The notes beneath the pieces are model-generated. The model saw only the letters and a list, made by a program, of their open reading frames with translations, did no database searches and was not told the origin of the DNA. A stretch of DNA of 64,000 nucleotides from Nanobdellota archaeon (GTDB lineage Archaea; Nanobdellota; Nanobdellia; Pacearchaeales; GW2011-AR1): contig JAHISS010000087.1 in assembly GCA_018817905.1 (NCBI GenBank), positions 985 to 64,984 on the forward strand, in the 5' to 3' direction. Positions 1 through 64,000 of the stretch are shown here, piece by piece; positions within the stretch are counted from its first letter, which is position 1, and each line of letters starts with the position of its first letter. The position numbers were made by a program, and so were the translations under genes.

Positions 1-187
1 TATTATGTAAGAGGTGAGACCTTTTTCTATTAGCTTGTTAGTCAGTTGGTACATTAGAGTTCTGTCGAGGTTTGTTTTTTGTGCTAACGCGGTTGCTGTT
101 GTTTCCCCTAGTTCGAGGAGAGCTAAGTAAGTTTTTGCTTCCTTTTCTTCTAGTCCGTAGTTTTCTAGAGTTTTTTGGAGGTTCATT
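1..187 (-). CDS. TrmB-like HTH transcriptional regulator, N-terminal part (gene continues beyond window start)
   Basis: Reverse-complement translation from ATG at 187: MNLQKTLENYGLEEKEAKTYLALLELGETTATALAQKTNLDRTLMYQLTNKLIEKGL..., a typical TrmB N-terminal wHTH. Confidence 0.5.
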
Positions 188-214
188 GTTTTGTGAGGAT
201 TTTAGGGTTTATAG

Positions 215-237
215 TTGTTGTGATTTTATCACAACAA
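215..237. promoter_or_regulatory. Perfect palindrome TTGTTGTGAT-TTT-ATCACAACAA in the divergent promoter region between the TrmB-like gene and ORF 363..752; candidate operator
   Basis: 10-bp arms and 3-nt spacer read directly; lies ~28 bp upstream of the minus-strand ATG at 187. Confidence 0.4.
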
Positions 238-362
238 GTGTTTAAGTAGTGTTTGTATGACAAATTTATTATGATAACGGAAACAAAAAACACGAGAGAA
301 GAAGGGAAGAAGCTCATGCTTGGTGAGAAAACTGAGGTTGTGAAAGGAGGTAAGATGAGAAA

Positions 363-752
363 GTGACAATTAGAAAAATAATGAGCAGTGATTTAATGGG
401 TAAGGCAGTTATACTAAGTTTAAGTGGCTCGCTGCTTGCTAGTCCGATTAATTATGCGTTGAAGGTTATAGATACCGGGAGATTGAAAACATCTGAACAA
501 TCGCAAGTTTACCAAGCGAGGGCAGATGCGGAAGAACGAGCTCGTCCAGAGAACGTAGCTTATAGACTGCAACTTCAACACCTTGTTGATGTGGATGGGA
601 ATAACCAAGTAAGTCTTCAAGAATACGATGGATTTAGAAAAGTAACTGGAAGGAAACCGTATTTTGATAAATCTCTTGAGGAGGACTTAGAGGGCATGAA
701 TCCAAACGAAGTTAGGAATGCCATAGAAAAATATAGGAAAATGCCAGAGTAA
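363..752 (+). CDS. hypothetical protein (129 aa)
   Basis: Clean ORF with no recognisable motifs; Lys-poor composition unlike the housekeeping genes here. Confidence 0.4.
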   Translation: MTIRKIMSSDLMGKAVILSLSGSLLASPINYALKVIDTGRLKTSEQSQVYQARADAEERARPENVAYRLQLQHLVDVDGNNQVSLQEYDGFRKVTGRKPYFDKSLEEDLEGMNPNEVRNAIEKYRKMPE

Positions 753-811
753 TTTTGTACAAAACAAAATTTACTTTTAATTTTGCTAAATTCAAGTCGA
801 AGAGTTAGAAA

Positions 812-1339
812 CTAAGCAACATTAAAAACTTTCCTGAAAATAGTTGTGAAAATCATGCTGAAAATTATGTAAGCCCAGAACCAGCTGAGCAGGCCGAATA
901 TTTTTATTGGATTGGCTGTGAAGTAATCGTTAAACCATCTGAAGAAAAGGATAATTGGGATTGAGGTGTACATAATCGGTCTGAGCGTTATCTCAAATGT
1001 CCTTGGGATAAACTGGAGTTGTTTCTTCTGGAGCTCCATCATTTTTTCTGGGTGGTCTTTGTATTTTTTAATTTCTTCCTGAAGAATTTTTTGTTCTTTC
1101 TTTATTTGTCTAAGAGTTTCCTGGTCTGTCGTGTATTTTTGAATTAACGTGATGAAAAGGGAAATTGCGGCTGCAAAAAGCAAAATTCCGACGTTGGCGC
1201 TCCAGTTAAGAAGTTTTCCACCTGTAGGGTCAAGGATTAAATGAACAGACTGGCTAATCGCCGGAACTTTATTCCAAAACATCGCGATTGCCATGCTAAC
1301 AGCAACAACCAAAAACAAGGACCTCATTGATTTGTTCAT
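812..1339 (-). CDS. DUF106-type membrane protein (archaeal Oxa1/YidC/EMC3-like insertase homolog)
   Basis: Three hydrophobic segments plus a central charged coiled-coil (KKEQKILQEEIKKYKDHPEKMMELQKKQ). A DUF106 gene conventionally lies just downstream of secY-adk in archaea. Confidence 0.5.
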   Translation of the reverse strand: MNKSMRSLFLVVAVSMAIAMFWNKVPAISQSVHLILDPTGGKLLNWSANVGILLFAAAISLFITLIQKYTTDQETLRQIKKEQKILQEEIKKYKDHPEKMMELQKKQLQFIPRTFEITLRPIMYTSIPIILFFRWFNDYFTANPIKIFGLLSWFWAYIIFSMIFTTIFRKVFNVA

Positions 1340-1398
1340 TTTCTCTTTTGCATGGAAGTTAAGGAAAGTTAGTTTTTAAAATTATTTAATTTGGAGTT

Positions 1399-1722
1399 TT
1401 AAGCACCCTTCGTCTCAGCGTTTTCTGCGTATCTGGTTTGATTAACTATCTTGCTCTCAGGAAGATTCCACCGTGCCCAACACTCTGCCAAAGCATGCAA
1501 CGTCGAACTAACTTCTTCCAAATTTGTAAAGTTTCCTTCCAAAAAACCCCCAACTCTCATCGGATTTTCTCCAAAAAATTCTTGAGTGTCAAGCTCTACT
1601 CTTCCATTCCCACCTTTACCAGCAATACGATAGAGATATCTATACGGTTCTGTTCCAGCGACTACGTAGGAACATTCGTCCGGTGTCCATGCTTCTAATA
1701 TTCTGACTATTTCTGCCATCAA
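1399..1722 (-). CDS. hypothetical protein (107 aa)
   Basis: Clean ORF, Trp/Gly/Glu-rich, Lys-poor; no recognised motif. Confidence 0.4.
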   Translation of the reverse strand: MMAEIVRILEAWTPDECSYVVAGTEPYRYLYRIAGKGGNGRVELDTQEFFGENPMRVGGFLEGNFTNLEEVSSTLHALAECWARWNLPESKIVNQTRYAENAETKGA

Positions 1723-1880
1723 AGATTCACAAAACAGCCCTATAAAAATGTTTTGGTTAACCGAACATTTCTAAAAATCATTTTCGCATAAACCTTAACC
1801 GGGTTGGTGATAATTATTATTCAAAAAATTCCGGTGCAGGAATGCTGTAACCGAACATCTTTAAGAGGCGTTACATTTTT

Positions 1881-2249
1881 TCATTTCTTCACAAATTCAA
1901 CATTTTCCAAACCTTCGAATTCCTTATCGCCTGTCAAAAATTTGACGCCCATTTCCCTTGCCATTGTATAAGAAACGCAATCTGTCATTGACATCTTCTT
2001 CTTTTTGTTTTCATAACGAAATTTCATGGCCTTCTTTAGGATTTCAGGATTGGGAAAAATTATCGCAGGTTCAACTTCATCAAGTATTTCTTCCTTATTC
2101 TCGGCCTTCCCAACAATCAACTGGTAAGAAAACTCTGCAAATATAAAATCATTGATTATGATTTCCTTGTCTGTGTATTGGTCGTAATTTGGGTTTTTAT
2201 TTAATATCTCAATCAAAGCATAAGTATCGTAAAGAAACGTCTCAGTCAT
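1881..2249 (-). CDS. vapC: PIN-domain ribonuclease, VapC-like toxin
   Basis: ~120-aa acidic protein with a PIN-like N-terminus (LYDTYALIEIL), 8-nt coupled downstream of an AbrB/SpoVT-type antitoxin gene. Confidence 0.55.
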   Translation of the reverse strand: MTETFLYDTYALIEILNKNPNYDQYTDKEIIINDFIFAEFSYQLIVGKAENKEEILDEVEPAIIFPNPEILKKAMKFRYENKKKKMSMTDCVSYTMAREMGVKFLTGDKEFEGLENVEFVKK

Positions 2250-2463
2250 TGTACAAATCCTCTTCCATTTCTTTCATCAGCTGTTCAGTTGGTTTGGAAA
2301 ATTTATGCGCGCCAAATAATTTTCTTAAATTTGGTTTGTGTCTTTGTATGAAAATGGTTATTTCTTGTCCTTGAACTGCCTTGGCTTTTTCAATTGCTTT
2401 TTGAGGCACAACTATGCCGAACGAGTTTCCCCATTTTCTCAATTTCGTTTTTATCTCAATCAT
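2242..2463 (-). CDS. vapB: AbrB/SpoVT (MazE/VapB-like) antitoxin
   Basis: Motif KLRKWGNSFGIVVPQKAIE is the classic swapped-hairpin AbrB/SpoVT signature; overlaps the PIN gene. Confidence 0.65.
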   Translation of the reverse strand: MIEIKTKLRKWGNSFGIVVPQKAIEKAKAVQGQEITIFIQRHKPNLRKLFGAHKFSKPTEQLMKEMEEDLYND

Positions 2464-2612
2464 GTATAAACAATATAATTAGATTATATAAACTTTTCGT
2501 TTGTGTTCTTAGTAAAAAATCTATCCCTAAAGAATTCAATATTCTTATTTAGGAAAATTGAGAAATAGCTAAGGAGATGGTTTTTTAAATAGCTAATACA
2601 TTCAGATATCTA

Positions 2613-3311
2613 ATGGTAAAAGCGTTTAAGAAAAGAATTCCAGAGCTTGAAGAATTGTTTGAAGATGATAAAATTACTAAGAAATTTGTGGAAAGAGATG
2701 CCAAATTATTTTCTAGGAATGGAAGTTCATATCACAGAGTTAGTAAAGATATTATGACAAATATAAAAATTAAAGAAGGAAAAGTTTTGGATTTAGCATG
2801 CGGATATGGGGGTTTGATAGGGACCTTACAGGAGTATATGGTAAATAGTGATCTTGTTGGAATAGATGGTTCAGAATGGATAATAAAATTAGCTAAAAAA
2901 ACTATTAAATCAAAAAATATTAATTTTAAAGTTGCTCGAGCTGAAAAAATTCCATTTAAAGATGAGTCATTTGATTTAGTTTTATGTAGGGATTCAGTAC
3001 ACCATTTTAAAGACCCAATAAAAATCTTTAAAGAAATGTATAGAGTTACAAAGAAGAGCGGTATAATTTACATTCTTGATTTGAGAAGGGATGTTCCTGA
3101 AAAATTAATTTATGATGGTTTATTAGAGTTTTTCTGGACAAACCCCACCTTTACTACAGAATATCTTTACTCAATTAGGGCATCATATACAATATCTGAA
3201 ATAAGAAAAATACTAAATAAAATTAAAATAAAAAATTATTCATTACATAATTGCAGAGGGATTTCAGATTCCTATTTTAGAACCAGGTGGAAATTAATAA
3301 TTAAAAAGTAA
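2613..3311 (+). CDS. class I SAM-dependent methyltransferase
   Basis: Motif I VLDLACGYGG and the downstream acidic motif LVLCRDSVHHF. Confidence 0.7.
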   Translation: MVKAFKKRIPELEELFEDDKITKKFVERDAKLFSRNGSSYHRVSKDIMTNIKIKEGKVLDLACGYGGLIGTLQEYMVNSDLVGIDGSEWIIKLAKKTIKSKNINFKVARAEKIPFKDESFDLVLCRDSVHHFKDPIKIFKEMYRVTKKSGIIYILDLRRDVPEKLIYDGLLEFFWTNPTFTTEYLYSIRASYTISEIRKILNKIKIKNYSLHNCRGISDSYFRTRWKLIIKK

Positions 3312-3321
3312 ACAGTCAGAT

Positions 3322-3502
3322 GAGGCTGTCCGACAATACAAAACCAACCCGAATAAATTCATTCTAACAACCTATAAAAATTAGGTGTTAAAAAGACTTA
3401 TCTCCACACGAAATAAAAGATTAGTGTAAATCACAAGCTGAATGTGAACTATTTTAATCAAGGAATCGTCCCTAAATTTTGACTGGATTGTCGGACAGCC
3501 TC
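3322..3502. repeat. 16-bp perfect inverted repeat (GAGGCTGTCCGACAAT / ATTGTCGGACAGCCTC) bracketing a ~150-bp AT-rich segment; MITE-like or structured element
   Basis: Arms at 3322-3337 and 3487-3502 are exact reverse complements. Confidence 0.45.
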
Positions 3503-3572
3503 AAGCAATCATTTACTCTTAACCCGAACATTTCTAAGAAATCTTACACTTACAGAACATCTTGTTAATCAA

Positions 3573-4970
3573 TCACCCCATAAACTTTCTTAACGCGGGA
3601 TGCATATCAACTGCGTGTTGTTCTGCAATTCCTTTGTAAAGGTTGTACATAATCATTACCGCGAGCAAGATTGAAGTTCCGCCGGTAAGTGCGCCGAGCA
3701 AGTCTGCTGTTGAAGCAAGCAGGCCGATTGCCAGGCCGCCCATAATTGTCAAAGGCATTATGTATCTTTTCAAAATTGATTCTATAACTCGCGGGTCTTT
3801 TCTAAATCCAGGCAATTGCAGACCAGAACTAAGAATGTTTTTTGCCTGACTTGATTCGTCCATTCCAGAGGTCTTGACCCAGAACACTGCGAAGATTGCT
3901 GCGAAAATCATGTAAAACAAAAGATGGACGACTGCCTGCAAGATGAATCTTGATTGCATACTTCCACGAATTATCGCTTCAACAAGATTTGTGCTGGAAA
4001 TCCAGTAGGCAAAACCAGAAATTGCCGTGCCGTCGACGAAATTCCCAATGAAAGTTGGATGGCCGAGCCAATTTTGCAGCAAGTTTCCGAACAGCTGAAC
4101 ATTTGCAGAAAGGGCTGCGACCAAAATAACTGGAATAACGCTTGAATAGAAAAATGCAAGAGGCCATTTGACGCTGTAGCCGCGGATTCTTTCGTAAGTT
4201 AATGGGATTTCTACTTTTAGAGATTGTGCCCAGACAACGCCGAGGAAAATTACTACTGTTACGGCGATTGCTGCGATTGCAGAAAGTGCGTCGCGCGGCG
4301 CTCCGTTTATCACTGCCTGAATAATCACAAGTGCGTTTCCAGAACAAGGAGTGCCAGCAAAATCAAACAAACAGTTTTCTCCTGTCGGACCGATGAACTG
4401 GAACAATCTTGCAAAAAGAGTCCATGCAACTCCGGCAACAATGAAAAGCGAGACGCCGCCGCCGTTCTTGAATCCATATTTTTGCAAAACTTCATCCATG
4501 TACATTATTGCCAAGCCACCGAGAATTAACTGAAAGATTAAGATAATTGTAAAACCAGGAGCTGCTTGCAAACCGCCCATCACGACATAAACAATTGCTT
4601 CAAAAACAATGAAGAACAAAACGCCTACTTTTTGCAATCCCTGAAAGCGCCTTTTTCCTTCTTCGGTTTTTGTGTCAATGTTAAGAATTCCTGAGCCAGC
4701 AAGAAGCTGTAAAATAATTGATGACATAACTATTGGGCCAATCCCTAAACTAATTATGCTTCCAAACTGCGAGGCGAGAATAACTTGCAAAAATTCCAGA
4801 TTGCCGAGCGCGTTTTTTGACAAGCCGTAAAGGTCAATGTTCGCTAAGACGAAAAAAGCTGAAAGAATAATCAGAGTCCATTTTAGCTTTATGTTGAACG
4901 AAAGCTTTTTCTCTATAGGTTTTTTAACTTCTGGAAAATTGTACAACAGGGTTTGTATGTTGAGTGGCAT
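3573..4970 (-). CDS. secY: preprotein translocase subunit SecY
   Basis: 465-aa polytopic protein (10 TM) with a SecY-typical N-terminus; conserved position downstream of L15 in the cluster. Confidence 0.95.
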   Translation of the reverse strand: MPLNIQTLLYNFPEVKKPIEKKLSFNIKLKWTLIILSAFFVLANIDLYGLSKNALGNLEFLQVILASQFGSIISLGIGPIVMSSIILQLLAGSGILNIDTKTEEGKRRFQGLQKVGVLFFIVFEAIVYVVMGGLQAAPGFTIILIFQLILGGLAIMYMDEVLQKYGFKNGGGVSLFIVAGVAWTLFARLFQFIGPTGENCLFDFAGTPCSGNALVIIQAVINGAPRDALSAIAAIAVTVVIFLGVVWAQSLKVEIPLTYERIRGYSVKWPLAFFYSSVIPVILVAALSANVQLFGNLLQNWLGHPTFIGNFVDGTAISGFAYWISSTNLVEAIIRGSMQSRFILQAVVHLLFYMIFAAIFAVFWVKTSGMDESSQAKNILSSGLQLPGFRKDPRVIESILKRYIMPLTIMGGLAIGLLASTADLLGALTGGTSILLAVMIMYNLYKGIAEQHAVDMHPALRKFMG

Positions 4971-5118
4971 GTTATGGAAAGATTATAGAAAGAGGGTTTT
5001 AAAAGATTTGCCTGACTCCATTATCTCCCACGTGTTCATCGGAGATACTGGAAACAAGAAATAGATTTATATACTAAAGTGTCAGTATATTATTAAATAA
5101 ATGGGACTGTGTTAAAAA

Positions 5119-5394
5119 ATGGATAATCCAACATGGAGTGATATTTTCTCGTCTAATGACGTTTCATTAATAGTTGGTAAACAGCAGATGGAAGGATTTG
5201 TTAATGACTTAGGTAATGAGAAAGATGAAAGCGGATTTTTAATAGACTCAAATGATAAAAAGAGAGTGATTTCACAAGACGAGGATGAAATTAAACTAAA
5301 AGAATTGGGGAGCATTTCTTCTGGTTCTAAGATTTTTATAAAAGATAATCTTGCAAGTTATGCGGAGTTCTTAGCCCAGAAAAGAAGTTTGTAG
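5119..5394 (+). CDS. hypothetical protein (91 aa)
   Basis: ORF in the accessory insertion between secY and rpl15; acidic. Confidence 0.35.
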   Translation: MDNPTWSDIFSSNDVSLIVGKQQMEGFVNDLGNEKDESGFLIDSNDKKRVISQDEDEIKLKELGSISSGSKIFIKDNLASYAEFLAQKRSL

Positions 5395-5396
5395 CG

Positions 5397-6263
5397 ATGA
5401 CTGACGTTGTTTCTGTTGTCTTAGCTATTAAAAGTGTTTGGGAAGCAATAAAAGGAACACGAGAGTTAAAAAAAGTTGACCTGCCTTTAGCAATGAACGG
5501 AGAAGCTAGAAAAGATTTTCTAAACAACAATCCCAATTCTACCATAATCAATATAGCCGGTAATTGTTATATCGGAGATAAATCTCAAATAACTCAAGAA
5601 GAAAAGGATAAACTGAAAGAAATTTATAATCCAACAACACAAAGTGAAAAAAATTATGATATAATAGATACTGATTTTTTTGGAAGAATTCAAGAGTTCA
5701 AAAAAGAGCTTCCAGATAACAAGTCAATTAATCCTTTTCTTAAATTTCTTGAGCATGATTTAAGAACAATCTTGAATCTATCAATTTATTCAAAAAAACT
5801 GTTTGATAATAAAGAAGGAGAAAAAGCTCAAAAAGTTAGAGATGATATTGGTAAGCAGTATGGAAAAGGTGGAAGAAAACTTTGTAATTTATATCTTTCG
5901 GGTTATATAGATGGTATGACTGAATTCCTCATACAAGAATATGGGGACAACTTAGAAAAGGTGAAATCAGATATAAACAACAAAATAAGAAAATTTGTTG
6001 AAGATTCCGACTATATTTTTTTCGTACATTCCAGCTCAGATGAAAACCACATATTAAACAATATCCTAGAGTGTATTAATCAGGGCAGACCATACATCGC
6101 AATACATGGCGCTGGACCCACAAATATAAAAAAAGTCAGGAACATAATCTCAAAAATAGAAGGAGAACTTTCCAGTTTCGGATATGATAAAAATGAAGAT
6201 AATAAAAGAACACTTTCGCTCTGCCCTTTACTATACGTGTATTTGACAAAAAAGAAGATTTGA
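5397..6263 (+). CDS. hypothetical protein (288 aa), accessory-island gene
   Basis: Long clean ORF coupled to the upstream 91-aa ORF; no recognised motif. Confidence 0.45.
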   Translation: MTDVVSVVLAIKSVWEAIKGTRELKKVDLPLAMNGEARKDFLNNNPNSTIINIAGNCYIGDKSQITQEEKDKLKEIYNPTTQSEKNYDIIDTDFFGRIQEFKKELPDNKSINPFLKFLEHDLRTILNLSIYSKKLFDNKEGEKAQKVRDDIGKQYGKGGRKLCNLYLSGYIDGMTEFLIQEYGDNLEKVKSDINNKIRKFVEDSDYIFFVHSSSDENHILNNILECINQGRPYIAIHGAGPTNIKKVRNIISKIEGELSSFGYDKNEDNKRTLSLCPLLYVYLTKKKI

Positions 6264-6399
6264 TTTAGAAGTTTATAACATTTCGCTGGTTCAATCTGTT
6301 TCCTTATGTAACTTTTCCATTTAAGAAAATACCTGTCTTTTACCAACTGCTTACGCAACAATGTAGCCTGACTCTAATTTCATGAAAGAATAAACGTAA

Positions 6400-6990
6400 A
6401 CTACCGAGGGCTAAAGCCCTCAGCGTTTTAAGTTGAAAAATCAACAATTCTTTTTTGCATATCTTCGACAAGTTTAGGGGCTGAAGCCCTTTCCCAATGC
6501 TTGTCTTGACAGTCTTCAATGTAGTGCTTCATCGTCTCTTTGTTCACAGCACCGACGCTGCGGTAGAAATGTCCTCCACTCCAAAACTTATTTCCCCACA
6601 GCTTGTTTTTGAAAAGAGAGCTAAAGTGTCTTCGCATCTTGAAAGAACTGTAACCTTTGATTTGTCTGACAAGTTCTATCTCGCTGACAAATCTTACATT
6701 CGCAACAAACAAATGCAAATGATCTGGTCCAAAATTGTATGCAACCAAAACAACTTTCAGTTCATTTAACTTTTCCAGAATGCATGCAAAAGTTAATTCT
6801 GCAACTTGCTCATCTCGAAAAATCTGTCTTCGAAAAGCAGGAGTTAGCTGAATGTGAAAGTTGCTTTCACCGATAGCATTACTGCTCAGAATCAATTCCT
6901 TTTCCATTTTCACCTCCCGTAAGATTTAATTACGAGCAAGGCTACAGCTAACTGCTACGTGCAATGAGCTACAACCAGCTCATTGCTTAT
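6400..6990 (-). mobile_element. IS200/IS605-family insertion sequence (tnpA only) with subterminal hairpins
   Basis: TnpA ORF flanked by hairpins GAGGGCT-AA-AGCCCTC (6406-6421) and GCAATGAGCT-ACAACC-AGCTCATTGC (6961-6986). Boundaries approximate. Confidence 0.65.
6428..6913 (-). CDS. tnpA: IS200/IS605 family Y1 (HuH) transposase TnpA
   Basis: HuH motif HLHLFV, IKGYSS and LWGNKFWSGGHFYRSVG are hallmark IS200 TnpA motifs. Confidence 0.85.
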   Translation of the reverse strand: MKMEKELILSSNAIGESNFHIQLTPAFRRQIFRDEQVAELTFACILEKLNELKVVLVAYNFGPDHLHLFVANVRFVSEIELVRQIKGYSSFKMRRHFSSLFKNKLWGNKFWSGGHFYRSVGAVNKETMKHYIEDCQDKHWERASAPKLVEDMQKRIVDFST

Positions 6991-7320
6991 GTTCATTCAG
7001 ATTAGAAAAATATTACTGACTCGCTTTTGCGTCGTTGAAATTCAATCCGAGGGTTAAAACCTCACAGGGTTTCTTTCAACTGGCTCGTCCTAAAAACCAG
7101 ATTTGATTAATGATAATTATAGGTGTGGAATGAGAGATTAAAGTTTCTTTTCGTTATGACGGCAAGAATTATTTTCAATAAAGCCTCTGTCTGGGCCACA
7201 TCTTAGGACAAAGATTAATAGATAAGCCTTGTTCGGAGTTGATGGGTAGGGAGGTTATCTTTTTCTTTATTCCGAGGTCCAACACTTTGGCATCAATAAA
7301 CTGCCCAACCACGATAGTCG

Positions 7321-7357
7321 TCTGGTTTATGAGATAATCATTTGGTGCTGGTGGTGG
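7321..7357. repeat. Copy 1 of dispersed motif TCTGGTT(T/G)AT(G/A)A(G/T)ATAATC(A)TTTGG-G-rich
   Basis: 24 bp identical to 33952-33975 (TCGTCTGGTTTATGAGATAATCAT); similar copies at 36251 and 44367. Confidence 0.6.
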
Positions 7358-7379
7358 AACATATTTTTATTCAAGATAA

Positions 7380-7772
7380 TTATTTCCCAGAAACCAAAAT
7401 TTCCCCGCCGGCTTTTTTAACTTTGTCAATTGCCGAACTTGAAGCTGCGGACGCTTTTATTGTCAGCTTTTCCTTTACTTCGCCAAGTCCGAGAATCTTG
7501 TAACCCTTGAGTTCGATTTCTTTTTTACCTTTGAACTTTTCCACCAGGTCTCTCAAGTTTATTGTTTTCAGTTTTTTAGAGGGTTCTTTTCTCAAAGTTT
7601 TGTCTTTTCCAAAAGGATATTTGATTAAATTCTTTTTCTGGTCTGCTCGTTTTCCAGTTCCTGCTTTTCCAACTCCTCCCCTGTTTCCAGAACCTCTGGC
7701 TTTTTTCTTAAATCCTCTTGCAGCTGTGTGCGAACCGCGATGCCTTGTGTTTTTCTTTCTTTTTTTATTCAT
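7380..7772 (-). CDS. rpl15: 50S ribosomal protein uL15
   Basis: N-terminus KNTRHRGSHTAARGFKKKARGSGNRGGVGKAGTGKR; conserved position before secY. Confidence 0.9.
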   Translation of the reverse strand: MNKKRKKNTRHRGSHTAARGFKKKARGSGNRGGVGKAGTGKRADQKKNLIKYPFGKDKTLRKEPSKKLKTINLRDLVEKFKGKKEIELKGYKILGLGEVKEKLTIKASAASSSAIDKVKKAGGEILVSGK

Positions 7773-7947
7773 CTTCTTCCTCTGGCTGCATTGCTAAAAC
7801 ATTTTCAGCTTCTTTTTTTTCAATCATATCTTCTGGAACTTTAGCAAAACTTTCAATTGCCTGGCATTCCTCGCATTCTTGCGGAGGATACTGGCCGTAT
7901 TCGACGTTTCCGCATTCGCATTCCCACATGAAACCGTCTTTTGACAT
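7765..7947 (-). CDS. small rubredoxin-like zinc-ribbon protein (60 aa), inserted between rpl30 and rpl15
   Basis: WECECGNVEYGQYPPQECEECQ gives a CxC...CxxC knuckle pair; overlaps rpl15 by 8 nt and rpl30 by 1 nt. Confidence 0.5.
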   Translation of the reverse strand: MSKDGFMWECECGNVEYGQYPPQECEECQAIESFAKVPEDMIEKKEAENVLAMQPEEEDE

Positions 7948-8369
7948 TACAACATCCTCCTAACCAAATCATTTATTTTCTCTTTGTTGTCTCCGAGAAC
8001 TGCCTTGCTGCTTGTTCCGAAATGTTTCTTTGAGTCTATTCCTCCTCTTGGCGGATGCAGCCTGAAAAAAGATTTTAAGCCTAAATCGTTCAATGATTTT
8101 TTGGCTAATCCTTCAACAATTTTCTCAGCGCTGATTTTATCTCCAGCTTTAATCGGTTGGCCTCTTTCCTTTATTAGTTGAACAAGAGTTTCTTTGTCTA
8201 TTGTTCCGTATGCGACATAGCTCCTTATTTTTTTTAAGAGTTTCAGATTTTCTTTAGTTGGCGCAAGAAGAACTGCAGAATACTTTCTTCTAAGTTTAAT
8301 TCTGAACAGGGTTTCTGTTACTTCCTTTGGAATTTCTACTTGGCCTGATATTCTTATTGTTAAAATCAT
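7947..8369 (-). CDS. rpl30: 50S ribosomal protein uL30
   Basis: MILTIRISGQVEIPKEVTETLFRIKLRRKYSAVLL is archaeal L30-like; operon position. Confidence 0.85.
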   Translation of the reverse strand: MILTIRISGQVEIPKEVTETLFRIKLRRKYSAVLLAPTKENLKLLKKIRSYVAYGTIDKETLVQLIKERGQPIKAGDKISAEKIVEGLAKKSLNDLGLKSFFRLHPPRGGIDSKKHFGTSSKAVLGDNKEKINDLVRRML

Positions 8370-9187
8370 TATGTCCTCATCTTTGTTGTTTTTTCAAGAG
8401 CATTGACGCATGCTTTTGCTAAATTGAAAGTTGTTTTTGTTTGTCCCTGCGTTTTTGTGTAGGCGTCTTTGATTCCTGCGAGTTTAAGGATTTTTTTGCA
8501 TTCGTCTCCTGTGACCAAGCCGGTTCCGCGAGGCGCTGGCCAGAGAGTAATTTTTACACTGCCTGATTTTCCCTGAACTTTGAACGGAACTGTGTGGGGA
8601 ATGCTGTCTTCTTTTTCATCTTCTGGAGATTCAAAACCAAGGTTAATTTTTATGAGGTTTAGTTTTGAGTTCCTAACTGCTTTTTCCCTTGCTGGCAGGG
8701 TTTCGCTTGCCTTGCCAAAACCAACTCCAACATGTCCTTTTTTATCTCCAGCAACTGCCATTGCAGAAAATGAAACAACATTTCCCTCCTGGGTTTTCTT
8801 TTGCGTTTGCCTCCACGCTCTTCTCTTGCCTCCGCCAAATTTTCCCTTTGCCTGACCAATTAAAATCAGGTCTGTCTCAATATTCAAAAGCGAATCAACA
8901 ATTTCTGATTCTAAAATCTTTTTTCCTTTTTCTAAAATCTTGTCAATGTCTTTTTCTTTTTTTTCTTTTACTAATCTTCCAAGATTGGTTTTTGGAACCC
9001 ATGCAGCTAACAGCACCTTAGGATCTTCCCTCTGAAATCTCCCATCTCTCCGGCCGTATTGTTTTTTTGAATTTTCTGTTTTTTCTGGCTCTTCTGTTTT
9101 TTCTGTTTCTTTCTCTAACTTTACAACTTCTTCTGGTGTTGCTTCAACAAGATCTTTTGGTTCGTTTTTTGTTTCTTTTTCTGCCAT
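8369..9187 (-). CDS. rps5: 30S ribosomal protein uS5 (with KE-rich N-terminal extension)
   Basis: S5 dsRBD/C-terminal motifs; operon position. Confidence 0.9.
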   Translation of the reverse strand: MAEKETKNEPKDLVEATPEEVVKLEKETEKTEEPEKTENSKKQYGRRDGRFQREDPKVLLAAWVPKTNLGRLVKEKKEKDIDKILEKGKKILESEIVDSLLNIETDLILIGQAKGKFGGGKRRAWRQTQKKTQEGNVVSFSAMAVAGDKKGHVGVGFGKASETLPAREKAVRNSKLNLIKINLGFESPEDEKEDSIPHTVPFKVQGKSGSVKITLWPAPRGTGLVTGDECKKILKLAGIKDAYTKTQGQTKTTFNLAKACVNALEKTTKMRT

Positions 9188-9188
9188 T

Positions 9189-9509
9189 TTATTTTCCGTG
9201 CCTCCTTAATACTGCGTCTCTTTCTGAATGTCCTTCATCCTTAGGGCCATAGCCCCTATCTCGATTCGGATGTAAAAACGTTACTTTTCCATTATGTATT
9301 GGGTAGGAAATAACATCAATTGCTTGAGTTCCAGGGACCCTTCTAAGAAATCTTGCTCTTTCCGAATGACTCCTATAATTTCCTTCATGTGTCTCACTAA
9401 AAAACAATTCCAATTCTGATCCTTGATCGGGCTGAACTAACACCCTATCTTCAGACACGAGGTTTCTTGCCTTTAACGTTTGGCTTGATTTTATTTCTAA
9501 AGTTGCCAT
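9189..9509 (-). CDS. hypothetical protein (106 aa) inserted between rps5 and rpl18
   Basis: Clean ORF exactly filling the 323-bp gap with 1-nt spacers; not Lys-rich; no r-protein match. Confidence 0.45.
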   Translation of the reverse strand: MATLEIKSSQTLKARNLVSEDRVLVQPDQGSELELFFSETHEGNYRSHSERARFLRRVPGTQAIDVISYPIHNGKVTFLHPNRDRGYGPKDEGHSERDAVLRRHGK

Positions 9510-9510
9510 T

Positions 9511-9984
9511 TTATAACTTTTCCTTTACCTCCTTAAAGATACTTTTAAGCTTTTCGTTAGCTTCAATTCTTTCTGTTTTTGGCAAGGTGCTTTCTTTATG
9601 CGGGATTTTCAAACCAGCGTCTATTGCTCCTTTTACAAGTGCGTAGATTCTTGAACCGTGAATGTTTCTGTTCAGACCGAAATCTAAAATCGCTTCGTTG
9701 ACTTTTGTCTTTATGTTTTTTACTAGGAGGAATCCGGTTAAGTAAGCGGCTGGAAGAGATTTCAAACTTCCTGATTTTTCTTTTGGCCAACCTTTTTCAA
9801 GGAGTTCCTGCGAGCTCGCCTTTGCTACAACTTTGTCCTGAGCTATTTGCGATTCAACAATCTGAGCGATAATGTAATGATTTGTTTTTCTTACGACTAA
9901 GCGCGGTTTTTCTGACTTCAACATTGTAAATCTTGCTTTGTAGTCTGTTTTTGCTTGTTTTCGGCGACGTTTTAGAGTTTTCAC
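9511..9984 (-). CDS. rpl18: 50S ribosomal protein uL18
   Basis: RRRKQAKTDYKARFTMLKSEKPRLVVRKTNHYIIAQIV. Confidence 0.85.
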   Translation of the reverse strand: MKTLKRRRKQAKTDYKARFTMLKSEKPRLVVRKTNHYIIAQIVESQIAQDKVVAKASSQELLEKGWPKEKSGSLKSLPAAYLTGFLLVKNIKTKVNEAILDFGLNRNIHGSRIYALVKGAIDAGLKIPHKESTLPKTERIEANEKLKSIFKEVKEKL

Positions 9985-10397
9985 TTTTCTTCCTCCTGCA
10001 TTTCAGCTAACCTTTCTTTCATGTGAGCCAAACTTCTGAAGTCTGAGGCCCGGATTTCTTTCCGCAATTTGTAATAATCTTCCAGCGAAATTTTCTTTCT
10101 CTTCTTCAAGTTTGAAAGATAAGTTCTTAATTTTCTCGTCATAGTAACATAATCTTGTTTTCTTGTCTTCACTGTTTTCTTTACTGAACCAGCACGTCTT
10201 CTTGTTTTTCTTTTTTTGATTTTTCTCCGTCCCTTTTTTTCCTCTATGAAAATCGCGCCAGATTCTTTCAAATCTTTCATGTCTTGTTTTGTTATTGCTT
10301 CTTTTAATTCTGCCAAGCGCGCGGTGTTGAAAGAGATTCTGTTCTTTCCTGTCTTTAACGCCCTTGCAGCTAACTCTTTTTTCTTTTCAAGTTTCAT
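9981..10397 (-). CDS. rpl19e: 50S ribosomal protein eL19
   Basis: KKELAARALKTGKNRISFN ... KKGRRKIKKRKTRRRAGSVKK. Confidence 0.9.
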   Translation of the reverse strand: MKLEKKKELAARALKTGKNRISFNTARLAELKEAITKQDMKDLKESGAIFIEEKKGRRKIKKRKTRRRAGSVKKTVKTRKQDYVTMTRKLRTYLSNLKKRKKISLEDYYKLRKEIRASDFRSLAHMKERLAEMQEEEK

Positions 10398-10696
10398 GCT
10401 GTCCCCCGATGTTGTTCGACGAATTCTGAAACTGTCTTAAATTCAGGATGTGTTTCAGGAATTCTGCTCGTTGAAGTAAGGGATGGTTCTAAAACATCTA
10501 AGCCCGATAAATTATAAACACTTCTTAAAAATGCTAACTGACCCTCCACTGGGACTGGTTTTGGATCAATTATTTCTACAACCGTTCCCTTGGTTTTATA
10601 CACTAATCCTTTTGGGATCCTTTGACAAAAAACTTTTTCTCCAGGGTGATAAGATCCTCTAACTTTCAGTTCCCTTGGTCTTGTTTGCGTTGTCAT
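10394..10696 (-). CDS. hypothetical protein (100 aa, starts MTTQT) inserted between rpl32e and rpl19e
   Basis: 4-nt ATGA overlaps on both sides; no r-protein match. Confidence 0.45.
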   Translation of the reverse strand: MTTQTRPRELKVRGSYHPGEKVFCQRIPKGLVYKTKGTVVEIIDPKPVPVEGQLAFLRSVYNLSGLDVLEPSLTSTSRIPETHPEFKTVSEFVEQHRGTA

Positions 10697-11043
10697 TTCT
10701 TCTCCCCCTTAACATTTAAAATTTTTATTTTCTTTTCAGTTGCTTCTTTTATAAGCTCCAACTTTTTCTTTGCTCCGACTTTTGCGAGAATTGCTCCCTG
10801 GTTTTTTCCCAAATCGTTTAGTTCTTTTCTGTTGTGGACTAAAACAACTTGGAGATTTTGGATTTTTCCTGCTTGTTTTTTTGGTTTTTTGTATCCAACT
10901 GAAACTGTTTTTGCATGACCATGCATGTTTAGCCTCATCTTACTGTCGCGGCCCTTTGGTCTTCGCCATTTTTGCAGTTTCTTTCTTCGCTTTCCGATTC
11001 TTGAATGTCTGTCTGCTTCCTGCCTGATGAATTTTTTTTTCAT
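10693..11043 (-). CDS. rpl32e: 50S ribosomal protein eL32
   Basis: RIGKRRKKLQKWRRPKGRDSKMRL ... HAKTVSVGYKKPK. Confidence 0.85.
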   Translation of the reverse strand: MKKKFIRQEADRHSRIGKRRKKLQKWRRPKGRDSKMRLNMHGHAKTVSVGYKKPKKQAGKIQNLQVVLVHNRKELNDLGKNQGAILAKVGAKKKLELIKEATEKKIKILNVKGEKK

Positions 11044-11585
11044 TATAATCCCCTCCCTGGTTTTGAAACCAAGTGAATACCGTCTTGGAAAATTCTTCGG
11101 TCCCTGCCTCGAACCTTGGTAGCTTTTTCAATATTTGCCATTGTTTTTCCTGCAGCTTCTCGGTCATTAGAAGAAATAGTTACCTTCTGCCCCTTAATTT
11201 GAACTTCGACATTTGGAAAAATTTTTGCATGTCTTGGAGTTTTCTCCCCTAAAAAATTGTTTATTGCGAGTTGATTTCCTTCGACTTTCAAAGTCATCGG
11301 AAAATGAACATTCACTGCCTCTAACTCGTAAACAAACTTCTCTCCTAAACCTCTAAAAAGATTTTTGATGTGCGCGATTTGCGACTTGATGATTTTGTAT
11401 TGGTTTTTGTTTCCTTTTTTACAACTGATGACAATTTCGTTTCCCTGAAGTTGTATTTCTATCTGCGGAATGTTCATATCTCTTGAAATTGAATCAGAAC
11501 CCTTTGTGCAAGTTAGTTTTTTATTTTCATAAGTGCAAGAAATGCCTTCGGGTATTTCAACTTTTTCTAGGATTTGGTGTTTCAT
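11043..11585 (-). CDS. rpl6: 50S ribosomal protein uL6
   Basis: Two-domain L6 pattern (IPEGISCTYENKKLTCTKG ... VQIKGQKVTISSNDREAAGKTMANI). Confidence 0.9.
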   Translation of the reverse strand: MKHQILEKVEIPEGISCTYENKKLTCTKGSDSISRDMNIPQIEIQLQGNEIVISCKKGNKNQYKIIKSQIAHIKNLFRGLGEKFVYELEAVNVHFPMTLKVEGNQLAINNFLGEKTPRHAKIFPNVEVQIKGQKVTISSNDREAAGKTMANIEKATKVRGRDRRIFQDGIHLVSKPGRGL

Positions 11586-11586
11586 C

Positions 11587-11952
11587 TTATGCTGCGCTCC
11601 TATCTTTCTTACAGGATAATTCTAAAACTGCTTGATAGGGTTTATAGAAACGTTCACGAACAATTTCAATTAATGGTTTGTAATAATCTGGAAAAACAGG
11701 TCTTTCTGTTTTTGGATTAATGCCATATTTTCTAAAATCTGATTGGGCCAAGGGCATGGCTTCAAAAGCTGTGTGATACTCTCTCATCAAAACGTTTGTT
11801 TTACCAGGGTTGCCAATTACCTGTTCTGCCCTGTCTAAATGTGTATGTATAAAATTTGCAACAACTAAAAATTTAGCCATGTCTCCGCTTATAGCCCGTT
11901 GTTCCCAAAGTTTTCCTATTGTGACAAGAGAAGGATTTAATTTTTTAGCCAT
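11587..11952 (-). CDS. hypothetical protein (121 aa) inserted between rps8 and rpl6
   Basis: 1-nt gaps on both sides; no r-protein match. Confidence 0.45.
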   Translation of the reverse strand: MAKKLNPSLVTIGKLWEQRAISGDMAKFLVVANFIHTHLDRAEQVIGNPGKTNVLMREYHTAFEAMPLAQSDFRKYGINPKTERPVFPDYYKPLIEIVRERFYKPYQAVLELSCKKDRSAA

Positions 11953-11953
11953 C

Positions 11954-12328
11954 TTAATAAAAATAAGCTATCAAGCTTCCTCCGATGTTTTTATCCTGGG
12001 CTGTTTGGTGAGTCATGAGTCCTTGCGATGTTGAAATGATTAAAAATCCGATGTTTTTTGCCGGCAGGTATCTCTTGACGTATTTTTCAATTTCGTCGAC
12101 TTTTACCATGAAGCGCGGCTTGATTGCGTTGCAGTTGTTTAATTTTCCAAGTTCAATCTTTAGGTTTGTTTTGTCGGTTTTGTAACTTTTTACATATCCT
12201 TTTAATTTCGCGATTGCTAAAACAGAACTGAGAAGTTTTGAATGTCTTTTTACTTCTACGATTTCCTTTCCAGCTCTTCGGATGTTCATCATCTGGTTTA
12301 GCGCGTCTGCTACTACATCTTGTGACAT
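11954..12328 (-). CDS. rps8: 30S ribosomal protein uS8
   Basis: MSQDVVADALNQMMNIRRAGKEIVEV ... GFLIISTSQGLMTHQTA. Confidence 0.9.
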   Translation of the reverse strand: MSQDVVADALNQMMNIRRAGKEIVEVKRHSKLLSSVLAIAKLKGYVKSYKTDKTNLKIELGKLNNCNAIKPRFMVKVDEIEKYVKRYLPAKNIGFLIISTSQGLMTHQTAQDKNIGGSLIAYFY

Positions 12329-12329
12329 T

Positions 12330-12560
12330 TTAACTATATTTTTTGAAGCCGATTTCTACTGCGATTTCTCGGAAGCAGTGTCGGCAGATGTTTAGATTAT
12401 ACTGATTGAGGTGAGCGCCGAAGCGACCGCATCTTTCGCATTTTCGCGCGGCGATTCCGGTCTTTCTTTCCTTCGGCTTGCAGTGCTTTAGGAACTTTTT
12501 CATAATTTCTGGTTTGTCCTTCAATTGCTTTGTTATTTTTTTCCAATCTGATGCTGTCAT
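12330..12560 (-). CDS. rps14: 30S ribosomal protein uS14 (type Z, zinc-binding); true start may be the internal Met at ~12503
   Basis: CERCGRFGAHLNQYNLNICRHCFRE is the CxxC...CxxC motif. Confidence 0.85.
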   Translation of the reverse strand: MTASDWKKITKQLKDKPEIMKKFLKHCKPKERKTGIAARKCERCGRFGAHLNQYNLNICRHCFREIAVEIGFKKYS

Positions 12561-12862
12561 ATTGTGTCTGCCTCCAAGATTTCCTTAAACCTTTCGAATA
12601 TTTCCATTTCTTTTTCTCCACGCAAACAGTCTGGGTGCATTGTATAAACACTATCATCTCCATTCCTACGCGATATTGTTGAGCCATCGAATAATAATTT
12701 AAAATGCGTGGTGCCGAAAACTTCGATTGATCCTTTGTTGTTGCCTGGTTTAATAAATTGATGATATGGGTATTCTCCATCAACATATTTGAATCTTTCT
12801 CCAGAAGGTCTGACTGGATACCATTCGCCCATTGCCAACTTTGGTTTTGTTTGTGTTGTCAT
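12557..12862 (-). CDS. hypothetical protein (101 aa, starts MTTQT) inserted between rpl5 and rps14
   Basis: 4-nt overlaps with its neighbours; no r-protein match. Confidence 0.45.
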   Translation of the reverse strand: MTTQTKPKLAMGEWYPVRPSGERFKYVDGEYPYHQFIKPGNNKGSIEVFGTTHFKLLFDGSTISRRNGDDSVYTMHPDCLRGEKEMEIFERFKEILEADTI

Positions 12863-13215
12863 ATTCTCCTTTGTTCACTCCTTTCAACCATGGCATACAA
12901 ATCTTGAAAGCCTATTGTTCCTTCTTCAATACCCTCACATGGACAGATTTTTCGGATGCTGAAATTACTCCCTTGATCCACTGCTGCCCAATATAGGCGA
13001 AGATATTTTTTGCGAAGTATCTTATCTGTTTGTGCGAATAGTGCTCTTGCCCCGTCTGTATCGGCCACGGTTCCAACATAGTTATATCTAACCCGCCTAT
13101 CTGGGGAAACTATTATATCTCCTTCATGTATAATGGTAATATCTATGAGGGGATTTGCTACTACTACCGCATGTTCACGATGAATTAATGGGGTTGCCGC
13201 TGTCATCTCACTCAA
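12859..13215 (-). CDS. hypothetical protein (118 aa) inserted between rpl5 and rps14
   Basis: Second of two tandem inserted ORFs in this slot; Ala/Val/Asp-rich. Confidence 0.45.
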   Translation of the reverse strand: MSEMTAATPLIHREHAVVVANPLIDITIIHEGDIIVSPDRRVRYNYVGTVADTDGARALFAQTDKILRKKYLRLYWAAVDQGSNFSIRKICPCEGIEEGTIGFQDLYAMVERSEQRRI

Positions 13216-13744
13216 CCTCTGTCTCGAAGTTTTCTTCGAGGAATTTAATTATTTCTTCAGGGGAAATTTTTTGTTTTTCTGGGAGTTTTCCTCTTTTGAT
13301 TTTTCTTCTCTTAACTCTTACTCCTGCTCTGATAAAACATGCAGTTACATTTAAACCTCTAATTCCAATTTCTCTTTGATATTCTATCCCGGGAATTTCA
13401 ATGTATTCATGGATTCCAAAAGAAAACGAGTTTTCTGCGATTTGCTTTTCGTCGAGCTCGTTGTCAACTGCGCCTAAAAGTTTTTTCAGGATTTCAAAAG
13501 CATGTTTTCCACGCAATGTCACTGATGTTCCAAGAGGTAAGTGCGGCTTCACTCCAAAGTCAGGAATTCTCCGCTTTGGTCCTGCCTTCATGATTTGCGC
13601 TTTTTTTCCTGAAATCATTTCCAAAAGTTTCTGCGACTTTTCAAGATTCGGACCTGTTGCTCCACAGCTAAGAACAACTTTCTCAAGTTTTACTTCTCTC
13701 ATTGGATTTTCTTTTTTTTCCTGGATTTGGGTTTGGGTTGTCAT
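13208..13744 (-). CDS. rpl5: 50S ribosomal protein uL5
   Basis: NPMREVKLEKVVLSCGATG ... EYIEIPGIEYQREIGIRGLNV; N-terminus MTTQTQIQ may be an extension. Confidence 0.9.
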   Translation of the reverse strand: MTTQTQIQEKKENPMREVKLEKVVLSCGATGPNLEKSQKLLEMISGKKAQIMKAGPKRRIPDFGVKPHLPLGTSVTLRGKHAFEILKKLLGAVDNELDEKQIAENSFSFGIHEYIEIPGIEYQREIGIRGLNVTACFIRAGVRVKRRKIKRGKLPEKQKISPEEIIKFLEENFETEVE

Positions 13745-14013
13745 CTTTGTCCTCCCGGACCTCTGAAATAAGCATTCGTAAATTGAATTAGTAAAATACT
13801 GTAAAGTCTCTCCATTGCATTAACTAAACCGAGATATGCCTCTTGATTCGGTGGCGATGCCAGGGTTCTTCTCATTTCTCCAAAACGTTGATTAATTCTG
13901 TCCCTTGCTGCGAAAAAACCTTTAATGTTATTTCCTTCTTCGGCATATCTTCTTTGTTCGCTTACATCTTTCAATACTTCTTCTGTGAAAGATGCGATTT
14001 TTGCTAAACTCAT
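13741..14013 (-). CDS. hypothetical protein (90 aa) inserted between rps4e and rpl5
   Basis: 4-nt overlaps on both sides; helical, Arg-rich. Confidence 0.45.
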   Translation of the reverse strand: MSLAKIASFTEEVLKDVSEQRRYAEEGNNIKGFFAARDRINQRFGEMRRTLASPPNQEAYLGLVNAMERLYSILLIQFTNAYFRGPGGQR

Positions 14014-14630
14014 AGCGCCACCACCTGCTGTCTTTCCAAAACAGTTTCTTTATCTTTGAGCTGTATCTTTGCCTTGCTTCCTTCGACAGAAATTATTTTT
14101 CCCTTGTTCCCAATATATTTTCCAGCAATTATGAAACAGTTCTTTGTTTTTTCCAAGGGAACGTGTTTTGTTATTTTTCCAGAAAAGTCGAGATAAACTG
14201 TGTCCTGCGTGTTTATTTTCCTGTCTTCTGAAAGAACGTTGGAACCGTCGTGCAAGTTCAATTGGGTTTTGTTTCCCTTTAATATTTTTTTGTCTATCAC
14301 TTTGCAGATTCTTTCCTTGTCTTTTGTTTTTTCAAATGTGAACTTTCCATTTGCCGTGAAAGTCAAAACATAAGATTCTCCTGCTTCGAAAACGTTGAAG
14401 AGCCGAATTGAATCTCTGTAATCTTTAATTTCTTTTCCGTTGAGTTTTAGCAATTTTTGTTTTATCATTTCTCTTACTTCTTTTGCTGTTGTCGCGAGGT
14501 TTAACATGTTCCGGACAGCTACGACGACGGGAACCGAGTTTTCCAAATCAACTAAAGACCTAGCTATGTATCTGGTTCCTTTTCTTTCTATTGGAATTTT
14601 TTTTGTTAGCTTAGCTCTTGTTTGGTACAT
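14010..14630 (-). CDS. rps4e: 30S ribosomal protein eS4
   Basis: S4e/KOW-containing pattern; operon position after L24. Confidence 0.9.
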   Translation of the reverse strand: MYQTRAKLTKKIPIERKGTRYIARSLVDLENSVPVVVAVRNMLNLATTAKEVREMIKQKLLKLNGKEIKDYRDSIRLFNVFEAGESYVLTFTANGKFTFEKTKDKERICKVIDKKILKGNKTQLNLHDGSNVLSEDRKINTQDTVYLDFSGKITKHVPLEKTKNCFIIAGKYIGNKGKIISVEGSKAKIQLKDKETVLERQQVVAL

Positions 14631-15021
14631 TTTTCTTTTCCTTTGATTTGTTTAAAGCAGATATTCTTTTTTTGTCTTCTAAGTTTAAAGTTTGAATCTG
14701 CAACGAACTTGGATGGAACCAGACGCTGACTTTTGTTCCGTCTTTTTTTGTCCGCTGGATGTTTTCCAAAGCAATTCTTGTTCTTTTCAAATCAATTGTG
14801 ATGACTTTTGCTTTTTTCTTCTTGAACGAACCGCGCATGACAAGCACTTCATCATTCTTCCTGATTGGAATGCTTTTCTTGCCGTGCTTTTTCCTTAATT
14901 CTTTTGAAAGCTGGGCGCTTAAAAACTTATGCTTTGTGTGAAGCGGCGCGTTAGCTAAGTATTTTCGCTGCTTGCGAGGCTGCTTCGAAGATTTCCATTG
15001 GGTTGAGAATTTGTTTTTCAT
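14611..15021 (-). CDS. rpl24: 50S ribosomal protein uL24 (KOW)
   Basis: IRKNDEVLVMRGSFKKKKAKVITID. Confidence 0.85.
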   Translation of the reverse strand: MKNKFSTQWKSSKQPRKQRKYLANAPLHTKHKFLSAQLSKELRKKHGKKSIPIRKNDEVLVMRGSFKKKKAKVITIDLKRTRIALENIQRTKKDGTKVSVWFHPSSLQIQTLNLEDKKRISALNKSKEKKNVPNKS

Positions 15022-15022
15022 T

Positions 15023-15322
15023 TTATGCTGCAGTCCCGCTACTTCTAATGAAATGACTAACTACTATAAGTTGGATTTCCAAGGCATTTTGAAGGTGCCC
15101 GTTAATTTCCCTTAAATGATTAACATTTGAAACATCTATGTTTTCGACAATGGCTAAGTGTTCACCAATTCTCTCATTATAATACCTTGCTCCCACTGTA
15201 TTACCAGATATTATTGCAGTCGCTAATTCATCTACGTAGCGCTTAAGAGCTTGGCTGGACCTTTTAGCCACTAAATAATTCCTTCTTTCAGAATCCTGAC
15301 TTAATCTAATTGTTGTATTCAT
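15023..15322 (-). CDS. hypothetical protein (~99 aa; the ORF extends to 15385 but the Met at 15322 abuts the rpl14 stop) inserted between rpl14 and rpl24
   Basis: Clean frame; the upstream part of the ORF overlaps rpl14, so the internal start MNTTIRL is preferred. Confidence 0.4.
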   Translation of the reverse strand: MNTTIRLSQDSERRNYLVAKRSSQALKRYVDELATAIISGNTVGARYYNERIGEHLAIVENIDVSNVNHLREINGHLQNALEIQLIVVSHFIRSSGTAA

Positions 15323-15323
15323 T

Positions 15324-15749
15324 TTACAAAACATACTGAGCAATCTTGGCGACAGATGGCCAACGCTCCTGAACCTCCCTTGCAACTGGACCTTTAATTT
15401 GAGTTCCTTTTGGATTGCCTTTGTCGTCTTTCATTAAGGCTACGGCGTTGTCTTCGAAGCAGACTCTCTCACCTGTTAGTCTCCGGTAAGGTTTCTTTTG
15501 GCGGATTACAACTGCATCAAACACTTGGCCTTTCATGTCCGGCTTTCCTTTTCTGACAGAGACTTTTACCCAGTCCGATATTTTAGCATACTGCTGTCTT
15601 TTCTTTGTTGTTTTTCCGCCTTTTACTCCTGTGATTCTGACAATTCTCGCGCCGCTGTTGTCTGAAGCAAGAACCTGACTGCCAATGTTTAAACCGCGCG
15701 TTGCTCTTGCACTAATCGCCTTTCCGAATATTTTTTTTGATTTTGTCAT
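15324..15749 (-). CDS. rpl14: 50S ribosomal protein uL14
   Basis: RGLNIGSQVLASDNSGARIVRITGVKGG ... GQVFDAVVIRQKKPYRR. Confidence 0.95.
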   Translation of the reverse strand: MTKSKKIFGKAISARATRGLNIGSQVLASDNSGARIVRITGVKGGKTTKKRQQYAKISDWVKVSVRKGKPDMKGQVFDAVVIRQKKPYRRLTGERVCFEDNAVALMKDDKGNPKGTQIKGPVAREVQERWPSVAKIAQYVL

Positions 15750-16057
15750 TATTCGATTTCCTCCAAAGCTTTCTTAATTAAAGGATAAAGCGGATGACGC
15801 CTGTTTGCCCAGTAATGATTGTGACTCTTCTGAACAGAAGAGAACGTTCCATTTGGAAAAAGGACAAAACTATAAACCGGAATACAGCCAATAGTGTGGA
15901 AATTCTCCGTGTCCACTACGATAAGACTCCCGTCTTCCATGCCTGCGTATCGTCCTTCTATCCCTGAAGCCTCTCCGATAACTACATTATCTCCAATCTT
16001 AGTGTTTCTCGCATCTTCTGCTGTTCTTACTAACAATGCGGGTCTTCGTGGACTCAT
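15749..16057 (-). CDS. hypothetical protein (102 aa) inserted between rps17 and rpl14; weak Sm/Rpp29-like flavour only
   Basis: IGDNVVIGEASGIEGRYAGMEDGSLIVVDTEN loosely recalls the barrel region of RNase P Rpp29, which normally sits between SUI1 and S17 (a slot empty here). Very tentative. Confidence 0.4.
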   Translation of the reverse strand: MSPRRPALLVRTAEDARNTKIGDNVVIGEASGIEGRYAGMEDGSLIVVDTENFHTIGCIPVYSFVLFPNGTFSSVQKSHNHYWANRRHPLYPLIKKALEEIE

Positions 16058-16398
16058 TCTCCCCCTCCCTCTTTTTTCCTAATCTTCTCAACAACAATGA
16101 AATGAATCATCTTGCTCAATGGCCTGCATTCCTGGACTTTGATTAAATCACCAATATGGATTTCATGGGCAAGTTCTTCTGGCAAACGGGCGTGGATTCT
16201 TGTTTTCTTTTTGAGAAAGCGCTCGTATTTTTTAATTTTAACTGTGCGCTCGAATTCTATGGCGACTCGGGTTGGGAATTTCCTTGTGACAACTCCTTGA
16301 AAAATCCTGCCGCGGGTTGAGACTTTAGTTCTGACTAAGTTTTCTGTTTTCTTTTTTGTGGATTTCTCTATCTGTTTTTTCTTTGACGTTTCTGTCAT
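16054..16398 (-). CDS. rps17: 30S ribosomal protein uS17
   Basis: GRIFQGVVTRKFPTRVAIEFERTVKIKKYERF. Confidence 0.9.
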   Translation of the reverse strand: MTETSKKKQIEKSTKKKTENLVRTKVSTRGRIFQGVVTRKFPTRVAIEFERTVKIKKYERFLKKKTRIHARLPEELAHEIHIGDLIKVQECRPLSKMIHFIVVEKIRKKEGGGE

Positions 16399-16424
16399 TT
16401 TCTCTTTGCTTTGCGATGTGCGAG

Positions 16425-16721
16425 TTAATCGCTGATGGACTCTTCGGGAAAGCCTAGCTTCACAAGAATCGGCCGGAGCTTTTTCTTGTGGTCGCCTTGC
16501 AGTTCGATGACGCCGTTTTTAGACGTGCCGCCGCATGCCAGTTCTTCTTTCAGGCGTTTTCCTGTTGCCTTGATGTCCACGTGTTTGTCAAACCCCTCGA
16601 CAAGTGTTATTTTTTTTCCGTATCTCCTTGTCTCGGTGCGCACTTTTATGTGCTGTTCGCTTTTAGCGATTTCTTCAAACACATCGGTTTCTGTTGGTAA
16701 ACCGAATTCGTTTGAATCCAT
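16425..16721 (-). CDS. translation initiation factor SUI1 / aSUI1 (eIF1 homolog)
   Basis: IKVRTETRRYGKKITLVEGF ... LKEELACGGTSKNGVIELQGDHKKKL. Confidence 0.9.
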   Translation of the reverse strand: MDSNEFGLPTETDVFEEIAKSEQHIKVRTETRRYGKKITLVEGFDKHVDIKATGKRLKEELACGGTSKNGVIELQGDHKKKLRPILVKLGFPEESISD

Positions 16722-16942
16722 TATTTCTTTTTCAACCCATCCTCTTTCAAGGATTTGTTGAATTTTTCTGATTTCATGAATGTATTTAATCGTGAAATTG
16801 CCCTTTTAATCTCTTTGGTTTTAGCATTTGTCTTGTTTGCAGCGACATTTGCTCTGACCAGTTCCATTTTCAAATCTTTTAACTTGCTATCTCTCTCCCT
16901 TGCTGTCATCTTTGCTATTTCTTTTGATTTTAGGATTGCCAT
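16721..16942 (-). CDS. rpl29: 50S ribosomal protein uL29
   Basis: MAILKSKEIAKMTARERDSKLKDLKMELVRANVA. Confidence 0.85.
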   Translation of the reverse strand: MAILKSKEIAKMTARERDSKLKDLKMELVRANVAANKTNAKTKEIKRAISRLNTFMKSEKFNKSLKEDGLKKK

Positions 16943-16948
16943 TTTATG

Positions 16949-17254
16949 CTATTGAACCTCCCCAGGTATATTACTTCTCCTTCTTAGTTCAGTTAATTCT
17001 TGTTCTAACTCTCCTAATGAAGACATCAATTCTACTCTCATTTGACTGGGCGCTTTTTGTGATAAATGATCTGTGGGAATGCAGGGAAGTTCTTGGCTAA
17101 TGAATTGATACACCTCTACATCCAAACTTGCCAATTGGTCAAGGAGTCCTGAATATCCTGGCAAGCCAACAGTTTGAACACCTTGCACTCTCTTTGTAAG
17201 ACTCTGGGTTTGTTTATAGAGTTCTTCGTATACTTCTCGGCCTTGTGCAATCAT
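16949..17254 (-). CDS. hypothetical protein (101 aa) inserted between rps3 and rpl29
   Basis: 4-nt overlap with the rps3 start codon region; helical, Gln/Leu/Glu-rich. Confidence 0.45.
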   Translation of the reverse strand: MIAQGREVYEELYKQTQSLTKRVQGVQTVGLPGYSGLLDQLASLDVEVYQFISQELPCIPTDHLSQKAPSQMRVELMSSLGELEQELTELRRRSNIPGEVQ

Positions 17255-17973
17255 TCTTTTTCCTCCTCAACTTTCTTAGGCGCTTTCTTTTTGACTGTCT
17301 TCTTATCTGTCTTTTTCTTAACTTCGGTTTCTTCTTGCTGGTTCATTTCTTCTAAAGTAACCTTTATTTTTTGTCTGAGAGCTTCATCAATTTTTATTTG
17401 GTCGTGAAGTTCTGCTTCTGGTCTGAGAATAGCGACTTTGACACCGACAACTCCGGCGATTGTTGTTGCCTGGCTTTGGGCCCTGTTGACTACTTTTGCG
17501 GTATCGCCGGTTTTTTTCAAATAACCCTGGGTGAATCTCCAGGTTCTGGCTCTGTCGCTTGGCAGTTTTCCTGACAAAACAATTTCTGTTCCTAAAGCTC
17601 CTGCTTTCATTATCTGTTGTAATGTTCTGTAAGCGATAACTTTGAATTTTAATGAGCCTCTTCTTTCAAGTAACAAAGCGATGTCATCTGCAACTAATTG
17701 CGCGTCAAGCACTGGCTGCGTAATTTCTACAATTTCAATGTGCGGATTGTCGAGGTTGAATCTTTTTTTAAGTATTCTTGTCAGCTCGTCTATTTTTTCG
17801 CCTTTCCTTCCAATTACTAATCCTGGACGCGAAGTGAAAACTTTTATTTTTTCTCCTACTGGCGTATACTCAATGCTGACGTCGCTGATTTTTCCCTTCC
17901 CCAAACTATTTTTGATGTAATCTCTTACTCTGAACTCATCTTTCTTAAACGCGACAAATCTTTTTTCTTCCAT
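17251..17973 (-). CDS. rps3: 30S ribosomal protein uS3
   Basis: KH domain (GRKGEKIDELTRILKKRF) plus S3 C-terminal domain. Confidence 0.95.
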   Translation of the reverse strand: MEEKRFVAFKKDEFRVRDYIKNSLGKGKISDVSIEYTPVGEKIKVFTSRPGLVIGRKGEKIDELTRILKKRFNLDNPHIEIVEITQPVLDAQLVADDIALLLERRGSLKFKVIAYRTLQQIMKAGALGTEIVLSGKLPSDRARTWRFTQGYLKKTGDTAKVVNRAQSQATTIAGVVGVKVAILRPEAELHDQIKIDEALRQKIKVTLEEMNQQEETEVKKKTDKKTVKKKAPKKVEEEKE

Positions 17974-17974
17974 T

Positions 17975-18415
17975 TTATGCGAAAACCTCCCTTAGCACTC
18001 TTAAAGCGTTATCTCTTTTTTTCCAATCTGGGTTCGTTACTCTGAGATAAGACCTGCCGTGACCTTCATCAGTAAAATGTTCTACGGTGCAATCTCTCAC
18101 ATGATAAATAAGGGAGGTTGAATCATGATATGCGCTATGATCTGGACTTGTAATGGGGGCACTAAAGTCTGTATCGCCAAAGCAGAGTATAATCGGATTA
18201 TCAATTCTGCGTTGAGGACTGGCTAATTTGGCTAATGCATTTCCTAAGTTTGCATTAGCACTTGTCACAAATTCTAACATTTCATGCATTTCAGGAAAAT
18301 CCCCCGCATCAAAGATATATAAATCAAACTCGTCGTCTCTGGCTGAACCGATTTTCCATTCAAACCCCCCAATACGATTTTGTCCAATTAACTTTTGTTG
18401 TGTTGCTTTTGCCAT
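17975..18415 (-). CDS. hypothetical protein (146 aa) inserted between rpl22 and rps3
   Basis: 1-nt overlap/gap; Asp/His-rich; no r-protein match. Confidence 0.45.
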   Translation of the reverse strand: MAKATQQKLIGQNRIGGFEWKIGSARDDEFDLYIFDAGDFPEMHEMLEFVTSANANLGNALAKLASPQRRIDNPIILCFGDTDFSAPITSPDHSAYHDSTSLIYHVRDCTVEHFTDEGHGRSYLRVTNPDWKKRDNALRVLREVFA

Positions 18416-19029
18416 TATTCCTTTCCTCCTTGTTTCTTAGGAAATTCCTTTGCTTTTAGAATAATGTTTGTCCTCTTTGATAATGTGCCGCCGCGACGCA
18501 TTTGTCTTCGCGCCCAAGAAGCAGAGGCGATGGAAATTCGCGTGGTTTCAAGTTCAAGTCCGTTTGTTATCGCGTTGCCTTTCAAAGCTTTCAAAAGATT
18601 AATAAAATATCCTGATGCTTTAATCGGGTATCTGCCTCGCTCCATGCTCCCTTTTCTGTGCGGCGTTTCTCCCCTGAACGGAACTGCCTGCTTAAACTTG
18701 GAAACTTTCTCAACGTCAGAAATTGCCTGGTCTATTTTTTTGTTTTTGATAAATCTGCAAAGATACACTGAATGTTTTTTCGAAATCGGCAATCCTGCGC
18801 CTCTGGCAATTGCTTCTTCTTTCTTAACTTTAGGAATTTCTTTCTTTTTTTCTTCCTTCTTCTCTGACTTTTCTTCAACTTTATCTTCCAATTTTTCTTC
18901 AGCTGTTTCTTTTTTTTCTTGCCTCATCTTTTCTTCTATTTCTTTGGTTTTTTCTTTGTCGACTGGCAACGGCTTTGCTTCTATCTTTTTCTTTTTTTCT
19001 TCTGCTGGTTGTTTATTTTCTTCTTTCAT
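18415..19029 (-). CDS. rpl22: 50S ribosomal protein uL22 (long KE-rich N-terminal extension)
   Basis: LPISKKHSVYLCRFIKNKKIDQAISDVEKV ... GRYPIKASGYFINLLK. Confidence 0.85.
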   Translation of the reverse strand: MKEENKQPAEEKKKKIEAKPLPVDKEKTKEIEEKMRQEKKETAEEKLEDKVEEKSEKKEEKKKEIPKVKKEEAIARGAGLPISKKHSVYLCRFIKNKKIDQAISDVEKVSKFKQAVPFRGETPHRKGSMERGRYPIKASGYFINLLKALKGNAITNGLELETTRISIASASWARRQMRRGGTLSKRTNIILKAKEFPKKQGGKE

Positions 19030-19030
19030 T

Positions 19031-19447
19031 TTATTTCTTCATTGCTCTCGATGATTTAGTTGCTCCGATTCCTGCGCTGCCGTGGTTTACTCTTGTTCGC
19101 GTTGGTGCGAATTCTCCCAACCGGTGTCCAATCATTTCAAAAGTTATTAGAACTTCTTGGAAATTTTTTCCGTTGTGAACGCCGATTGTCAAACCAACAA
19201 GTTTGGGAACTATGACTATGTCTCTTAGATGTGTCCTGATTTTTTTGCCTTTTGCAACTTTTCTATCGCATCTTTTTATGAATTTTTCAATTGAATCAAA
19301 AGTTCTTAAGACAGTTCTCCTGCTGCGTGAAGGAAGGAACTTGGCTATCTCTCTTGCATCTAGGGTTTTTAATTCTTCTATGGGCCTGCCTCTGTAAATT
19401 TGTTCTCTTCGCTTTACTTTTTCTTTTTCTTTCTTTTTGTGTGCCAT
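19031..19447 (-). CDS. rps19: 30S ribosomal protein uS19 (ORF extends to 19489; start trimmed to the Met abutting rpl2)
   Basis: GRPIEELKTLD ... IVPKLVGLTIGVHNGKNFQEVLITFEMIGHRLGEFAPTR. Confidence 0.9.
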   Translation of the reverse strand: MAHKKKEKEKVKRREQIYRGRPIEELKTLDAREIAKFLPSRSRRTVLRTFDSIEKFIKRCDRKVAKGKKIRTHLRDIVIVPKLVGLTIGVHNGKNFQEVLITFEMIGHRLGEFAPTRTRVNHGSAGIGATKSSRAMKK

Positions 19448-19448
19448 T

Positions 19449-20150
19449 TTATTTCCTACAACCTGTTCTTCTTGGACGAACATGCCCAACTTTTCTTCCT
19501 GGGGGAGCGTTACGTTTTGCTATCTTTTGTTTGACTCTCTTGCCTCGGCCAGAACCAAACGGGTGGTCTACTGCGTTAGCTTTTACTGCGGAAGTTCTCG
19601 GCCATAATTTTGATTTTGCTTTCATCTTGTAATACTTTTTCCCAGCTGTGACAAAAGGCTTTGCGACGCGGCCGTCACCGGCAATTCTTCCGATTGTTGC
19701 GCGACAGTTCTCGTTGAGGGTTACAACTTTCTTATTGGGCATGGTGACTGTTACTTCTGTGTTTTCTAATTTTTTTGAGAGTATTGCTGACGAGCCAGCT
19801 GTTCGCATCATTTTTCCTCCGTCTCCAGGATTTTTCTCTATGTTAAAAATATGAGTTCCTGGAGGTATTTTGTTTAATGGTAAAATGTTTCCTTCTCCGG
19901 GACTGGTGTTAATGGAAATTTTTTGCCCGACAAATGCGCCGTTGAACGCAGCGTTGTAGAAAGTTTTGTTCTTGATTTGGACTTTCATCAATGGAGCAGA
20001 ATGTGCGGCAGAATGGATGATTGCGATAATCTCTGCCTCGCCTTGTGCTTCGACTGGAGGATAAGCAATCTTTTTGTTGAACGCTTTCTTTCTGACTCTG
20101 TAAGTTAAACTTCCCTTGCCCCGCGCTTGTTGAATTATTCGTTTTCCCAT
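19449..20150 (-). CDS. rpl2: 50S ribosomal protein uL2
   Basis: HPFGSGRGKRVKQKIAKRNAPPGRKVGHVRPRRTG is the L2 C-terminal signature. Confidence 0.95.
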   Translation of the reverse strand: MGKRIIQQARGKGSLTYRVRKKAFNKKIAYPPVEAQGEAEIIAIIHSAAHSAPLMKVQIKNKTFYNAAFNGAFVGQKISINTSPGEGNILPLNKIPPGTHIFNIEKNPGDGGKMMRTAGSSAILSKKLENTEVTVTMPNKKVVTLNENCRATIGRIAGDGRVAKPFVTAGKKYYKMKAKSKLWPRTSAVKANAVDHPFGSGRGKRVKQKIAKRNAPPGRKVGHVRPRRTGCRK

Positions 20151-20151
20151 T

Positions 20152-20499
20152 TTATTCTCTTCTTCTAAGATTTACTTCTACCATGTCATCAAACAACTCC
20201 TTGTATCTTACATCACTTTGGTCTAAGGTGATATATCTACCACCAAGAGTTGTAACTATTCCATTCTTCCCAAATCTAAGCCCATTTTCAGACACGATAA
20301 ATAAATAAATGGAATCTCTTGTGCGTGGGAAAGCAAACGAGAAGTCTCCTTCTTCTGAACCTCGATATTGGGCTAGTGTTCCCCCAGCAGACAAGCCATA
20401 GCCGTCTATTCTTACTACTTTTTTAACCGCCCGATGCAGCTCATCTAAACTATTTACTTGTGTCTCTATATCTTCTATATCCCTTGCTTCTTGTGCCAT
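20152..20499 (-). CDS. hypothetical protein (115 aa) inserted between rpl23 and rpl2
   Basis: 1-nt overlap with the rpl23 stop and 1-nt gap to rpl2. Confidence 0.45.
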   Translation of the reverse strand: MAQEARDIEDIETQVNSLDELHRAVKKVVRIDGYGLSAGGTLAQYRGSEEGDFSFAFPRTRDSIYLFIVSENGLRFGKNGIVTTLGGRYITLDQSDVRYKELFDDMVEVNLRRRE

Positions 20500-20741
20500 T
20501 ATATCATCCCCAGCTTTGTCGCGACGTCGATGGCTGGGTTCTCCTTTGCAAATTTTACATAAGCATATTTTTTGTTATTGCGAAGCAAGGTCCTGACTTT
20601 TTCAACTTTCACTTTGAATGTTTCTTCTACTTCTTTCTTGATTTCTTCTTTTGAGAATTTTCTCCCAACCTGGAACAAGAGAGTGTTGTCTATGTCCACC
20701 ATTTTTACTGCTTTTTCTGAAGTTATTGGTTTGAGTATCAT
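20499..20741 (-). CDS. rpl23: 50S ribosomal protein uL23
   Basis: ILKPITSEKAVKMVDIDNTLLFQV ... KVKVEKVRTL. Confidence 0.9.
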   Translation of the reverse strand: MILKPITSEKAVKMVDIDNTLLFQVGRKFSKEEIKKEVEETFKVKVEKVRTLLRNNKKYAYVKFAKENPAIDVATKLGMI

Positions 20742-21520
20742 GATGTTTCTTCCTTCTTTTCATTCCCAAGTTCTTTAATTGCTTTGTGAGTGTAAATTGT
20801 CAATCTTCCCAACGGATACAAATCAGCAATGGAAATATCGCCAACTGTCTTCACTTCAACGCCAGAAAACTTCACGTTTTCTTTTTCTGAGATTATCAAA
20901 AGTGCGCCTGCGCTGGATTTGTATTTCCTTCCGCGAAGTTTTCCTTTGCCGGCTCTAACTGCTTTTTTCTTAAATGCGAGAGCAAAACTTTTCCCAAGAA
21001 TATTTTTCATGGCTTGTGCAAGTTCTTTTGTTTTTTTTGGCAGCGACTCTATGACAAAAGGAATGTTTTCAATTTTTTCAAGAGAAAAATATCTTTTCAG
21101 GACAAAGTCTTTTTGCGCAGTCGCGGCAATCGCAGAGTTCATCGCTAACTGGATTTCTTTTTTGTTAATTTTCTTTTCCTTGCCAATTCCTTTTGGGGGA
21201 TGTGCTCTTCGGCCGCCTCTTGAACCTGGGATGTTTGCGCCAACCCAAATAAACTGAGTTCCCCGTCTCGACATTGTTTTTCTTGGAACGCGAGAGATTC
21301 CTCGACCGTAGTGTCCTTTCCAGTCATGTCTTTTGTGAGATATTGTTCCTGAAGCTGACTGACGAAGCCCTGCCCGGGGATTTGAAGAATACGGCTGGAT
21401 GAATTTGTCTGCTTCGAAATATTTTTGGACGATGTCTTTTCTCACGCGGATTTCAAATATCTTGGGTAATTCTATTTGGGATTTTTTCTTTCCGTCGCTT
21501 GAATAAAGTGTTGTTTTCAT
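20738..21520 (-). CDS. rpl4: 50S ribosomal protein uL4 (ORF extends to 21628; start trimmed to MKTTLYSSDGKK)
   Basis: Archaeal L4 N-terminus, and RGGRRAHPPKG. Confidence 0.85.
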   Translation of the reverse strand: MKTTLYSSDGKKKSQIELPKIFEIRVRKDIVQKYFEADKFIQPYSSNPRAGLRQSASGTISHKRHDWKGHYGRGISRVPRKTMSRRGTQFIWVGANIPGSRGGRRAHPPKGIGKEKKINKKEIQLAMNSAIAATAQKDFVLKRYFSLEKIENIPFVIESLPKKTKELAQAMKNILGKSFALAFKKKAVRAGKGKLRGRKYKSSAGALLIISEKENVKFSGVEVKTVGDISIADLYPLGRLTIYTHKAIKELGNEKKEETS

Positions 21521-21524
21521 TTTG

Positions 21525-21812
21525 CTAAATATATTGAATATTTCCCCCTGCTTCCAATCTTGCAGATATTTCTGGAATGGACTCAAGGGTTCCAACCCTT
21601 TCGACTGTTTTTCCAGTTTCTGATTCATAAACTCGAGTTAGATAGTCACATGAAGCTAAAACATGAACTCGCATAATCACTAATCTGTCATCAAGTGTCT
21701 GCGCTTTTTCACAATCGCCATTTTCTCTAGCACCCTTAGCAGCCTTTCTAAATAAGTCATGCTTTTTCTTCCAATAAATTACTCTTTCTGCAGCTTTTTT
21801 TAATTCGCTCAT
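21525..21812 (-). CDS. hypothetical protein (95 aa) inserted between rpl3 and rpl4
   Basis: ATG 1 nt after the rpl3 stop; ends 4 nt before the rpl4 start. Confidence 0.45.
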   Translation of the reverse strand: MSELKKAAERVIYWKKKHDLFRKAAKGARENGDCEKAQTLDDRLVIMRVHVLASCDYLTRVYESETGKTVERVGTLESIPEISARLEAGGNIQYI

Positions 21813-21813
21813 T

Positions 21814-22755
21814 TTATTTCAAAACCTCCAGAAATTCAAATTTCTTTTTAGATTGCGCTTTGCTTGGTCTTATCGGGGGTGTTAAAAGAATTTGTCTTTT
21901 TTGAGGTCCTGGGACTGAACCCTTGAGGATGATGAAGGAGGTTTTTATTTTGCCGTAGTGAGGGAAGCCTTGTTTGGGATTGACGTCGGTTTCGGAGATT
22001 TTTCCAGAGGTTATGACATTGAGGTTGTAGACGAGCCGCGTGAAGTAACCCATTTGGCCGGCCATTGGCGTTCTGAAGGTTACTCTGGCTGGGTGCCAAG
22101 GTGCTATCGAACCAACTTTTCTAATGCCTTTTTCAGACTTGTGGAATCTTAGCGCGATGCCGAATCGCTTTACCGGACCCTGCATGCCTTTGCCTTTTGT
22201 TAATCCACGGACGTCTAACAGTTCAGATTTCAAGCAATCTGCTAACGTGATTTCTTTTCCAATAAGGCCTTTTGCGAATTCAAGTTTGTTCTCGGATTGA
22301 ATTGCCAGTTCTATCATGTCTGGGGTTTTCTTGATTGAAGTTTGTTTTGGCAGAGAATAAGCGATAAGACGAATGTCGTCATAACCTTCTGGGACGTTGA
22401 CGAGGTTTTTGACTTGCTTCGGAATTTTAACTTTTTTCTTTAGTTCTTTTTCATTTGAAACAATTATTTCAGTCAAAGGGCGATTATGTTTGTAAAACCT
22501 GACGGAGAAGATTTTCATTGATGGAACTTCGAGGATTGTAACAGGAATTGCGATGTGTTTATTTTCTGTTAGGGATTTTTTAGTGAGGTCTTTAACAACT
22601 GCAGTTGCCATGCCTGCCTTGTATGCGATGAATCCTAAAACGCCGTCATCTTTCGAAGAAATAGGTTTCCAGTTTGCGCTCGGCAAAATTTTTGCAGCTC
22701 TCTTTCTAGGCCAGTACTGTAAACTTCCTTTTCTCGGTCTTGATAATTTTGGCAT
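21814..22755 (-). CDS. rpl3: 50S ribosomal protein uL3
   Basis: RPRKGSLQYWPRKRA ... first gene of the cluster. Confidence 0.95.
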   Translation of the reverse strand: MPKLSRPRKGSLQYWPRKRAAKILPSANWKPISSKDDGVLGFIAYKAGMATAVVKDLTKKSLTENKHIAIPVTILEVPSMKIFSVRFYKHNRPLTEIIVSNEKELKKKVKIPKQVKNLVNVPEGYDDIRLIAYSLPKQTSIKKTPDMIELAIQSENKLEFAKGLIGKEITLADCLKSELLDVRGLTKGKGMQGPVKRFGIALRFHKSEKGIRKVGSIAPWHPARVTFRTPMAGQMGYFTRLVYNLNVITSGKISETDVNPKQGFPHYGKIKTSFIILKGSVPGPQKRQILLTPPIRPSKAQSKKKFEFLEVLK

Positions 22756-22895
22756 GTGTTGTGTTTACCATTTTGTTTTGGGTGCAACTCTCCCTGTTTA
22801 TGTAAATCTTGAGGGTGAAGATTCCTCTTGATTTGTATTAGATTCTTACGGGTTGAGATGATAATTGGGGTTTTTAAAACTTTGTGGCTTGAGAA

Positions 22896-23378
22896 TTAAT
22901 CCTTCAGAACAACAACATTAGTCATTCCTCTTCGCTTTCTTTCAATCAAATCTTTGTTCTCCAGCCTGTCTAAAATCCTGGAAACCTTTGCCTTGCCAAA
23001 ACCGCTCTTTTCGATAAGGCCTGCTTGGAAAATTGTTCCTTGCTCTTGGATGAGTTTGAAAACATCTCTGTCTTCTTTCCTTAAACCAGACAAATCAATC
23101 TTTGTTTTCTTTATTTTTTCCTTTACTTTTTTAACAACAATTCTTTCTTTTGGTTTGGTAAAAATTAAAACCAACCCTATGACAACTAAAACTGCGACGA
23201 TTGTTAAGGAAAGATAGGTTTGCTGCTCTACGGTTTGGTTCATCGGACAGACAGGTCCGTGAGTTGGTCCACAGTTTCCTACGATGATTTCTTTCATTGC
23301 GTTGTTGAAGAGAAAGATTATTATTACAATCGCTATAGAAATTCCTAGGATGAGATAGCCGACGTTTTTGTTTTCCAT
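22896..23378 (-). CDS. membrane-anchored winged-helix transcriptional regulator with an extracytoplasmic Cys pair (candidate one-component metal sensor)
   Basis: Two TM segments flank CGPTHGPVCP; C-terminal wHTH (KAKVSRILDRLENKDLIERKRRG). Divergent from the Cu locus. Confidence 0.5.
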   Translation of the reverse strand: MENKNVGYLILGISIAIVIIIFLFNNAMKEIIVGNCGPTHGPVCPMNQTVEQQTYLSLTIVAVLVVIGLVLIFTKPKERIVVKKVKEKIKKTKIDLSGLRKEDRDVFKLIQEQGTIFQAGLIEKSGFGKAKVSRILDRLENKDLIERKRRGMTNVVVLKD

Positions 23379-23422
23379 CTTTCTGTTTATGTTTTTAGGT
23401 ATAATAAGTTTACTATTTATCT

Positions 23423-23440
23423 TGTGAAACTAGTTTCACA
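23423..23440. promoter_or_regulatory. 18-bp perfect palindrome TGTGAAACT|AGTTTCACA just downstream of a TATAATAA box; candidate operator of the Cu-locus regulator
   Basis: Exact palindrome in the 76-bp divergent intergenic region between the regulator and the HMA gene. Confidence 0.5.
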
Positions 23441-23454
23441 AAAGCGGTTAAGTA

Positions 23455-24423
23455 GTGGGATATTTTAGAAAAGGCATGGAAAAAAATGTTGTTGTTAAAA
23501 TCAAAGGAATGCATTGTCAGAATTGCGTTGAAAGAATTGAATCTGGTGTTGGTTCTCTCGAGGGTGTTGATAAAGTAAAAGTTGATTTGATAAATAATGA
23601 AGCAAAGATTAGTTTTGATGACGAGAAAGTTAATTTGGAACAGATTAATAATAAGATAAAGGAAGTTGGTTATAATTTAGGAGATGGAGAGAAAAAGAAG
23701 AAGACAATTATTCAGGGAATTGCTTACGGATTGATTCCGCACATTGGATGCATTGCGTTTATTATCGCGGCTGTTCTTGGTTCCACGATTTTGATGCAAT
23801 ATTTCAGACCGGTTCTTATGAATAGGTATGTGTTTCATTATTTGATTTTGATTTCTGTTGGGTTTGCCACTTTGTCTTCTGGAATTTATTTGAAGAAGAA
23901 CAAATTATTGTCTTGGGAAGGCATCAAGAGAAAGAAGGGATATTTGTCAATTATGTTTGGTTCTGTTGTCGGGATTAATTTGATTTTGTTTTTGGGCGTG
24001 TTTCCTGTGTTGGCAAATGTTGGGGTTGGAAGTATTAGTGGGGATGCTATTGATAGCGGAGAGTTTAGTGTCATGAGGATAAGTGTTGATATTCCTTGTC
24101 CGGGACATGCGCCTTTGATTACTTCGGAGTTGGCGACTGTTAATGGAGTTGAAGGAAGCGAATTTAGTTTTCCAAATGATTTTGATGTTTATTATGATCC
24201 AACGGTGACTTCTGAAGAAGAGATGCTGTCTTTGGAAGTTTTTGATGAATATCCTGCGACTGTTTTAACATTGGAATCTGGTTCAGGTTCGAGCGGCGGA
24301 GTGAATAAAGTTCAGCCTTTGGCAAGTCCTAGTGGTGGAAGTGCAGGAACTTGCGGAAGTCCAAGTTGTGGCAATCCTACTTGTACTGGTGGAGGAAGCT
24401 GTGGCGGAGGTTGTGGAGGTTAA
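23455..24423 (+). CDS. HMA-domain (GMHCQNC) membrane protein with a Cys/Gly-rich metallothionein-like C-terminal tail
   Basis: N-terminal heavy-metal-associated fold motif; 4-5 TM; tail CGSPSCGNPTCTGGGSCGGGCGG. Confidence 0.6.
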   Translation: MGYFRKGMEKNVVVKIKGMHCQNCVERIESGVGSLEGVDKVKVDLINNEAKISFDDEKVNLEQINNKIKEVGYNLGDGEKKKKTIIQGIAYGLIPHIGCIAFIIAAVLGSTILMQYFRPVLMNRYVFHYLILISVGFATLSSGIYLKKNKLLSWEGIKRKKGYLSIMFGSVVGINLILFLGVFPVLANVGVGSISGDAIDSGEFSVMRISVDIPCPGHAPLITSELATVNGVEGSEFSFPNDFDVYYDPTVTSEEEMLSLEVFDEYPATVLTLESGSGSSGGVNKVQPLASPSGGSAGTCGSPSCGNPTCTGGGSCGGGCGG

Positions 24424-24498
24424 TATGGATGAAAATATTTTGTTCTTTATTATAATGGGGATTGTTGGAGTGGCAATTTTCTTTTATGGCGGTGGAGG

Positions 24499-24957
24499 AT
24501 GTGGAATATGAAAATTAAAAAGAGCACCTTAATTTGGATTGCAATTATTATTATAGCAGGGATATTTTTCTTTAGGGGGAAAATTACAGGGAATGTTGTT
24601 GGTGGAAATTCAGGGACTATGGAGATTCCTCTTGCTGATATATCTGAAAATGCAGAATGGTATGAATATCAATCAAATGGGAAGACGATTAGGTTTTTTG
24701 TTGTTAAAGCTGGTGATGGAAGTGTGAAGACCGCGTTTGATGCGTGCGATGTTTGTTATGAAAGCAAGAAAGGTTATAGTCAACAGGGAGATGTAATGGT
24801 TTGTAATAATTGCGGCAATAAGTATCCAATTTCTGGGCTGGGAACTGAGAACGAGAAAGGCGGTGGTTGTTGGCCTGGTTATCTGCCGAGCAAGATTGTG
24901 GGGGACAAACTGATAATTAAGAATTCTGATATAGAAAAAGGAGCGTATCGGTTTTAG
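24499..24957 (+). CDS. membrane-anchored Cys4 (CDVC...CNNC) metal-binding protein, DUF2318-like
   Basis: N-terminal TM then CDVCYESKKG ... VCNNCGNKYP. Confidence 0.4.
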   Translation: MWNMKIKKSTLIWIAIIIIAGIFFFRGKITGNVVGGNSGTMEIPLADISENAEWYEYQSNGKTIRFFVVKAGDGSVKTAFDACDVCYESKKGYSQQGDVMVCNNCGNKYPISGLGTENEKGGGCWPGYLPSKIVGDKLIIKNSDIEKGAYRF

Positions 24958-24961
24958 TAAA

Positions 24962-25348
24962 ATGGCGAAAGAATTAAAATGTCCGGTGTGTTATGAAGTT
25001 GTGTATTCAGGAGTTGGAAAAGGGTGTAAAATGTGCGACATGGTTTTAGAAGATAAAAGCAGAGAGTTTTGTTCGAAGATGTGCCGGGTTAATTATTTTA
25101 AGATAAACAAAACAAAGGCTTCAATGATTTTATTGTTAGTTTTGATTGGTTTGACTGGTTTTGTTTCGGCCCATTCTGGGGACGATGGATATTCACATCA
25201 TGGAATGATGTCCTGCTTTTATGGGGGAGGATTTTCTGGAATGAATTTTTTTGGTTGGATGTTTATGGCTTTAGTTTTAGTTGCATTGGTTTTGGTGATA
25301 GTTTGGTTAGCTAAGCAGATACAAGGTCCTGGAGGTAAAAGAAGATGA
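24962..25348 (+). CDS. TRASH/zinc-ribbon-like N-terminal domain, His/Met-rich segment and C-terminal TM; putative copper-handling protein
   Basis: CPVC...CKMC...CSKMC, then HSGDDGYSHHGMMSCFYGG. Confidence 0.4.
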   Translation: MAKELKCPVCYEVVYSGVGKGCKMCDMVLEDKSREFCSKMCRVNYFKINKTKASMILLLVLIGLTGFVSAHSGDDGYSHHGMMSCFYGGGFSGMNFFGWMFMALVLVALVLVIVWLAKQIQGPGGKRR

Positions 25349-25557
25349 AAAAAATTAAATTGACAATTGAAGGAATGCATTGCGCGGCTTGTGCTGGGAT
25401 TGCTGAGAAAGAACTGCGGAAGGTGCCGGGTGTGAAAGAAGTTAGTGTTAGTGTGACAACTAACAAAGGTTTTGTGTATGCAGAGGATTCTGTGAGCGAG
25501 GAGAGCTTGAAGAAAGCAGTTGCAGAAGCTGGATATAAAGTTGTCGGGGTGAAATAA
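25345..25557 (+). CDS. copZ: copper chaperone CopZ (single HMA domain)
   Basis: GMHCAACAGIAEKEL. Confidence 0.85.
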   Translation: MKKIKLTIEGMHCAACAGIAEKELRKVPGVKEVSVSVTTNKGFVYAEDSVSEESLKKAVAEAGYKVVGVK

Positions 25558-27492
25558 ATGGAAGAGTCGGTAGAGGCGAGGGAGATTAGGGGTTGGAAAC
25601 TTAAGCTTGTTTGGGCGTGGGTTTTGACTATTCCGATAATGTTGATAATGTATTCTGGAATGGTTTTTGGGATTGAGATTGTGCCAATGAAGTATATGCC
25701 TATTTCTCTGCTTATTTTAGGATTTCCAGTTATATTTATTATTGGATGGGGAACTATTAAAGCTGGGACTAGGGGATTTTTTAAGTTAAGATTTAGTATG
25801 GACTCTTTGATTTCAATGGGGACAATTGTTGCGTACGCGACAGGGTTTTTGGCGTTTTTTGAATTGACGCAAGATTATTCTGGTGTGAGTTCTATGATTA
25901 TGACTATTTTTATTACTGGGAAATTTATAGAATCAAAGGCAAGGGGGCAGGCAAGTAAAGAGATAAAGAAGTTACTGGAGTTGGGAGCTAAGAAAGCGGT
26001 GGTTTTGCGGGGAAAGAAAGAAGTTGAAGTTCCGATTGAAGAAGTTGGGGTTGGCGACATTTTTATTGTGAAACCAGGGGAGAAAATTCCTACGGACGGG
26101 GTTGTTACAAGGGGCGAGAGCACAGTTGATGAAAGCATGGTTACTGGAGAAAGCCTGCCTGTTGACAAGACTGTAAAAAGTCATGTGATTGGGGCGACGA
26201 TAAATCAGGACGGTGTCTTATATGTTAAAGCGAGCAAGGTCGGCGATGATACTTTTCTTGCCCATATTATTGAATTAGTTGAGGAGGCGCAGGGCACGAA
26301 AATTCCGATACAGAAATTTGCAGATAGTGTTACAAATGTTTTTGTTCCGATTATATTGACTGTTGCGGTCTTGACGTTTATTGGATGGATTGCTGCGACA
26401 GGAGATTGGAGCCGATCTATCGGGGTGGGCATATCTGTTTTAGTTATTGCGTGTCCGTGCGCTTTAGGTTTAGCGACGCCGATTGCGTTAATGGTTGGAA
26501 GTGGGATGGGTGCTAAGAAGGGGATATTGATTAGAAAAGGAGAAGCGATTCAGACAATGAAAGAAATCAAGATAATTGTTTTTGATAAGACCGGGACAAT
26601 AACGAAAGGAAAGCCAGAGGTGACTGATGTTTATTCAGTTCTGAAGAAAAATGAGGCGAGCGTGATTGAGAAAACTGCTGCGCTTGAGAAATTGAGCGAG
26701 CATCCTATTGGGAAGGCGATTGTTGAGTATGGGAATCTTTCTAAATTCAAAAACGTTACAAAATTTAAAATTCTTCGGGGGCGGGGTGTTGAAGGAGTTT
26801 TAGATAAAAAGAAGATGTTAATTGGCAATACTGCGTTGATGAAAGAGAGAAATGTGGACATTAGTAAGATTAAGGAAGTGTTAGAAGAATATGAAACTGG
26901 CGGGAAGACAACTATGATTGTTGCCGAGGGCGGGAAGGTTATCGGAGTTATTGCGGTTGCCGATACTGTGAAGGAAGAATCAAAGAAAGTAATTCATTAT
27001 TTGAGAAGGCAAGGATTTAGAACTGTGATGATTACTGGTGATAATGAAAGAACTGCGAAGGCGATTGCAAAGCAAGTTGGGATTGATGAGGTCATTGCAA
27101 ATGTTTTGCCAGAGGACAAATCCAACAAAGTTAAAGAGCTTCAGAAAAGGGGAATGGTTGCTTTTGTTGGGGACGGGATTAACGATGCTCCGGCGTTGAA
27201 GCAGGCGAATGTTGGTATTGCAATGGGGACTGGGACTGATATTGCAATTGAGGCCGGCGACATTGTTTTGGCGAGCGGCTCTTTACGAGGTGTGCCGCAG
27301 GCGATTGTGTTATCTAAAGCTACGTTTGGGAAAATAAAACAGAATTTGTTCTGGGCGTTTGCTTACAATGTTGTTGCTATTCCGTTGGCTATTGCTGGTT
27401 TTTTGCATCCAGTTATTGCAGAGATTGCAATGGCTTTGTCATCGATAACTGTTGTCACTAATGCGAACTTGCTACGACGAAAGCGAATCTAA
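25558..27492 (+). CDS. copA: P1B-type copper-translocating ATPase CopA, lacking an N-terminal metal-binding domain
   Basis: CPC ([13 protein letters not shown]), [28 protein letters not shown]. Confidence 0.9.
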
Positions 27493-27555
27493 ATGTGAGG
27501 AGTAATGGGTGAGCTATTTGGGGACGAATGCTAATTTGTTGAGGCGGAAGAGGAT

Positions 27556-27972
27556 TTAATCTTCAAACCTAAATTCCTTAAATGTAACTTCATCAGATTT
27601 CAAATCGTCAATTAAATCCTTGATTTGTTTTTGATGTTTGCTTAGCTTTGAAGTTCCCTGCTTTACCTCGACAAAATGCACGCCTTTGACATCTCGTTCG
27701 TCCAGACCTTCGAATGCAACGTAATCAATTGGATCGCCGAGGAACTTGCATTCGCTTGGTTTGAATGGGAAACCTCCAAGGAACGGAGCGAAAGTTTCTG
27801 AGACTTTTCCTTTGATTCCTGCTCTTTGCTGGTCGGCGATTGATTTTCTTAGAGAGACAAGATTCTTTTGCCATTTTAGGTCTGCTCGAAGAACTGCGAG
27901 TTTGTAAGTCAGCCAGATAACTATGATGAATGCTGCTGCTGCGAGAAGGATTGTTATTGTTGAGATTTGCAT
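27556..27972 (-). CDS. membrane-anchored PD-(D/E)xK nuclease-like protein (Hjc/restriction-endonuclease fold)
   Basis: N-terminal TM; GDPIDYVAFEGLDERDVKGVHFVEVKQG fits a D...E-V-K catalytic triad. Confidence 0.4.
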   Translation of the reverse strand: MQISTITILLAAAAFIIVIWLTYKLAVLRADLKWQKNLVSLRKSIADQQRAGIKGKVSETFAPFLGGFPFKPSECKFLGDPIDYVAFEGLDERDVKGVHFVEVKQGTSKLSKHQKQIKDLIDDLKSDEVTFKEFRFED

Positions 27973-28147
27973 TATTTCACAAACTCCACATTTTCAATCT
28001 TAGGGAAAATAATCCTCATTGAATTTCCATATTTTTTTACAAATTCATATGCCATGTTGATATCTATTATCGAAAGTATTTGAATTTTGTCATTTTGAAA
28101 AGAGATTAATAGAAAAGATGACTTGGGAATTATTGCACAAAAAGCTT

Positions 28148-28243
28148 TAGATAATTAAAATGGCATTGAACAGTAAATAAATTATCAAGGCGATGTATCC
28201 AATTACTAACAATTTGTTTAAAGTGTTAATTTGTTTTGATGTC
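28148..28243 (-). CDS. micro-ORF, 31-aa single-TM peptide
   Basis: MTSKQINTLNKLLVIGYIALIIYLLFNAILII; ATGA-coupled to the upstream micro-ORF. Confidence 0.25.
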
Positions 28244-28413
28244 ATCTTTTCTCCAACAAATTATACAAATTTATCAAGGCTCCGACAAAAACTCCGAAAG
28301 AGGCAATAGCAAAATCTGTAATTGCTCCTTCTTGATTAATCAGTTGTGATGCAAAATAAACTAATATTGAAAAATTCAACATGCTTCCGAGCCAGCTCAA
28401 GAACTCTCCCATT
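28240..28413 (-). CDS. micro-ORF, 57-aa small membrane protein
   Basis: MGEFLSWLGSMLNFSILVYFASQLINQEGAITDFAIASFGVFVGALINLYNLLEKR. Confidence 0.3.
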
Positions 28414-28506
28414 TAGATAACTCCAAAAGCAGATAAAAGGAGAAGGATTATTGCGATTACCCCTGCGATTATAAGAATCTTTTCTAGAATACTTTTCTTA
28501 GCCATA
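28414..28506 (-). CDS. micro-ORF, 30-aa single-TM peptide
   Basis: MAKKSILEKILIIAGVIAIILLLLSAFGVI. Confidence 0.25.
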
Positions 28507-28783
28507 TTAATCTATGTCTTGCTTATATTTAGATTTTTGCATTGGGAAAATATAAATATTTATCTTTTGATTTATTTGATTATCGGGCTGTTTGGCAGGA
28601 ATTACCTTGGGTGGATGATTTTGCCTTCAATAATCTTTGAAGAAGTTTTTGAAAGATGTTGTTATGCTTTTTCTAACAATCGTGTTGGGAATTTTGCGTT
28701 TGTGATATTGTTTTGGTTTGTTGTAGGGGGTGGTTGGGAAGATTGTTGGGGTGGTGAAGAGGAAATAATTAGTTGGTTTTTTA

Positions 28784-29083
28784 TTATGAATTCACTTGTT
28801 GTTTTCTTTGTTTAATTTTTCCAATGACCAAACCGATTAAAGCCCCTATTAAAAAATATGTTATTGGAGCAGTTATAATCCCAAAATATATCGGTCCAAA
28901 ACCACGCCAGCCACCCCCACTAATAGCAACAAGTAATAATCCATTTGGGACATTGAGAACCATTAACGGTCCGACTGATGGCATAATGCTATAAGCCGCG
29001 CCTAAAAAATATCCTAAAATTCCAACTAGGGAGATGCCTAGTCCAATCAGTCCTCCCTTTAGCCAAGTCTTCATAAAGAACAA
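28784..29083 (-). CDS. small membrane protein (99 aa, 3 TM)
   Basis: Gly-rich hydrophobic segments. Confidence 0.4.
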   Translation of the reverse strand: MFFMKTWLKGGLIGLGISLVGILGYFLGAAYSIMPSVGPLMVLNVPNGLLLVAISGGGWRGFGPIYFGIITAPITYFLIGALIGLVIGKIKQRKQQVNS

Positions 29084-29202
29084 ACGAATAAAACTATTAT
29101 AAATCTTCCTAAATAACCATCTCCTTACTATCTCTCAAATTTCTTTTATAAAAAATTATCTTTTCTTGGGGGACAAATTATTTACTAATCGTCCTGCTTG
29201 AA

Positions 29203-30141
29203 TCAAAAAGGCAACGTCTTAACATTACCTTCGTTTTCCATTAGAAGTAATTCTGAGTCTTGAATGTCTTGTTGAAAAGTTGAGTTAATGTCTTTTATAG
29301 CGTCTCGGAGTTCTTTTTCTTCTTGATAGAAGAACTGGATAATGCAGTTGTATTTTGAGATTCCGAAGACAAGCGCGTTGATGTTTTTGTGCTGCTGGCA
29401 AAAACTCTTGATTTTGTTTTTTTCTAAGGGGTTTAGCTTTAGCTTGAGTGCTGCAAAGTTGAATCCGAGTTTTTCCATGTCGAATTGGATTCTGTTGCCT
29501 AAAATGATTTTCTTTTTGTAAAGTTGTTTTAATTTGTAAGCTATTAGTTCTCCTGAGAGATTTATTTTTTTTGAGAGATCGGTGATCTTTGCTCTGCCAT
29601 TTGTTTCTAGTGCTTTCATTAATGCAATATCTTTTTGCTGTAGCGTTACTTTTGCGACTGGTTGCATGAATGTGTACGTTTCCGCTTCTTTTTGCTCTCC
29701 AAAAGTCTTTAGAGGATATAATGAGGACGAGGTTGTCGTGAAAACTTCATAATGGGTAATTTCTTTATTCTCTTTTAGAAGATTGCTGAATTTCTCTTCA
29801 AATTCGTCCTTGTCCTTGAAAACAAAGTCTACAAATAAGTCATATTTCGAAAGCGTTTCTCCGACGGAGACTACATTGGGACTTTTCTCTAAACTGCTCT
29901 TTATCTGTTGTTTTTTGGAAGAGACTTTTAACCAGACGATTATGAACTCGTTATAACCGAGAAGAGCGTAATTGAAAATTGTGACATATTTCTTTATGAA
30001 CCCTTGCGACTCAAATTTTTTCAATCGGTATTCTGCCTGGTCGCGTGAAATTCTACAGGCTTTTGCTATCTGAGTTATTGGTTTTCTGTAGCTATGGTAA
30101 AGATATTTTATTAGTTTTTTGTCTATTGCGTCTAGTTTCAT
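29203..30141 (-). CDS. transcriptional regulator with two tandem Lrp/AsnC-like wHTH modules
   Basis: DKKLIKYLYHSYRKPITQIAKACRISRDQAEYRLKKF and DIALMKALETNGRAKITDLSKKINLSGELIAYKLKQL. Confidence 0.45.
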   Translation of the reverse strand: MKLDAIDKKLIKYLYHSYRKPITQIAKACRISRDQAEYRLKKFESQGFIKKYVTIFNYALLGYNEFIIVWLKVSSKKQQIKSSLEKSPNVVSVGETLSKYDLFVDFVFKDKDEFEEKFSNLLKENKEITHYEVFTTTSSSLYPLKTFGEQKEAETYTFMQPVAKVTLQQKDIALMKALETNGRAKITDLSKKINLSGELIAYKLKQLYKKKIILGNRIQFDMEKLGFNFAALKLKLNPLEKNKIKSFCQQHKNINALVFGISKYNCIIQFFYQEEKELRDAIKDINSTFQQDIQDSELLLMENEGNVKTLPF

Positions 30142-30240
30142 TTTGGCATTGCTAAATACGGAAAGAATTGCTTAAATATCTTTTGTTTTTTAGGAAAATC
30201 TGGGGGATGTTTTTATGTATTTCTGGAGCTAGTAAAGAAC

Positions 30241-30456
30241 ATGGCAGTAGGATTGTCGGGATCGAACGGTGGAATCGGAAGAGTTTACAGAGCAGTGCTA
30301 GTGGCAGATGTCGAAGCGGGAATTACAAAGTACGAAACGCTTAGAAGTCAGATTCCTGAGGAAAATAGAGAAGTTAGAACAATGTATTCTGGGTTTATAG
30401 AGTCTTTGAGGGAGTTGCAGGCGAGCATGACTAAAGATAACCCAAGGGGTGACTAA
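30241..30456 (+). CDS. small protein (71 aa) whose N-terminus mirrors that of the downstream radical-SAM enzyme
   Basis: AVGLSGSNGGIGRVY versus VLGFSGSSGGVGKET; 8-nt overlap with the next gene. Confidence 0.4.
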   Translation: MAVGLSGSNGGIGRVYRAVLVADVEAGITKYETLRSQIPEENREVRTMYSGFIESLRELQASMTKDNPRGD

Positions 30457-31498
30457 AGTGGTCTTGGGATTTTCTGGTTCTAGTGGGGGCGTTGGTAAAG
30501 AAACTTTTGGGAAAGTTGGTTTAGTTAATCGGCCTTTAGAAGTTTCTTATTTTGTTAATAATCGATGCAATCTAAGTTGCAGACATTGTTATGTTGGATA
30601 TGAGCAGACTGATGGGGAATTGTCTGTTGGTGAATGGAGTGAAACGTTTGATAGGCTTATTGAGATGGGTGCTTTGACTTTTGGGAATGTTGGCAAGGAA
30701 CCTTTGCTTTCTTCGGATAAGACTATTGCTATTATGCAACACTTGGCTAAGAGGCGGGAGGAAATCCCTGCCTTGAGGTTTGGATTTGTCACGAATGGAA
30801 CTCTCCTTGACTGTAGAATGGTTGAAGATTTAGAAAGAATTTCTCCCGATTACATTGATGTAAGTTTAGATGGCGGCAGAAAAGTTCATGATTTTATTCG
30901 TGGAGATTATAATTATATTAGAACAGTTAGGAAACTTAGAGGTCTTCCTTCTGGTTTAACTGAGAAAGTTTTCTTAAGTTTTACTTTGATGAAGCCGAAT
31001 GTGGGAGAGTTTAGAGGGGTTGTTGGAGATATGAGTGCGTTGGGTTTAACAAAATTTCTTGTTTCTCCGTATGTTGCGACTCCTGGATCAAATGGAGAAT
31101 TGTTTATTAGTGATGAGGAAGTTGTCGATTTTTACGAACGAGTTGCTGATGGCTCTGAAATAAAGTTTGCAGACTTGCCCCAGATAGAAATAATCCTGAA
31201 ATCGGATTACGATTCTCAAAAAGCATTAATGGATAGATTAGTTGAACGGGGCGTAATTGATTTAGGAAATCTGTCAATAGATGAGTACGGAGTGATATTC
31301 AATAGGCACGTGCAAGGTGGTGGTTCAGAGGTTGTTGTTAATTACATGCCTTTTTCAGACACTCTCTCTAGGGCTGTTAGAATAAGCCATGATGGTTATG
31401 TTGGCGGTTGTTTAGAAATGTTTCACAAGGACTATCCTGAAAGAGCAAGGGCAAACTTGCGAGATAAGAAAATTGAAGAAATCCTCGGTAGAAATTAA
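30449..31498 (+). CDS. radical SAM enzyme with an N-terminal deviant P-loop-like Gly-rich segment
   Basis: CNLSCRHCY is the CxxxCxxC motif. Confidence 0.7.
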   Translation: MTKVVLGFSGSSGGVGKETFGKVGLVNRPLEVSYFVNNRCNLSCRHCYVGYEQTDGELSVGEWSETFDRLIEMGALTFGNVGKEPLLSSDKTIAIMQHLAKRREEIPALRFGFVTNGTLLDCRMVEDLERISPDYIDVSLDGGRKVHDFIRGDYNYIRTVRKLRGLPSGLTEKVFLSFTLMKPNVGEFRGVVGDMSALGLTKFLVSPYVATPGSNGELFISDEEVVDFYERVADGSEIKFADLPQIEIILKSDYDSQKALMDRLVERGVIDLGNLSIDEYGVIFNRHVQGGGSEVVVNYMPFSDTLSRAVRISHDGYVGGCLEMFHKDYPERARANLRDKKIEEILGRN

Positions 31499-32226
31499 TC
31501 GTCCTGCTCAACTCTCGGCGCAAGAACGAAACTTAGGACGACGTCGCCGGTGTGGAAGTCCAGCCGCATTGGATGATTGTCTGAGAAACTCAGGGTCGAC
31601 TGGTTTGAAATCTTTGCTCCTTTGATGAACTTGCTTAGATATTCCAAGGAAAATCTTGCTGTGCTGTTTCCTGAATGGATTTCTGCTTCGTCGGTGGAGA
31701 ATTCTGCTCTCGCGCTGTTTAGGCTGTGGGCTTCAACAACAAACTTGTCTGGTTCGGCTATGAATGTGCAAGCGTCGCTTACGACTGAACAATCTTCGAT
31801 GACTTCAGTTAGGGTGTCTGAATTTATTTTGATAACTGAGTTGAACTCCCATTCTGGCAATGGCTTTTCTTCTGTGTCTGTGTCAATCAAAGCGAGAGAG
31901 AAATCCCGCTTGATTCTGTCTCTTATTGAAAGTTTCAACAGGTTGTCTTGTTTTTCCAAAGTAAGAGCTGCTCCAATCTTGCATCTTCTTAAAACTGCTT
32001 TCAAATTACTCAGATTGACTCCTAACTCCTCTTCTTCTTTGTCTATCTCAAAGTCTGAGAAGAGGGTATTTGGAATTTTAAAATAAATCATTGCGACATT
32101 TGCTGGGTCGATTGCAACAAGGCTCATTCCTTCTTTGTTTATTTTAATTCTCACTTCGGTAACTAACTCTGAAATGATTGTTACAATGTCTGAAAAAATC
32201 TTCGGGTTTTGAAGTGTGAGTTTCAT
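31495..32226 (-). CDS. pcn: DNA polymerase sliding clamp PCNA (ORF extends to 32307; start trimmed to MKLTLQNPKIF)
   Basis: Two-domain PCNA pattern (LVAIDPANVAMIYFKI ... AHSLNSARAEF ... FSLEYL). Confidence 0.85.
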   Translation of the reverse strand: MKLTLQNPKIFSDIVTIISELVTEVRIKINKEGMSLVAIDPANVAMIYFKIPNTLFSDFEIDKEEEELGVNLSNLKAVLRRCKIGAALTLEKQDNLLKLSIRDRIKRDFSLALIDTDTEEKPLPEWEFNSVIKINSDTLTEVIEDCSVVSDACTFIAEPDKFVVEAHSLNSARAEFSTDEAEIHSGNSTARFSLEYLSKFIKGAKISNQSTLSFSDNHPMRLDFHTGDVVLSFVLAPRVEQDD

Positions 32227-32296
32227 GGATTTTGATAAGATAAGAAGGTTAAAAGCTTTGTTGTAGTAAGAGAACAACAAACAATAAATAACCTCC

Positions 32297-33877
32297 TTGA
32301 TTCTCATTGGCGTGGAAGCAAAAGAAAAAAGAGTTCGGGCGATAACAAGTCTTTATTACTCGAATCAGAAGGTTCAGCAGGCGATTTTAGAGTTTGCAAA
32401 AGATAGAGAAGTTGTGCCGCAGTATTTTGAAGGTTTTGGAAAGCGGCCTGACATGCTTCAATACCAATCTGACATTGATGGTTTGGTTAGGAAAGGTGCG
32501 ACGTCTTTTCATGCTTCTGAAGAGTTATGGGAAAATCCCTTGAGCCTTAATTCAGAAATAACGCAGAAAGAAATGACGAAGCTGCGAAAGGGCTGGGATT
32601 TGCTGATTGATATTGACTCGCCTTTTCTTGACTGCTCGAAGATTGCAGCAGGCCTTCTTATCGAAGCTTTAGAACAACATGACGTGAAGAATTATGGCGT
32701 GAAATTTTCAGGAAGCAAAGGTTTCCATTTAATGATTTCTGGAAAAGCATTTCCAAAAGAGTTTGATGATAAAAAAACAAAAGAAATGTTTCCAGACTGG
32801 GCGCGGGTGGTTTGTTCTTATTTGATGGATTACATCAGAAAAGATTATAATGTTATGGCGAGCGAAATTCTTACGGATTTTGATGCGATAAAGCGGCGGA
32901 CAAAATTAACAAAAGAACAATTGCAAGAAGTCAGGTGCAATAAGTGCGGCGGTGTTGCGAGAAAAGGTTCAATTGCAGAGTTTTCCTGCCCTGTGTGCGG
33001 GATGAACGTTAAAAGAAAAAATATCAAAATAACAAAACGAAGATTGAAGTGTTTAAGCAACGACTGCGCTGGAATTTTGGAAATTGGCGATAGTGAGGAA
33101 TTTTATTATTGCGAGGATTGCAAAGACCAAGAAAACGAAAACCTGCAGTTGAATTCAAGCAAGCATCCTGAAAATTTTGAAAAGTTCGAAGGAGTCAGCG
33201 CTGAAAAAGTGGCTTCGCTGGATTTGGTTTTAGTTGCTCCGAGACATTTGTTCAGAATGCCTTACTCGCTTCATGAAAAAACCGCCTTGGCAAGCGTTGT
33301 TCTTTCAAAAAATGAAATTGAAAAATTCTCTCCGAAAGATGCAGATCCTTTGAAAGTTAAAGTCAGGAATTTTATGCCAGAGAATGTTGAAGGTGAGGCG
33401 AAAAAATTATTGAGCAAAGCACTTGATTGGGGAAGGGGAAGGGAAATTGTTCAGAAAGAAATTGAAGAAAAAAGATACAAGGGGAAGAGTTTTGAAAATG
33501 TTGAAATGAAAAACATCAGCGAGGACATGTTTCCGCCTGCGATAAAAAAACTTTTGAAAGGTTTAGAGGAAGGAAGGAAGCGGGGATTGTTTGTTTTGAT
33601 TACTTTTTTGAAAGCAGTTGGCAAGACGCCAGAAGAACTCAATAAAAGTATCAGAGAATGGAACGAAAAAAATGAGCCGCCGCTGAAAGAAGGTTATGTT
33701 AGGAGTCAGATTGAATGGCATCTGAAACAAACAAAGACAATCATCCCGCCAAATTACAGCAATGACGCGTTTTATCGAGACATTGGAATCTTAGACAAAA
33801 AACCGAAAACGAAAAATCCGCTGGTGGATGTTCGGAGGAGGATGTGGGGGCGAAGTGGTGATAATCTGAAAAAATAA
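32297..33877 (+). CDS. DNA primase, apparent PriS-PriL fusion (catalytic small-subunit domain, Zn ribbons, PriL-like helical C-terminus without Fe-S cysteines)
   Basis: DLLIDIDSP and FSGSKGFHL are PriS catalytic motifs; CNKCGG...CPVCG Zn ribbons; FPPAIKKLL...GRKRGLFVLITFLKAVG is a PriL-CTD-like motif with A in place of C. Confidence 0.65.
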   Translation: MILIGVEAKEKRVRAITSLYYSNQKVQQAILEFAKDREVVPQYFEGFGKRPDMLQYQSDIDGLVRKGATSFHASEELWENPLSLNSEITQKEMTKLRKGWDLLIDIDSPFLDCSKIAAGLLIEALEQHDVKNYGVKFSGSKGFHLMISGKAFPKEFDDKKTKEMFPDWARVVCSYLMDYIRKDYNVMASEILTDFDAIKRRTKLTKEQLQEVRCNKCGGVARKGSIAEFSCPVCGMNVKRKNIKITKRRLKCLSNDCAGILEIGDSEEFYYCEDCKDQENENLQLNSSKHPENFEKFEGVSAEKVASLDLVLVAPRHLFRMPYSLHEKTALASVVLSKNEIEKFSPKDADPLKVKVRNFMPENVEGEAKKLLSKALDWGRGREIVQKEIEEKRYKGKSFENVEMKNISEDMFPPAIKKLLKGLEEGRKRGLFVLITFLKAVGKTPEELNKSIREWNEKNEPPLKEGYVRSQIEWHLKQTKTIIPPNYSNDAFYRDIGILDKKPKTKNPLVDVRRRMWGRSGDNLKK

Positions 33878-33954
33878 TTGGAAATAACTGTAAAACCAGA
33901 TTCACTAAATACGCAAACACCAATAATAAAAAACCGTTCAGCTATGATAGGTCG

Positions 33955-33986
33955 TCTGGTTTATGAGATAATCATAAGGCTGTGGC
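33955..33986. repeat. Copy 2 of the dispersed upstream motif (~90 bp upstream of surface-protein gene 34047)
   Basis: 24-bp identity with 7318-7341. Confidence 0.6.
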
Positions 33987-34046
33987 TATTATTGAAGCTA
34001 TTTTTGTTTAAGATAAATTTTTAAACATCTCCTGCTTGAAAATAAG

Positions 34047-36173
34047 ATGAGAAAAAAGGTGCTGGCTGGCTTGTTAGTTGTTGCTTTTGTGGCAGTCTTA
34101 TTTTGCGGCCTTGTCACACCAGAAGATGATGACTCTGAAAAAATAAATGCTGCGTTCAATTGTTTGGATGAGAGAGTTGCTGCGACTTCTATCTCTCTTG
34201 AAGAGGCTGTGTTTGCTGCCTTGACAAAAGTTCCTGGAACAAAGGCGGCAGACAAGATAGAACAGGAAAAAAGTTCTTCAGCAGATTGCTGGCCAAAGTC
34301 TGGATGCGGGGTTAAAGAAAGCGCACAAGCTGCCCTGGCAAAATTAAGCATGGGTGAAAGTGTTGAGGAGATTACAGCATGGCTGGTTACAAAAAGCGGA
34401 ATGCCTAAAGAGCTCACTTGGTATCTGCAAATTTCAATAGGCGACAACGGGCCTGCAACATGTGTTGTTAATTACGACGGTTCTGATCATTCTGTAAGCG
34501 TGAACGAAGAAATGAAATTAAGCGGAAGTGCTGGCTCTTGTTTTAACTTGGCAAACTCTGACTATTGGTTGAAGATAAAAACTAACTGCTTAGAAAAAGA
34601 ATTTAACATTCAATGTGATAAAGAATTTAAGACAAATCTTTTGTACGAGAAAAGTTCTGGCGGCACGATTTATGTTTCTTCGCAAACGCATGGGGCAAGT
34701 TCTGGCGCTTGGACGGTTGAAGCAATAACAGCAAGATGTTTCAGGGAAGGGAATGACTGCGATTACGAAGCAAGTTTGTGGGGCGCTGTTGCCCTTTACG
34801 CAAACGGAGAAGATGTTTCTGAATTTGCACCTTACTTGCGGGCGCTTTCCTCGGAAAATGGAAAATATTTCCCAAGCGCTTTTCTTGTCGCTATTTTGGA
34901 AGGTGGGGAAAATCATTATTCTAAAATAATTGAAAACCAGCGAGCCAGACCAGAAGGAGCTTATTGGGAAATGCCCAACACTCCACACAACAAATACTAC
35001 GACACAGCGCTTGGAATGCTTGCCTTGGGCGGCGCTGGCTCTTCGGAGATAACAAACGCAAACACGATTGGTTATTTATTCAAAAAACAAGATGCAAGCG
35101 GCTGCTGGAATAACAACAATATCCGAGATACAGCGTTTTTGATTTATGCTGCGCAATGGTTGCGGGGAACAGGCGGCGGAGTAGAGTGTTATATTAATTC
35201 TGATTGTTCAGAAGGTTACGTTTGCGAGGATGGAAACTGTGTTTCAGAAGCTGTGTTGGAATGCAATAATAACGGCGTGATGAATGATTCTGAACAATGC
35301 GATGGAAACGACTTTGGAACTTTCAGCGATGGCGTTGGTCAATGTGATGAGTATAATTCTGGTTTCACAGGCGGTGATTTAATCTGTGAGGATTGCAAGA
35401 TTAATACAACGCAATGCACTGGAACAGGCCCGCCGCCAGTGGTAAATGGAAGTACTGGCAACGGCACTGATGATGAATCTTATGACCCAAACATGATAAC
35501 AGATTGCGAGTTGGCAAATCTTTTCTGCGCGCCAAGTCGAGCTTCTTGTTTGGAAAATGGCGGGAGTTTTTATCCTCAGGAAACACACGCCTGTGCTGAC
35601 CATTATGAATTTTGCTGCACTGTTGAAACTCCTGAATTGCCGAATTGTTTTAGTTTAGGGGGAAGTGTTTGCGCTTATGAAGAAGAATGCGGCGGCGCGG
35701 TGCAACAGGCCTCTGACGGAGCATGTTGTTTAGATATTTGTGAACTAACTGGAACAACTGGATGCTCTTTGGATAGTGATTGTCTTTCTGGAGAAACATG
35801 CCAAAGTGGTGCATGTGTTTATTCCGGTAGCAGTTCGAATGGGGGCGGTGGAGATGACGATGAAGGTGGAAGCAGTTTATGGATTTGGATTGTTATTCTT
35901 TTGATTTTAATCGGGCTTGTTGTTTTAGGAATAATTTACAGAGATAAAATCAGAGTTTGGTGGTTTAAGTTCAGAGGAAAAGCAAAAACTTCTAAAGTTC
36001 CTCCGGGAAGACCGCCAGGAATGAACTCTTTGATAAGAAGACCAACTCCGAGATTTATGCCTCAGGGGATGAGGACAATGCCTGAGCCTCAGAGAGCTCC
36101 GCCAAAACAAATGTCAAAAAAAGATAAGGAAATGGAAGAGACCTTTAAAAAATTGAAGGAGATTGGGGAATAG
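34047..36173 (+). CDS. large Cys-rich surface protein (signal peptide, possible alpha/alpha-toroid repeats, EGF-like Cys modules, C-terminal TM and basic tail)
   Basis: N-terminal hydrophobic leader, many Cys, TM IWIVILLILIGLVVLGIIY near the C-terminus. Confidence 0.55.
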   Translation: MRKKVLAGLLVVAFVAVLFCGLVTPEDDDSEKINAAFNCLDERVAATSISLEEAVFAALTKVPGTKAADKIEQEKSSSADCWPKSGCGVKESAQAALAKLSMGESVEEITAWLVTKSGMPKELTWYLQISIGDNGPATCVVNYDGSDHSVSVNEEMKLSGSAGSCFNLANSDYWLKIKTNCLEKEFNIQCDKEFKTNLLYEKSSGGTIYVSSQTHGASSGAWTVEAITARCFREGNDCDYEASLWGAVALYANGEDVSEFAPYLRALSSENGKYFPSAFLVAILEGGENHYSKIIENQRARPEGAYWEMPNTPHNKYYDTALGMLALGGAGSSEITNANTIGYLFKKQDASGCWNNNNIRDTAFLIYAAQWLRGTGGGVECYINSDCSEGYVCEDGNCVSEAVLECNNNGVMNDSEQCDGNDFGTFSDGVGQCDEYNSGFTGGDLICEDCKINTTQCTGTGPPPVVNGSTGNGTDDESYDPNMITDCELANLFCAPSRASCLENGGSFYPQETHACADHYEFCCTVETPELPNCFSLGGSVCAYEEECGGAVQQASDGACCLDICELTGTTGCSLDSDCLSGETCQSGACVYSGSSSNGGGGDDDEGGSSLWIWIVILLILIGLVVLGIIYRDKIRVWWFKFRGKAKTSKVPPGRPPGMNSLIRRPTPRFMPQGMRTMPEPQRAPPKQMSKKDKEMEETFKKLKEIGE

Positions 36174-36250
36174 TTAACTGCGCGTCATTGAGAAACAGAT
36201 CTCACCAACCAAAAAAATCATTATCAATAACACACATCATCCCATCTGAT

Positions 36251-36285
36251 TCTGGTTGATATAATAATCTTTGGGGTGGGTGGCG
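36251..36285. repeat. Copy 3 of the dispersed upstream motif (~60 bp upstream of surface-protein gene 36346)
   Basis: TCTGGTTGATATAATAATCTTTGGGGTGGGTGGCG. Confidence 0.5.
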
Positions 36286-36345
36286 ATGGAAACAACAGGA
36301 ATAGGTTTCAGCAGAATTTATATAACTGAATTATTTAATTAGATT

Positions 36346-38076
36346 ATGAAAAAAGTTGTGATTTTATTTGCATTGGTTATTTTGCTTCCAATTGTTGCAG
36401 GGGTTTCTTCTGATTTGGCGGATGTTTATCTTCCTAAGGAAACAATGATTGGCGAGATTTCTGGAGGGATTTTAGCTTCGATTTCTCCTGAGCAAGTTAA
36501 AGTTGTTAGAGACGAACACATTGAGGTTGCAGTTGAGTATGGTGTTAAAAAATTAGGAAGCAAACATTACATCTGGCTGATTTCCCCAGAAAATCCAGGA
36601 AATTACACATTGAAAATAAAAGAGATTATCGCGCTTGTTGATGGAGTTCCAGAAGTTGTTGATTACTCCAAAGATTTCCGAGTTGAGGGCTTGGCTGATT
36701 ATTCGATTAAGCCGGGCTTTGTACTTGCAGTAGATGATTTTGAAATTGTTGCTACTTTGTATGAATCAGTTGGAAAGTCAATAACTGTTGATTTTCCAGA
36801 AAGCCGGGAAATCAGTTTGCTCCCTGGAATAAATTACATTGACTTTTCAATTGCAGAGATTGTTGGCGTTCAGGAAGTTAAAATTGGCGTTGGGAAATAT
36901 TCTGTTCCGGGATATGTTGTTGGGCAAGAATATATTTGCGGAGACGGACAGATTGACGGAAGGGAAGTTTGCGACGGAGAGAATCTGAATGGAAAAGATT
37001 GTGCGGGAGTTGGAGATTTTTCAGGAGAAGATTTAGCTTGTTCAAGCGATTGTTTAAGTTTTGATGATAGTGGTTGTGTTTTGTCAGAACCAGAACCTGA
37101 ATGTGATTTAGAAAACTTGGATTTGTGTTTAACAGAAAACGACTGTGTTGGCGTTGGAGGTTATTGGTATAATGAAAGCTGCAATGTTTACGAGCAAGGA
37201 GCTGTATGCGACTCTGAGCATGTCGGTCTTTGCGAAACTTTAGAAACTTGTTCAGAAGCTGAAGGCTATTGGTATAACGAGAGCTGCAATGAAGACTCTT
37301 GCGGAAACTTGGAAATAGACGCTGGGGAAGTCTGCGATGGAACCAACTTAAGCGGAGAAACCTGCTTTTCCAAAGGTTATGCCAAAGGAAATTTATCTTG
37401 CTCAAGCGATTGTTTAAGTTTTGACTTTGGGGGTTGTGTTGTTGGAACTGTAACGCCGTTGAATTTTGCAATCAACCCAAGCGTAATCAGAGACACAATT
37501 TTGTCTTCGGGACAAATTCCAGTTTATTCTTTTAAAATTATTAACTCTTGGGAAAATTCAATTAAGGATTTGCGCCTTGATTATGACCGAAGTAAATTTA
37601 CAGTTGAACCTGATGAGATTTTTTCTATTGGTGTGAATGAAAGCGCTTATTTTAATTTGACATTTAAACAAATGCCAAGAGGTGCTGCGAAAGGAGTTGT
37701 TGTTGCTTATTCTGGAGATGTTTATGAATATTTATTGTTTATGTTTAACCTGACAGATGATGAGGCGCAAGTTAGAAGAGAATATTATCAAAATAATTCT
37801 GTCAGCACTCCATCGTACTACTGCACTGAAATTCCTGACGGGAAGTTCTGCGGTTCTGATGAGAGTTGTTCTGTTGTGGAAGTTGCTGCTCTTGACGGAA
37901 TGTGCTGCGCAGGACAATGTGAAGAAGAATCTTCTGGCGGCGGAAGGGCGTGGATTGGTTACTTGGTTGCTGGAATTGTCATCCTTGTTTTGCTGATTAT
38001 TTATGTAAAATACAAAAAGACAAAGCCTGCGAAAGATCCCATGGGGGTGAGAGTTTCCCAGATTGAGAAGGGTTAG
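36346..38076 (+). CDS. surface protein with two Cys-rich repeats (Myxococcus-type CGDGQIDxGEVCDG) and a C-terminal TM anchor
   Basis: Repeats at ~aa 198-245 and ~315-365; TM GYLVAGIVILVLLIIYV. Confidence 0.6.
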   Translation: MKKVVILFALVILLPIVAGVSSDLADVYLPKETMIGEISGGILASISPEQVKVVRDEHIEVAVEYGVKKLGSKHYIWLISPENPGNYTLKIKEIIALVDGVPEVVDYSKDFRVEGLADYSIKPGFVLAVDDFEIVATLYESVGKSITVDFPESREISLLPGINYIDFSIAEIVGVQEVKIGVGKYSVPGYVVGQEYICGDGQIDGREVCDGENLNGKDCAGVGDFSGEDLACSSDCLSFDDSGCVLSEPEPECDLENLDLCLTENDCVGVGGYWYNESCNVYEQGAVCDSEHVGLCETLETCSEAEGYWYNESCNEDSCGNLEIDAGEVCDGTNLSGETCFSKGYAKGNLSCSSDCLSFDFGGCVVGTVTPLNFAINPSVIRDTILSSGQIPVYSFKIINSWENSIKDLRLDYDRSKFTVEPDEIFSIGVNESAYFNLTFKQMPRGAAKGVVVAYSGDVYEYLLFMFNLTDDEAQVRREYYQNNSVSTPSYYCTEIPDGKFCGSDESCSVVEVAALDGMCCAGQCEEESSGGGRAWIGYLVAGIVILVLLIIYVKYKKTKPAKDPMGVRVSQIEKG

Positions 38077-38223
38077 GGTGATTTTTTCTTCAAGTTACCC
38101 AAACCCACCACAAATCCAACTAATTCGATAGTATCCAAAACTCAATTAATGTGACATCCGATTGGTTTTGTTATTAATTTGGCGGATTGCTGCTATAGTT
38201 AAAACTATTTTTTTAAAGATTTT

Positions 38224-38730
38224 CTACTTTGACTTCTTTTTTGTTTTTTTAGATTTTTTAACTGGTTTGCTTTTTTCTGCTGGCTGTTGGACAGTAGCGT
38301 CTTTTTGCTTGAATAAGTGCGGCGCAACTTCTTGTAGTTTTTTTACAAGAACATCGCGGTCTGCCAGTGCTTTTTTTACAACTGCGTCGTAATTATGCAG
38401 CCTTTGTGTCAAGGCGTTTGCAACTTCGTTCAAATCAGCGTTTGTAATTGTTAGTTTTTCTGGATAAGTTATTTCTATGTGGGATGGCATATAAGCCAAC
38501 AAAATCCCGAAATAATTCGACAAAGATTCTAACTCTACATCGATTTCTGCAAATGTTGTGAAGAAATCTTTTGAACCTTCTACCTCTTTAGGTTCATGAC
38601 AGGTTTTGTTTATGATTTTCACGCCTTTTTCAGAGCCCATTTTTTCTACGAGGAGGTTTAGGGATTCTTTTAGATGATCTGGCGGTCTGCCCAGGATTTC
38701 CACAATCAATGATGCGTTTAATTTGTCCAT
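38224..38730 (-). CDS. hypothetical protein with a Lys-rich C-terminal tail
   Basis: Clean ORF; KSKPVKKSKKTKKKSK tail. Confidence 0.4.
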   Translation of the reverse strand: MDKLNASLIVEILGRPPDHLKESLNLLVEKMGSEKGVKIINKTCHEPKEVEGSKDFFTTFAEIDVELESLSNYFGILLAYMPSHIEITYPEKLTITNADLNEVANALTQRLHNYDAVVKKALADRDVLVKKLQEVAPHLFKQKDATVQQPAEKSKPVKKSKKTKKKSK

Positions 38731-38830
38731 TGCTGGCTAAAGTTTAGGGAGTTTTTAAAAGTTAGGTTTGGAAAAATGATTGGATTGCCCGCATCGATAA
38801 ATTTATTAACCAAGAATAAATCAATCAGAC

Positions 38831-39040
38831 ATGGGACAAAAACAAATAACTCTTGAAGAAATCTATGCGGCTATCCAAAACTTACAGCGAGAGGTTCATG
38901 TTATCAGGGAAAATGTTGAGGAAACGGAAATGACTGACTGGGCAGAACAAGAACTTGAAGAAGCAAGAAATGAACCAGGAGAAAAATACATCTCGCTTGA
39001 AGATTTAGAAAACGAGATAAAAAATGACGTGGAAGATTGA
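38831..39040 (+). CDS. putative antitoxin (acidic, 69 aa) of a RelE/ParE-type TA pair
   Basis: Acidic small protein overlapping the downstream toxin gene by 17 nt. Confidence 0.5.
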   Translation: MGQKQITLEEIYAAIQNLQREVHVIRENVEETEMTDWAEQELEEARNEPGEKYISLEDLENEIKNDVED

Positions 39041-39278
39041 ATTCAGTTCCAAAGCAGAAAGATTTCTAAAAAAATTACCAAAGGATATTTCCTTAAGAAT
39101 CCTAAACAAGTTTAAATTATTGCAACAAAATCCGTTTAGATTTTTAGAGCATTACGAAGGTGCAAATTGTTTTAAGTTTAGAATCGGAGATTACAGAGCT
39201 TTGGTAGATATTGATTTTGACAGAAAAATCTTGTTGGTAAGAGTTTTTGATAAGCGAGGAAGAATTTACAAGAGATGA
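39024..39278 (+). CDS. relE: RelE/ParE-family toxin (mRNA interferase-like)
   Basis: KAERFLKKLPKDISLRILNKFKLLQQNPF ... GDYRALVDIDFDRKILLVRVFDKRGRIYK. Confidence 0.6.
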   Translation: MTWKIEFSSKAERFLKKLPKDISLRILNKFKLLQQNPFRFLEHYEGANCFKFRIGDYRALVDIDFDRKILLVRVFDKRGRIYKR

Positions 39279-39293
39279 TTTCACAAATCAATT

Positions 39294-40307
39294 TTACTGT
39301 AAAGAATTCTTGGTGTCTAAAATCCTTGTCACAGAATCATCGATTCTTTCTTCTGGGATTTCTCCGCTGAGAACTGCTTTTTCTATTGCATTGATTCCTT
39401 GCTTAACTCTTTGGTGGTTTGAAAGAACATACGTCGTGTCTAGGATTATGTCATTTCCTGCTTTGACCAAATCAGGATATAATTTTTCTGGTTTGAATAA
39501 ATAAGACCACTTTAAGCCCCACATTCCGATTGCATCTGTGATTATCAGTCCGTTGAAATTTTTCCTTAAATTAGAAATAACTTCTTCAGAAACAGTGCTT
39601 TGTTTTCCGTTGGAGTTGAGTTCTCCAGAAACAATTGCATGACCGACCATTACAGATGAAACATTATTTTTAATTGCGTAATCGAATAACTCTAAATCCT
39701 CTCTTGAGATTTCTGCCTTGACTTTGAACCAGTGCGGGTCTTTGAGCATGCTTCCTCCGGGGTAGTGTTTTGCAGTCGCTAAAATTTTCTGTTCTTGCAA
39801 ACCTTTAATGTAAAATGCTATTTTCTCTTTAATTTCCTCATGCGTTCCTGAAAAACTTCTTCCAGGCCAAACAGTATTTTTTTCTTCTGCAACTGGGGAA
39901 AAGTCAAAATTAAAACCAACTTGTTTTAGAATTTTCCCGTGTTCTTTTCCTAATTCATAAGCTTCTTCTTTATTCTTTATTTCTTTGAAATTTTTGCTTT
40001 GATAAAATGGAAAAGGATTCCAATATCCTTCCATGTCTGTCGCAACGAGCAGTTTTATTTTTGAATTTTTTTGATAGGAATTGACGAGGTTTTTGTAAGT
40101 TTGCTCTGAGCTTTGTTTGTCGAGAAAAATCCCTCCAATTCCCAAGTCCAAAAAACGAGCATCGTATTTTGCCCCTCTAACCATGACCATTTGCGCGATT
40201 TTTTCTTTCAAGGTTAAATCTGAAATGTTTATGCTTTCCATTTCTTGAGCTATGGCAAGGTTCATCATAAAAACAAAGATTGTCAAGATAAAAATGTATT
40301 GTTTCAT
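39294..40307 (-). CDS. glycoside hydrolase family 3 (NagZ-like beta-N-acetylhexosaminidase), secreted
   Basis: Signal peptide; KEKIAQMVMV; GH3 N-terminal domain features. Confidence 0.65.
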   Translation of the reverse strand: MKQYIFILTIFVFMMNLAIAQEMESINISDLTLKEKIAQMVMVRGAKYDARFLDLGIGGIFLDKQSSEQTYKNLVNSYQKNSKIKLLVATDMEGYWNPFPFYQSKNFKEIKNKEEAYELGKEHGKILKQVGFNFDFSPVAEEKNTVWPGRSFSGTHEEIKEKIAFYIKGLQEQKILATAKHYPGGSMLKDPHWFKVKAEISREDLELFDYAIKNNVSSVMVGHAIVSGELNSNGKQSTVSEEVISNLRKNFNGLIITDAIGMWGLKWSYLFKPEKLYPDLVKAGNDIILDTTYVLSNHQRVKQGINAIEKAVLSGEIPEERIDDSVTRILDTKNSLQ

Positions 40308-41089
40308 AACTTCCTCAAAGCCAAAAGAATTATCAAAACTACGCAGAAGGAGGTGAAGGCGTAGATGATCCAGGTGCGGTTTTTTCCTTGTTTTGTTTTT
40401 AGAACTTGGGGTTCATCTTGATCTTGGGACTGCTTTGAGTTGAGGAGGATTTTTTCATTTTCATTTGAATTGGTTGACAAAGGTTTAATTTCTTCGCTCG
40501 CATCAGAAAGGTCGATTTCAATTTCTTCTTCGTGGACAGTTTCTTTTTCTTCCTGTATTTCTTCTTCAACTGGAGTTTGTTCTTCTTGAGTTTGTTCTTC
40601 GCCGGTGATTTTAATTTCCTGACAGATTTGTTCAAATCCTGAATCGCGTACTGAAGATTTTCTCAACCTCAGACAAATCTGCTGATTTCCAGGGGATTCT
40701 GTAACTTTTATTTTATATTCTGTTTTCTCAGGAAAAACTTCTTGCAAATAATACCATGGATTGCTCCAAGACTCCTTGTCTTCGCTGTAAATCTCAGAGA
40801 TGTAATCTGATGAAGGGATTTTATCGCTTTCTGATTTGTGGACAAAAATCTTTACATCGAAGTTTTCATCTGAATCTGCAGAAATCAAGACAGAAAACTC
40901 TTCATTGATTTCTACTTGACCTGGGGAATTTAACGACAGTTCGAGGGCTGAAGCATTGTGACTCAGGAAAAAACTAATAACCATAGCAATCATAATGAAC
41001 AAGAGCTTGCTCCTTGTCGAAAATGTATGCTGTGTCGCGGTCGTTGTTCCAAATGTTTTGCTTGCTTTGCCAAAATAAATCTGTTTCAT
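40304..41089 (-). CDS. secreted acidic protein with C-terminal TM anchor (start uncertain; overlaps next gene)
   Basis: Acidic EE-rich region; C-terminal TM WIIYAFTSFCVVLIILLAL. Confidence 0.35.
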   Translation of the reverse strand: MKQIYFGKASKTFGTTTATQHTFSTRSKLLFIMIAMVISFFLSHNASALELSLNSPGQVEINEEFSVLISADSDENFDVKIFVHKSESDKIPSSDYISEIYSEDKESWSNPWYYLQEVFPEKTEYKIKVTESPGNQQICLRLRKSSVRDSGFEQICQEIKITGEEQTQEEQTPVEEEIQEEKETVHEEEIEIDLSDASEEIKPLSTNSNENEKILLNSKQSQDQDEPQVLKTKQGKNRTWIIYAFTSFCVVLIILLALRKL

Positions 41090-41714
41090 TGTCTTTTCCT
41101 TCTCCTGTGTGGAGGATTACCTCACTTAAATCAATATCTGGAAACTTATATTTTTTTCTGCTCTCGTCTGTTATGGTCCAATCCTTGATATTTACTTCAC
41201 CGCAGAGACTTTTTATCTCTACTGTTTCTTTTTCTGCTTGGATTTTTGTTTGAAGACAATTAAAGTGTTGGGACTTTTTCCAAATTCCTTTTTGGTTTTC
41301 GATAGCGTTGGCTTCTGTTTGTGAAAAAAGTTTTAACTCGTCGTCTTCTACAAGAAATTTTTTTGCAAGTCCCTGCTCCACGAGTTTTAGGTTTAGATAT
41401 TCTGGAGCAAAAACTCTGGCAAGTGTTCTCCCGTATTTGTCTGGGGCGAGTTCTTGTATTTCTACTGTTTTATTTTCAAAAAGCGCGAGGAATTTTTTCG
41501 CTTCTTCGTAACCAGGTTCTGACTTTTCAGGGGCATTTATGTTGAGCAAACGAAAGCTTGTTCCTGTGCTGTCTTTGAAAGTGTCGCCGTCTATAACTCT
41601 GGATATTGTAATTGTTCTATAGGCCGAGCTTTCTAAAAAAGAAAAGAGAAAAAAGTTAGCTGCAAGCAAAAGTGTCAAGACAAGTGCTATTGTGAAAGCT
41701 TGTTTTGATTTCAT
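40974..41714 (-). CDS. staphylococcal-nuclease (SNase/thermonuclease)-like secreted nuclease with an extra C-terminal domain
   Basis: Signal/TM leader; ISRVIDGDTF...RLLNINAPE...DKYGRTLARV are SNase motifs. Confidence 0.7.
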   Translation of the reverse strand: MKSKQAFTIALVLTLLLAANFFLFSFLESSAYRTITISRVIDGDTFKDSTGTSFRLLNINAPEKSEPGYEEAKKFLALFENKTVEIQELAPDKYGRTLARVFAPEYLNLKLVEQGLAKKFLVEDDELKLFSQTEANAIENQKGIWKKSQHFNCLQTKIQAEKETVEIKSLCGEVNIKDWTITDESRKKYKFPDIDLSEVILHTGEGKDNETDLFWQSKQNIWNNDRDTAYIFDKEQALVHYDCYGY

Positions 41715-42190
41715 AATTCCATAATCTGTTTTTTTGTTTTAAGAGAGTTGTAAAATCTTTCTAAATCTTCGTGCGTGATTTCCAAAGTCGCAGTATTAAT
41801 GTTTGGATGGAAACCAACAACCGGAGCTTCCCAAACTTGTTTGTCAAGAACTAAATAAACCTCTGTTGCGTGAATCATTCCAAAGATTGAAACAGAGCCA
41901 GGAGTTAGATTTAGTTTTTCCTTTAGCTGTTCTGCCGAAGCAAATGACAATTTCTTTTTAGCGTGGAGTTTTTTCGCAAGCGATTTCAAGTCAAGGCGTT
42001 TGTGCGCAAACATTGAAACAAGAAAGAATTTTTTATTTTCATCCTTAAGGAAAAGGTTTTTTGTGTGGAGAATGTTCGGAAGTTGCTCCTTTAGTTTCAT
42101 TGATTCTTCAACTGTGAAAACCGCTGGATGTTTGTGTTCGGTGTAAGCGATGCTGCACTTTTCTAAATATGTTTTTAGCGTTTGTTCCAC
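41711..42190 (-). CDS. YbaK/ProX-family aminoacyl-tRNA deacylase
   Basis: GSVSIFG and HPNINTATL motifs. Confidence 0.6.
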   Translation of the reverse strand: MEQTLKTYLEKCSIAYTEHKHPAVFTVEESMKLKEQLPNILHTKNLFLKDENKKFFLVSMFAHKRLDLKSLAKKLHAKKKLSFASAEQLKEKLNLTPGSVSIFGMIHATEVYLVLDKQVWEAPVVGFHPNINTATLEITHEDLERFYNSLKTKKQIMEL

Positions 42191-42240
42191 CCATGTATTG
42201 ATGACGAATATTTTATATAATCTGTGTTTTTTAAGAATGT

Positions 42241-43176
42241 ATGACTTATGATTTTATCATCGTTGGAGCAGGAGTTGCTGGCTTGGCTGGAGCAATGTAT
42301 GCGGCGCGGCTTGGGATGAAGACGCTTGTTCTTGGAACATCGCACGGAAGCGAGATGCCTGTCGGCGGAGTTATCACAACTACAAATCTTGTTGAAAATT
42401 ATCCTGGATTTGTAAAATTAACTGGAACTGAATTAGCTGAAAAAATCAGAAAACATACAGAGAGTTACAAACTGGTTGAAATTAAAGAAGAAAAAGTTGA
42501 AGGTGTGAAAAAAACTGGGAAGAATTTCGAAGTTAAAACCGGCGGGGGAAATTATTTGGCAAAGGCAATTTTGTTTGCAACAGGAACAGAATGGAAAAGG
42601 CTTGAAGTTCCCGGCGGCAGGGAATTTGAAAACCGGGGCGTGGCTTACTGCACTTTGTGCGATGCGCCGCTTTACAAAAACAAAACTGTCGCAGTTGTCG
42701 GAGGAAGCGATGTGGCTGCAAAAGACGCATTGGTTTTAGCAGAACATGCGAAAAAAGTTTACATCATTTACCGAAGAGAAAAAATCCGGGCTGAGCCGAT
42801 TAATTTGGAAAGAATTGAAAAGAATAAAAAAATCGAAGTGATAAACAACACAAATGTCTTGGAAGTCAAAGGGGAGAACGTTGTCAAGTCAGTTGTTTTA
42901 GACAAGAATTATAGTGGTGGAAAAGGGCTTTTGGTTGACGGAGTTTTTGTCGCAATTGGACACCGGATTTTATCTGATTTGGCCAATGAGCTTGGAGTGA
43001 AATTGAACAAAAAGAGAGAGATTGTGATTGACCATAAAACTTGTGAAACAAACCTTGCTGGAGTTTTTGCGGCAGGTGATGTTGCAGACAAACCGTTCAA
43101 ACAGGCAATCACAGGAGTTGCAGAAGGCTGCACTGCTGCGTATTCTGCTTACGAGTATTTGAAGACAATTGAATAA
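42241..43176 (+). CDS. trxB: thioredoxin-disulfide reductase
   Basis: FIIVGAGVAGLAGAMYAAR (FAD site), CTLCDA redox pair, GGSDVAAKDA (NADPH site). Confidence 0.85.
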   Translation: MTYDFIIVGAGVAGLAGAMYAARLGMKTLVLGTSHGSEMPVGGVITTTNLVENYPGFVKLTGTELAEKIRKHTESYKLVEIKEEKVEGVKKTGKNFEVKTGGGNYLAKAILFATGTEWKRLEVPGGREFENRGVAYCTLCDAPLYKNKTVAVVGGSDVAAKDALVLAEHAKKVYIIYRREKIRAEPINLERIEKNKKIEVINNTNVLEVKGENVVKSVVLDKNYSGGKGLLVDGVFVAIGHRILSDLANELGVKLNKKREIVIDHKTCETNLAGVFAAGDVADKPFKQAITGVAEGCTAAYSAYEYLKTIE

Positions 43177-43203
43177 ATTTTTAAAGAAGAAAGATTATTT
43201 AAT

Positions 43204-43659
43204 TTGATGATTGTTGAGAAAAAAAGAGGGCTGTCTCCAGTTATAGCAACTGTTTTACTTGTTTCGATTGCTTTAGTTTTGGCAGTTATCATTTTTTTAT
43301 GGGCGAGAAGTTTTATTGCTGAAACTGTTTTGAAGGGTGGAGAGCGAGTTGAATTGATGTGCGAAGATGTTGGGTTTTTGGCGGAAGCATACGGTGAGCA
43401 GTTGCTCATAGAAAATATTGCGACTGTTCCGATTTATGGTGTTGAAATCAGGGTTCTTGGAAGCGGCGAAATAAGAGAAGTTGCACCGACAACGGGCGGG
43501 ACAATCGAGGCAGGGCAAACAATGAGCTTTGATCTTCCGGTTGGTATTTCTTCTGGAGAAACAATTATTGCTGTTCCGATTCTGCTCGGCGAAACAGATG
43601 AAGAACAGGTCCCATATATTTGCGACATTGATTATGGCGTGGAAGCTGTAGTGGGATGA
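43204..43659 (+). CDS. archaeal type IV pilin-like protein (class III signal peptide)
   Basis: KKRGLSPVIATVLLVSIALVLAVII. Confidence 0.65.
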   Translation: MMIVEKKRGLSPVIATVLLVSIALVLAVIIFLWARSFIAETVLKGGERVELMCEDVGFLAEAYGEQLLIENIATVPIYGVEIRVLGSGEIREVAPTTGGTIEAGQTMSFDLPVGISSGETIIAVPILLGETDEEQVPYICDIDYGVEAVVG

Positions 43660-43663
43660 TGAA

Positions 43664-44212
43664 ATGAAAAAAAAAGGTCTGTCAACTATTGTTGCTACGA
43701 TTGCAGTTGTTTTGCTGACTTTGGCTGCTGCGGCGTTTATCGCTGGATTTATTGTTCCGCTTGTGAGAAACCAGCTGAATGAAGGAACAGAATGTCTTGG
43801 CTATGAAGATTATTTTACGTTTTATGAAGAGTTTGAGTATAATTGTTACAGACAGGGTGGATCGACCTGGCTTTACGGGATTTCTGTTCAAGCAGATTCG
43901 GTGAGAGAAGAAACTGCAGATGAAGTAGCAGGATTTAAACTTCAGTTTTTGAAAACAGGAGAATCAAAAAGTGTTGAGGTTGAAGATGAAATGCCGAAGA
44001 CAGATGAAATCAGAATGTTAAATTCTTCTGTGGCGAAGTTAGAAATTCCTAAGAGTGGGGAAGTAAGAACCTATGTTTATACCGGGAATGGACTTTTCGG
44101 AACAGTTAAAATAGCTCCCGTGTTAAAGTCAGGAAGAACTTGTGAAATAACTGATTCAATAGATATTGGAGGAATAGAATGCGCTCCAGGAGTAGATTTG
44201 GCGCTCACTTAA
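43664..44212 (+). CDS. archaeal type IV pilin-like protein (class III signal peptide)
   Basis: KKKGLSTIVATIAVVLLTLAAAAFIAG. Confidence 0.65.
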   Translation: MKKKGLSTIVATIAVVLLTLAAAAFIAGFIVPLVRNQLNEGTECLGYEDYFTFYEEFEYNCYRQGGSTWLYGISVQADSVREETADEVAGFKLQFLKTGESKSVEVEDEMPKTDEIRMLNSSVAKLEIPKSGEVRTYVYTGNGLFGTVKIAPVLKSGRTCEITDSIDIGGIECAPGVDLALT

Positions 44213-44366
44213 AATGAGCTACTAAAGGGGATGCACCAAAAAATAAAATGCCACCAAAAACAAACAAGCAAAAAAGAGATTTAATATTTAATCTTAGATT
44301 TATCAATCACAAAGTGAAGCTCCCAACCGTAAAATCAAAAAACAATCGTTATCAACAACGCACATT

Positions 44367-44392
44367 ATTGGATATGATAATCTTTGGTGGGG
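44367..44392. repeat. Copy 4 of the dispersed upstream motif (~110 bp upstream of the pilin-like gene 44504)
   Basis: ATTGGATATGATAATCTTTGGTGGGG. Confidence 0.45.
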
Positions 44393-44503
44393 CAGTAGCA
44401 TTTGCCCAACTGCAACAAGCGGAAGGAATCTCTTTTCAATTAAATTTAGGGGGCGACAATTCCTCTTTCGGTTTCAAAACCGAGTATCATTGGTGTTGAT
44501 GCG

Positions 44504-45040
44504 ATGGATAAAAAAAATGCCCAAGTTTGGATAGAGACTGTGATGTACACTTTGATTGGACTTGCTTTGATAGGCATTGTCCTGGCAATTGCAACTCCGA
44601 GAATAAACGAAGCAAAGGACAGGATTGCAGTTGAGCAGACAATTGAATCGTTAAATGTTTGGGATGAAAAAATCAGCGAGGTTTTGGACAGAGGTCCTGG
44701 AAACAACAGAAACATTCCTTCTTTTGTTATGAAACGGGGTGAGCTTTTTATCAACGGCGATACAGACACAATTGTTTTTATTTTAGACGAACTTGGAAAG
44801 CCATATTCAGAACCAGATATTGAAATAGAGTTCGGAGAAGTTGTTCTTGTTTCCAGACAAGAGGGAAAATCAAATTCTGTTGAAATGACTTTGAATTATC
44901 TTAACGTTACAAACTTAACTTATGACGGGGAAGACAATGTTAAAAAGTTCACTGCTGCTGCAACACCTTATGCGTTTTCTATAAAAAATCTTGGCGGAGT
45001 TAACATCAGCAATGTTGATATCGAAGAGAGCTCCAGATAG
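44504..45040 (+). CDS. pilin/FlaF-FlaG-like protein with N-terminal hydrophobic helix
   Basis: VWIETVMYTLIGLALIGIVLAIA. Confidence 0.4.
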   Translation: MDKKNAQVWIETVMYTLIGLALIGIVLAIATPRINEAKDRIAVEQTIESLNVWDEKISEVLDRGPGNNRNIPSFVMKRGELFINGDTDTIVFILDELGKPYSEPDIEIEFGEVVLVSRQEGKSNSVEMTLNYLNVTNLTYDGEDNVKKFTAAATPYAFSIKNLGGVNISNVDIEESSR

Positions 45041-45070
45041 TTTTAAATAAATGTTTTCTTTAAAATCGAT

Positions 45071-46597
45071 ATGGCTGGCAAGATAAATCTAAATCCAGTA
45101 GTGCCGCCGCTTCCGCGGAATGAAGATAAAAAAAAGGTAGATGTGAGGTATATGCTGATTTCACCTTATGCTTCTGCGCACATTTACTGGAACAAGAAAG
45201 TAAATGAGTTGGTTTACGAACTTGAAGAGCCGATTCTGACAAAAGAAGAAGAGGAAGTGCTTGAAAGAGTTGAAAGCGCAATGCTTGAGTTGATTAATGT
45301 TAACGTTGCTATTGAAAAAACCCTTGAGGCAACAACGAATTATATAGATAAAACGGCGAGGTTACTGATTGATGAATTGAATATTGGGGTATCTTCTGAG
45401 AGTTATGATAAAATATTTTATTATCTGTTTAGGGATTTTATCGGACTGAATGAGATTGATCCATTGTTAAGGGATTATTTTATTGAAGATATAGAGTGCA
45501 ATGGAATTGATACGCCGTTATTTATCGTTCATAGGATGTATCGGAATCTTAGGACTAACCTTATTTTCAATGACTTTGACAAGCTTGCGAGTTTTATAGA
45601 AAAACTTGCGCAGCGCACAGGCAGGTATGTTTCTTACGCGCAGCCGCTGCTTGATGGAACACTGCCAGATGGTTCGAGAGTTAATGCTACATACACAAAA
45701 GATGTTTCTTCACGGGGACCTACTTTCACAATTAGAAAATTCACTAAAGTTCCATGGACTCCGACACAATTGATTTCGATGAACACGCTTTCCCCTGAAA
45801 TGCTGGCTTATTTCTGGATTTTGCTTGACAACAAAGCAAACATCTTGGTTACAGGAAGCACTTCTTCTGGAAAAACAACTTTGTTGAATGCGCTGGCTTT
45901 TTTTATCCCGCCTGAGGCGAGAGTTGTCAGTATTGAAGACACTCGAGAAATAAATTTACCGAGGGAAAACTGGCTGCCTTCGGTTGCAAGAACTTCTGTC
46001 GGCGTTGGAAAAATTGGCGAGGTTGATTTGTTTGAAATTTTGAAAAGCTCGTTCAGACAAAATCCAGATTATTTGATTGTGGGGGAAGTCAGAGGAAAAG
46101 AAGCGTTTGTTTTGTTTCAGGGAATGGCGAGCGGCCACACGTCCATCAGCACAATGCATTCTGACTCTGTGGACACTTTAATAAGGCGATTGCAGACTCC
46201 TCCAATAGATTTATCTCCAACCTTGGTAAATTCTTTAGATTGTGTTGTTGTTACAACGCACGCGGTAGCTAAAAAACAAGAAACCAGAAAAGTTAGAGAA
46301 ATCGTTGAGATTGTTAATGTTAACAAAGACGGAACAGCTTTGGTGAATACGCCGTTTAAGTGGGATCCTGCGAAAGATGTTTTTTACTCAAAAAAACAGA
46401 GCAAGGTTTTTGAAAAAATATCTACGCGAACTGGCACTCCTATTGAAAAATTGTATAAAGATTTAGCTACGAGGGCGAAATTGCTTTACGAGTTATACAA
46501 ACGAAAGATATTTGGATTTGATGAGGTTGGTTGGATTATTAATGAATTCCACAAAAACCCGGTTGGCGTTTTGAATAAATTTAATATTGCGGAGTGA
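45071..46597 (+). CDS. type II/IV secretion-system ATPase (FlaI/TadA/GspE family)
   Basis: Walker A VTGSTSSGKTTLLNAL; a His-box-like region and RecA-like core. Confidence 0.85.
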   Translation: MAGKINLNPVVPPLPRNEDKKKVDVRYMLISPYASAHIYWNKKVNELVYELEEPILTKEEEEVLERVESAMLELINVNVAIEKTLEATTNYIDKTARLLIDELNIGVSSESYDKIFYYLFRDFIGLNEIDPLLRDYFIEDIECNGIDTPLFIVHRMYRNLRTNLIFNDFDKLASFIEKLAQRTGRYVSYAQPLLDGTLPDGSRVNATYTKDVSSRGPTFTIRKFTKVPWTPTQLISMNTLSPEMLAYFWILLDNKANILVTGSTSSGKTTLLNALAFFIPPEARVVSIEDTREINLPRENWLPSVARTSVGVGKIGEVDLFEILKSSFRQNPDYLIVGEVRGKEAFVLFQGMASGHTSISTMHSDSVDTLIRRLQTPPIDLSPTLVNSLDCVVVTTHAVAKKQETRKVREIVEIVNVNKDGTALVNTPFKWDPAKDVFYSKKQSKVFEKISTRTGTPIEKLYKDLATRAKLLYELYKRKIFGFDEVGWIINEFHKNPVGVLNKFNIAE

Positions 46598-46628
46598 TTG
46601 AAAACTATTTAAATCTTCTACTTCTTTT

Positions 46629-46799
46629 ATGTTGATGAAAAAAGAGAACATCGTAGTTGTAGCTCAGCTTTTGACAGCTATTAAGGACAACATTGAAAAA
46701 ATAGAAGAAGCTGAACGGGAAAAAGATGCTGAGAAACTTTCTTCTGGAAGGCAGGAGATTTTGAGTTTTCAAAAGAAAATCGGGGAGCTTTTGAAATGA
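46629..46799 (+). CDS. small coiled-coil protein (56 aa) between the ATPase and membrane-platform genes
   Basis: MLMKKENIVVVAQLLTAIKDNIEKIEEAEREKDAEKL...; ATGA-coupled to the next gene. Confidence 0.25.
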   Translation: MLMKKENIVVVAQLLTAIKDNIEKIEEAEREKDAEKLSSGRQEILSFQKKIGELLK

Positions 46800-48106
46800 T
46801 TGGCGAACTGAAAAAAAACATTGAAACAGAAATCGGAATGCTTCGGGAGATTTCTAATTATCAGCGCAAACTGGAATCTGCGACAGAAGAAGAGAAAGTT
46901 CTTTTGGAAGGGACGGTTAAGTCGCTGGTGGCTGGAATGAAAATAATTAATGATTCAGTTCCGAAAATGCTGCAGGATGTTTCTATCTCAAAAAAATTGC
47001 CTTCTCTTGGTCGGGGGAAAAAAGAAAAACAGAGATTTGAAAAAATTAATTTTAAGCGGGCGGGGTCAGATGTTGAGGTTGTTCTTAAGTCGGGGGACAA
47101 AGAAAGGTTTTTGAAGGAACTTGACATAAGCGAGCAGTTTGTGAAGAAACTTCGGAAAAAACAATTTGAAAAACAGGAGACATATGGAGAGTTTAAAGCG
47201 TCGCGTGGATACCTGAAACTTGCGAACAGTTTTTTTCTAAAAAGTGCTGGGAAGTCAATAAGAAAGGGTTATTTCAAAAGTCTTTCAGGGAGTTTGAGGA
47301 AGGCAAACATTGATATTTTGTTTGAATCCTATGTTGCACTAATCTATCTTTCTGTTTTGTTGTCTTTTATTGCGTCAATTTTCATCACAGTTGTTTTATT
47401 ATTTTTCAGCACTATGCCCATCTGGCCTTTTTTTGAAGTTAATGATGGCGGTTATCTTTTAAGAATTGGGAAAATCTTTTGGATACCAGTCGCTGTTCCG
47501 CTGCTAACTTTTTTAGGGCTTTACATTTACCCGCTGACTGAAAAAAAGTCTATTGGAAACAAAATAAATCAAGAACTGCCTTTTGCAGTGATTCATATGA
47601 GCGCGATATCTGGCTCTGGAATTGAACCTTCGGAAATATTCAGGATAATTGGACTGAATAAAGAATACCCTTATCTGAGAAGAGAGATTAGGAAAGTTCT
47701 GAACCAGATTAATCTTTATGGTTATGATTTGACTACTGCGCTTAGCAATGCGGCTAAAAGTTCTCCGAGCGAAAAATTGTCAGAGTTGTTTTCTGGTTTG
47801 TCGACTACGATAACTTCTGGCGCTGACCTTTCCGAGTTTTTCGAAAAAAGGGCGGAAACATTGCTTCTGGGTTATAGGATAGAACGGGAGAAATATACTC
47901 AGCTTGTTGAAACTTTTCTTGATATTTATATTAGCGTTGTCATCGCAGCCCCAATGATATTTTTGCTGCTGCTTGTGATGATGGCTGTTTCTGGGATGGG
48001 CGTTGCCTTGAGCTCGTTTCAGATAAGCGTCTTAGCTGTCCTCATCATAGCTGTCTTAAACATTGTTTTCCTGTTGTTTTTACAAATGAAACAACCGAGT
48101 TACTAA
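46796..48106 (+). CDS. FlaJ/TadC-like polytopic membrane platform protein (T2SS-F domain)
   Basis: Cytoplasmic N-domain followed by multiple TM segments; pilus-locus context. Confidence 0.55.
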   Translation: MIGELKKNIETEIGMLREISNYQRKLESATEEEKVLLEGTVKSLVAGMKIINDSVPKMLQDVSISKKLPSLGRGKKEKQRFEKINFKRAGSDVEVVLKSGDKERFLKELDISEQFVKKLRKKQFEKQETYGEFKASRGYLKLANSFFLKSAGKSIRKGYFKSLSGSLRKANIDILFESYVALIYLSVLLSFIASIFITVVLLFFSTMPIWPFFEVNDGGYLLRIGKIFWIPVAVPLLTFLGLYIYPLTEKKSIGNKINQELPFAVIHMSAISGSGIEPSEIFRIIGLNKEYPYLRREIRKVLNQINLYGYDLTTALSNAAKSSPSEKLSELFSGLSTTITSGADLSEFFEKRAETLLLGYRIEREKYTQLVETFLDIYISVVIAAPMIFLLLLVMMAVSGMGVALSSFQISVLAVLIIAVLNIVFLLFLQMKQPSY

Positions 48107-48107
48107 A

Positions 48108-48479
48108 ATGAAAAATAAATTACAAAAGAAAATTTGTCAGGAATGGAAAAATATTATTTTTAATGCCCTATTTGCAGTTTTAACAATGCTGTTCGCTGTG
48201 CTATTTTACGAAAATATATTTTTAACAACGGCGGTGATTGGGGTTGTTAGTCTTGTTGGTTTAATTAAATGGAAATCTAAATTGACTTTGGTTATTTTTA
48301 TTTTTTCAGCGTTGTTAGGGACAATCGGCGAGATGATTGCTACAAATTATGGTGTTTGGGAATATTCGTTTGCTAATTTTGTTAATATCCCATTATGGCT
48401 ATTTTTAGTTTGGGGGAACGCTGGGGCTTTTATTTATCAAACTGCTTTAGAATTTAAAAGATTGGGAGTCAAAAAATAA
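48108..48479 (+). CDS. small membrane protein (123 aa)
   Basis: 3-4 hydrophobic segments. Confidence 0.35.
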   Translation: MKNKLQKKICQEWKNIIFNALFAVLTMLFAVLFYENIFLTTAVIGVVSLVGLIKWKSKLTLVIFIFSALLGTIGEMIATNYGVWEYSFANFVNIPLWLFLVWGNAGAFIYQTALEFKRLGVKK

Positions 48480-48480
48480 A

Positions 48481-49341
48481 ATGGCGCTGAAAAAAATGCA
48501 CTGGTTTGGGATAATTGCAGGCGTAGTTATCGCGCTTTTTGATTTTGTATTCTTCTACAAAAATGAAAAGATGTTGTTTTTCCTTTTGGGAATCGGCATT
48601 GGAATTATAGCTTTGCCGTTTATTATCGGACTTAGCCTTGAGAACAAGAAAGAACACAAAGTTGATGATATGTTTTTAGAATTCACGAGGAATCTTGCAG
48701 AAAGCGTGGCAACTGGAACTCCGATAAGCAAAGGAGTAATCAACATGAGAAAAAAGAATTATGGGGTTTTGAATCCTCATGTCAATAAACTTGCAAACCA
48801 GATAGAGCTTGGAATTCCTGTTGACGAGGCGCTGCAAACTTTTGCGAAAGAGCTGGACAGCACTGTTGTTAAGCGGGCGATTGCCCTGATACGCGAAGCT
48901 GAAAAAGCTGGGGGAGATATTGACTATATTTTGGATTCAACAGCAAAGTCAATTTGTGAAGTTGAAAAGCTGAAGAAAGAAAGAAGGGCTGTGATTTATG
49001 GGCTGGTTGTTCAAGGTTATGTTATCTTTTTTATTTTTATCGGGATAATACTTATCATGGAATTCAAAATCATTCCGCTTACTGCTGGAGTCAGCACCTT
49101 CGGAGGTTTGGGCGGGGCAGGAGATTTGGGCTCTGGAGCAGCTGGAGTGGGAGAGATATCTCCTGAACAGTTTACTAAACCTTTTTTGTATCTTTTGCTG
49201 GCGCAGGGATTGTTTGTCGGGCTTGTAATCGGGAAGCTGACAGAAGGTTCGATAAAGAAAGGGCTGAAACATTCTTTTATCTTGATGATAACTGCTTTTC
49301 TTATTTCAACTGGGGCGCGGCTGTTTTTGAGTGGTGGGTGA
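48481..49341 (+). CDS. second TadB/TadC-like membrane protein
   Basis: TM pairs flank a soluble domain; locus context. Confidence 0.45.
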   Translation: MALKKMHWFGIIAGVVIALFDFVFFYKNEKMLFFLLGIGIGIIALPFIIGLSLENKKEHKVDDMFLEFTRNLAESVATGTPISKGVINMRKKNYGVLNPHVNKLANQIELGIPVDEALQTFAKELDSTVVKRAIALIREAEKAGGDIDYILDSTAKSICEVEKLKKERRAVIYGLVVQGYVIFFIFIGIILIMEFKIIPLTAGVSTFGGLGGAGDLGSGAAGVGEISPEQFTKPFLYLLLAQGLFVGLVIGKLTEGSIKKGLKHSFILMITAFLISTGARLFLSGG

Positions 49342-49488
49342 ATTGAAAAATCTGAAAAGAGTTAGTTGATGAAGGGAGGCATTTCTTTAGTCCGATTAGA
49401 ATGGAAAAACATTATGACTACTATAACTTGAAAGTGATAACAAAAAGAAAAGTTTATAAAGCAAGATACTGGAACTTTTATAGAGAAA

Positions 49489-52128
49489 ATGAAAGGAAAA
49501 GTACTCATCTGTGCCCTTTTGGCATCATTAGTTTTACTTAATTTAGCAAGTGCGGAAGCAAATGAGATTCCTGTCTCTACATGTCAAGTCTTGGATATGG
49601 GGAATGCTGTTTATGTGTTGCAGAAGGATATTGTAACTTCAGAAACTTGTTTTATTATTGGAGCAGACTTTGTAACTCTTGATTTAAGGGGATACACTGT
49701 AACTGGAGCAAACACTAATGTTGGAGTCGATAATAATGGATATAACTCTATGGTTCTCAAAAACGGAAGGATAACAAACTTCAATAAAGGGATTTATATC
49801 AGAGATGGTTCAAATAATCAAATAATCAACAATAACTTTGACTTCAGCGATGATGGAGGTATTTTCTTAAGAAATTCTAATAACAATTTAATGAGTGATA
49901 ATATCCTGAACTCGAATGAATTTGGCATCTTTATTGAAGGTGGTTCAAATAATATTATCAGAGATAGCCAAATCTTTAATAGCGGGTATCAAGGAATTCG
50001 TTTTAATTATGGTAGCACAAATAACGAGATAACTGATACGATTATCCAAAATAGTGTGCGCCATGATTTCTTTATCGCGACTAATTCAGTAACACAATGT
50101 AATCATCAGTTTACAAATGTTATTGGGACAGGAAATAAGCCAATTTTGTTCTTCAAAGATTCTGTAGAAATAAGTGACCTGGATGTAAGCGAAATGATAT
50201 TATGTAACGCAGATAATTCTGTAATAAGTGGTGTGACTCTAAACAATGAAAATCAGCAAAATAATGGTCTGCTCTTGTTATGGACAGATAATACAATATT
50301 ATCTCACATGTTAGTAAACAACTCAAGGGAAGGGATTTACATGGAAGACGGGAATTATAATACCATAATCAATTCTGAATTAACTCATAATCGGCAAGGG
50401 CTTGAGATTTATCGGGGGGATGGAAATTCCATAAGTGATAATCATATTAGCGATAATTCCAACGACGGTCTCACATTAGATAATGCAATCAATAGCATCG
50501 TAGAAAATAATTATTTAGAAAACAACGGCAGAGCTGGGGTGGATATTTCTGGAGGAGCATTGAATAATATCATTAGAGGTAACTTCATTAAAAACAACGA
50601 GGAGGTTGGAATCGATGTAGGGGATAGTAACAATCTATTTTTTAATAATTTTATTAGTAATCAGCTTAATGTTGAGATTGATGTTATAGATGATGATGAG
50701 GAAGAGATAATTAATGCTTGGAATACTGATTTACAGAATGGATTAAATATTGTTGGTGGAAATTTTTTAGGCGGAAACTACTGGGCAAATCCATTTGGAA
50801 CAGGTTTCTCAGAAACCTGTGGGGATTCTGATGAAGATGGAATATGTGATGAGCCTTATGTTTTAGAAGAGAGTAATATAGATTATTTGCCTTTAACTTC
50901 TATAGCCCCCAAAGAACCATCACTTTCAATAACAAAAACTCAAGAATTAACCTTAACACAAAATGGAATATTATCAATCATCAATACTGGAGATATGCTC
51001 CTAACCAATGTAACTCTTTCCGCAATAGGAGATTTTGAAATTGATTTTTCCCATAACAACTTCAATTTACCTGTACAGCCAGGAGCCATAGCACTAACAC
51101 AAGTTTCATTAATTAATTTAGATGATTTAGAATTTGGTCAAAACATAGTAACAATTACTGCCCAATCAGATGAAGGAGCACAAGACATAACAACATTCAC
51201 ACTAAAAGAAACATTCTGCAAAAATGGCGAAATAGGAGCTCTTAGAATAAATGACGTCAGCATAGAAAATGCAGACGGAGAAGACGACAAATGGATTCTT
51301 TGGGATTATGTTGAGATTGACATTGAAATAAAAAACGAGGGAGATGAAAAAATAAAGGATGTTATTGTTGAGCTTGGCTTATTTGATTCTTCTGGCCGGA
51401 ATGTTGCAGATGACTTAGAATTCTTCGGTGGAGATGAAGAGGTTGAGATTGGTAGTTTGAATGATGGAGAAAGAGAGACCGCCAGTTTTAAGTTTAAAGT
51501 TCCTGCTGATTTTGAGGACGGAGACTATAAATTGACTGTTAAGGCATATAGTGATGAGTTAGGGGAAGAGAACGAATGTGTTGATAGCGCAAGAGATTTA
51601 GATACTGACTTTTTCCAAGAAATCGAAATTGAACGAGAAGACGATGAAAGCAGATTTATTATTTTTGATAATGTTGTGATTGAACCATCTGAAACTTCAT
51701 GCGGAGACAGCGTGACATTGACAGCAGATATTTACAACATTGGTGAAGATGACCAGGATAGAGTTAGAGTTAATTTGGTTAACAATGAATTGGGGCTTGA
51801 CGAGTTTGTGGAGATAATGGGTGATTTTGATGTCGGAGATGAGGAAAGTGTTAGTTTTGATTTTGTGATTCCTAATGTTGCTAAGAATAAAATTTATCAG
51901 TTACGTTTATCTACAGATTATGATTTTAAGCGTAACGCTTACAGTGAATCTTCTGATGAAGAATTAATAGAATTAAGCATAACTGCTTGCGGTGTTACGC
52001 CAATTGTTGCAGTGGATGACAACGGACAAAGCGGAGATATTATTTACTTAGGTGGAAGAGCTGACGAAGAATCTGAAAAAGGTTTCTTTAGTAATCTTTG
52101 GGAAGAGATTTCTTCTTGGTTTGGTTGA
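49489..52128 (+). CDS. large secreted protein with right-handed parallel beta-helix (PbH1) repeats and an acidic C-terminal region
   Basis: Signal peptide; repeated NNxI/NSGxxGIxF-type beta-helix motifs; Asp/Glu-rich C-terminal half. Confidence 0.6.
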   Translation: MKGKVLICALLASLVLLNLASAEANEIPVSTCQVLDMGNAVYVLQKDIVTSETCFIIGADFVTLDLRGYTVTGANTNVGVDNNGYNSMVLKNGRITNFNKGIYIRDGSNNQIINNNFDFSDDGGIFLRNSNNNLMSDNILNSNEFGIFIEGGSNNIIRDSQIFNSGYQGIRFNYGSTNNEITDTIIQNSVRHDFFIATNSVTQCNHQFTNVIGTGNKPILFFKDSVEISDLDVSEMILCNADNSVISGVTLNNENQQNNGLLLLWTDNTILSHMLVNNSREGIYMEDGNYNTIINSELTHNRQGLEIYRGDGNSISDNHISDNSNDGLTLDNAINSIVENNYLENNGRAGVDISGGALNNIIRGNFIKNNEEVGIDVGDSNNLFFNNFISNQLNVEIDVIDDDEEEIINAWNTDLQNGLNIVGGNFLGGNYWANPFGTGFSETCGDSDEDGICDEPYVLEESNIDYLPLTSIAPKEPSLSITKTQELTLTQNGILSIINTGDMLLTNVTLSAIGDFEIDFSHNNFNLPVQPGAIALTQVSLINLDDLEFGQNIVTITAQSDEGAQDITTFTLKETFCKNGEIGALRINDVSIENADGEDDKWILWDYVEIDIEIKNEGDEKIKDVIVELGLFDSSGRNVADDLEFFGGDEEVEIGSLNDGERETASFKFKVPADFEDGDYKLTVKAYSDELGEENECVDSARDLDTDFFQEIEIEREDDESRFIIFDNVVIEPSETSCGDSVTLTADIYNIGEDDQDRVRVNLVNNELGLDEFVEIMGDFDVGDEESVSFDFVIPNVAKNKIYQLRLSTDYDFKRNAYSESSDEELIELSITACGVTPIVAVDDNGQSGDIIYLGGRADEESEKGFFSNLWEEISSWFG

Positions 52129-52150
52129 GTTTTACCATTAATCATTCTGT

Positions 52151-52906
52151 TTAGCTTCCCTTCTCCACAAAATAAAAAACCTCGTTTTCGCTTTTGAATG
52201 TTTTGAAAGGGAAGTTTAATTTTTTCAAAAGAACTTCAAACCAAATCCTCTTCGGAAAATTCATCGGCTTGCCGGATAACTTTCTTGTTGAAAAGCTGAC
52301 TATCAATCTGGTGCAGGGAACTGTTGTGAGAATTTTTCTGGCGTGTTTTTTTTCTATTACGTCGAGAACTTTGAAAAGAAGGCACAGGTCTGCACGGGGA
52401 AGATTTTTTTTAAGATTCCTTAAATCGCAAATGAAAGTTTCCCCTTTTATTTTGTTTTTTTTGAAGAATTTTTTAACAAGGGAGAGTTCGTCTTGCTTTA
52501 TGTCTGAGGCGTGATATTTTATTTTTGGATTTGCTAAGGCAAGGGGGTTTAATCCGCAGCCCAGGTCTAAGATTGAAGCGGGTTTGAGAGAGGCTACGAT
52601 TTTTTTAAGTTCAGGATAAAACTCTAATCTTTCTGCTGTTGAAGAATGTGTCTTGAGAATCTTTTGGAAATCCCCTTCTTTGAAAAGTTTTTCTCTGTTT
52701 TTCAAACTTTTTTGAAATCTTCCGGTGAGGATTCTCAATTCAGCTCTTAAATCTTTGACGATTATTTTTTTTTGTTTTTGTGAAAGGTTGGCTAATTCTA
52801 TTCTGTATTTGTTAAGATAATTATTTAGAGCGGTTTTCACAACTGAATCGACCAAGCCGGACAGTTCTTTTTTTTGTTTTATTGTTTTGATTAGTTCATT
52901 TTTCAT
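52151..52906 (-). CDS. SAM-dependent methyltransferase (possibly FmrO-like rRNA MTase; low confidence on specificity)
   Basis: ILDLGCGLNP motif I, with an N-terminal helical domain. Confidence 0.5.
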   Translation of the reverse strand: MKNELIKTIKQKKELSGLVDSVVKTALNNYLNKYRIELANLSQKQKKIIVKDLRAELRILTGRFQKSLKNREKLFKEGDFQKILKTHSSTAERLEFYPELKKIVASLKPASILDLGCGLNPLALANPKIKYHASDIKQDELSLVKKFFKKNKIKGETFICDLRNLKKNLPRADLCLLFKVLDVIEKKHARKILTTVPCTRLIVSFSTRKLSGKPMNFPKRIWFEVLLKKLNFPFKTFKSENEVFYFVEKGS

Positions 52907-52946
52907 TTTATTTGGTGTGGGAAAATGTATATAAATGTAGGCGGCA

Positions 52947-53684
52947 TTGATTGTTATGAGAAGCTGCGGATTGTTTGGAAAAAAAGGCGTAAGCCATGTT
53001 GAAATTATTCTGGCATTTGTGATTTTTATCGCTGCTGTGGGATTTGCGCTGTATTTTTTTAATCCTGGAGATAGTGATAGGTTGGTGGGAACTTCTTTGA
53101 CTTATGCGTTTCGTGAAATAAAACAGAACGCAAGTGTGGGCGTTGAGACATTTTCAGTTGTGATTGACGATGTTGCGGTTGTTACTGGGGGAAGTGATAC
53201 GATTGCGATGAATTTCCCAGGTGTTGAAGGAAAAACAAGAGTTGAAACTTATGACGGAGAGGTTTTGAACTCTTCACATGTAGCGGACATTGTTAATGTT
53301 AACACTGATAATTGGAACGGGATAGATTTTCTTTTTGTAAAGTTTGGTGAAGAATTTGTTGAAACTGCTGGTTTGTCTGGAACTGAGAATGCGACTTATT
53401 ATGAAATTGGTTCTTCAAATTTAAAAGAAGTGATTTCTGAAAAAAGGATTTTAAATCTCAAGGATGCTTATGATGCAGATTATTATTCCTTGCGAGGGGA
53501 GGATAATTTCAATCTTCCTGACAGGGTGAATTTTGGTTTTTCTCTGGTTTTTGATGATGGTTCTATCGAGGCAGAAAGAGAAATTCCGGCAAGTCTTGAA
53601 GTTTTTTCAGACACAGAAAGAGTTGAGGTTCTTAGAGATGGAGGAGAGATTGTGTTTGCTGATTTGATGGTTAAACTGTGGTAA
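52947..53684 (+). CDS. pilin-like protein (class III signal peptide-like N-terminus)
   Basis: KKGVSHVEIILAFVIFIAAVGF. Confidence 0.4.
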   Translation: MIVMRSCGLFGKKGVSHVEIILAFVIFIAAVGFALYFFNPGDSDRLVGTSLTYAFREIKQNASVGVETFSVVIDDVAVVTGGSDTIAMNFPGVEGKTRVETYDGEVLNSSHVADIVNVNTDNWNGIDFLFVKFGEEFVETAGLSGTENATYYEIGSSNLKEVISEKRILNLKDAYDADYYSLRGEDNFNLPDRVNFGFSLVFDDGSIEAEREIPASLEVFSDTERVEVLRDGGEIVFADLMVKLW

Positions 53685-53688
53685 TGAA

Positions 53689-54114
53689 ATGATGAACAAA
53701 AAAGGTTTTATGCGCGTGGTTGAAGCGACAATTGCTATTTTGATTATCTTCGGAGTTTTGTTAGTGATTGTTCCAAAAAAAACAAGTAGTGAAGAGAAAG
53801 ATTTTAGTGAGATTTTACCAGGACTTTTGGACGAGTTGGCGCAAAATCTGACATTGCGCGAAGAGCTAATCTCTGGAGCTAAAGAAGATGGTTTTCTTGA
53901 GGGAGAGATAGAAACTTTGCTTGGGCAGAGGATTAAAAATCCTTCTTTAAGTTATTCTGTTGAGATTTGTGAGCTGGATGAAATTTGTTATCTTGAGCCG
54001 TATCCTGCTGATGTTGAAGAAGACATTTATGCGGCAGAGAGAGTTGTAAGTGCGAGTATAAAGAACTTGGATTTCTCTCCGAAGAAAATAAAAATATTCT
54101 TATGGCAGAATTGA
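53689..54114 (+). CDS. pilin-like protein (class III signal peptide-like N-terminus)
   Basis: NKKGFMRVVEATIAILIIFGVLLVIV. Confidence 0.45.
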   Translation: MMNKKGFMRVVEATIAILIIFGVLLVIVPKKTSSEEKDFSEILPGLLDELAQNLTLREELISGAKEDGFLEGEIETLLGQRIKNPSLSYSVEICELDEICYLEPYPADVEEDIYAAERVVSASIKNLDFSPKKIKIFLWQN

Positions 54115-54338
54115 TTTGATAGCATGCGCTATTGAAATATTGCCAGCAATAAACAACCCAGTAGATATCTCTCTGCGTGTCATTGAATTGTTTTGTAATA
54201 TTATTTGAAGAAATTTGGTGGCGCGGGTTGGGGAAATGAATCGTGCTATCTTGTGCTGTAACAAACGAGTTAATGGTTGTAACCTACAACGAGATTGATT
54301 TTGACAATCTTTATAAAGTTGCGTTCTTTAGAAAAATC

Positions 54339-55904
54339 ATGAAGAGGATATTGAGTTGTATTTTACTTGTAAGTGTTTTGTTTTGCATTCTTACGTTGGG
54401 AATTGTTTCTGCTGTAATAACTTGCGTTAATGGAGAAGACAGAATGTTTAGAATAAGCAGTGTTACAAATGCTCATGCGGAAAAATGGGTTCAAACTAAT
54501 TATGGTGAAGAGATTTGTTACGAGGATTATTTCCAAGGATATGGGAGTGGCGTGAGGGGCTGCGCTGGAGGAAATAAAATCTTGGGAATTTCTGGAGATA
54601 CAAATGCTCATGTTGAAATTCCTACCCAAAGTAATTATGAATCTGTTTGTTATGGGGACTTGACTTGTAAAGCAGTTCAAGGACAATGCAATGATACTGA
54701 CTTAGGAGTTGGAACAGATTACAGTGTGATTGTTTCGTTGGCTGATGAAGAAAACAGCCATGTTTCACTTGCTTATGTTTATCCTTACAGAATTTGTTGT
54801 AAGGGTCCGCATTCTCCGATTTGTAATTATGACGGTGTTTGTGATTATTTATCTCGCGGGGAAACAGCGCAAAATTGTCCTGACGATTGTGTTTGCGGGA
54901 ACGGACAGATTGACGCGGGAGAAGTTTGCGATATTGGAGACGACCCCGAAGATCCAAGTGATGATGTATTCACAATTCCAGGGTTTGATTGTACTGATCT
55001 CGATTACAGCAGTGGACCACTTTATTGTGCTGAAGGATGCATGAGTTATGATGTAAGTTCGTGTGAGGTAGAATGTGATGATGGAATTCTTAGTCCTGGG
55101 GAAACATGTGAACCTTCTCTTGATCCTGATGGAGCGGATTGTAATGATGCTGAAGGTTATCCTGGAACGCGGCAATGTAGTAATGTAACTTGCAATTGGG
55201 TTTGTGATACAGGTTTGTTTTGCGGAGATACAATTTTCACTTCTCCCCCAGAAGAATGCGAAATTGACGATGAAGAAAGTTGCGAAGAGCATGATTTTGA
55301 AAGCGGCCTAGAAGTAACTTGTGACGAAGATACGTGCAAGTGGGACACAAGCCAATGCGTTGGAAAATTAACTTTTTGTGAAAAACATGAACCATTTACT
55401 TACGAACATCCAGACGAAAGTGGAAATTATTTTTCTCCGATGAGGTGCGTTGAATACAATCTTGTTTATCCTGGTTCTAGTAAAGCAGAAGAAAGGGAAG
55501 AACTTTGTCTTGGCGACTGTGTCGCTGGCGCTTCTGTTCCTGTGAACAATGGCTATGCTGGGACAAATCTTTTTAGCTCTGGATGTGCTTGGGATTCTGA
55601 CGGAACAGATGGCGGGCAGTGTTACTTTTATTTTGAAAGAAACGAAGGAGATAGATGTAGGACAGATTTTGTTTCTGAAGCAGACTGCGAGCCAGATGAT
55701 TCATTTAGAGAAGTGACAATTAACGCGAGCGCTGTCGGCGGAGGAACTTGGACTTGTGATGCTGGCTGTGGTGAAGATACTTGCACTTCGCAAATCTATT
55801 GTCCAACAGTTATACGTCTCCCTTTCTTTGGTTGGGTGGCTTTTGTTTCTGGAATTTTCTTAATTGGAATTATTTATATGTTTAATTTTGCAAGAAAAAG
55901 ATGA
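54339..55904 (+). CDS. Cys-rich surface protein with Myxococcus-type Cys repeat and C-terminal TM (ORF starts at 54243; signal-peptide Met at 54339 preferred)
   Basis: MKRILSCILLVSVLFCILTLGIVSA; CVCGNGQIDAGEVCD; C-terminal TM. Confidence 0.55.
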   Translation: MKRILSCILLVSVLFCILTLGIVSAVITCVNGEDRMFRISSVTNAHAEKWVQTNYGEEICYEDYFQGYGSGVRGCAGGNKILGISGDTNAHVEIPTQSNYESVCYGDLTCKAVQGQCNDTDLGVGTDYSVIVSLADEENSHVSLAYVYPYRICCKGPHSPICNYDGVCDYLSRGETAQNCPDDCVCGNGQIDAGEVCDIGDDPEDPSDDVFTIPGFDCTDLDYSSGPLYCAEGCMSYDVSSCEVECDDGILSPGETCEPSLDPDGADCNDAEGYPGTRQCSNVTCNWVCDTGLFCGDTIFTSPPEECEIDDEESCEEHDFESGLEVTCDEDTCKWDTSQCVGKLTFCEKHEPFTYEHPDESGNYFSPMRCVEYNLVYPGSSKAEEREELCLGDCVAGASVPVNNGYAGTNLFSSGCAWDSDGTDGGQCYFYFERNEGDRCRTDFVSEADCEPDDSFREVTINASAVGGGTWTCDAGCGEDTCTSQIYCPTVIRLPFFGWVAFVSGIFLIGIIYMFNFARKR

Positions 55905-58642
55905 TAAAAAAGAGGATGTTAATTGTGGGGCTTGTTTTGATGATTGGCTTAGCAAGCGCGAGTTTTGACGTTGATGATAGTTCTTCTGTGATTGAAAAGA
56001 ATTATTACGAAGGGGATTTTGTCAGAGGTGTTTTGAATATGAGTTTTTCTGAACAAGATAATGAGGATTTTACAAGCAACTTTAAGGGAGGAATTGATAT
56101 AGTCGAACTTCTTAGAGGAATGAGTTATAATTCAAGCAGAGATTTTATTTGTGATCCTGTGAATTGCGAAAGTGATTATTATGTTAATTCTGGCACAGGT
56201 TCTGAAATTCATGGTTTAAATATAGGAGTCAAGAAAGTTTATGGTTTTCAAATAAAGGGAGGAGAAATTACTGGAATTGTAAATAACGGGCTAAAGTTTA
56301 ATGTTAATGTTACATCTCCTCCAATTTGCGGGGATAACCAAGTGTTTGTTGATTTGTTTGATGATGGGACGCTTGACTTTTACAATACTCAATCTGTCAG
56401 CGGCGGGGCGTGCATCTATGAAGAAAAAGATTTTGGCTGTTTTGACGAAGATGAAGTAACTGGAACTGTTTCAATTGAAGGTGAACCTTATTGTGAAAAG
56501 ATTAAACTGCGTCCTGCACCTGGTTACAGAATCGGAGCAGTGATAAGCGGCAGTAGCAGCGGGCAGTTAAGATTTTCAATTTATTCAACTGATTGGGACA
56601 GTGCTTTGGTTTATGGAACTGCGACAAATCCTTTGGCGGCGCCGTGGGTTGAGCCGTGGGTTGATGTTGATTATTCTTTTACAGAAGATACTGAAGTGTT
56701 TGTCTGTGTTGATGCTCCTTCGGGAAGTGAAGGGAAATATTCAATCAGAATCAATGAGGATAGCGATGAAATGTGCGGGGTGAATGTTGGGGAAGGAACA
56801 TCTGACACTGAGTTTGAAGTGGATTATGAAATTTTTGCTTTGCCGCGCCCTTATGGTTGGCTTAAAGAATTTGAATTTAATGCAGATTCTTATGCGAAGC
56901 TAACTAAAAGAAAACTTATAGATGATTTAGAAGATTATCTTGAAACAAAATATGACAATGATTGTTCTGGAGATGACGGATGCATTATCCCTTTCAGCAT
57001 TTTGGTGAGGAATTCTACAACCTCTCCGATTTTGCATTCCCCAACGCTGAAATATAAAAAGAAGAGTGCTGGCAGTCCAACAATTTACCAGTTGTTTGAG
57101 CTTAGTAAACGCCTTCCAAAAGTTAGTTCTGATTATCTTCTTTTGGACGTTGAAAAAATGGAATTCAGAGTTCCTGATTCAGATGGAGGATACAACTTTA
57201 AGTTAAAACTTGACGGGAGAAATGTGATTGAAGAAGAAGTGGATGTTGATATTGGATTTGTTTTCAATGTTGCGCCGCGGTTTGCGTTTATTGGGAGAAG
57301 CACTTCGTTTATTGCCTCTGGCTCAACCGGTGTGAATGGTTCGACCTGGGATTTCGGAGACGGAAGTTCTGTTGTTTATTCTAACAGCAATAGCGCGCAG
57401 CATCTTTATTCTGAAGCAGGGAGTTATGTTATCAAAACTACTTTAAAAAAATCTTCTGGCGCGACTTCTACGCGAAGGTTTAGAGTCATTGTTGGCGACG
57501 CGAAAACTTCGGCAAATTTAACACTTACAGATTACAAGTCGAGAATTTTGAACATTCAGTCTGGAATAAACTCCCTGCCAGAATGGGCGAGGCCGAGTGT
57601 TGAAACTGCTTTGAATTTTAACACGATGAAGGCAGCTGTTGCCAGCAAGAAAAATTCTTTTGAATTGCTAGGAACAAATGCTGCGGAATCAGCTTACGTT
57701 GAGATTGTCAATAGTTTGATGAATCTCTGGGTTCCGTATTCGGTTTTTGTCAGTGCAAGCGGAGAGCTTCCTGCGCTGGTTGGATTTAATAATCTTAATG
57801 TTGAACACATAAAATCAATTTCCGGCGAAGGCGCGGGGGTTGATAGTTCTGAAATGCGCCAGAGCATTGCTGATTGGATGGAACGAAATTATGAGCTTTC
57901 TGTGGCCTTTGAAACAATTTCTGCTGATGGAGATTTACAAACAACTGAGTTGTTGAAGAAGTATAAAATAAAAATCACGCAAAAACCAAACGCTGAAGAA
58001 GATTATTCTTATTTGGTAATAAATCATCCGCGGAGCGGCATAGTTGCAAAATCTTCTGCAAGTGGTCTTGAAGAAACAGTTTCTGGCGACGGAGCTTATG
58101 TTGGAATTGATTACAGCAGTCCATTGCAAGAAATAGAATTTTTGATTGTTGGTGCTGACGCTCCTGATGTTGAGGCATTGGGTGCGTATGTTTCTCCGAT
58201 TGTCAGCGCCTTGGGGGTAAGTGAACTGCCAATTAGGCCAAATTGGTGGGAAGATGAGGGGGGAAATTTCAGTTGGGGGAAATTTCTCATTGGAATGTTG
58301 ATTCTTTTAATTGTAACTCTTGCCGCATATATTCTTCTCCAGATGTGGTATAAAAAACATTATGAAAACCATTTATTCAAAGACCCGACCCATCTTTACA
58401 ACTTAATTAATTTCATTTACAATTCAAGAAGGGCTGGGCTGAAAGACAGCGTTATCAAAAGCCAGCTCAAAGAGAGAAAATGGAAAGGCGAGCAAATAGA
58501 TTATGCGTTTAAGAAAATAGACGGAAAGCGAACCGGAATGTGGGAGATACCTTTGTTCAAGTTTGTTGAAAACAGAAAAGTCAGGGAGGAAATTGAGAAA
58601 AAGCAAGGAATGCCAATAGACGCAAGATTTATTAAAAGATAA
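55901..58642 (+). CDS. large surface protein with PKD domain and C-terminal TM anchor
   Basis: Signal peptide; STWDFGDGSSVVYSNSNSAQHLYSEAGSYVIKTT is the PKD motif; TM near the C-terminus. Confidence 0.6.
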   Translation: MIKKRMLIVGLVLMIGLASASFDVDDSSSVIEKNYYEGDFVRGVLNMSFSEQDNEDFTSNFKGGIDIVELLRGMSYNSSRDFICDPVNCESDYYVNSGTGSEIHGLNIGVKKVYGFQIKGGEITGIVNNGLKFNVNVTSPPICGDNQVFVDLFDDGTLDFYNTQSVSGGACIYEEKDFGCFDEDEVTGTVSIEGEPYCEKIKLRPAPGYRIGAVISGSSSGQLRFSIYSTDWDSALVYGTATNPLAAPWVEPWVDVDYSFTEDTEVFVCVDAPSGSEGKYSIRINEDSDEMCGVNVGEGTSDTEFEVDYEIFALPRPYGWLKEFEFNADSYAKLTKRKLIDDLEDYLETKYDNDCSGDDGCIIPFSILVRNSTTSPILHSPTLKYKKKSAGSPTIYQLFELSKRLPKVSSDYLLLDVEKMEFRVPDSDGGYNFKLKLDGRNVIEEEVDVDIGFVFNVAPRFAFIGRSTSFIASGSTGVNGSTWDFGDGSSVVYSNSNSAQHLYSEAGSYVIKTTLKKSSGATSTRRFRVIVGDAKTSANLTLTDYKSRILNIQSGINSLPEWARPSVETALNFNTMKAAVASKKNSFELLGTNAAESAYVEIVNSLMNLWVPYSVFVSASGELPALVGFNNLNVEHIKSISGEGAGVDSSEMRQSIADWMERNYELSVAFETISADGDLQTTELLKKYKIKITQKPNAEEDYSYLVINHPRSGIVAKSSASGLEETVSGDGAYVGIDYSSPLQEIEFLIVGADAPDVEALGAYVSPIVSALGVSELPIRPNWWEDEGGNFSWGKFLIGMLILLIVTLAAYILLQMWYKKHYENHLFKDPTHLYNLINFIYNSRRAGLKDSVIKSQLKERKWKGEQIDYAFKKIDGKRTGMWEIPLFKFVENRKVREEIEKKQGMPIDARFIKR

Positions 58643-58656
58643 AATCTCTATTTAAA

Positions 58657-59295
58657 ATGTTCAAGTTATTGAAAAAATTTTCAGCGAGGATTTTCGGTGG
58701 GCTGTTTAGAAAGAAAGATAATTTAAAAATTGGTTTTTACGGTCCGCCAAATGCTGGGAAGACGAGTTTGGCCAACAAAATTTGCAAGGACTGGACAGGT
58801 GAAGATATTGGAACTGTCAGCAATGTGCCTCATGAAACAAGAAATGTTCAAATCAAAGAAAAAGTCGAAATAAAATACAAGGGCAAAACGCTGATGTTTA
58901 AATTGATCGATACGCCGGGAATTGCCACGAAAATAGATTATGAAAATTTCATGAAGTTTGGCTTGAAAAAGAAAAAAGCAAAGAAGAGGGCCAAGGAAGC
59001 GACTCAAGGAATTATTGAAGCGATACAATGGCTTGACGACATGGATGCAGTGATTATTGTTCTTGACTCGACGCAAAACCCTTATTCTCAAGTGAACATT
59101 ACAATCATTGGGAATTTGGTTGCAAGGAAAATTCCTATCCTGATTGCCGCAAATAAGATAGATTTAAAAAAATCAGATGTTAAAAAAATAGAATCTGCAT
59201 TTCCTGAGTATGAAGTTGTCGGGATTTCAGCTAAAGAAGGGAAAAATATAGATGAATTTTATGAGTCATTGTTTAAACTTTCGAAAAAAATCTAA
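58657..59295 (+). CDS. small Ras/Arf-like GTPase
   Basis: G1 GPPNAGKTS, G3 DTPG, G4 NKID. Confidence 0.7.
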   Translation: MFKLLKKFSARIFGGLFRKKDNLKIGFYGPPNAGKTSLANKICKDWTGEDIGTVSNVPHETRNVQIKEKVEIKYKGKTLMFKLIDTPGIATKIDYENFMKFGLKKKKAKKRAKEATQGIIEAIQWLDDMDAVIIVLDSTQNPYSQVNITIIGNLVARKIPILIAANKIDLKKSDVKKIESAFPEYEVVGISAKEGKNIDEFYESLFKLSKKI

Positions 59296-59297
59296 AG

Positions 59298-59705
59298 ATG
59301 GAAAATAAAATGAAAAAAGGGGTGAAGAGAATAAAAGGATTGAGTTTGCAGGTGATACCGTTTGCAGAAGTTCAGGGCCTGACAATTGCTCAAAGAGTTA
59401 AGAAAATTTTGAGTTTAGTTTTAGGAAATAAGATTGTTATTTTGCATGGAAGGTTAAGGGCGGAGGAAGAGGCGAGATTAATCGAAGATACAATGGCTTT
59501 AGTTGACCATGTTAAGAATTTTAAGGGAATTGAGCTGGCTGTCATTGAACCTGACTTGAGGAATAGAAGTATTTTTATTAAAATGAAATATGGGATTGCG
59601 AAACGGCTTGTCGGAGATAACAGCGCTTTGACAGTTATTGGGCCTGCGACAGTAATTAAGGAAATCAAAAGGGACCCGAAAAGATTAGAACTGATGCTGG
59701 GGTGA
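59298..59705 (+). CDS. conserved archaeal hypothetical protein adjacent to the GTPase (possibly DUF2073-like)
   Basis: 3-nt gap after the GTPase gene; no catalytic motif. Confidence 0.35.
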   Translation: MENKMKKGVKRIKGLSLQVIPFAEVQGLTIAQRVKKILSLVLGNKIVILHGRLRAEEEARLIEDTMALVDHVKNFKGIELAVIEPDLRNRSIFIKMKYGIAKRLVGDNSALTVIGPATVIKEIKRDPKRLELMLG

Positions 59706-59778
59706 TTTGTGATTTTTTGGATAGGGATTTATTTCTTAATAACTAAATCTTTATTAATTGATTTAACTTCTGAAATGT

Positions 59779-60168
59779 ATGCCTTACAAATGTGTCCACT
59801 GCTCGAAACTTTACGAAGATGGGAGTGAGCAGGTGCTGAAAGGTTGTGACGGCTGCGGACGGAAGTTTTTCTTTTATATTCGGAAAGACCAAGTTGATAA
59901 AATAAGGGAGAATGAAGAGCTTGACGTTGAACTTGATGCTGTGGAAAAAAAACAGATAGAACAAGACGTGCGGGAGATTTCTGGTTTTGAAGACGAAGAA
60001 GTGCCGGTATTCCTTGATTTTGAAAGCGTGAAAGTGATTCGGCCTGGAAAGTATGCTGTGGATTTAGGGAATTTATTTGCTACGAACAAACCAAGAGTTT
60101 ACAAACTGGAAGACGGGAAGTATATCATTGATCTTTCGACAATTAAAATCAGTGAAAGACAAACTTAA
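59779..60168 (+). CDS. Zn-ribbon protein (CxxC...CxxC)
   Basis: YKCVHCSKLYEDGSEQVLKGCDGCG. Confidence 0.4.
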   Translation: MPYKCVHCSKLYEDGSEQVLKGCDGCGRKFFFYIRKDQVDKIRENEELDVELDAVEKKQIEQDVREISGFEDEEVPVFLDFESVKVIRPGKYAVDLGNLFATNKPRVYKLEDGKYIIDLSTIKISERQT

Positions 60169-60192
60169 AAGCTTTGAATTCTTTTAAAAGTT

Positions 60193-61458
60193 ATGAACGC
60201 AAAGAGGGTATTGGAAACATTGGATTTTTCTGTTGGCAAGAATGAATTTAATGAGTTAGAAAAAGAAACAAAAAGTTTTTTGAACTTGTTGAAGAAACAG
60301 GTTTCTAAGAAAAAAGTTAATTGTGAAGTTTTTCTCGGGGGAAGTTTTGCAAAAGGAACGCTGGCAAAATCAGAGAGCTATGATGCAGATATTTTTGTGA
60401 GATTTGGCCGTAAGTGCGGAGATTTATCAGATTATTTGGGGAAAATTTTGAAAAACCTTGTGAAAAGAACGGGGATGAAAATTGAGAGATTGCATGGAAG
60501 CAGAGACTATTTTAGGATTAGAAAAAATGAAAAATTAATCTTTGAACTTATTCCTGTCTTGAAAATAAAAAAAATTGTTGAAGCGATGAATGTCATGGAC
60601 TTGAGTTATTTTCATGTGAATTATGTGCGGAGAAATCTGAAAGGTCGACTGAGAAAAGAGGTGAGTTTTGCAAAGAAATTCTGCGAGGCGCAGGGCGTTT
60701 ACGGGGCTGAATCTTACATCAACGGTTTTTCAGGATACGGGCTGGAATGTTTGATAATTCATTTCAAGAGCTTTGAAAAAATGCTAAAAGAATTGATAAA
60801 GATTAAAGACAAAAAACTTGTGATTGATACGAAAAAGTTTTACAAGAAGAAAGGTGATGTTTTTATCGAGTTGAATGAGTCCAAATTGCAGTCGCCAATA
60901 ATTTTAATTGATCCGACGTGGAAAGAAAGGAATGTTTTGGCTTCTTTGAATTGGGAAACGTTTGTGAAGTTTCAAAGCGCTGCAAGAAATTTTTTGAAAA
61001 AACCTTCTGAAAAGTTTTTTTACAAGAAAGAAATTAATGTTTCCCAATTGAAGAAGAAAAATGGTGAGTTTTTGCATCTTGTTTTGGAAACAGACAAACA
61101 AGAAGGAGATATTGCTGGGACAAAGCTAAGAAAGTTTTCTAATTTTTTAATCAGAGAGATTGAGAAATATTTCTACGTTCTTGGGAAAGAATTTGTTTAT
61201 CGCGGAGAAGGAAAAAAGGCAGAACTTTATTTGACTTTGAAATCTCGCGGCGAAGTTTTGAAAAAAGGGCCACCAGTAACGATGAAGAAAGATGCTGTTT
61301 GCTTTAGGAAAAAGAATGAGAAAACAGCAGTTAGGGGTGGGGTTTTATATTGCAAGGTAAAGACTGATTTTTCTGGGAAGGAGTTTTTGAAGAAATTTGT
61401 TAGGAAGAATGAAAAGAAAATTAAGGAGATGGGTGTTGTTGACGTGAGGATAGAGTAA
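60193..61458 (+). CDS. cca: CCA-adding tRNA nucleotidyltransferase (archaeal class I)
   Basis: FLGGSFAKGTLAKSESYDADIFV nucleotidyltransferase motif and overall archaeal CCA layout. Confidence 0.75.
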   Translation: MNAKRVLETLDFSVGKNEFNELEKETKSFLNLLKKQVSKKKVNCEVFLGGSFAKGTLAKSESYDADIFVRFGRKCGDLSDYLGKILKNLVKRTGMKIERLHGSRDYFRIRKNEKLIFELIPVLKIKKIVEAMNVMDLSYFHVNYVRRNLKGRLRKEVSFAKKFCEAQGVYGAESYINGFSGYGLECLIIHFKSFEKMLKELIKIKDKKLVIDTKKFYKKKGDVFIELNESKLQSPIILIDPTWKERNVLASLNWETFVKFQSAARNFLKKPSEKFFYKKEINVSQLKKKNGEFLHLVLETDKQEGDIAGTKLRKFSNFLIREIEKYFYVLGKEFVYRGEGKKAELYLTLKSRGEVLKKGPPVTMKKDAVCFRKKNEKTAVRGGVLYCKVKTDFSGKEFLKKFVRKNEKKIKEMGVVDVRIE

Positions 61459-61680
61459 TTCGAAGAGTTTTTCTCTTGTTATGTTTGCTTGTTTGATTAT
61501 GCTGTTTAAAGTTCCTTTTGCTATCTCTCTGTGGAGTGGAACAGGAACAGTAGTCTTTCCCTTTTCTTCGCCTATTTTATTCAGAATTGCATGGCTTCCT
61601 GTTGTTCTTACGTGTTGAAATCCAATCTTAGCCAATGCTTTTATCAGTTCCTTGCCTGAGAGAATTGGCAATTTTGGCAT
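61345..61680 (-). CDS. hicA: HicA-family toxin (YcfA-like)
   Basis: LSGKELIKALAKIGFQHVRTTGSHAILNK ... TVPVPLHREIAKGTLNSIIKQANI. Confidence 0.6.
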   Translation of the reverse strand: MPKLPILSGKELIKALAKIGFQHVRTTGSHAILNKIGEEKGKTTVPVPLHREIAKGTLNSIIKQANITREKLFELLYPHVNNTHLLNFLFILPNKFLQKLLPRKISLYLAI

Positions 61681-61921
61681 TTTGACTTATCTCGATTACA
61701 GAAAAAAGAGAAGGTTCTGTTGAGATGTTTAATTCAGAATATTTTTCTGGCTGCTCTTCAAGATAAAGTTCAATTGCTTCTTTAATATTTTTGATTGCTT
61801 CTTCTGTTGTAGTTCCTTGGCTGGCAATTCCCAAATTTGTGCAATGAGCTACAAAAACATTTGAATCATCGCTTAGTTTCTCTTTCTTAATTACAATGTC
61901 TGCAAAATATTTTTCTGGCAT
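61628..61921 (-). CDS. hicB: HicB-family antitoxin
   Basis: VAHCTNLGIASQGTTTEEAIKNIKEAIELYLEE is an RNase-H-like HicB motif; overlaps hicA. Confidence 0.55.
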   Translation of the reverse strand: MPEKYFADIVIKKEKLSDDSNVFVAHCTNLGIASQGTTTEEAIKNIKEAIELYLEEQPEKYSELNISTEPSLFSVIEISQNAKIANSLRQGTDKSIG

Positions 61922-61951
61922 GTTTTATCAAAAAGGCGGAGTTATATAAAG

Positions 61952-62386
61952 TTATTCTTTTTTCTTTGGAGGATGTGCTTTGAGGCGGTCTTGGATGTCT
62001 TCTAATCGTTCCTCCGCTACATCTGTAAGACAGAGGTTTGCTACCCATCCTAAAAGCTTCCCCGCGACATAAAGGGCAGCGCCCGCATTTGCATATGGTC
62101 TAAGAGATTCTGGCACGATTGTGTTAGCAAGAGTAAATAGCCCTCCTGTTTTAAGTAACCCTTCTCCTAACGATAACCACATGTACTTGTTAAATCTTTC
62201 AGTTCTTTTCTCTGCCCTATCCTCAACTTCTCCTAAATCTAATTCTGCATTAAGCCTATTCCCTAAATCATCAAGTTTTCTTCCAACAGTTTCGTCAACT
62301 AAACCACCAATTGGAGATTCACTGCCGCAACGCGGACAATATCCATTTCTATTTTGTGTTGCTGGGTCGTATTGTGTTTGTGTCAT
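61952..62386 (-). CDS. hypothetical Zn-ribbon protein (starts MTQTQ) with a hydrophobic C-terminal segment
   Basis: CPRCGSES; LYVAGKLLGWVANLCL. Confidence 0.4.
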   Translation of the reverse strand: MTQTQYDPATQNRNGYCPRCGSESPIGGLVDETVGRKLDDLGNRLNAELDLGEVEDRAEKRTERFNKYMWLSLGEGLLKTGGLFTLANTIVPESLRPYANAGAALYVAGKLLGWVANLCLTDVAEERLEDIQDRLKAHPPKKKE

Positions 62387-62410
62387 TTTATTTTTCTAAT
62401 TTCCTTTTTT

Positions 62411-62614
62411 TTAAATTTTACTTTTTCCCCGGTAAGGCGGGAGTCCGTAATTTCTTCTGAACTTCTCAATTCTCGGGTTCTCTAAAGTAACAACTCGCGC
62501 ATCTTTTCCAGAGATATCTTCTTCATCGCTACCTATTCGTTTCATTGCTGCGAACATGCTGTCGCCAGCTGCATCAACCCTTGAAGATTTGCTTGTTAAA
62601 ACTATTTTTTTCAT
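62411..62614 (-). CDS. hypothetical small protein (67 aa)
   Basis: Clean ORF 4-nt coupled to the TrmB gene. Confidence 0.3.
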   Translation of the reverse strand: MKKIVLTSKSSRVDAAGDSMFAAMKRIGSDEEDISGKDARVVTLENPRIEKFRRNYGLPPYRGKSKI

Positions 62615-63396
62615 TTACTTCTCCTCCCTACTTGAGATTCTAAAATTCCTGACAAGGATTGCGCAAAGAACGGCGAGTTAAGCCAGATAGCGATTTCTTC
62701 GTCTGCTTTTTCTGAAGTTATCATGAACAAAACTTCTTTTTTGTCTGAAATATACATCCTGGCATCTGAGTCAGTTAAAAACGGTTTGAGGTTTGTTTTG
62801 GCGCTGATTTTTTTAATCTTTTCCGGTGCTCCAGTTAAAGCTAATCTTACATGAATATTATTTTTTGCAGCCTGCTCTAAAGCTGGAAGCAAAACCCTGC
62901 TCTTGTCTTCAAAATCCAAGACAGATGTTGAAATTGAGATTTCTTTTTTTGCGTTTTGAATTAGTTCTCTAACCCTTGAAATGATATTTGACCTTCCCCT
63001 AAGCGAGCCGGTTATTTCATGGGCCTTGACTGGGGCGATTCCTGTTTTGTGCAGTTTTTCAAGTTCTTCGTATTCTGTTGTTTCTTTTAAGGTTCCGAGA
63101 TTTTTTACTTTTTCCTGCGCTTCCTGCATGGCATTTGATTTCATTTTTTCAATAACCTCTGTAGGTTTAACTGCTATGTACTTCACTGGCTTGCCTATTT
63201 TTACTATTGCAAACCCGTGTTTTTCTAAAGATTCGAGGACATCGTAAGTTCTTGACCTTGGAACACCAGAAATTGTTGCAATTTCTCCAGCAGAAGCAAT
63301 TCCCCTTGAAAGCAGAGAAATCCAGACCTTGGTTTCATAAATATTCAAATTAAAGTATTCTTTGATTCTCTTCACAAGTTCATTCTTTACCATCAT
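62611..63396 (-). CDS. TrmB-family transcriptional regulator (ORF extends to 63687; start trimmed to MMVKNELVKRI)
   Basis: LNIYETKVWISLLSRGIASAGEIATISGVPRSRTYDVLESLEKHGF wHTH plus a TrmB C-terminal domain. Confidence 0.7.
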   Translation of the reverse strand: MMVKNELVKRIKEYFNLNIYETKVWISLLSRGIASAGEIATISGVPRSRTYDVLESLEKHGFAIVKIGKPVKYIAVKPTEVIEKMKSNAMQEAQEKVKNLGTLKETTEYEELEKLHKTGIAPVKAHEITGSLRGRSNIISRVRELIQNAKKEISISTSVLDFEDKSRVLLPALEQAAKNNIHVRLALTGAPEKIKKISAKTNLKPFLTDSDARMYISDKKEVLFMITSEKADEEIAIWLNSPFFAQSLSGILESQVGRRSK

Positions 63397-63499
63397 ACTG
63401 GAGCAACAATTATTGGGTATATAAAGTTTTCTATTTTGTTGTAACTTGGGGATGACAAGTAATGGGAAGGTTTGAGTATTGAAAGACGTGAAAGGAAAC

Positions 63500-64000
63500 A
63501 TGGCAATTGATGAAAAAATATTAGATGAATCAGAAGAACTCCTCAAGGCAATGAAAAAAGTACAGATGTTTAGCTCAAAATATCGGGGAATCCCAGTTAA
63601 CGAATTGGTACGAGTGATAAATGGGATGAGGTGTTTAGAAGACTCTCTTCCAAATATTACAACGCCAAAAAACGCTGACGAGGCCACAACTAACGAATTG
63701 AAAAGAAGACTTCACGGCGAGGCAGCACATCTTGACCATTGGGTATCAGGAGAGCCATATGACTTCGAAACTGTTGTAGATATTTATAGAATTCCCAAAG
63801 AAGATCTTGAAGAACTGAGACCTTGGTTACTTGAAAACAAAGAGCCCACACAAAAATCAATTGAAAGGTTATTTGGAAAAAGCGATGTTCAAAGTTTTGA
63901 ATTGCCCCTTGCTGCAGATATCCCTAGTGTGAGGCGGGCTGCTGAGGAAGTAGCCAGGACTAAAATTCAACATTATCACAGAGTTATCGGAAGGTACATT
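63500..64000 (+). CDS. hypothetical protein, 3'-truncated by the window end
   Basis: ATG at 63500 preceded by a TATATAAA box; open frame to the window end. Confidence 0.4.
   Translation, partial: MAIDEKILDESEELLKAMKKVQMFSSKYRGIPVNELVRVINGMRCLEDSLPNITTPKNADEATTNELKRRLHGEAAHLDHWVSGEPYDFETVVDIYRIPKEDLEELRPWLLENKEPTQKSIERLFGKSDVQSFELPLAADIPSVRRAAEEVARTKIQHYHRVIGRYI

Follow-up and report, generated by a model that had tools for sequence, protein, structure and literature searches.

The window analysed here, a 64-kb stretch of DNA from a Nanobdellota archaeon, carries the ribosomal protein operon running from L3 to L15. As defined by its ORFs and the Pfam assignments of called genes, the operon comprises 22 ribosomal protein (r-protein) genes together with SUI1 in the canonical archaeal order and spans 15.4 kb, compared with 11.0–11.3 kb in relatives without inserts. 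Thirteen small ORFs (I01–I13) are interleaved with these genes. All were found on the minus strand where a preliminary description had placed them, except that the start of I08, previously set at a TTG (13215), is most likely the ATG at 13206, 1 nt past the L5 stop, which gives a protein of 115 aa and matches the NCBI call. SecY, which had been listed as following L15, is located at 3573–4970 and is not adjacent to it; the two are separated by 2.4 kb that include an IS200-like transposase. The features are:

7380..22755, minus strand: ribosomal protein operon L3 to L15, scaffold for the inserts
21525..21812, minus strand: I01, 95 aa, slot L3/L4, orphan (no homologue in 160 related loci)
20152..20499, minus strand: I02, 115 aa, slot L23/L2, same-slot homologue in metagenome locus L157 (2094–2438)
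17975..18415, minus strand: I03, 146 aa, slot L22/S3, same-slot orthologue in a more distant relative
16949..17254, minus strand: I04, 101 aa, slot S3/L29, orphan
16425–16721: SUI1, non-ribosomal passenger of the operon
15749..16057, minus strand: I05, 102 aa, slot S17/L14, orphan
15023..15322, minus strand: I06, 99 aa, slot L14/L24, orphan
13741..14013, minus strand: I07, 90 aa, slot S4e/L5, remote homologue in a different slot
13732..13744, minus strand: start of L5, ATGACAACCCAAA, third copy of the ATGAYAACNCAAA start motif
12859..13206, minus strand: I08, 115 aa, first of two cassettes in slot L5/S14, alternative TTG at 13215
12557..12862, minus strand: I09, 101 aa, second cassette in slot L5/S14, begins ATGACAACACAAA (MTTQT)
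11587..11952, minus strand: I10, 121 aa, slot S8/L6, remote homologue in a different slot
10394..10696, minus strand: I11, 100 aa, slot L32e/L19e, begins ATGACAACGCAAA (MTTQT)
9189..9509, minus strand: I12, 106 aa, slot L18/S5, orphan
7765..7947, minus strand: I13, 60 aa, slot L30/L15, CxC...CxxC zinc ribbon with an acidic tail

Junctions between inserts and their neighbours are extremely tight. S3/I04, S17/I05, S4e/I07, I07/L5, I08/I09, I09/S14, L32e/I11 and I11/L19e are 4-nt ATGA overlaps, L23/I02, L22/I03, I05/L14 and L30/I13 are 1-nt overlaps (TAATG) and I13 overlaps L15 by 8 nt; the remaining junctions are gaps of 1–6 nt. These measurements bear out the earlier statement that the ORFs abut their neighbours. 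The claims that they are co-oriented, are not r-proteins and are arranged for translational coupling are supported as well. In archaea, ATGA overlaps and very short spacings have been shown to couple genes through termination-reinitiation (PMC6728339, PMC10666635). The 3′ ends of the inserts contain GGAGG-type sites serving the downstream genes. With 12 occupied slots, the window ranks third among 46 complete clusters.

The interleaving itself is confirmed. The same gene order is present in five independent assemblies, being recovered at 99.98–100% identity in NCBI GCA_018815165.1, ENA ERZ27247128 and the Logan assemblies SRR27458548 and SRR6514274, and in part in SRR10598177 and SRR10598178; across the assemblies compared, no presence/absence polymorphism of inserts was seen within the window's own species. 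This agreement excludes the assembly chimerism raised as a concern in the preliminary description. More generally, the probability that we are dealing with an artefact, whether a chimera or spurious ORF calls, is negligible: no point in its favour was found, the ORF statistics and codon scores given below favour real coding sequence, and the same architecture recurs across about 160 related loci drawn from many studies.

Of the six frames, only frame 0 is open in each ORF, with the exception of I13, which also has one open antisense frame. The probability of an open frame after shuffling is at most 1.2e-3 for I01–I12 and 0.012 for I13 (summed log10 P −43). The inserts have native codon usage: the codon-usage score is positive solely in frame 0 and is above a stop-free random null in 13/13 ORFs (z 1.1–3.6, mean 2.3). 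Searches of the 13 ORFs against Pfam, PHROGs and PADLOC returned no match. The proteins encoded by I01–I12 are neutral to acidic (K+R fraction 0.09–0.18), compared with 0.17–0.33 for the basic r-proteins. The amino-acid composition of the inserts is partly random-like, since Arg (8.3%), His (2.8%) and Gln occur at random-codon expectation, unlike in the native proteome, and the composition log-likelihood ratio per residue is −0.015, compared with +0.065 ± 0.033 in native genes; they are also enriched in Asp, Glu and Ala and depleted in Cys and Trp, as are real proteins. dN/dS is 0.45–0.9 for small inserts and about 0.03–0.15 for most r-proteins, and dN of I01–I12 is 2.6–3.7 times that of r-proteins. 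A dN/dS near 1 and a partly random-like composition fit function-less translated DNA and fast-evolving effectors equally well.

The window inserts have no sequence similarity to one another, and they differ in their homologues elsewhere. For I02 and I03, distant relatives carry orthologues in the same slot. I02, in the slot most often filled in relatives, is 32% identical at the amino acid level to its counterpart in L157, whose slot position was confirmed (phmmer E 3.4e-8; dN 0.86 vs 0.27 for flanking r-proteins). The I03 orthologue (loci L152 and L169–L171) is 129 aa long and 39–43% identical (dN 0.57 vs 0.22 for flanks). An AlphaFold model of I03 built from two sequences (pLDDT 68.7, pTM 0.67; core pLDDT 76–88) gave no significant match in a fold comparison. 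I07, I10 and I11 are remotely homologous to inserts of other slots: I07 to the S14/S8 inserts of L029 and L007 (phmmer E 6.7e-5, Smith-Waterman z 10.1, profile iteration), I10 to the L14/L24 inserts of L052 and L034 (Smith-Waterman z 7.1–7.7), the former recruited by the I10 profile in the first iteration, and I11, over its full length, to an insert at S14/S8 of L008 (28% identity over 97 aa, z 10.5). No homologue of I11 was found among 1.84 billion representative proteins. I09 is weakly similar to the L5/S14 inserts of L023, L024 and L157.

The 13 ORFs had initially been treated as a single class, which does not hold given these differences and the behaviour of I13. Rather than an "extra" ORF, as first described, I13 is a conserved zinc-ribbon resident of the lineage, separate from the variable set I01–I12. 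In more than 40 related loci this slot holds a relative of 33–71% identity, such relatives match the rubredoxin-like PF21349 (Pfam), and I13 evolves at a rate similar to that of r-proteins (dN 0.19–0.28 vs 0.17–0.21).

Comparison with 160 related ribosomal clusters from Pacearchaeota/Woesearchaeota-type DPANN shows that the arrangement is not confined to a single genome: an insert-bearing ribosomal operon is a general and dynamic property of Pacearchaeota-type archaea. Relatives hold about 0–16 junction ORFs per cluster (median 95 aa), and 80 species together contain 283 such ORFs of 50 aa or more. The same junctions are filled repeatedly, while the ORFs themselves are highly diverse: 194 of 223 BLAST clusters are singletons and about 90% of the ORFs are without any Pfam domain. 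The other 10% or so have a Pfam match. Genes found in these slots in relatives include a DGR with a variable protein, DEDD exonucleases, NUDIX and MazG enzymes, a nucleotidyltransferase and a YhaV-like toxin. I01–I12 are missing from the closest relatives.

Turnover takes the form of exact insertions, deletions and swaps of whole ORFs, accompanied by duplicated junction sequence, movement between slots, lateral transfer and fast protein evolution. Loci L147, L159 and L050 are at least 96% identical, and a single cassette of 294 nt (98 codons), flanked by ATGAAA, separates L147 from the other two. Flanks and I03 orthologue are identical in loci L152 and L169/L170, yet slot L2/S19 carries unrelated cassettes of 108 and 68 aa, with breakpoints at ATGA and TAAAATG. 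L024 and L027 (85.5% nt identity) differ in at least five slots, with junction repeats of 4–11 nt. One seven-member insert family is spread over three slots, and a 128-aa insert shared between lineages is 88% identical, against 71% for their r-proteins. In L157, mini-cassettes are present in multiple copies, up to 97% identical, at 10 or more junctions.

Footprints at the junctions are also apparent in the window. Read directly from the sequence, the I08 start, ATGACAGCAgca, duplicates the S14 start, ATGACAGCAtca, and the start context of I12, ATAAAATGGCA, is identical to that of the downstream S5 gene. The ATGAYAACNCAAA motif has exact matches in the 64-kb window only at the L5 start and at 12850–12862 (I09) and 10684–10696 (I11); in other genomes it occurs at start codons of unrelated junction ORFs, with 27 copies on the operon strand and 1 on the opposite strand. 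Junction duplications measure 4–17 nt and are significant: around the ATG, the stretch of identity is on average 5.6 nt long, compared with 4.8 nt in controls (P = 2e-6, maximum 17 nt). The window inserts and their immediate surroundings yielded no recombinase, attachment-site structure or terminal repeat, and we therefore infer the insertion mechanism from footprints only.

We lean towards the view that I01–I12 are accessory mini-genes drawn from a large and extremely diverse stock of ORF cassettes that lack promoters, circulate in Pacearchaeota/Woesearchaeota-type DPANN and recombine at stop/start junctions while coupling is kept. They would be genuine, weakly constrained and predicted to be translated. 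A cassette would enter, leave or be exchanged exactly at the stop/start junction between two r-protein genes by recombination at the junction motif itself (ATGA, or TAA-N-ATG with the first codons of the downstream gene), leaving a direct repeat of 4–17 nt. Translation of the inserted ORF would start at the former junction and rely on the upstream gene's Shine-Dalgarno sequence and stop codon, and the end of the insert would supply a new Shine-Dalgarno sequence and stop/start overlap for the downstream gene; the termination-reinitiation chain along the essential operon would therefore be unbroken. Expression would come from the operon promoter with no regulatory-DNA cost, and the proteins may act in conflict or symbiosis. 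Among the options offered in the preliminary description, hitch-hiking accessory proteins or laterally acquired cargo exploiting operon expression fits best, because of the fast gain, loss and swapping, the homologues at other junctions and the family with 88% vs 71% identity. The most conserved operon of a tiny DPANN archaeon hosts 12 fast-evolving orphan mini-genes, each exactly at stop/start junctions of r-protein genes, and relatives acquire, drop and exchange cassettes of this kind at those junctions, even between strains.

The inserts might alternatively be translated spacers or proto-genes, that is, selfish or neutral DNA whose peptides are without function and which is selected only as an open frame ending at the next start, since an essential gene downstream would lose its coupling after a nonsense or frameshift mutation. 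This would explain frames that stay open despite the elevated dN/dS, the majority of orphans, the random-like Arg, His and Gln content and log-likelihood ratio, and the repeated mini-ORFs of L157 (24–60 codons each), which resemble pure coupling-preserving filler. We nevertheless regard it as unlikely. I02 and I03 retain 32–43% identity and conserved motifs with same-slot orthologues at distances where dS is saturated and neutral sequence would be unrecognisable. Furthermore, all 13 ORFs exceed the random null in codon score, the Asp, Glu, Ala, Cys and Trp biases resemble those of real proteins, the I03 core is predicted to fold, and a 26% length burden on the operon would be hard to keep without benefit in a streamlined genome.

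Ordinary lateral replacement, in which conserved ribosomal genes serve as homology arms for foreign alleles with neither a junction-specific process nor a cassette, appears quite improbable. In its favour, flank conservation is sufficient for inter-lineage recombination, the divergent segment between L065 and L067 stops about 76 nt within the insert, not at its 3′ boundary, with an insert dS (0.79) above that of the flanks (0.2–0.3) as for an imported allele, and L005 has a strain switch within L29 (window position 16907). Homologous recombination in the flanks cannot, however, yield strain pairs identical up to ATGA/TAAAATG and unrelated between, the clean 98-codon indel with its ATGAAA repeat, homologous insert families in different slots or repeated elements at many junctions of one operon. 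Lineage-specific ribosomal, ribosome-associated or biogenesis proteins encoded where needed, another of the options first proposed, would be consistent with operon membership and apparent co-translation, and with the fixed slot and r-protein-like rate of I13, for which alone the idea is possible. It is very unlikely for I01–I12, which are patchy (absent from the closest relatives, with presence varying among near-identical strains of related species), not basic and fast-evolving, and in which no Pfam ribosomal domain was found.

No description of such junction cassettes was found in the literature searched, but several known systems share some of their features. Phage morons and free-standing homing-endonuclease genes are small, variable genes located exactly between conserved syntenic phage genes and differing between close relatives. 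The window inserts resemble them in placement and variability. Morons usually carry their own promoter and terminator, and homing-endonuclease genes carry HNH, GIY-YIG or LAGLIDADG domains; the inserts have no such domains and no intergenic room for promoters. Rickettsia palindromic elements are selfish repeats inside genes, tolerated as translated sequence in reduced genomes. In both cases mobile DNA would survive in a compact symbiont genome by leaving reading frames intact, and the L157 mini-cassettes are multi-copy and frame-preserving; the palindromic elements are recognisable repeats within genes, whereas the window inserts are separate and mutually dissimilar ORFs. The non-ribosomal passengers of the archaeal S10-spc cluster (SUI1, RNase P Rpp29, SecY, Adk and Cmk) are likewise co-transcribed with r-protein genes but are ancient, conserved and fixed in position. 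I01–I12 are orphan, variable and slot-hopping, and I13 alone behaves as a passenger, within its own lineage only.

Integron gene cassettes are also promoterless single-ORF units, extremely diverse and mostly without assigned function, arranged head-to-tail in one orientation behind a resident upstream promoter and rapidly gained, lost and reshuffled. They form one array, whereas the inserts occupy many stop/start junctions inside an essential operon, without an attC-type inverted repeat at their ends and without an IntI integrase or attI site; their boundaries, unlike those of integron cassettes, coincide with start and stop codons and preserve coupling. Archaeal termination-reinitiation pairs (Huber et al. 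2019, PMC6728339; PMC10666635) have the ATGA overlaps or few-nt spacings found at every insert boundary here, but these studies treat coupling of native genes and not its use by foreign ORFs as a place to insert. ORFan genes that have joined native operons are likewise orphan, lie beside native genes and are transcribed from the native promoter (PMC1480536). Insertion within pre-existing operons was reported to be much rarer than addition at operon ends (Price, Arkin & Alm 2006, PMC1480536); here, up to 12–16 internal insertions occur in the most conserved of known operons and turn over at the level of strains.

The S10-spc ribosomal gene array is a textbook case of frozen gene order, used as a block of markers in phylogenetics and for judging the completeness of MAGs. 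Our analysis shows the ribosomal array of one large group of ultra-small archaea to be a candidate hotspot at which orphan mini-genes are inserted, swapped and removed with codon precision. In the window, 13 small minus-strand ORFs lie between the genes of the L3...L15 operon (L3, L4, L23, L2, S19, L22, S3, L29, SUI1, S17, L14, L24, S4e, L5, S14, S8, L6, L32e, L19e, L18, S5, L30 and L15; 7380..22755). They are numbered in operon order and listed with the junction, or slot, they occupy:

I01, between L3 and L4
I02, between L23 and L2
I03, between L22 and S3
I04, between S3 and L29
I05, between S17 and L14
I06, between L14 and L24
I07, between S4e and L5
I08 and I09, between L5 and S14
I10, between S8 and L6
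I11, between L32e and L19e
I12, between L18 and S5
I13 (zinc ribbon), between L30 and L15

The preliminary description had reported 13 non-ribosomal ORFs interleaved gene by gene in this cluster. The ORFs are present with the boundaries proposed for them, except that the most likely start of I08 is the ATG at 13206. Their non-ribosomal nature is borne out, since none, I13 included, matches a ribosomal, RNase P or translation-factor family in Pfam. Assembly chimerism is excluded, the NCBI, ENA and three Logan run contigs being 99.98-100% identical across the arrangement.

As in coupled gene chains, the genes are co-directional and tightly spaced at all 25 insert boundaries: eight have 4-nt ATGA overlaps, four have 1-nt TAATG overlaps, I13 and L15 overlap by 8 nt, and the rest are separated by 1-6 nt. 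All 13 ORFs share one orientation, and spacings of ≤6 nt or overlaps leave no room for promoters. Experiments in archaea have demonstrated translational coupling for ATGA overlaps and for genes a few nucleotides apart (PMC6728339, PMC10666635). Most genes, inserts included, are preceded at 8-20 nt by a GGAGG-type site located within the 3' end of the gene before, so that a ribosomal gene following an insert has its ribosome-binding site inside that insert. An 11-nt anti-Shine-Dalgarno sequence inside I03 (AACCUCCCUUA; window 17971-18132) pairs with the S3 Shine-Dalgarno site in the predicted minimum-free-energy fold, and such pairing would couple initiation at S3 to the translation of I03; a hairpin masking the S3 ribosome-binding site was rejected as a candidate, its z of -0.76 not being significant.

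To judge by their sequence, the 13 ORFs are real coding regions. Each is open in its annotated frame only, with the exception of I13, which has one open antisense frame; the shuffle probability of an open frame is at most about 1e-3 for each of I01-I12 and 0.012 for I13 (summed log10 = -43). Scored with a codon model trained on the window's non-ribosomal genes, the inserts are positive in the annotated frame only, at 0.14-0.44 bits per codon (ribosomal genes 0.21, training set 0.32), and exceed a stop-free random null in 13/13 cases (mean z 2.3). Their GC content follows the order GC1 > GC2 > GC3 (0.50, 0.40, 0.28), with GC3 below that of the ribosomal genes, and the proteins are neutral to acidic, not basic. 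The probability that the inserts are artefacts is negligible.

An L14 scan of one genome per GTDB species provided 80 clusters, all from DPANN labelled Pacearchaeota or Woesearchaeota (L14 identity 73-88%), and a metagenome scan provided 80 more; three-digit handles such as L024 designate these related clusters. Tblastn searches of the 80 GTDB clusters gave no match to I01-I12. I13, counted previously among the extra ORFs, is present in the window but conserved in relatives, where it was found each time between L30 and L15. At the same junctions many relatives have gaps of 200-700 nt; others, whose operons span 11.0-11.3 kb, have no gaps there. The operon in the window spans 15.4 kb and, with its 12 occupied slots, ranks third of 46 complete clusters.

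Preferred slots in relatives (gap-based figures, to be read as upper bounds, two slots being inflated by N-terminal extensions of L22 and S5 that do not align)
L23/L2: 44%
L14/L24: 40%
S17/L14: 32%
L3/L4: 30%
L4/L23: 25%

These extensions (in the window, L22 at 18415-19029 and S5 at 8369-9187) are long, Lys/Glu-rich, of low complexity and variable in relatives, and enlarge the apparent S19/L22 and L18/S5 gaps in tblastn-based comparisons. The L29/SUI1 and SUI1/S17 slots are essentially never used. No RNase P Rpp29 gene occurs at SUI1/S17 in the window, as had been remarked before, or in any relative.

Extraction of junction ORFs of at least 50 aa from relatives yielded 283 (median 95 aa in a broader extraction). 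Clustering by BLAST gave 223 groups, 194 of them with a single member. Only about 10% had a Pfam match: DEDD/RNase T exonuclease, NUDIX, MazG, Pol-beta nucleotidyltransferase, DUF5680, DUF5678, YhaV-like toxin, reverse transcriptase and rubredoxin-like zinc ribbons. Toxin/defence-type matches (YhaV-like, Pol-beta nucleotidyltransferase, DEDDh and reverse-transcriptase models) concern few inserts of relatives, and two junction ORFs in relatives match a homing-endonuclease model. This content resembles the accessory/conflict gene pools of mobile elements, a resemblance that is circumstantial for the window's own orphans. In the window, no insert matched a Pfam, PHROGs or PADLOC model (0/13), whether of toxins, antitoxins or known anti-phage defence (PADLOC, Pfam).

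Turnover is most clearly documented at the strain level. Between L147 on the one hand and L159 and L050 on the other (at least 96% identical over 12-17 kb), a single 294-nt cassette of 98 codons at S17/L14 differs, with ATGAAA at each side and ATGA overlaps at both ends. The I03 orthologue is identical in L152 and L169/L170, and their L2 and S19 sequences are nearly so, yet the cassettes between ...GAGAAAATGA and ...AAAATAAAATGGCT are unrelated, one being a soluble ORF of 108 aa and the other a hydrophobic ORF of 68 aa. L024 and L027 (85.5% nt identity) differ in presence/absence at a minimum of five slots, each time by one exact ORF unit with a junction motif on both sides (ATGA, ATATAAAATG, ATGACAGCAA, AAATGAA or TAARATGAAA). 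No such polymorphism was seen inside the window's own species, and an apparent insertion between L007 and L095 proved to be an artefact of a 1-nt difference. Two independent contigs (L003 and L004) end exactly at window position 16907, inside L29, and L005 is 100% identical to the window up to this point and continues as a variant about 80% identical; the position is a strain branch point or a recombination breakpoint.

The junctions themselves carry a footprint. For 199 inserts, the identity run around the insert ATG and the ATG of the downstream gene averages 5.6 nt, compared to 4.8 nt for control starts of the same locus (P = 2e-6); runs of at least 9 nt account for 11% of inserts vs 3.8% of controls, and those of at least 12 nt for 3.5% vs 0.5%, the longest being 17 nt. 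In the window, the I08 start ATGACAGCAgca copies the S14 start ATGACAGCAtca, and ATAAAATGGCA is common to I12 and S5.

Insert families also occur in more than one slot and lineage. A seven-member family occupies L2/S19, L22/S3 and L23/L2, an exonuclease family L4/L23 and L32e/L19e, and a 128-aa family L4/L23 and S17/L14. The latter shows 88% identity between two lineages that have 71% identity in their ribosomal proteins, indicating recent lateral transfer. Three of the window's inserts have remote homologues in other slots: I11, over its full length, an S14/S8 ORF of L008 (z 10.5), I07 the S14/S8 ORFs of L029 and L007 (z 10.1), and I10 the L14/L24 ORFs of L052 and L034 (z 7-8). Same-slot orthologues in more distant relatives were found for I03 (L152, 39-43% identity, conserved C-terminal ...ALxVLxEVFA) and I02 (L157, E 3e-8). 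A word-indexed search of 5.8 billion protein clusters returned for I03 only itself, a profile of I03 and its L152 orthologue returned only these two, and full phmmer against 1.84 billion representatives returned for I11 only itself. A viral origin was rejected, IMG/VR scans with the I03 profile and with I10 having given nothing, as was a viral source of the NUDIX-like insert family, for which only generic viral relatives were found.

The cluster L157 (Ga0209542_10002029, 1700-14650) shows the cassette process in miniature. Head-to-tail mini-ORFs of 24-60 codons are present at no fewer than ten junctions of one operon and belong to at least two repeat families with at least seven copies, up to 97% identical. 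Each starts with ATGATAACNCAAA and ends with GGAGGTTTTGGTT, followed by an ATGA overlap, and one variant includes a 10-bp stem, TCATTTGCGA/TCGCGAATGA. A viral link of this element was discarded: a 20-mer matched two viral contigs, in one of which, L174, it lies inside an unrelated coding region. In 2.1 Mb of loci, a start related to ATGATAACNCAAA, ATGAYAACNCAA (M-T/I-T-Q), has 27 occurrences on the operon strand as against a single one on the opposite strand. Every occurrence marks a start codon, and the motif leads unrelated ORF bodies in many genomes, as well as L5 and L22 in some. The window has only three exact copies, at the starts of I11 (10684-10696), I09 (12850-12862) and L5 (13732-13744), and related loci have 24 further sites. 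ATGAYAACNCAA may serve as the core of recombination or, alternatively, as a leader optimised for initiation.

We lean towards the view that the inserts are a pool of promoterless ORF cassettes which recombine at stop/start junctions and leave the termination-reinitiation chain intact. That they form a distinct, previously undescribed mobile class, of promoterless, coupling-preserving ORF cassettes specifically targeting stop/start junctions, is a more tentative proposal. In such a class, the site of recombination would be ATGA, or TAA-N-ATG together with the first codons, and some members would be marked by a ATGAYAACNCAAA 5' end.

Evolutionary rates of ribosomal genes and inserts
Ribosomal genes, close pairs: dN/dS about 0.03-0.15 for most genes
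Small orphan inserts: dN/dS 0.87 (L065/L067), 0.73 (L024/L027), 0.87 (L080/L083), 0.45 (L039/L041)
Enzyme-like inserts: dN/dS 0.2-0.3
L065/L067 insert: 32% aa identity, ribosomal proteins 94-100%; dS 0.79 vs 0.2-0.3 in the flanks
I02, I03, I07 and I11 (at saturating distance): dN 2.6-3.7 times that of ribosomal proteins
I13: dN 0.19-0.28 vs 0.17-0.21 for ribosomal proteins

The inserts might be translated spacers without function, held open only through the coupling constraint. Small orphan inserts have dN/dS values of 0.45-0.87, and insert amino-acid composition is intermediate between the native proteome and random-codon expectation (Arg 8.3%, null 9.0%, genome 3.6%; His 2.8%, null 2.7%, genome 1.1%); in common with real proteins, the inserts are rich in Asp, Glu and Ala and poor in Cys and Trp. 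We consider this reading unlikely, and somewhat more so a plain import by homologous recombination in which the conserved ribosomal genes act as homology arms. The divergent L065/L067 segment begins exactly at the L23 stop, and this sharp left breakpoint together with the high insert dS suggests allele replacement, not in-place divergence. That the inserts are lineage-specific ribosome factors is improbable and plausible only for I13 (7765-7947), a zinc ribbon with an acidic tail, conserved at L30/L15 across the lineage and with a ribosomal-protein-like dN, which makes it a candidate lineage-specific translation-associated protein.

That orphan genes can make use of native promoters is known. 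Insertions inside existing operons are reported to be much rarer than additions at their ends (Price et al., PMC1480536). Full-text literature searches brought up no account of variable ORFs lying between the ribosomal genes of DPANN operons. Integron cassettes share some properties with the inserts (promoterless, one orientation), but attC and IntI/attI are absent here: no inverted repeats flank any insert, the only common boundary sequence being the stop/start motif, and Pfam annotation of called genes across the window includes no integrase and, as sole transposase, an IS200-like Y1 enzyme. Other partial likenesses are to phage morons, whose defining features the inserts lack, and to free-standing homing-endonuclease genes, whose nuclease domain (HNH, GIY-YIG, LAGLIDADG or His-Cys box) was found in 0/13 inserts (Pfam, PADLOC). 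Rickettsia palindromic elements also have some properties in common, but the multi-copy in-frame repeat of RPE-like or MITE-like selfish elements, present in L157, is absent from the window, whose 13 inserts have neither paralogues nor similarity among themselves or elsewhere in it. Nor do they appear to be IS200/IS605 members or non-autonomous derivatives, being devoid of terminal hairpins and with the TnpA-like gene located outside the operon. The window also contains no Rfam family and no tRNA.

If the inserts do form such a mobile class, a whole DPANN order would have its universal ribosomal protein operon turned into a hypervariable and highly expressed platform, from which fast-evolving proteins of symbiosis or defence, some of them diversified by DGRs, are made. 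The codon-precise turnover at these junctions would constitute a new route of gene gain in streamlined genomes, with stop/start junctions as insertion sites and translational coupling as expression mechanism, and a natural system in which to follow how orphan genes arise and decay when they need only stay open and end at the next start. It would also yield a short list of highly expressed uncharacterised proteins which could mediate DPANN-host or DPANN-virus interactions. Pipelines using concatenated ribosomal-protein markers and synteny-based binning would have to allow for additional sequence in the operon, variable between strains and amounting to as much as about 40%.

A DGR was observed inside the ribosomal operon of three related species, at L24/S4e (L024:9427-10950, L027:11081-13183, L015:11252-13740). 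Template/variable pairs of 66-92 nt are 76-80% identical with mismatches at template adenines, and the variable repeat lies at the C-terminus of an ORF of ~250 aa, beside reverse-transcriptase-like ORFs; the element is a bona fide DGR. In the window itself, no template/variable repeat pair was found in 7000-23000 and no reverse transcriptase anywhere.

SecY (3573-4970), previously placed next to L15, is in fact separated from it by about 2.4 kb (4971-7379), which is a mobile-element insertion at that junction and includes:

6428-6913, minus strand, IS200-like Y1 transposase (TnpA-like) gene (PF01797, E 2e-22)
5119-5394, plus strand, ORF without assigned function
5397-6263, plus strand, ORF without assigned function

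In one sub-lineage the S3-L29-SUI1 block is located between S5 and L30 and not between L22 and S17 (L065:17685-19281, L070:10631-12242, L076:12883-14122), implying that ribosomal genes themselves can move between junctions as a block. Toxin-antitoxin-type genes (PIN, ParE, HicA) are scattered in the genome flanking the operon, at window 1881-2249, in the 38224-39294 region and at 61345-61680.

Follow-up and report, generated by a model that had tools for sequence, protein, structure and literature searches.

The ribosomal protein (r-protein) operon analysed here probably hosts 'junction genes' (a name coined here for inserts at the stop-start junctions of the r-operon), which in Pacearchaeota would be accessory genes with native codons, translationally coupled, gained and lost as units, fast-evolving and passenger-like. 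In the window, by which we mean the whole stretch of 64,000 nucleotides, the superoperon in Table 1 is the archaeal L3-to-L15 r-protein operon of an uncultured DPANN/Pacearchaeota archaeon, with the gene order L3-L4-L23-L2-S19-L22-S3-L29-SUI1-S17-L14-L24-S4e-L5-S14-S8-L6-L32e-L19e-L18-S5-L30-(60-aa Zn-ribbon-like ORF)-L15. Eleven of its junctions were filled by 12 extra same-strand ORFs of 90-146 codons each. The r-protein genes flanking them were identifiable, and their positions agreed with those in a preliminary description of this DNA, except for ins6 and ins8, which were corrected. Since both L29 (16721-16942) and S14 (12330-12560) were found in the operon, none of the 12 inserts stands in for an r-protein.

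Table 1. Host operon, inserts and stand-alone ORFs in the window.
Feature	Length (aa)	Location	Position	Strand	Remarks
r-protein superoperon		L3 to L15	7380-22755	-	Pfam families of genes called on identical public contigs; tblastn gene mapping
ins1	95	L3/L4	21525-21812	-	starts TAAAATG on L3 stop; GGGGG site upstream of L4 ATG; equally long open run in 1/5000 shuffles
ins2	115	L23/L2	20152-20499	-	TAATG overlap with L23 stop
ins3	146	L22/S3	17975-18415	-	TAATG overlap with L22 stop; GGGAGGT before S3 ATG, encoded by C-terminus ...REVFA
ins4	101	S3/L29	16949-17254	-	ATGA overlap with S3 stop; GGGGAGG site ahead of L29 ATG
ins5	102	S17/L14	15749-16057	-	ATGA overlap with S17, TAATG overlap with L14; internal GGAGG close to 3' end
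ins6	99	L14/L24	15023-15322	-	ATG start (corrected from 15023-15385); TAAAATGAA present at both ends
ins7	90	S4e/L5	13741-14013	-	ATGA overlap at each end
ins8	115	L5/S14 (first of two)	12859-13206	-	ATG start (corrected); begins 1 nt past L5 stop; ATGA overlap with ins9; start ATGACAGC same as S14 start
ins9	101	L5/S14 (second of two)	12557-12862	-	begins ATGACAAC; TGA overlaps ATG of S14 (MTASDWKK...)
ins10	121	S8/L6	11587-11952	-	TAAGATG at each end, with an unusual G common to both where relatives carry TAA(A)ATG; AGGAG site ahead of own stop
ins11	100	L32e/L19e	10394-10696	-	ATGA overlap at each end; GGGGG site ahead of own stop
ins12	106	L18/S5	9189-9509	-	10-nt direct repeat TAAAATGGCA at each end; AGGAGG site ahead of own stop
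stand-alone ORF			363-752	+	R/(R+K) 0.53; no match in Pfam, PHROG, PADLOC or NCBIfam, no relative in related loci; class membership uncertain
ORF		upstream of EMC3-like gene	1399-1722	-	R/(R+K) 0.70; no Pfam match; class membership uncertain

Judged by their sequences, the 12 ORFs appear to be genuine small-protein genes. When each was shuffled 5000 times, 0-5 of the shuffles gave an open run as long, and the inserts showed codon periodicity (GC1 0.49, GC2 0.39, GC3 0.29). In each case the insert begins at the upstream stop or no more than 1-2 nt from it (ATGA, TAATG, TAAAATG), and its last codons contain a GGAGG-like site serving the next cistron; both the overlaps and the embedded sites match those of the r-protein genes. 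Because an insert begins at the upstream stop and supplies such a site, the essential downstream gene would still be expressed after insertion. From this grammar and the dN/dS values given below, the inserts probably share the transcript of the r-protein genes, with translation by termination-reinitiation coupling. ATGA/TAATG overlaps and very short spacers are described as features of coupled gene pairs (Huber et al., 2019, PMC6728339; PMC10666635), and every insert uses the arrangements described there. However, these papers explain the coupling and make no mention of it as a landing site for new genes. A search of the region against Rfam gave no family match. The array was 99.99-100% identical in GCA_018815165.1, ERZ27247128, SRR27458548 and SRR6514274, and SRR10598177 matched across the ins3-S3-ins4 segment, so that the same array occurs in five independent public natural assemblies.

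None of the 12 inserts matched a family in Pfam, PHROGs, PADLOC or NCBIfam, and when compared with one another they had no common terminal sequences or repeats and were mutually unrelated, each being unique in sequence. Billion-protein searches were run for ins2 and ins3. Five similarly small relatives of ins3 were found among 1.84 billion representative proteins, with Y..DCT..F and KR..A...L.E.F invariant throughout; the ins3-related insert of locus L120 sits at L22/S3. The ins2 family comprised four clusters among 5.8 billion proteins, and all members that could be placed (L095/L096, L110, P0012) lay at L23/L2. Placed relatives of both inserts thus occupied the same junction as the window copy. 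For ins2, ins3 and ins6 this was seen in species whose r-proteins were just 65-75% identical; the relatives of ins6, in L166 and L028 (both L14/L24), were weak. Weak relatedness also linked ins7 to the S14/S8 inserts of L010 and L018, so its family covers two junctions, and no relative of ins4 was found in any related locus. The AlphaFold2 model of ins2 was confident (pLDDT 83, pTM 0.78), with no significant match in PDB or BFVD; that of ins3 was fair (pLDDT 72.6), with no match in PDB.

The comparison covered this operon in about 160 related r-protein loci. Insert ORFs numbered 203 in 64 of 80 species loci, with a median length of 104 aa and a median net charge of 0; the median was 2 per species, and 13 of 67 species had none. 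Gap lengths were bimodal, 743 junctions falling at -5 to +6 nt and a second mode at 250-400 nt, and 307 of the 415 enlarged gaps were wholly tiled by chains of coupled ORFs. The 309 distinct insert proteins fell into 219 clusters (179 singletons). Homologous pairs lay at a common junction in 84 of 104 cases (81%), against 9% expected by chance; some families occurred at different junctions, and paralogues were seen inside one locus. Hot spots flanked L3/L4, L2, S3, L14 and L5. The few recognisable inserts were nucleotide or RNA enzymes (NUDIX, HD, MazG, DEDD exonuclease), and about 320 of 329 inserts did not resemble the flanking genes at the DNA level. In L095/L096, at least 12 junctions held short repeated ORF elements; these fall into two families and have a hairpin and an SD-ATG of their own. 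The inserts appear to be under moderate purifying selection: dN/dS was 0.15-0.44 in the five least diverged pairs and reached about 1 in many pairs, and their dN was a median 3.7 times that of the r-proteins.

Turnover was evident between close relatives. Inserts differed at one junction between L062 and L162 (99% r-protein identity), at four between L023 and L026 (96%) and at six between L137 and L138 (91%), and the empty junctions in relatives measured 0-4 nt. In L045, TAAAATGACG stood on either side of an insert whose site was clean and empty in the close relative L104, and the insert of L120 opened with the first five codons of S3. Over the first 21 nt past the ATG, insert and next gene had 8.22 matching positions, against 7.45 in random pairs (z=7) and 7.80 at other junctions of the same locus; on average this signal is modest, and a common optimal start context could explain part of it. 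One insert, of the NUDIX family, was moved by recombination: together with the 3' end of L4 it was 83-100% identical between L014 and L024, where neighbouring genes were about 65% identical. Searches turned up no recombinase, terminal inverted repeat or att-like site.

The preliminary description had called the inserts rich in Arg, Ala, Gly, Asp and Val and poor in Lys, with host-like A/T third positions. The inserts contained 2.5-9.5% K and 6-11% R; R/(R+K) was 0.42-0.82 (about 0.65) against a median of ~0.29 in the 48 other genes of the window (Mann-Whitney p=3.5e-6), and His+Gln was also higher than in those genes (p=2.6e-4). Relative to non-ribosomal host genes, however, D (5.3 vs 5.4%), G (6.9 vs 7.5%) and V (6.9 vs 7.3%) were not enriched and A was in slight excess (6.8 vs 5.7%). 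The true contrast is R, H and Q up and K down, and the broader enrichment held only against the Lys-rich r-proteins. The claim about third positions was borne out: mean GC3 was 0.286 in inserts, 0.341 in other genes (p=0.002) and ~0.38 in r-protein genes, and 77% of insert Arg codons were AGA/AGG, as in the host. The codon adaptation index of the inserts was indistinguishable from that of other host genes (0.665 vs 0.665 with r-protein genes as reference, 0.696 vs 0.707 with other genes). The two stand-alone ORFs share the R/K bias, as had been proposed. Throughout the lineage R/(R+K) was 0.47 in inserts and 0.31 in other genes (p=5e-26). Observed and code-expected values were 0.62 vs 0.54 in the window inserts, 0.48 vs 0.45 in the inserts of relatives and 0.30 vs 0.57 in other host genes. 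The Arg/Lys ratio of weakly constrained insert proteins may therefore lie near the prediction from the genetic code and local base composition, while old host proteins would keep Arg far under that expectation; the effect would be strongest in the window lineage, whose GC content is higher than that of its relatives. The window inserts exceed the code-neutral value and have a lower GC3 than other genes, so a simple account in which they track the GC shift is incomplete. Within their own families the window members had the highest R/(R+K), and the lower values in the relatives of ins2 and ins3 indicate that the excess of Arg over Lys grew within this lineage and was not imported.

The preliminary description had suggested either long-ameliorated acquisitions or recent recoding. 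That the inserts were acquired horizontally long ago from genomes of higher GC content, their synonymous sites drifting since then to the AT-rich usage of the host, is highly improbable. Arg-rich, Lys-poor proteins with native third positions, their patchy spread and the 0-4-nt empty junctions, which show the DNA to be truly inserted, would fit. However, searches of 1.84e9 (ins3) and 5.8e9 (ins2) proteins yielded only a handful of similarly small homologues, the placed ones lying at the same r-protein junction, and the relatives of ins2 and ins3 have lower R/(R+K); the databases of known families gave no match, Asp, Gly and Val are not raised, and Arg is coded by AGA/AGG. 'Long-ameliorated' stands in one sense, as the inserts are long-resident with fully native codon usage, at least ins2, ins3 and ins6 having diverged relatives at the same junction. 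Recent recoding is contradicted by the identical array in five natural assemblies and by families that diverge ordinarily with dN/dS < 1. Native codons, fast evolution and presence/absence among close relatives thus argue against freshly imported or recoded DNA. An artefact, whether spurious ORFs of non-coding spacers, a chimeric assembly or sequence that is synthetic or recoded, would account for the lack of family matches, and was effectively refuted by ORF lengths far above chance, dN/dS < 1, the five assemblies and the diverged same-junction relatives. Genes born de novo from sequence that became coding only recently would explain orphan status, the code-neutral Arg/Lys ratio, R, H and Q frequencies near base-composition expectation, fast evolution with dN/dS up to about 1, and the lack of translational codon selection despite the operon setting. 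We find this distinctly unlikely: empty junctions hold no precursor DNA, which makes birth in place impossible, gap lengths are bimodal and do not grow gradually, nearly all inserts lack DNA similarity to flanking genes, codon periodicity is strong, and ins2 and ins3 have confident predicted folds and motifs conserved across deep divergence.

A dedicated mobile element is possible, though we doubt it. The inserts would then be cassettes of an undescribed junction-targeting system, its enzyme encoded elsewhere in the genome. The system would cut coupled genes at their stop/start, leaving the start region doubled as a target-site duplication; one repeat copy would lend each cassette its start codon and the other its stop. 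Consistent with this, perfect 9-10-nt repeats (in L120 longer though imperfect) flank inserts at sites that are clean and empty in close relatives, paired junction similarity exceeds both controls, the units have a discrete size of about 300 bp, there are families with members at different junctions or with within-locus paralogues, the short elements of L095/L096 recur at at least 12 junctions, and presence varies between relatives at 96-99% identity. Against it, repeats vary in length, many being short or decayed, TAAAATGA is the consensus context of junctions in general, the inserts have no associated transposase or integrase (the sole Y1 transposase being unique to the window), the window inserts lack common termini, most homologous pairs keep to one junction, and precise deletion between junction repeats would produce identical polymorphisms. 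That the inserts are functional partners of neighbouring r-proteins, escort or assembly factors of neutral or acidic charge, each produced one-to-one right beside a strongly basic r-protein and resembling the dedicated r-protein chaperones of eukaryotes, is unlikely. Such chaperones serve uL3, uL4, uS3, uL14 and uL5, and the hot spots flank L3/L4, L2, S3, L14 and L5; net charge is -6 to +6 in inserts against +7 to +37 in r-proteins proper, families persist at one junction, and dN/dS < 1 and predicted folds agree. Tight translational coupling is also presented as typical of pairs encoding interacting subunits (PMC10666635). However, 13 of 67 species are insert-free and near-identical relatives differ in presence, so a partner role could not be essential; some families sit at different junctions, and the recognisable inserts are enzymes and not chaperones.

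Among known systems, phage morons are likewise small, variable, mostly orphan genes at fixed boundaries of conserved co-oriented core genes, with presence that varies between close relatives. A classical moron belongs to a viral genome and comes with a promoter and terminator of its own, whereas the overlapping stop/start of the inserts leaves no space for either; the inserts depend on coupling for expression and sit in a cellular operon that is essential. Integron gene cassettes share the promoterless, co-oriented, mostly orphan ORFs of ~100 codons and discrete unit size, upstream-promoter expression and gain or loss as units. However, the inserts interleave with essential genes instead of stacking at one attI site, their ORFs fill the whole gap and so leave no attC-like structured site after each, and no integrase was seen. 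Rickettsia palindromic elements and translated MITE-like repeats are selfish DNA tolerated by keeping reading frame or translation intact, and the short junction ORFs of L095/L096 look similar; yet these palindromic elements are multicopy repeats inserting inside genes, while the 12 inserts are unique, unrelated and between genes, at least ins2 and ins3 being predicted to fold. Free-standing homing-endonuclease genes and inteins also lodge harmlessly in or between the most conserved genes and spread by recombination in conserved flanks, but no nuclease or splicing domain was detected in any insert. Foreign genes can enter bacterial r-protein gene clusters: 163 alterations were recorded in total in Gammaproteobacteria and Bacilli, the insertions detailed being a few known genes, mostly between operons (Brandis, 2021, PMC8046335). 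Here, by contrast, orphans occupy 11 junctions inside one operon of a single genome, an unusual and apparently undescribed breach of a highly conserved gene array.

In the junction-gene reading that we favour, the 12 ORFs would belong to a Pacearchaeota-wide population of discrete accessory genes of ~100 codons at r-operon stop-start junctions, gained and lost as precise units, as the comparison indicates, and often with a short direct repeat on either side that comprises the stop/start and the opening codons of the gene downstream. They keep to a given junction, diverge about 4 times as fast as r-proteins and now and then copy to an adjacent junction; one was carried between species by homologous recombination via conserved flanking genes. 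We take their products to be dispensable, folded, cytosolic accessory or passenger proteins and not new ribosomal proteins, which would be tolerated because insertion does no harm. The confident predicted folds and long one-junction persistence of some families nevertheless favour a real, possibly junction-specific, function over a pure passenger.

The archaeal ribosomal protein (r-protein) operon was located at 7380-22755 on the minus strand of the window, whose GC content is ~38%, and it keeps the canonical gene order: L3, L4, L23, L2, S19, L22, S3, L29, SUI1, S17, L14, L24, S4e, L5, S14, S8, L6, L32e, L19e, L18, S5, L30 and L15. Twelve same-strand inserts of 90-146 codons (ins1 to ins12) are distributed over 11 junctions of this operon, a junction such as L22/S3 being the place where two r-protein genes adjoin. 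L29 and S14 are both present, thus no r-protein has been replaced by an insert. A contig identical to ours is public (JAHIYI010000162 of GCA_018815165.1, labelled 'Nanoarchaeota archaeon'), and the nearest species-level relatives are labelled Pacearchaeota or Woesearchaeota, both DPANN archaea. The insert array was recovered at 99.99-100% identity in an NCBI MAG, an ENA assembly and two Logan assemblies from unrelated runs; the match of a third Logan contig was limited to the ins3-S3-ins4 segment. Public contigs of the window's own population were 99.99% identical. A 60-aa ORF between L30 and L15 (7765-7947, minus strand) has two Cys pairs and is zinc-ribbon-like, with no Pfam match. At least 28 related loci keep it at this position and, unlike the variable inserts, it may be an operon member conserved in this lineage.

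Positions of the inserts in the r-protein operon and of SecY
Feature	Position	Strand	Location
ins1	21525-21812	-	L3/L4
ins2	20152-20499	-	L23/L2
ins3	17975-18415	-	L22/S3
ins4	16949-17254	-	S3/L29
ins5	15749-16057	-	S17/L14
ins6	15023-15322	-	L14/L24
ins7	13741-14013	-	S4e/L5
ins8	12859-13206	-	L5/S14 (first)
ins9	12557-12862	-	L5/S14 (second)
ins10	11587-11952	-	S8/L6
ins11	10394-10696	-	L32e/L19e
ins12	9189-9509	-	L18/S5
SecY	3573-4970		beyond L15

Several lines of evidence indicated that the inserts are real genes. For each insert, an equally long open run appeared in 0-5 of 5000 shuffles, the antisense strand was open over 40-66 codons only, and the codon-position composition was strongly periodic. 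Every insert has its ATG overlapping or directly adjoining the stop of the preceding gene (ATGA, TAATG, TAAAATG); a GGAGG- or GGGGG-like site lies 6-12 nt ahead of the insert's own stop, and this stop overlaps or abuts the next ATG. All 12 inserts have a stop/start overlap (-4 or -1 nt) or a very short spacer at both ends, the 4-nt spacer from ins1 to L4 being the one looser junction, and all 12 show the SD-like site inside the upstream ORF that marks coupled operon genes. Within the ins3 family, the GGAGGT site for S3 lies in the codons of the conserved C-terminus (L.EVFA). Such overlaps are a hallmark of archaeal termination-reinitiation coupling (PMC6728339, PMC10666635). Judged from these features, the inserts are predicted to be translated and coupled to their neighbours. 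There is no intergenic space at the inserts for a promoter or terminator of their own, and scans with promoter and terminator consensus sequences, which do not cover archaeal promoters, did not exceed shuffle expectation. A structured RNA in place of a protein was rejected: there was no Rfam match, and codon periodicity and dN/dS point to coding.

The preliminary description had portrayed the inserts as poor in Lys and rich in Arg, Ala, Gly, Asp and Val. The Arg and Lys part of this portrait was borne out. Lys made up 2.5-9.5% and Arg 6-11% of the inserts, and the Arg share of Arg plus Lys, R/(R+K), was 0.42-0.82 against a median of ~0.29 in 48 other window genes (p=3.5e-6), with His plus Gln also raised (p=2.6e-4). 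Compared with non-ribosomal host genes, Arg was 8.3 versus 3.6%, Lys 5.1 versus 8.3%, His 2.8 versus 1.0% and Gln 3.9 versus 2.5%. However, Asp, Gly and Val were not enriched against these genes, and Ala was so only slightly. The same description was correct in calling the codons host-like: 77% of the Arg codons are AGA/AGG, A-ending codons predominate as in the surrounding operon, and the codon adaptation index (CAI) was 0.665 in inserts and 0.665 in other genes, equal with either reference set. The inserts therefore differ from the host in amino-acid composition and not in these codon statistics. Their third-position GC (GC3) was 0.286 versus 0.341 in other genes (p=0.002) and ~0.38 in r-protein genes, most likely because the inserts are without the C-ending codon preference of the latter.

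The Arg excess was also compared with the Arg/Lys ratio that the genetic code predicts for the base composition of each gene set. Expected and observed R/(R+K) were 0.54 and 0.62 in the window inserts and 0.45 and 0.48 in the relatives' inserts, whereas the other host genes reached only 0.30 against an expected 0.57; His and Gln of the inserts were also near the code expectation. The oddity thus lies equally with the old host proteins, because their Arg stays far below what the code predicts. In the ins2 and ins3 families, R/(R+K) was greatest in the window members (0.75 versus 0.43-0.50 and 0.62 versus 0.33-0.50, respectively), and the GC of the window lineage exceeds that of its relatives at every codon position, indicating that the Arg excess arose within the window lineage, in fast-evolving proteins. 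This account is incomplete, since the ratio overshoots the neutral value and insert GC3 is below that of other genes. Nevertheless, a 'foreign-looking' amino-acid composition need not signal horizontal transfer: weakly constrained proteins can hold a code-neutral Arg/Lys ratio which old host proteins do not.

Database searches gave few relatives. The 12 inserts and the two stand-alone ORFs at 363-752 and 1399-1722 had zero matches in Pfam, PHROGs, PADLOC and NCBIfam. All-against-all BLASTP showed no mutual similarity among the inserts, which are therefore not one paralogous family, and they share no inverted, direct, terminal or internal repeats within 7000-23000. Searching 5.8 billion proteins with ins3 returned only itself, while a full HMMER scan of 1.84 billion representatives added five proteins of 126-136 aa, the family being invariant at Y..DCT..F and KR..A...L.E.F. 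The ins2 family comprised four clusters in all in a profile search. Relatives that could be placed sit at the same junction as in the window (L120 of the ins3 family at L22/S3; L095/L096, L110 and P0012 of the ins2 family at L23/L2). The other ten inserts were tested against the ~160 related loci and four HMM libraries only. The ins3 family profile found no viral relative in IMG/VR. AlphaFold models were fair to good (ins3, pLDDT 72.6; ins2, pLDDT 83.2 and pTM 0.78); neither model matched anything in the PDB at E below 0.1, and the best match in a viral structure library was not significant (E=0.02, TM 0.37-0.45). Two large repetitive proteins of 5641 aa (P0005) and 768 aa (P0008) matched short stretches of ins3 (8 and 10 repeated segments, residues 25-65 and 76-110, E ~1e-5 to 1e-6), a similarity that may stem from a common repeat motif or be an artefact of composition.

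We mapped every junction in 80 species representatives and 80 metagenome contigs with S3 61-85% identical; this survey covers this operon only, many of its loci derive from metagenome bins, and certain species representatives occur a second time among the metagenome contigs. Among the 67 species with at least 15 scorable junctions each, inserted junctions ranged from 0 (13 species) to 7 with a median of 2, and the window, with 11, is the extreme of the survey. Gap lengths were bimodal: 743 junctions fell at -5 to +6 nt, a trough followed at 100-200 nt and a second mode at 250-400 nt. This marks the inserts as discrete units of gene size rather than spacers in the course of growth; coupled ORF chains tile 307 of 415 enlarged gaps completely. 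The most occupied junctions were L14/L24 (40% of species), L23/L2 (35%), L3/L4 (31%), S17/L14 (31%) and L5/S14 (28%), and L29/SUI1 was never occupied. As a class, inserts have a median length of 104 aa and a median net charge of 0, their R/(R+K) was 0.47 versus 0.31 in other genes of the same loci (p=5e-26), and their GC3 was again lower. The 309 distinct insert proteins fell into 219 clusters, 179 of them singletons, and a Pfam domain (NUDIX, HD/YfbR-like, MazG, RNase_T/DEDD exonuclease or DUF5678) was found in only ~7 of 150 cluster representatives. A family of ~200-240 aa at L4/L23 with the RNase_T/DEDD exonuclease domain (E=9e-13) occurs in 13 related loci (e.g., L052, 7438-8154), evolves at a rate similar to r-proteins and is absent from the window.

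The inserts mostly keep their positions and change rapidly. Of 104 significant homologous insert pairs, 84 shared the same junction versus 9% expected; the 20 cross-junction pairs were mostly at neighbouring junctions, and paralogues were found within single loci. dN/dS was 0.15-0.44 in the five least diverged pairs, dS being saturated in most pairs, and insert dN was a median 3.7 times the r-protein dN of the same genome pairs, so that insert identity can fall to 37-41% where r-proteins are 90-96% identical. Close relatives also differ in content: one insert differs between L062 and L162 (99% identical in S3, L2 and L14), four junctions between L023 and L026 (96%) and six between L137 and L138 (91%). 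Insert-free relatives have a clean junction with -4 to +1 nt overlap and no precursor DNA, thus the sequence was truly inserted or precisely deleted. In L014 (255-847) and L024 (~6540-7121), the 3' end of L4 together with a 128-aa NUDIX junction gene shows 83-100% DNA identity while neighbouring genes are ~65% identical; this stretch is a recent recombination tract. Furthermore, the public contig L005 (SRR10598177) agrees exactly with the window as far down as 16907, and from there on differs by ~20% across L29 and SUI1. Two other contigs end at this very point (loci concerned: L003, L004 and L005), and a recombination or strain breakpoint at 16906-16907, inside L29, is suggested.

The best-resolved case of flanking repeats comes from L104 and L045. 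The empty site of L104 reads S19-TAAAATGACA-L22, and at this place the closely related L045 carries a ~380-bp ORF between two perfect TAAAATGACG copies, one of which supplies the start of the insert and the other its stop. Among the window inserts, a repeat brackets ins12 (TAAAATGGCA), ins6 (TAAAATGAA) and ins10 (TAAGATG); ins8, ins9 and S14 have a common start, ATGACA(G/A)C, and the ins3-family insert of L120 has the same first five codons as S3. In 268 distinct inserts, the 21 nt that follow the ATG matched those of the next gene at 8.22 positions, compared with 7.45 for random pairs (z=7) and 7.80 for other junctions of the same locus. The effect is real, modest, and owes part of its size to the general TAAAATGA consensus. 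MTTQT starts (ATGACAAC.CAAAC) recur at ins9 (12848-12862), ins11 (10682-10696) and L5 (13730-13744), and an ORF at 61952-62386 begins MTQTQ (62372-62386). A conserved terminal motif was rejected, since an M[TI]xQ start is confined to 15 of 268 inserts and the context follows the general consensus; this start is a mild tendency. About 320 of 329 inserts had no DNA similarity to the rest of their own locus. They did not arise by recent local duplication, and an origin by duplication of flanking r-protein genes, whether in or out of frame, was dismissed.

Repeated elements do exist in related genomes. One metagenomic Pacearchaeote (L095, 5000-20645, and its duplicate L096) has two families of short repeated ORF elements of 25-60 aa at at least 12 r-protein junctions, starting MITQK, carrying the hairpin CCAAAACC...GGTTTTGG and ending GGAGGTTTTGGTTATGA. 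They resemble a MITE-like element adapted to gene junctions, and junction-colonising selfish DNA therefore exists in the lineage. In L125, a 99-bp segment of the L14/L24 insert recurs twice elsewhere in the locus at 94-99% identity (copies at ~9473-9571, 17177-17275 and 1347-1443), another small repeated element. Between L15 and SecY the window holds a 2.4-kb insertion (4971-7379), where the related loci L008 and L009 have only 3 bp. It encodes an IS200-like Y1 transposase (6428-6913, minus strand; E=2e-22 in Pfam) together with two ORFs on the opposite strand (5119-5394 and 5397-6263) that match no family. This transposase was rejected as mobiliser of the inserts because it is absent from all ~160 related loci, insert-bearing ones included, and no hairpin ends of IS200/IS605 (PATE-like) type were present in 7000-23000.

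We think it probable that the inserts are native, translationally coupled accessory 'junction genes', a lineage-wide class of small folded proteins with fast turnover. They may be tolerated in an essential operon by keeping the coupling of the next gene. They come and go as precise units, and recombination via the conserved flanks has sometimes moved them. A dedicated mobile element, namely an undescribed Pacearchaeota gene cassette targeting the stop-start junctions of translationally coupled genes, is possible but rather unlikely. If such a cassette exists, the start region would be duplicated on insertion, with the start codon borrowed from one side and the stop codon from the other, and the cassette would bring its own ribosome-binding site for the next gene. 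It could then colonise even the r-protein operon harmlessly and spread between species by recombination via the ultra-conserved flanks. At the level of operons, such a cassette would parallel inteins and introns, and it would keep supplying new small proteins.

That the inserts are partners of the adjacent r-proteins is improbable, as they are dispensable in many species; a reading as lineage-specific r-proteins was rejected, because insert net charge is -6 to +6 versus +7 to +37 in r-proteins proper and 13 of 67 species have no inserts. The absence of homologues beyond a narrow lineage and a composition near the code-neutral expectation would suit de novo birth. Birth in place is excluded by the empty junctions of relatives, which leave no precursor DNA, and birth elsewhere seems quite unlikely. 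The atypical composition (R/(R+K) and His plus Gln) likewise speaks for ancient transfer from high-GC donors, close to one of the two options given in the preliminary description. However, the ins2 and ins3 searches turned up few relatives, the placed ones at the same r-protein junction and none from a higher-GC genome, CAI and Arg codon usage are those of the host, and the Arg excess arose within the lineage; we therefore regard this transfer as very unlikely. An artefact or recoding is scarcely credible. Transfer, de novo birth and artefact or recoding are all poorly supported.

Like phage morons and integron cassettes, the inserts are small, co-oriented orphan units, but they are without the promoter and terminator that define morons and the attC site that belongs to cassettes. 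No attC site lies 3' of the inserts, where stops abut or overlap the next ATG and no repeats are shared in 7000-23000. An integrase, the other defining part of cassettes, was not recognised among the subset of window ORFs inspected. The L095 elements resemble Rickettsia palindromic elements, which are translated selfish repeats, whereas the window inserts are unique sequences; multicopy MITE- or RPE-like repeats with a hairpin occurred in L095/L096 only, the window inserts being mutually unrelated. In the bacterial r-protein cluster, 163 alterations have been described across two large classes in a systematic study, whose closely analysed insertions were a few known genes, mostly between operons (PMC8046335). 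Our literature search found no account of orphan genes interleaved in archaeal r-protein operons; many subscription-journal papers lay outside it, so novelty is not proven.

The L3-to-L15 array is among the most conserved prokaryotic gene orders and a routine phylogenetic marker block for uncultured lineages. Here it was found interleaved with up to 12 orphan genes that differ between near-identical relatives, which poses a practical risk when marker genes are concatenated and DPANN genomes binned or annotated. The array also offers a natural system for studying harmless insertion and the evolution of orphan proteins under obligatory high expression. New small proteins can use essential operons as landing pads and nurseries.

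Follow-up and report, generated by a model that had tools for sequence, protein, structure and literature searches.

Radical-SAM peptide maturases of the SPASM/twitch type (CteB, SkfB and SuiB; PqqE and MftC) have small genes beside the radical-SAM gene, and the putative core of the PQQ and mycofactocin precursors, PqqA and MftA, is nearly invariant across distant taxa. More generally, RiPP precursor/maturase pairs comprise one or more short, adjacent and co-oriented genes conserved across relatives, with an N-terminal leader, a C-terminal core and a release protease. The enzymes that act on bottromycin are YcaO enzymes and B12-rSAM methyltransferases. A short Gly-containing motif that is the target of radical-SAM chemistry is common to the 'spare-part' glycyl-radical protein GrcA/YfiD and pyruvate formate-lyase, where the large protein that bears the motif is the glycyl-radical enzyme, not its activase, and bears it C-terminally, inside a barrel. 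In bottromycin-type precursors, the modified part is N-terminal and begins right behind Met1, with a C-terminal follower making up the rest (PMC5103208). In borosins, the autocatalytically modified substrate peptide is fused to its enzyme, and split systems with a discrete precursor also occur (bioRxiv 10.1101/2021.12.24.474128; PMC8429565).

The window analysed here, a stretch of 64,000 nucleotides from a DPANN genome (Nanoarchaeota archaeon), carries a three-gene cassette: a double-Lrp regulator in divergent orientation, a radical-SAM enzyme and, between them, a protein of 71 aa. The small protein and the enzyme begin with one homologous peptide of 12-14 residues. Both of these ORFs are present where the first-pass annotation had placed them. 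The features of the cassette are as follows.

29203..30141, minus strand: double Lrp/AsnC-type winged-helix regulator, 312 aa (Pfam HTH_24, HTH_AsnC-type twice, weak AsnC_trans_reg)
30142..30240, no strand: intergenic control region, with a TTAGGAAAAT box at about 30191-30200 and an AT-rich TATA-like box at about 30210-30222
30241..30456, plus strand: small protein, 71 aa (NCBI hypothetical protein KJ600_04515, Nanoarchaeota archaeon; identical protein P0121)
30241..30282, plus strand: shared N-terminal peptide of the small protein, MAVGLSGSNGGIGR, which fits the consensus M-A-x-G-x-S-G-S-N-G-G-I
30265..30435, plus strand: predicted helical hairpin of the small protein (helices 9-36 and 43-65; AlphaFold, pLDDT about 97)
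30445..30452, plus strand: SD-like AGGGGTGA in the last codons of the small ORF, read from the sequence, 5 nt upstream of GTG 30458
30449, plus strand: alternative in-frame enzyme start GTG, giving 349 aa
30458..31498, plus strand: radical-SAM enzyme, 346 aa from GTG 30458 (Pfam PF04055, 1.5e-14)
30458..30499, plus strand: the enzyme's own N-terminal peptide, MVLGFSGSSGGVGK, in the same register as the family N-terminus
30566..30589, plus strand: CX3CX2C motif (C37, C41, C44) of the radical-SAM [4Fe-4S] cluster, invariant in a 111-sequence alignment, with codons checked
31409..31411, plus strand: C318, in RISHDGYVGGC, the sole other invariant Cys in two alignments (A3, A4)

The peptides at the start of the 71-aa ORF and of the radical-SAM gene lie in the same register (MAVGLSGSNGGIG and MVLGFSGSSGGVG). 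The top ungapped 13-mer between the two proteins begins at residue 1 of each and has a BLOSUM62 score of 48, a value reached by none of 2,000 shuffles (23.6 ± 3.4, maximum 39). The resemblance is far above chance, and the likeness seen by the first-pass annotation stands, with its count of about 9 of 15 identities corrected to 8/15 in the residue-1 register. When the small-protein and enzyme families were aligned profile to profile (hhalign), the match had a probability of 97.3% and an E-value of 2.5e-11 and was restricted to the first ~27 columns; the small gene is homologous to the enzyme N-terminus over about 25 residues. Pairwise BLASTP of the two window proteins reported no match with composition adjustment on, because that adjustment makes it blind to the motif. 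The same two-frame arrangement recurs in an independent assembly (L001, Logan ERR2191545), which shows that the ORF split is no frameshift artefact.

An overlap of 8 nt between the two ORFs, as first described, holds only with the most upstream GTG (30449). Homologous junctions read TAA-N-ATG-GCN and the window reads TAA-A-GTG-GTC; translation from GTG 30458 gives M-V-L-G-F-S-G-S against M-A-L-G-F-S-G-S in the family, the exact family register. Purine-rich stretches precede the downstream start in homologous junctions, as the putative ribosome-binding AGGGGTGA does here. Since family junction, register and SD-like element agree, GTG 30458 is the most likely start, and the small ORF and the enzyme gene probably lie 1 nt apart, without overlap, and are translationally coupled. 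The TATA-like box lies a short distance ahead of the ATG of the small ORF, and a TTAG[GT]AAA box about 50 nt upstream of that ATG is conserved in 8 aligned archaeal loci. This region, a putative promoter or operator, also contains a direct repeat, D1.

Profile searches for the subfamily of the enzyme, suggested in the first-pass annotation, placed it in the radical SAM superfamily (PF04055 score of 55 bits against a cut-off of 29.5) and gave no specific family in NCBIfam (best match about 60 bits against cut-offs of 180-850). Haem d1 or alternative-haem enzymes are rejected as its identity (NirJ 60.7 bits against 515, AhbC 56.4 against 650; auxiliary-cluster cysteines absent), and among the anti-phage defence models of PADLOC it has only weak matches to pVip (37 bits), over the generic radical-SAM core. 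There are 229 homologues, with identities of 42-94%. The closest relatives by sequence profile are CteB (9.5e-20) and SkfB (7e-15). The AlphaFold model of the enzyme (pLDDT 92, pTM 0.90) has the partial TIM-barrel fold, with Foldseek probabilities of 1.00 to CteB, SkfB, SuiB, viperin and MoaA; CteB, SkfB and SuiB rank on top (TM 0.55-0.67), closely followed by viperin, MoaA and BlsE, whose substrates are small molecules. Alignments contain no conserved cysteines beyond CX3CX2C and C318, so that the C-terminal Cys-rich motif with which SPASM/twitch maturases, anSME among them, bind one or two auxiliary [4Fe-4S] clusters is absent; SPASM appears only as a faint precomputed match in some homologues. 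No RRE/PqqD-like domain was matched by Pfam ahead of the barrel, and no such gene is conserved nearby. The pLDDT is <50 at residues 1-12 and about 52 on average over residues 11-20, and the first strand comes at residues 27-31; the N-terminal peptide is accordingly predicted to form a flexible tether before the barrel. In the apo monomer model, a weak test, the conserved peptide is not docked onto the enzyme.

Comparison with homologous N-termini identifies the motif as the N-terminal hallmark of this radical-SAM family in DPANN archaea and many bacterial phyla. The strict motif lies within the first 25 aa in 96 of 117 full-length homologues; it begins at Met1 in 102 of the 117 and elsewhere in none. 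Tandem duplications of the motif have arisen independently in four enzymes (P0026, P0094, P0113, P0117) and in one small protein (L040). The third positions of the motif codons vary, which together with the codon-position identity pattern argues for selection at the protein level. Position 5 is often aliphatic (L/I/V), and the residue after GGI varies (G, T, S, N, D or A), the next one being unrestricted. The family is uncurated and uncharacterised, with this peptide as its defining N-terminus; literature searches on the motif string, fused radical-SAM precursors, SIR2+rSAM+Opp operons and DPANN RiPPs did not find it.

The small proteins, of 59-84 aa, comprise the disordered motif followed by a helical hairpin. 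In the AlphaFold model of the 71-aa protein, built on a 17-sequence alignment, residues 1-7 have pLDDT <50. An exhaustive HMMER search detected 18 representative clusters of the family among 1.84 billion proteins, whereas a word-index homologue search with the small ORF returned only 2 proteins; a metagenome scan with the family used 6 sequences, and a viral-contig scan found no relatives. Identity within the family is 36-58%, and codon-position identity over 7 orthologues (0.61/0.73/0.47 at positions 1/2/3) provides a coding signature for the small ORF. The small gene occurs directly beside the radical-SAM gene wherever the family is found, a placement kept in >10 lineages; in DPANN loci, one or two copies lie between the divergent double-Lrp regulator and the radical-SAM gene. 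That genome-reduced DPANN archaea retain these small cassettes is presumably no accident. The small protein has no match in Pfam, the Gly_radical domain included, or in PADLOC, and no significant Foldseek match in the PDB (all E >1). The top non-significant fold matches of the hairpin include encapsulated ferritins.

Across about 40 archaeal and bacterial lineages, the peptide is either fused to the enzyme or encoded by an adjacent mini-gene, and every assessable locus retains at least one copy. All ~26 lineages without small genes have the fused motif. Conversely, in each of the five assessable lineages with motif-less enzymes (L004/5/8, L009, L048, L049/50, L051/52), an adjacent gene carries the motif peptide; in L049/50 this is a 36-aa peptide encoded immediately downstream of the enzyme, and in L051/52 a 40-aa peptide encoded upstream. 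Separate carriers are thus either 59-84-aa helical hairpins or 36-40-aa peptides. The hypergeometric p of about 0.002 for this complementarity is indicative only, as the counted lineages are phylogenetically related. As the peptide is present in every assessable locus and supplied by a neighbour after its loss from the enzyme, the system requires the peptide, though not its covalent attachment. This pattern fits any essential peptide acting in cis or in trans equally well, and not a substrate alone.

A homologue of the double-Lrp regulator occupies the same divergent position in 16 of 16 clustered archaeal loci, as well as in L048, L049 and L051. Its best NCBIfam match is Lrp, below the cut-off of that family; AhbA and AhbB were rejected as its identity (36 bits against 140 and 23 against 125, respectively; Lrp 82). 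In most bacteria, the radical-SAM gene is instead the last gene of an operon encoding an Opp-like importer and a SIR2_2 protein, the latter resembling the SIR2 domains of ThsA and LmuA. No homologues of the SIR2_2 protein or the transporter are present in the window or the archaeal flanks. The archaeal cassette has neither a conserved protease nor a conserved exporter, archaeal and bacterial loci share no third partner, and no shell or compartment genes were seen. The linkage of the bacterial gene to an Opp-like importer and to a SIR2-like protein is a separate association that merits study in itself.

The cassette resembles SPASM/twitch maturase loci in the placement of its small genes, in the best profile and fold matches of its enzyme, CteB, SkfB and SuiB, and, as for PQQ and mycofactocin, in a putative core that hardly changes between distant taxa. 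It differs from them in that the enzyme lacks auxiliary-cluster cysteines and has a single conserved extra Cys, that an RRE/PqqD-like domain or partner is missing, and that the peptide does not follow a leader but stands at the very N-terminus, with a copy usually carried by the enzyme itself. Short, adjacent, co-oriented genes conserved across relatives are a feature of RiPP precursors that is present here, whereas the leader-core-protease organization is absent, the conserved element occupying residues 1-12. The small proteins have the polarity of bottromycin-type precursors, a resemblance limited to the position of the follower: the enzymes are unrelated, the follower is a folded helical hairpin or short helix, the cassette has no protease or exporter, and a fused copy is present on the enzyme. 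The fused and split borosins (OphMA-type fused versus split) mirror the cis/trans pattern, as an analogy of architecture only, for borosin enzymes are SAM-dependent N-methyltransferases, not radical-SAM enzymes, and their core is C-terminal. GrcA/YfiD and pyruvate formate-lyase offer a loose analogy, in which a small protein carries the motif of a large enzyme and G-[FWY]-S loosely resembles RVxG[FWY]S. A glycyl-radical identity is nevertheless rejected for the small protein, which has a helical-hairpin fold and neither RVxG[FWY] nor a Gly_radical match, and whose peptide is N-terminal, disordered and often L/I/V at position 5.

The reading we favour, with about even confidence, is that the shared peptide is a RiPP-like candidate substrate of the enzyme, presented in cis or in trans. 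The N-terminal peptide would enter the barrel and there lose a hydrogen, from some residue of its G-x-S-G-S-N-G-G segment, to the 5'-deoxyadenosyl radical; the invariant lone Cys318 might then finish the reaction, for instance by donating an H atom if the chemistry is of the epimerisation type, its role as donor or catalytic thiol being speculation. The fused copy would be the ancestral cis-substrate, comparable to enzyme-fused borosin cores, and the DPANN small proteins would be trans-substrates with an N-terminal core and a C-terminal follower, translated with the enzyme from one operon through stop-N-start coupling. An origin by duplication of the 5' end of the enzyme gene, one of the two ideas of the first-pass annotation, agrees with the ancestral place of the motif in the enzyme family and with the restriction of small genes to a subset of DPANN archaea; its other idea, a peptide/enzyme pair, is borne out by the conserved pairing and RiPP-like layout across DPANN loci. 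Its interpretation is, overall, partly supported.

The motif register and its significance, its family-wide status as a hallmark, the selection at the protein level, the conserved adjacency, the complementarity, the flexible tether and the tandem duplications all support the peptide as substrate, as do the peptide maturases that are the nearest relatives in sequence and fold and the operon layout (small ORFs in one or two paralogous copies, TAA-N-ATG junctions, SD-like sequences embedded in the coding region). Against it count the lack of an RRE domain and of auxiliary Fe-S clusters, unlike the most similar peptide maturases, the nearly equal structural match to the small-molecule enzymes viperin, MoaA and BlsE, and the archaeal cassette without a conserved protease or exporter. 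A fused substrate moreover implies single-turnover or self-modifying behaviour, which is rare. The bacterial operon also counts against it, since the enzyme could in truth act on an imported compound, with some other role for the peptide. On the substrate reading, a core that hardly varies between Archaea and Bacteria suggests a conserved product, such as a protein-borne modification, cofactor or signal, more than a variable antibiotic.

Two other accounts of the motif fare poorly. That the likeness reflects a Gly/Ser low-complexity linker or a non-functional duplication remnant, and the small ORF no real gene, is very improbable: the segment is Gly/Ser-rich and composition-adjusted BLASTP is silent, but the shuffles, the match at residue 1 of both proteins and the hhalign E-value contradict a common linker, and the conserved identity, confident hairpin, coding codon pattern and >10 lineages contradict an ORF confined to this genome. 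The deviant Walker-A loop proposed in the first-pass annotation, with a nucleotide-binding role, deserves almost no credence. GGVGKE in the window enzyme superficially resembles G-K-[ST], but the GxxxxGK[ST] spacing is absent, the Lys/Arg after GGIG is not conserved, and the segment is predicted to be disordered (pLDDT <50), outside any NTPase fold and without a match to a P-loop family.

More serious, though still unlikely, is the view that the shared peptide serves in docking, recruitment or activation (as a required lid or activator, or as a binder of a third partner or compartment), with the small proteins as adaptors or co-recruited factors. Complementarity and a flexible tether fit an essential binding peptide, which here is common to two unrelated folds, a barrel and a helical hairpin, and the bacterial loci contain conserved possible targets in the SIR2_2 protein and the Opp-like transporter; these targets, however, have no counterparts in the window or the archaeal flanks, and the two contexts lack a common partner. 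Unrelated encapsulin cargo proteins have a common short terminal targeting peptide, and the best hairpin matches were to encapsulated ferritins; as those matches are non-significant, and shell or compartment genes were not seen, the encapsulin-cargo idea is only an analogy. The peptide is also left undocked in the apo model, weak as that test is, and tandem copies, like paralogous small genes, singly or in pairs, ahead of a maturase-like radical-SAM gene, are more typical of substrates. In another scheme, which we consider improbable, the enzyme's peptide is an autoinhibitory pseudo-substrate and the small proteins are regulatory decoys or competitors, the real substrate being a small molecule, for example one imported by the ABC transporter in bacteria. 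An operon with an SBP-dependent importer, the likeness to viperin, MoaA and BlsE, and the tight association of a regulator gene with the archaeal cassette would suit it; yet loss of the fused peptide is always accompanied by a separate copy, where a pure inhibitor should tolerate simple loss, and near-invariance of the core across two domains of life is likewise unfavourable.

Returning to the peptide as substrate, a broader and more tentative proposal is a new radical-SAM class in which the enzyme modifies its own invariant N-terminal SGSNGG-type peptide to yield a protein-derived cofactor, a modified N-terminus or a released signal, and from which DPANN archaea may repeatedly have off-loaded the peptide to small carriers, making up a fused/split 'N-terminal-core' RiPP or cofactor family of Archaea and Bacteria. 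If the peptide is the substrate, the system would represent a new family of radical-SAM enzymes and peptides, with the invariant core at the very start of the protein and without an RRE or auxiliary cluster. In most lineages the substrate would be part of the enzyme, in others a separate product. The system would also provide a rare handle on the post-translational chemistry of genome-reduced DPANN archaea.

The N-terminal similarity that the first-pass annotation had noticed between a 71-aa small protein and the radical-SAM enzyme encoded next to it proved to be real; the family-wide form of the motif is M-A-x-G-x-S-G-S-N-G-G-I. Both ORFs stand as annotated, with the start codon of the enzyme corrected.

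Features of the locus in the window
30187-30226: TTAG[GT]AAA box about 50 nt and AT-rich TATA-like box about 25 nt upstream of the small-ORF ATG
30241-30456 (+): small ORF, 71 aa
GTG 30458, ending at 31498 (+): radical-SAM gene, with its most likely start
31495-32307 (-): PCNA gene, convergent with the radical-SAM gene, 3' ends overlapping by 4 nt
32297-33877 (+): 526-aa protein with primase matches to the small subunit (PF01896) and the large subunit (PF04104), gene start about 10 nt into the divergent PCNA gene
34047-36173 (+): 708-aa Cys-rich protein, hydrophobic segment at the N-terminus, transmembrane segment at the C-terminus, basic Pro-rich tail

From its matches, the 526-aa protein appears to combine PriS and PriL in one fused primase. 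The neighbours of the cassette also include a gene for a Holliday-junction-resolvase-like nuclease; the 708-aa protein looks like a surface protein unrelated to the peptide. The genome is archaeal and of DPANN type, and the small protein is identical to a deposited hypothetical protein, KJ600_04515, from a Nanoarchaeota archaeon MAG. Independent sequencing gave a nearly identical contig (L001) in which the two genes again occupy different frames; a frameshift in the assembly therefore does not explain the split. Small genes, in one or two copies, directly adjoin the radical-SAM gene at every locus with available context (L002/3/7, L004/5/8, L009, L010, L012, L013/43, L019/31/41, L040, L046/47, L048 and two P0124 contigs), and upstream of them a double Lrp/AsnC regulator (about 315 aa) is transcribed divergently. 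The downstream neighbours differ at every archaeal locus (TGT, LPG synthase, SMC-like, SSF transporter), and the cassette therefore behaves as an independent three-gene unit. Two Woesearchaeota contigs, L002 and L003, are collinear apart from an inserted LAGLIDADG-type ORF that separates TGT from LMWPc in L003 (8521-9720).

Of all ungapped 13-residue matches between the window proteins, the best (MAVGLSGSNGGIG versus MVLGFSGSSGGVG) starts at residue 1 of both and has a BLOSUM62 score of 48, against 23.6 ± 3.4 (maximum 39) in 2,000 composition-preserving shuffles; the similarity exceeds chance. It was not detected by composition-adjusted BLASTP of the small protein against the enzyme. Profile-profile comparison of the two families aligned the first ~27 columns (97.3% probability, E = 2.5e-11) and nothing past them. 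The peptide is thus homologous between the two proteins.

The small ORF belongs to a genuine and conserved family of genes. Exhaustive HMMER searching yielded 18 clusters among 1.84 billion representative proteins, nearly all of 51–106 aa with a core family of 59–84 aa, and the consensus MA[LIV]G[FWLI]SGSNGGI[GQ]E[VA]YRxFxxADVxAGIxKYxxL...IP...Y...I..L.EL. Identities at codon positions 1, 2 and 3 among seven orthologues (0.61, 0.73 and 0.47) are as expected for a protein-coding ORF under selection. The AlphaFold model, built with the family alignment, comprises disordered residues 1–7 (pLDDT below 50) and a confident two-helix hairpin (helices 9–36 and 43–65, pLDDT about 97), for which Foldseek returned no significant relative. 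A low-complexity segment or a remnant as the source of the similarity is contradicted by the shuffles, the profile-profile comparison and the codon-position selection.

At homologous loci, the motif-bearing gene starts ATG-GCN, 1 or 0 nt after the preceding stop (TAA-A-ATG), with a purine-rich SD-like stretch within the final codons of the gene before it. The window junction reads AGGGGTGAC-TAA-A-GTG-GTC; GTG 30458 places the enzyme in exact family register, and the equivalent start was picked by the gene caller in P0001, a homologue 94% identical to the window enzyme. The 8-nt overlap proposed earlier is therefore most likely an artefact of taking the most upstream in-frame GTG (30449), and the resulting 1-nt gap suggests termination-reinitiation coupling. 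The recurrent small-protein C-terminus ...(Q)RG(D/G)* coincides with the SD-like AGGGGTGA/GAGGCGA of the next gene (window 30445-30456; L002 5990-5999; L004 5575-5586), so some of the apparent conservation at the C-terminus may reflect a signal for translation and not the protein itself. The positions of the upstream boxes, which have intergenic equivalents in L002, L004, L009, L010, L012, L013 and L019, suggest a leaderless or short-leader transcript. Together with a possible inverted pair TACTAAT...ATTAGTA in L002, L004 and L010, they are candidate operator sites for the double-Lrp regulator.

The enzyme has 229 detectable homologues (42–94% identity, full length), in Nanoarchaeota, Woesearchaeota, Pacearchaeota, Aenigmatarchaeota and Nanohalarchaeota, and in many bacteria (Desulfobacteraceae, Brocadia, Scalindua, Methyloglobulus, Sulfuritalea, Rhodothermaceae, Magnetococcales, Myxococcota, Patescibacteria, Saccharibacteria, Firestonebacteria and Phycisphaerales). 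M-A-x-(P)-G-x-S-G-S begins at Met1 in 102 of 117 full-length homologues, and the strict G-x-S-G-S-[ND]-G-G falls inside the first 25 residues in 96 and outside the N-terminus in none. A linker of variable length and sequence separates the motif from the conserved core PLEVSYFxNNxCNLxCxHCYVGY. Third positions of motif codons vary freely (GCA/GCG/GCC, GGA/GGT/GGG/GGC, TCA/TCG/TCT), placing selection on the peptide at the protein level and not on an RNA element. The family consensus fits the N-terminus of the small ORF better than that of the window enzyme itself. Tandem motif duplication has occurred in several independent cases (enzymes P0026, P0094, P0113 and P0117; the small protein of L040), with 'MA' kept each time. 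The L040 protein (2201-2437) carries MALGLSGSNGGIGK-MAMGFSGSNGGV…, and in P0127, a small protein of 106 aa, the reading frame extends through a second, degenerate motif (…REVGFSNSNGSIDG…). The limits that separate the small gene from the following copy of the motif are fluid in evolution.

Enzymes lacking the motif were predicted to have a separate copy nearby, and this held in 5/5 assessable lineages.

Lineages with a motif-less enzyme
L004/5/8: enzyme with a six-residue deletion (MALGLSG--QVDL); two small proteins upstream
L009: enzyme N-terminus degenerate (MASGILGSDRSTD); one small protein upstream
L048: enzyme N-terminus unrelated; two small proteins upstream
L049/50 (enzyme P0076): enzyme start MRVDNKRPLEV; 36-aa peptide MAMGLSGSNGGIKSSNIRRISFEEIQDLKKNLIVNK begins 1 nt after the enzyme stop
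L051/52 (enzyme P0107): 40-aa peptide MALGFSGSNGGISENIMAISKEAVYNLKENLQDDNLDKSE just upstream of the enzyme

The fused motif is kept, with at most single substitutions, in all of about 26 lineages without a small motif gene (all bacteria and the archaeal L011 and L024); eight lineages, the window among them, have both forms. No assessable locus is without a peptide copy (hypergeometric probability of the complementarity about 0.002, for lineages that are not independent). Motif-less enzymes on L053 and L054 were left out of this count, as they lie at contig ends too short on the upstream side; toxin-antitoxin-type genes (MazE, HEPN, PIN) lie directly downstream of them (L053 1146-2199, L054 998-1345). 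The peptide is indispensable to the locus, its covalent attachment to the enzyme is dispensable, and every copy occupies an N-terminus, on a flexible segment.

At 13–14 bacterial loci from several phyla, a conserved operon ends with the enzyme gene, in the order OppD-like ATPase, family-5 solute-binding protein (SBP_bac_5), two permeases, SIR2_2 and radical-SAM enzyme (within 5 kb upstream at L006, L014-L017, L022, L023, L025, L028, L029, L032, L035 and L036). The SIR2_2 protein is similar to the ThsA/LmuA SIR2 domain. This linkage to a peptide/nickel-type importer and a SIR2-like protein spans many bacterial phyla. In a second bacterial subset (L026, L027, L030, the Saccharibacteria locus L034 and the Patescibacteria-group locus L037), the enzyme is accompanied only by a divergent TrmB/IclR-like regulator. 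No bacterial partner gene was found in the window or the archaeal flanks, and no relatives were found on the viral contigs scanned; only the enzyme and the peptide are common to all contexts.

PF04055 is the only Pfam family found in the enzyme, and no NCBIfam family came near its cut-off (best about 60 bits: NirJ, AhbC, pseudo-SAM and peptide maturases). Besides the CX3CX2C triad, a single cysteine near the C-terminus (in RISHDGYVxxC) is invariant; a SPASM or twitch auxiliary cluster is hence absent, even though the C-terminal strands look similar to that region. In the AlphaFold model (pLDDT 92, pTM 0.90), residues 1–12 are below 50 and residues 11–20 average about 52, so the motif is modelled as a floppy arm before strand 27–31. 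By profile and fold the closest solved structures are the RiPP maturases CteB, SkfB and SuiB, with Viperin, MoaA, anSME, BlsE, ChlB and PqqE close behind. Membership of the SPASM/twitch maturases failed on the auxiliary cluster and on the RRE domain, of which the enzyme has none; by their defining tests, the system is likewise not a NirJ/Ahb enzyme, a glycyl-radical protein or a P-loop. Radical-SAM peptide epimerases such as YydG and PoyD use a cysteine as H-atom donor, of which the lone invariant Cys is reminiscent, as a lead only.

We are highly confident that the module is real and functional, and have middling confidence that the peptide is a substrate of the enzyme. The latter reading draws on an operon layout in which paralogous small genes precede a maturase-like radical-SAM enzyme, on the tandem motif copies, on the flexible arm and on the complementarity. 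In the most economical mechanism, the peptide would enter the radical-SAM barrel as substrate, presented in cis in the ancestral, fused state and in trans by small proteins derived by duplication of the gene's 5' end; duplication and a RiPP-like peptide/enzyme pair, both raised by the first-pass annotation, gain support here. The chief alternative is a peptide that binds or activates but is no substrate, with either the enzyme or a common partner as its target; the complementarity fits this just as well. A role as pseudo-substrate or decoy is less probable, since no locus appears to tolerate losing the peptide. Nucleotide binding through a deviant Walker-A loop, also suggested earlier, is contradicted by the homologue N-termini and the disordered model of the motif.

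As a substrate, the peptide would have an invariant core, a feature also of PqqA and MftA. The small proteins have the follower-type layout of the bottromycin precursor, whose N-terminus becomes the product, as outlined in PMC5103208, and the fused or split substrate recalls the borosins (bioRxiv 10.1101/2021.12.24.474128). No paper describing the family was found, nor any curated family in Pfam, NCBIfam or PADLOC, an absence that does not prove it undescribed. An invariant core in two domains of life points to a product that is conserved, not to a toxin that varies. The system belongs to the radical-SAM/peptide theme and follows an unusual, clearly documented cis/trans rule.
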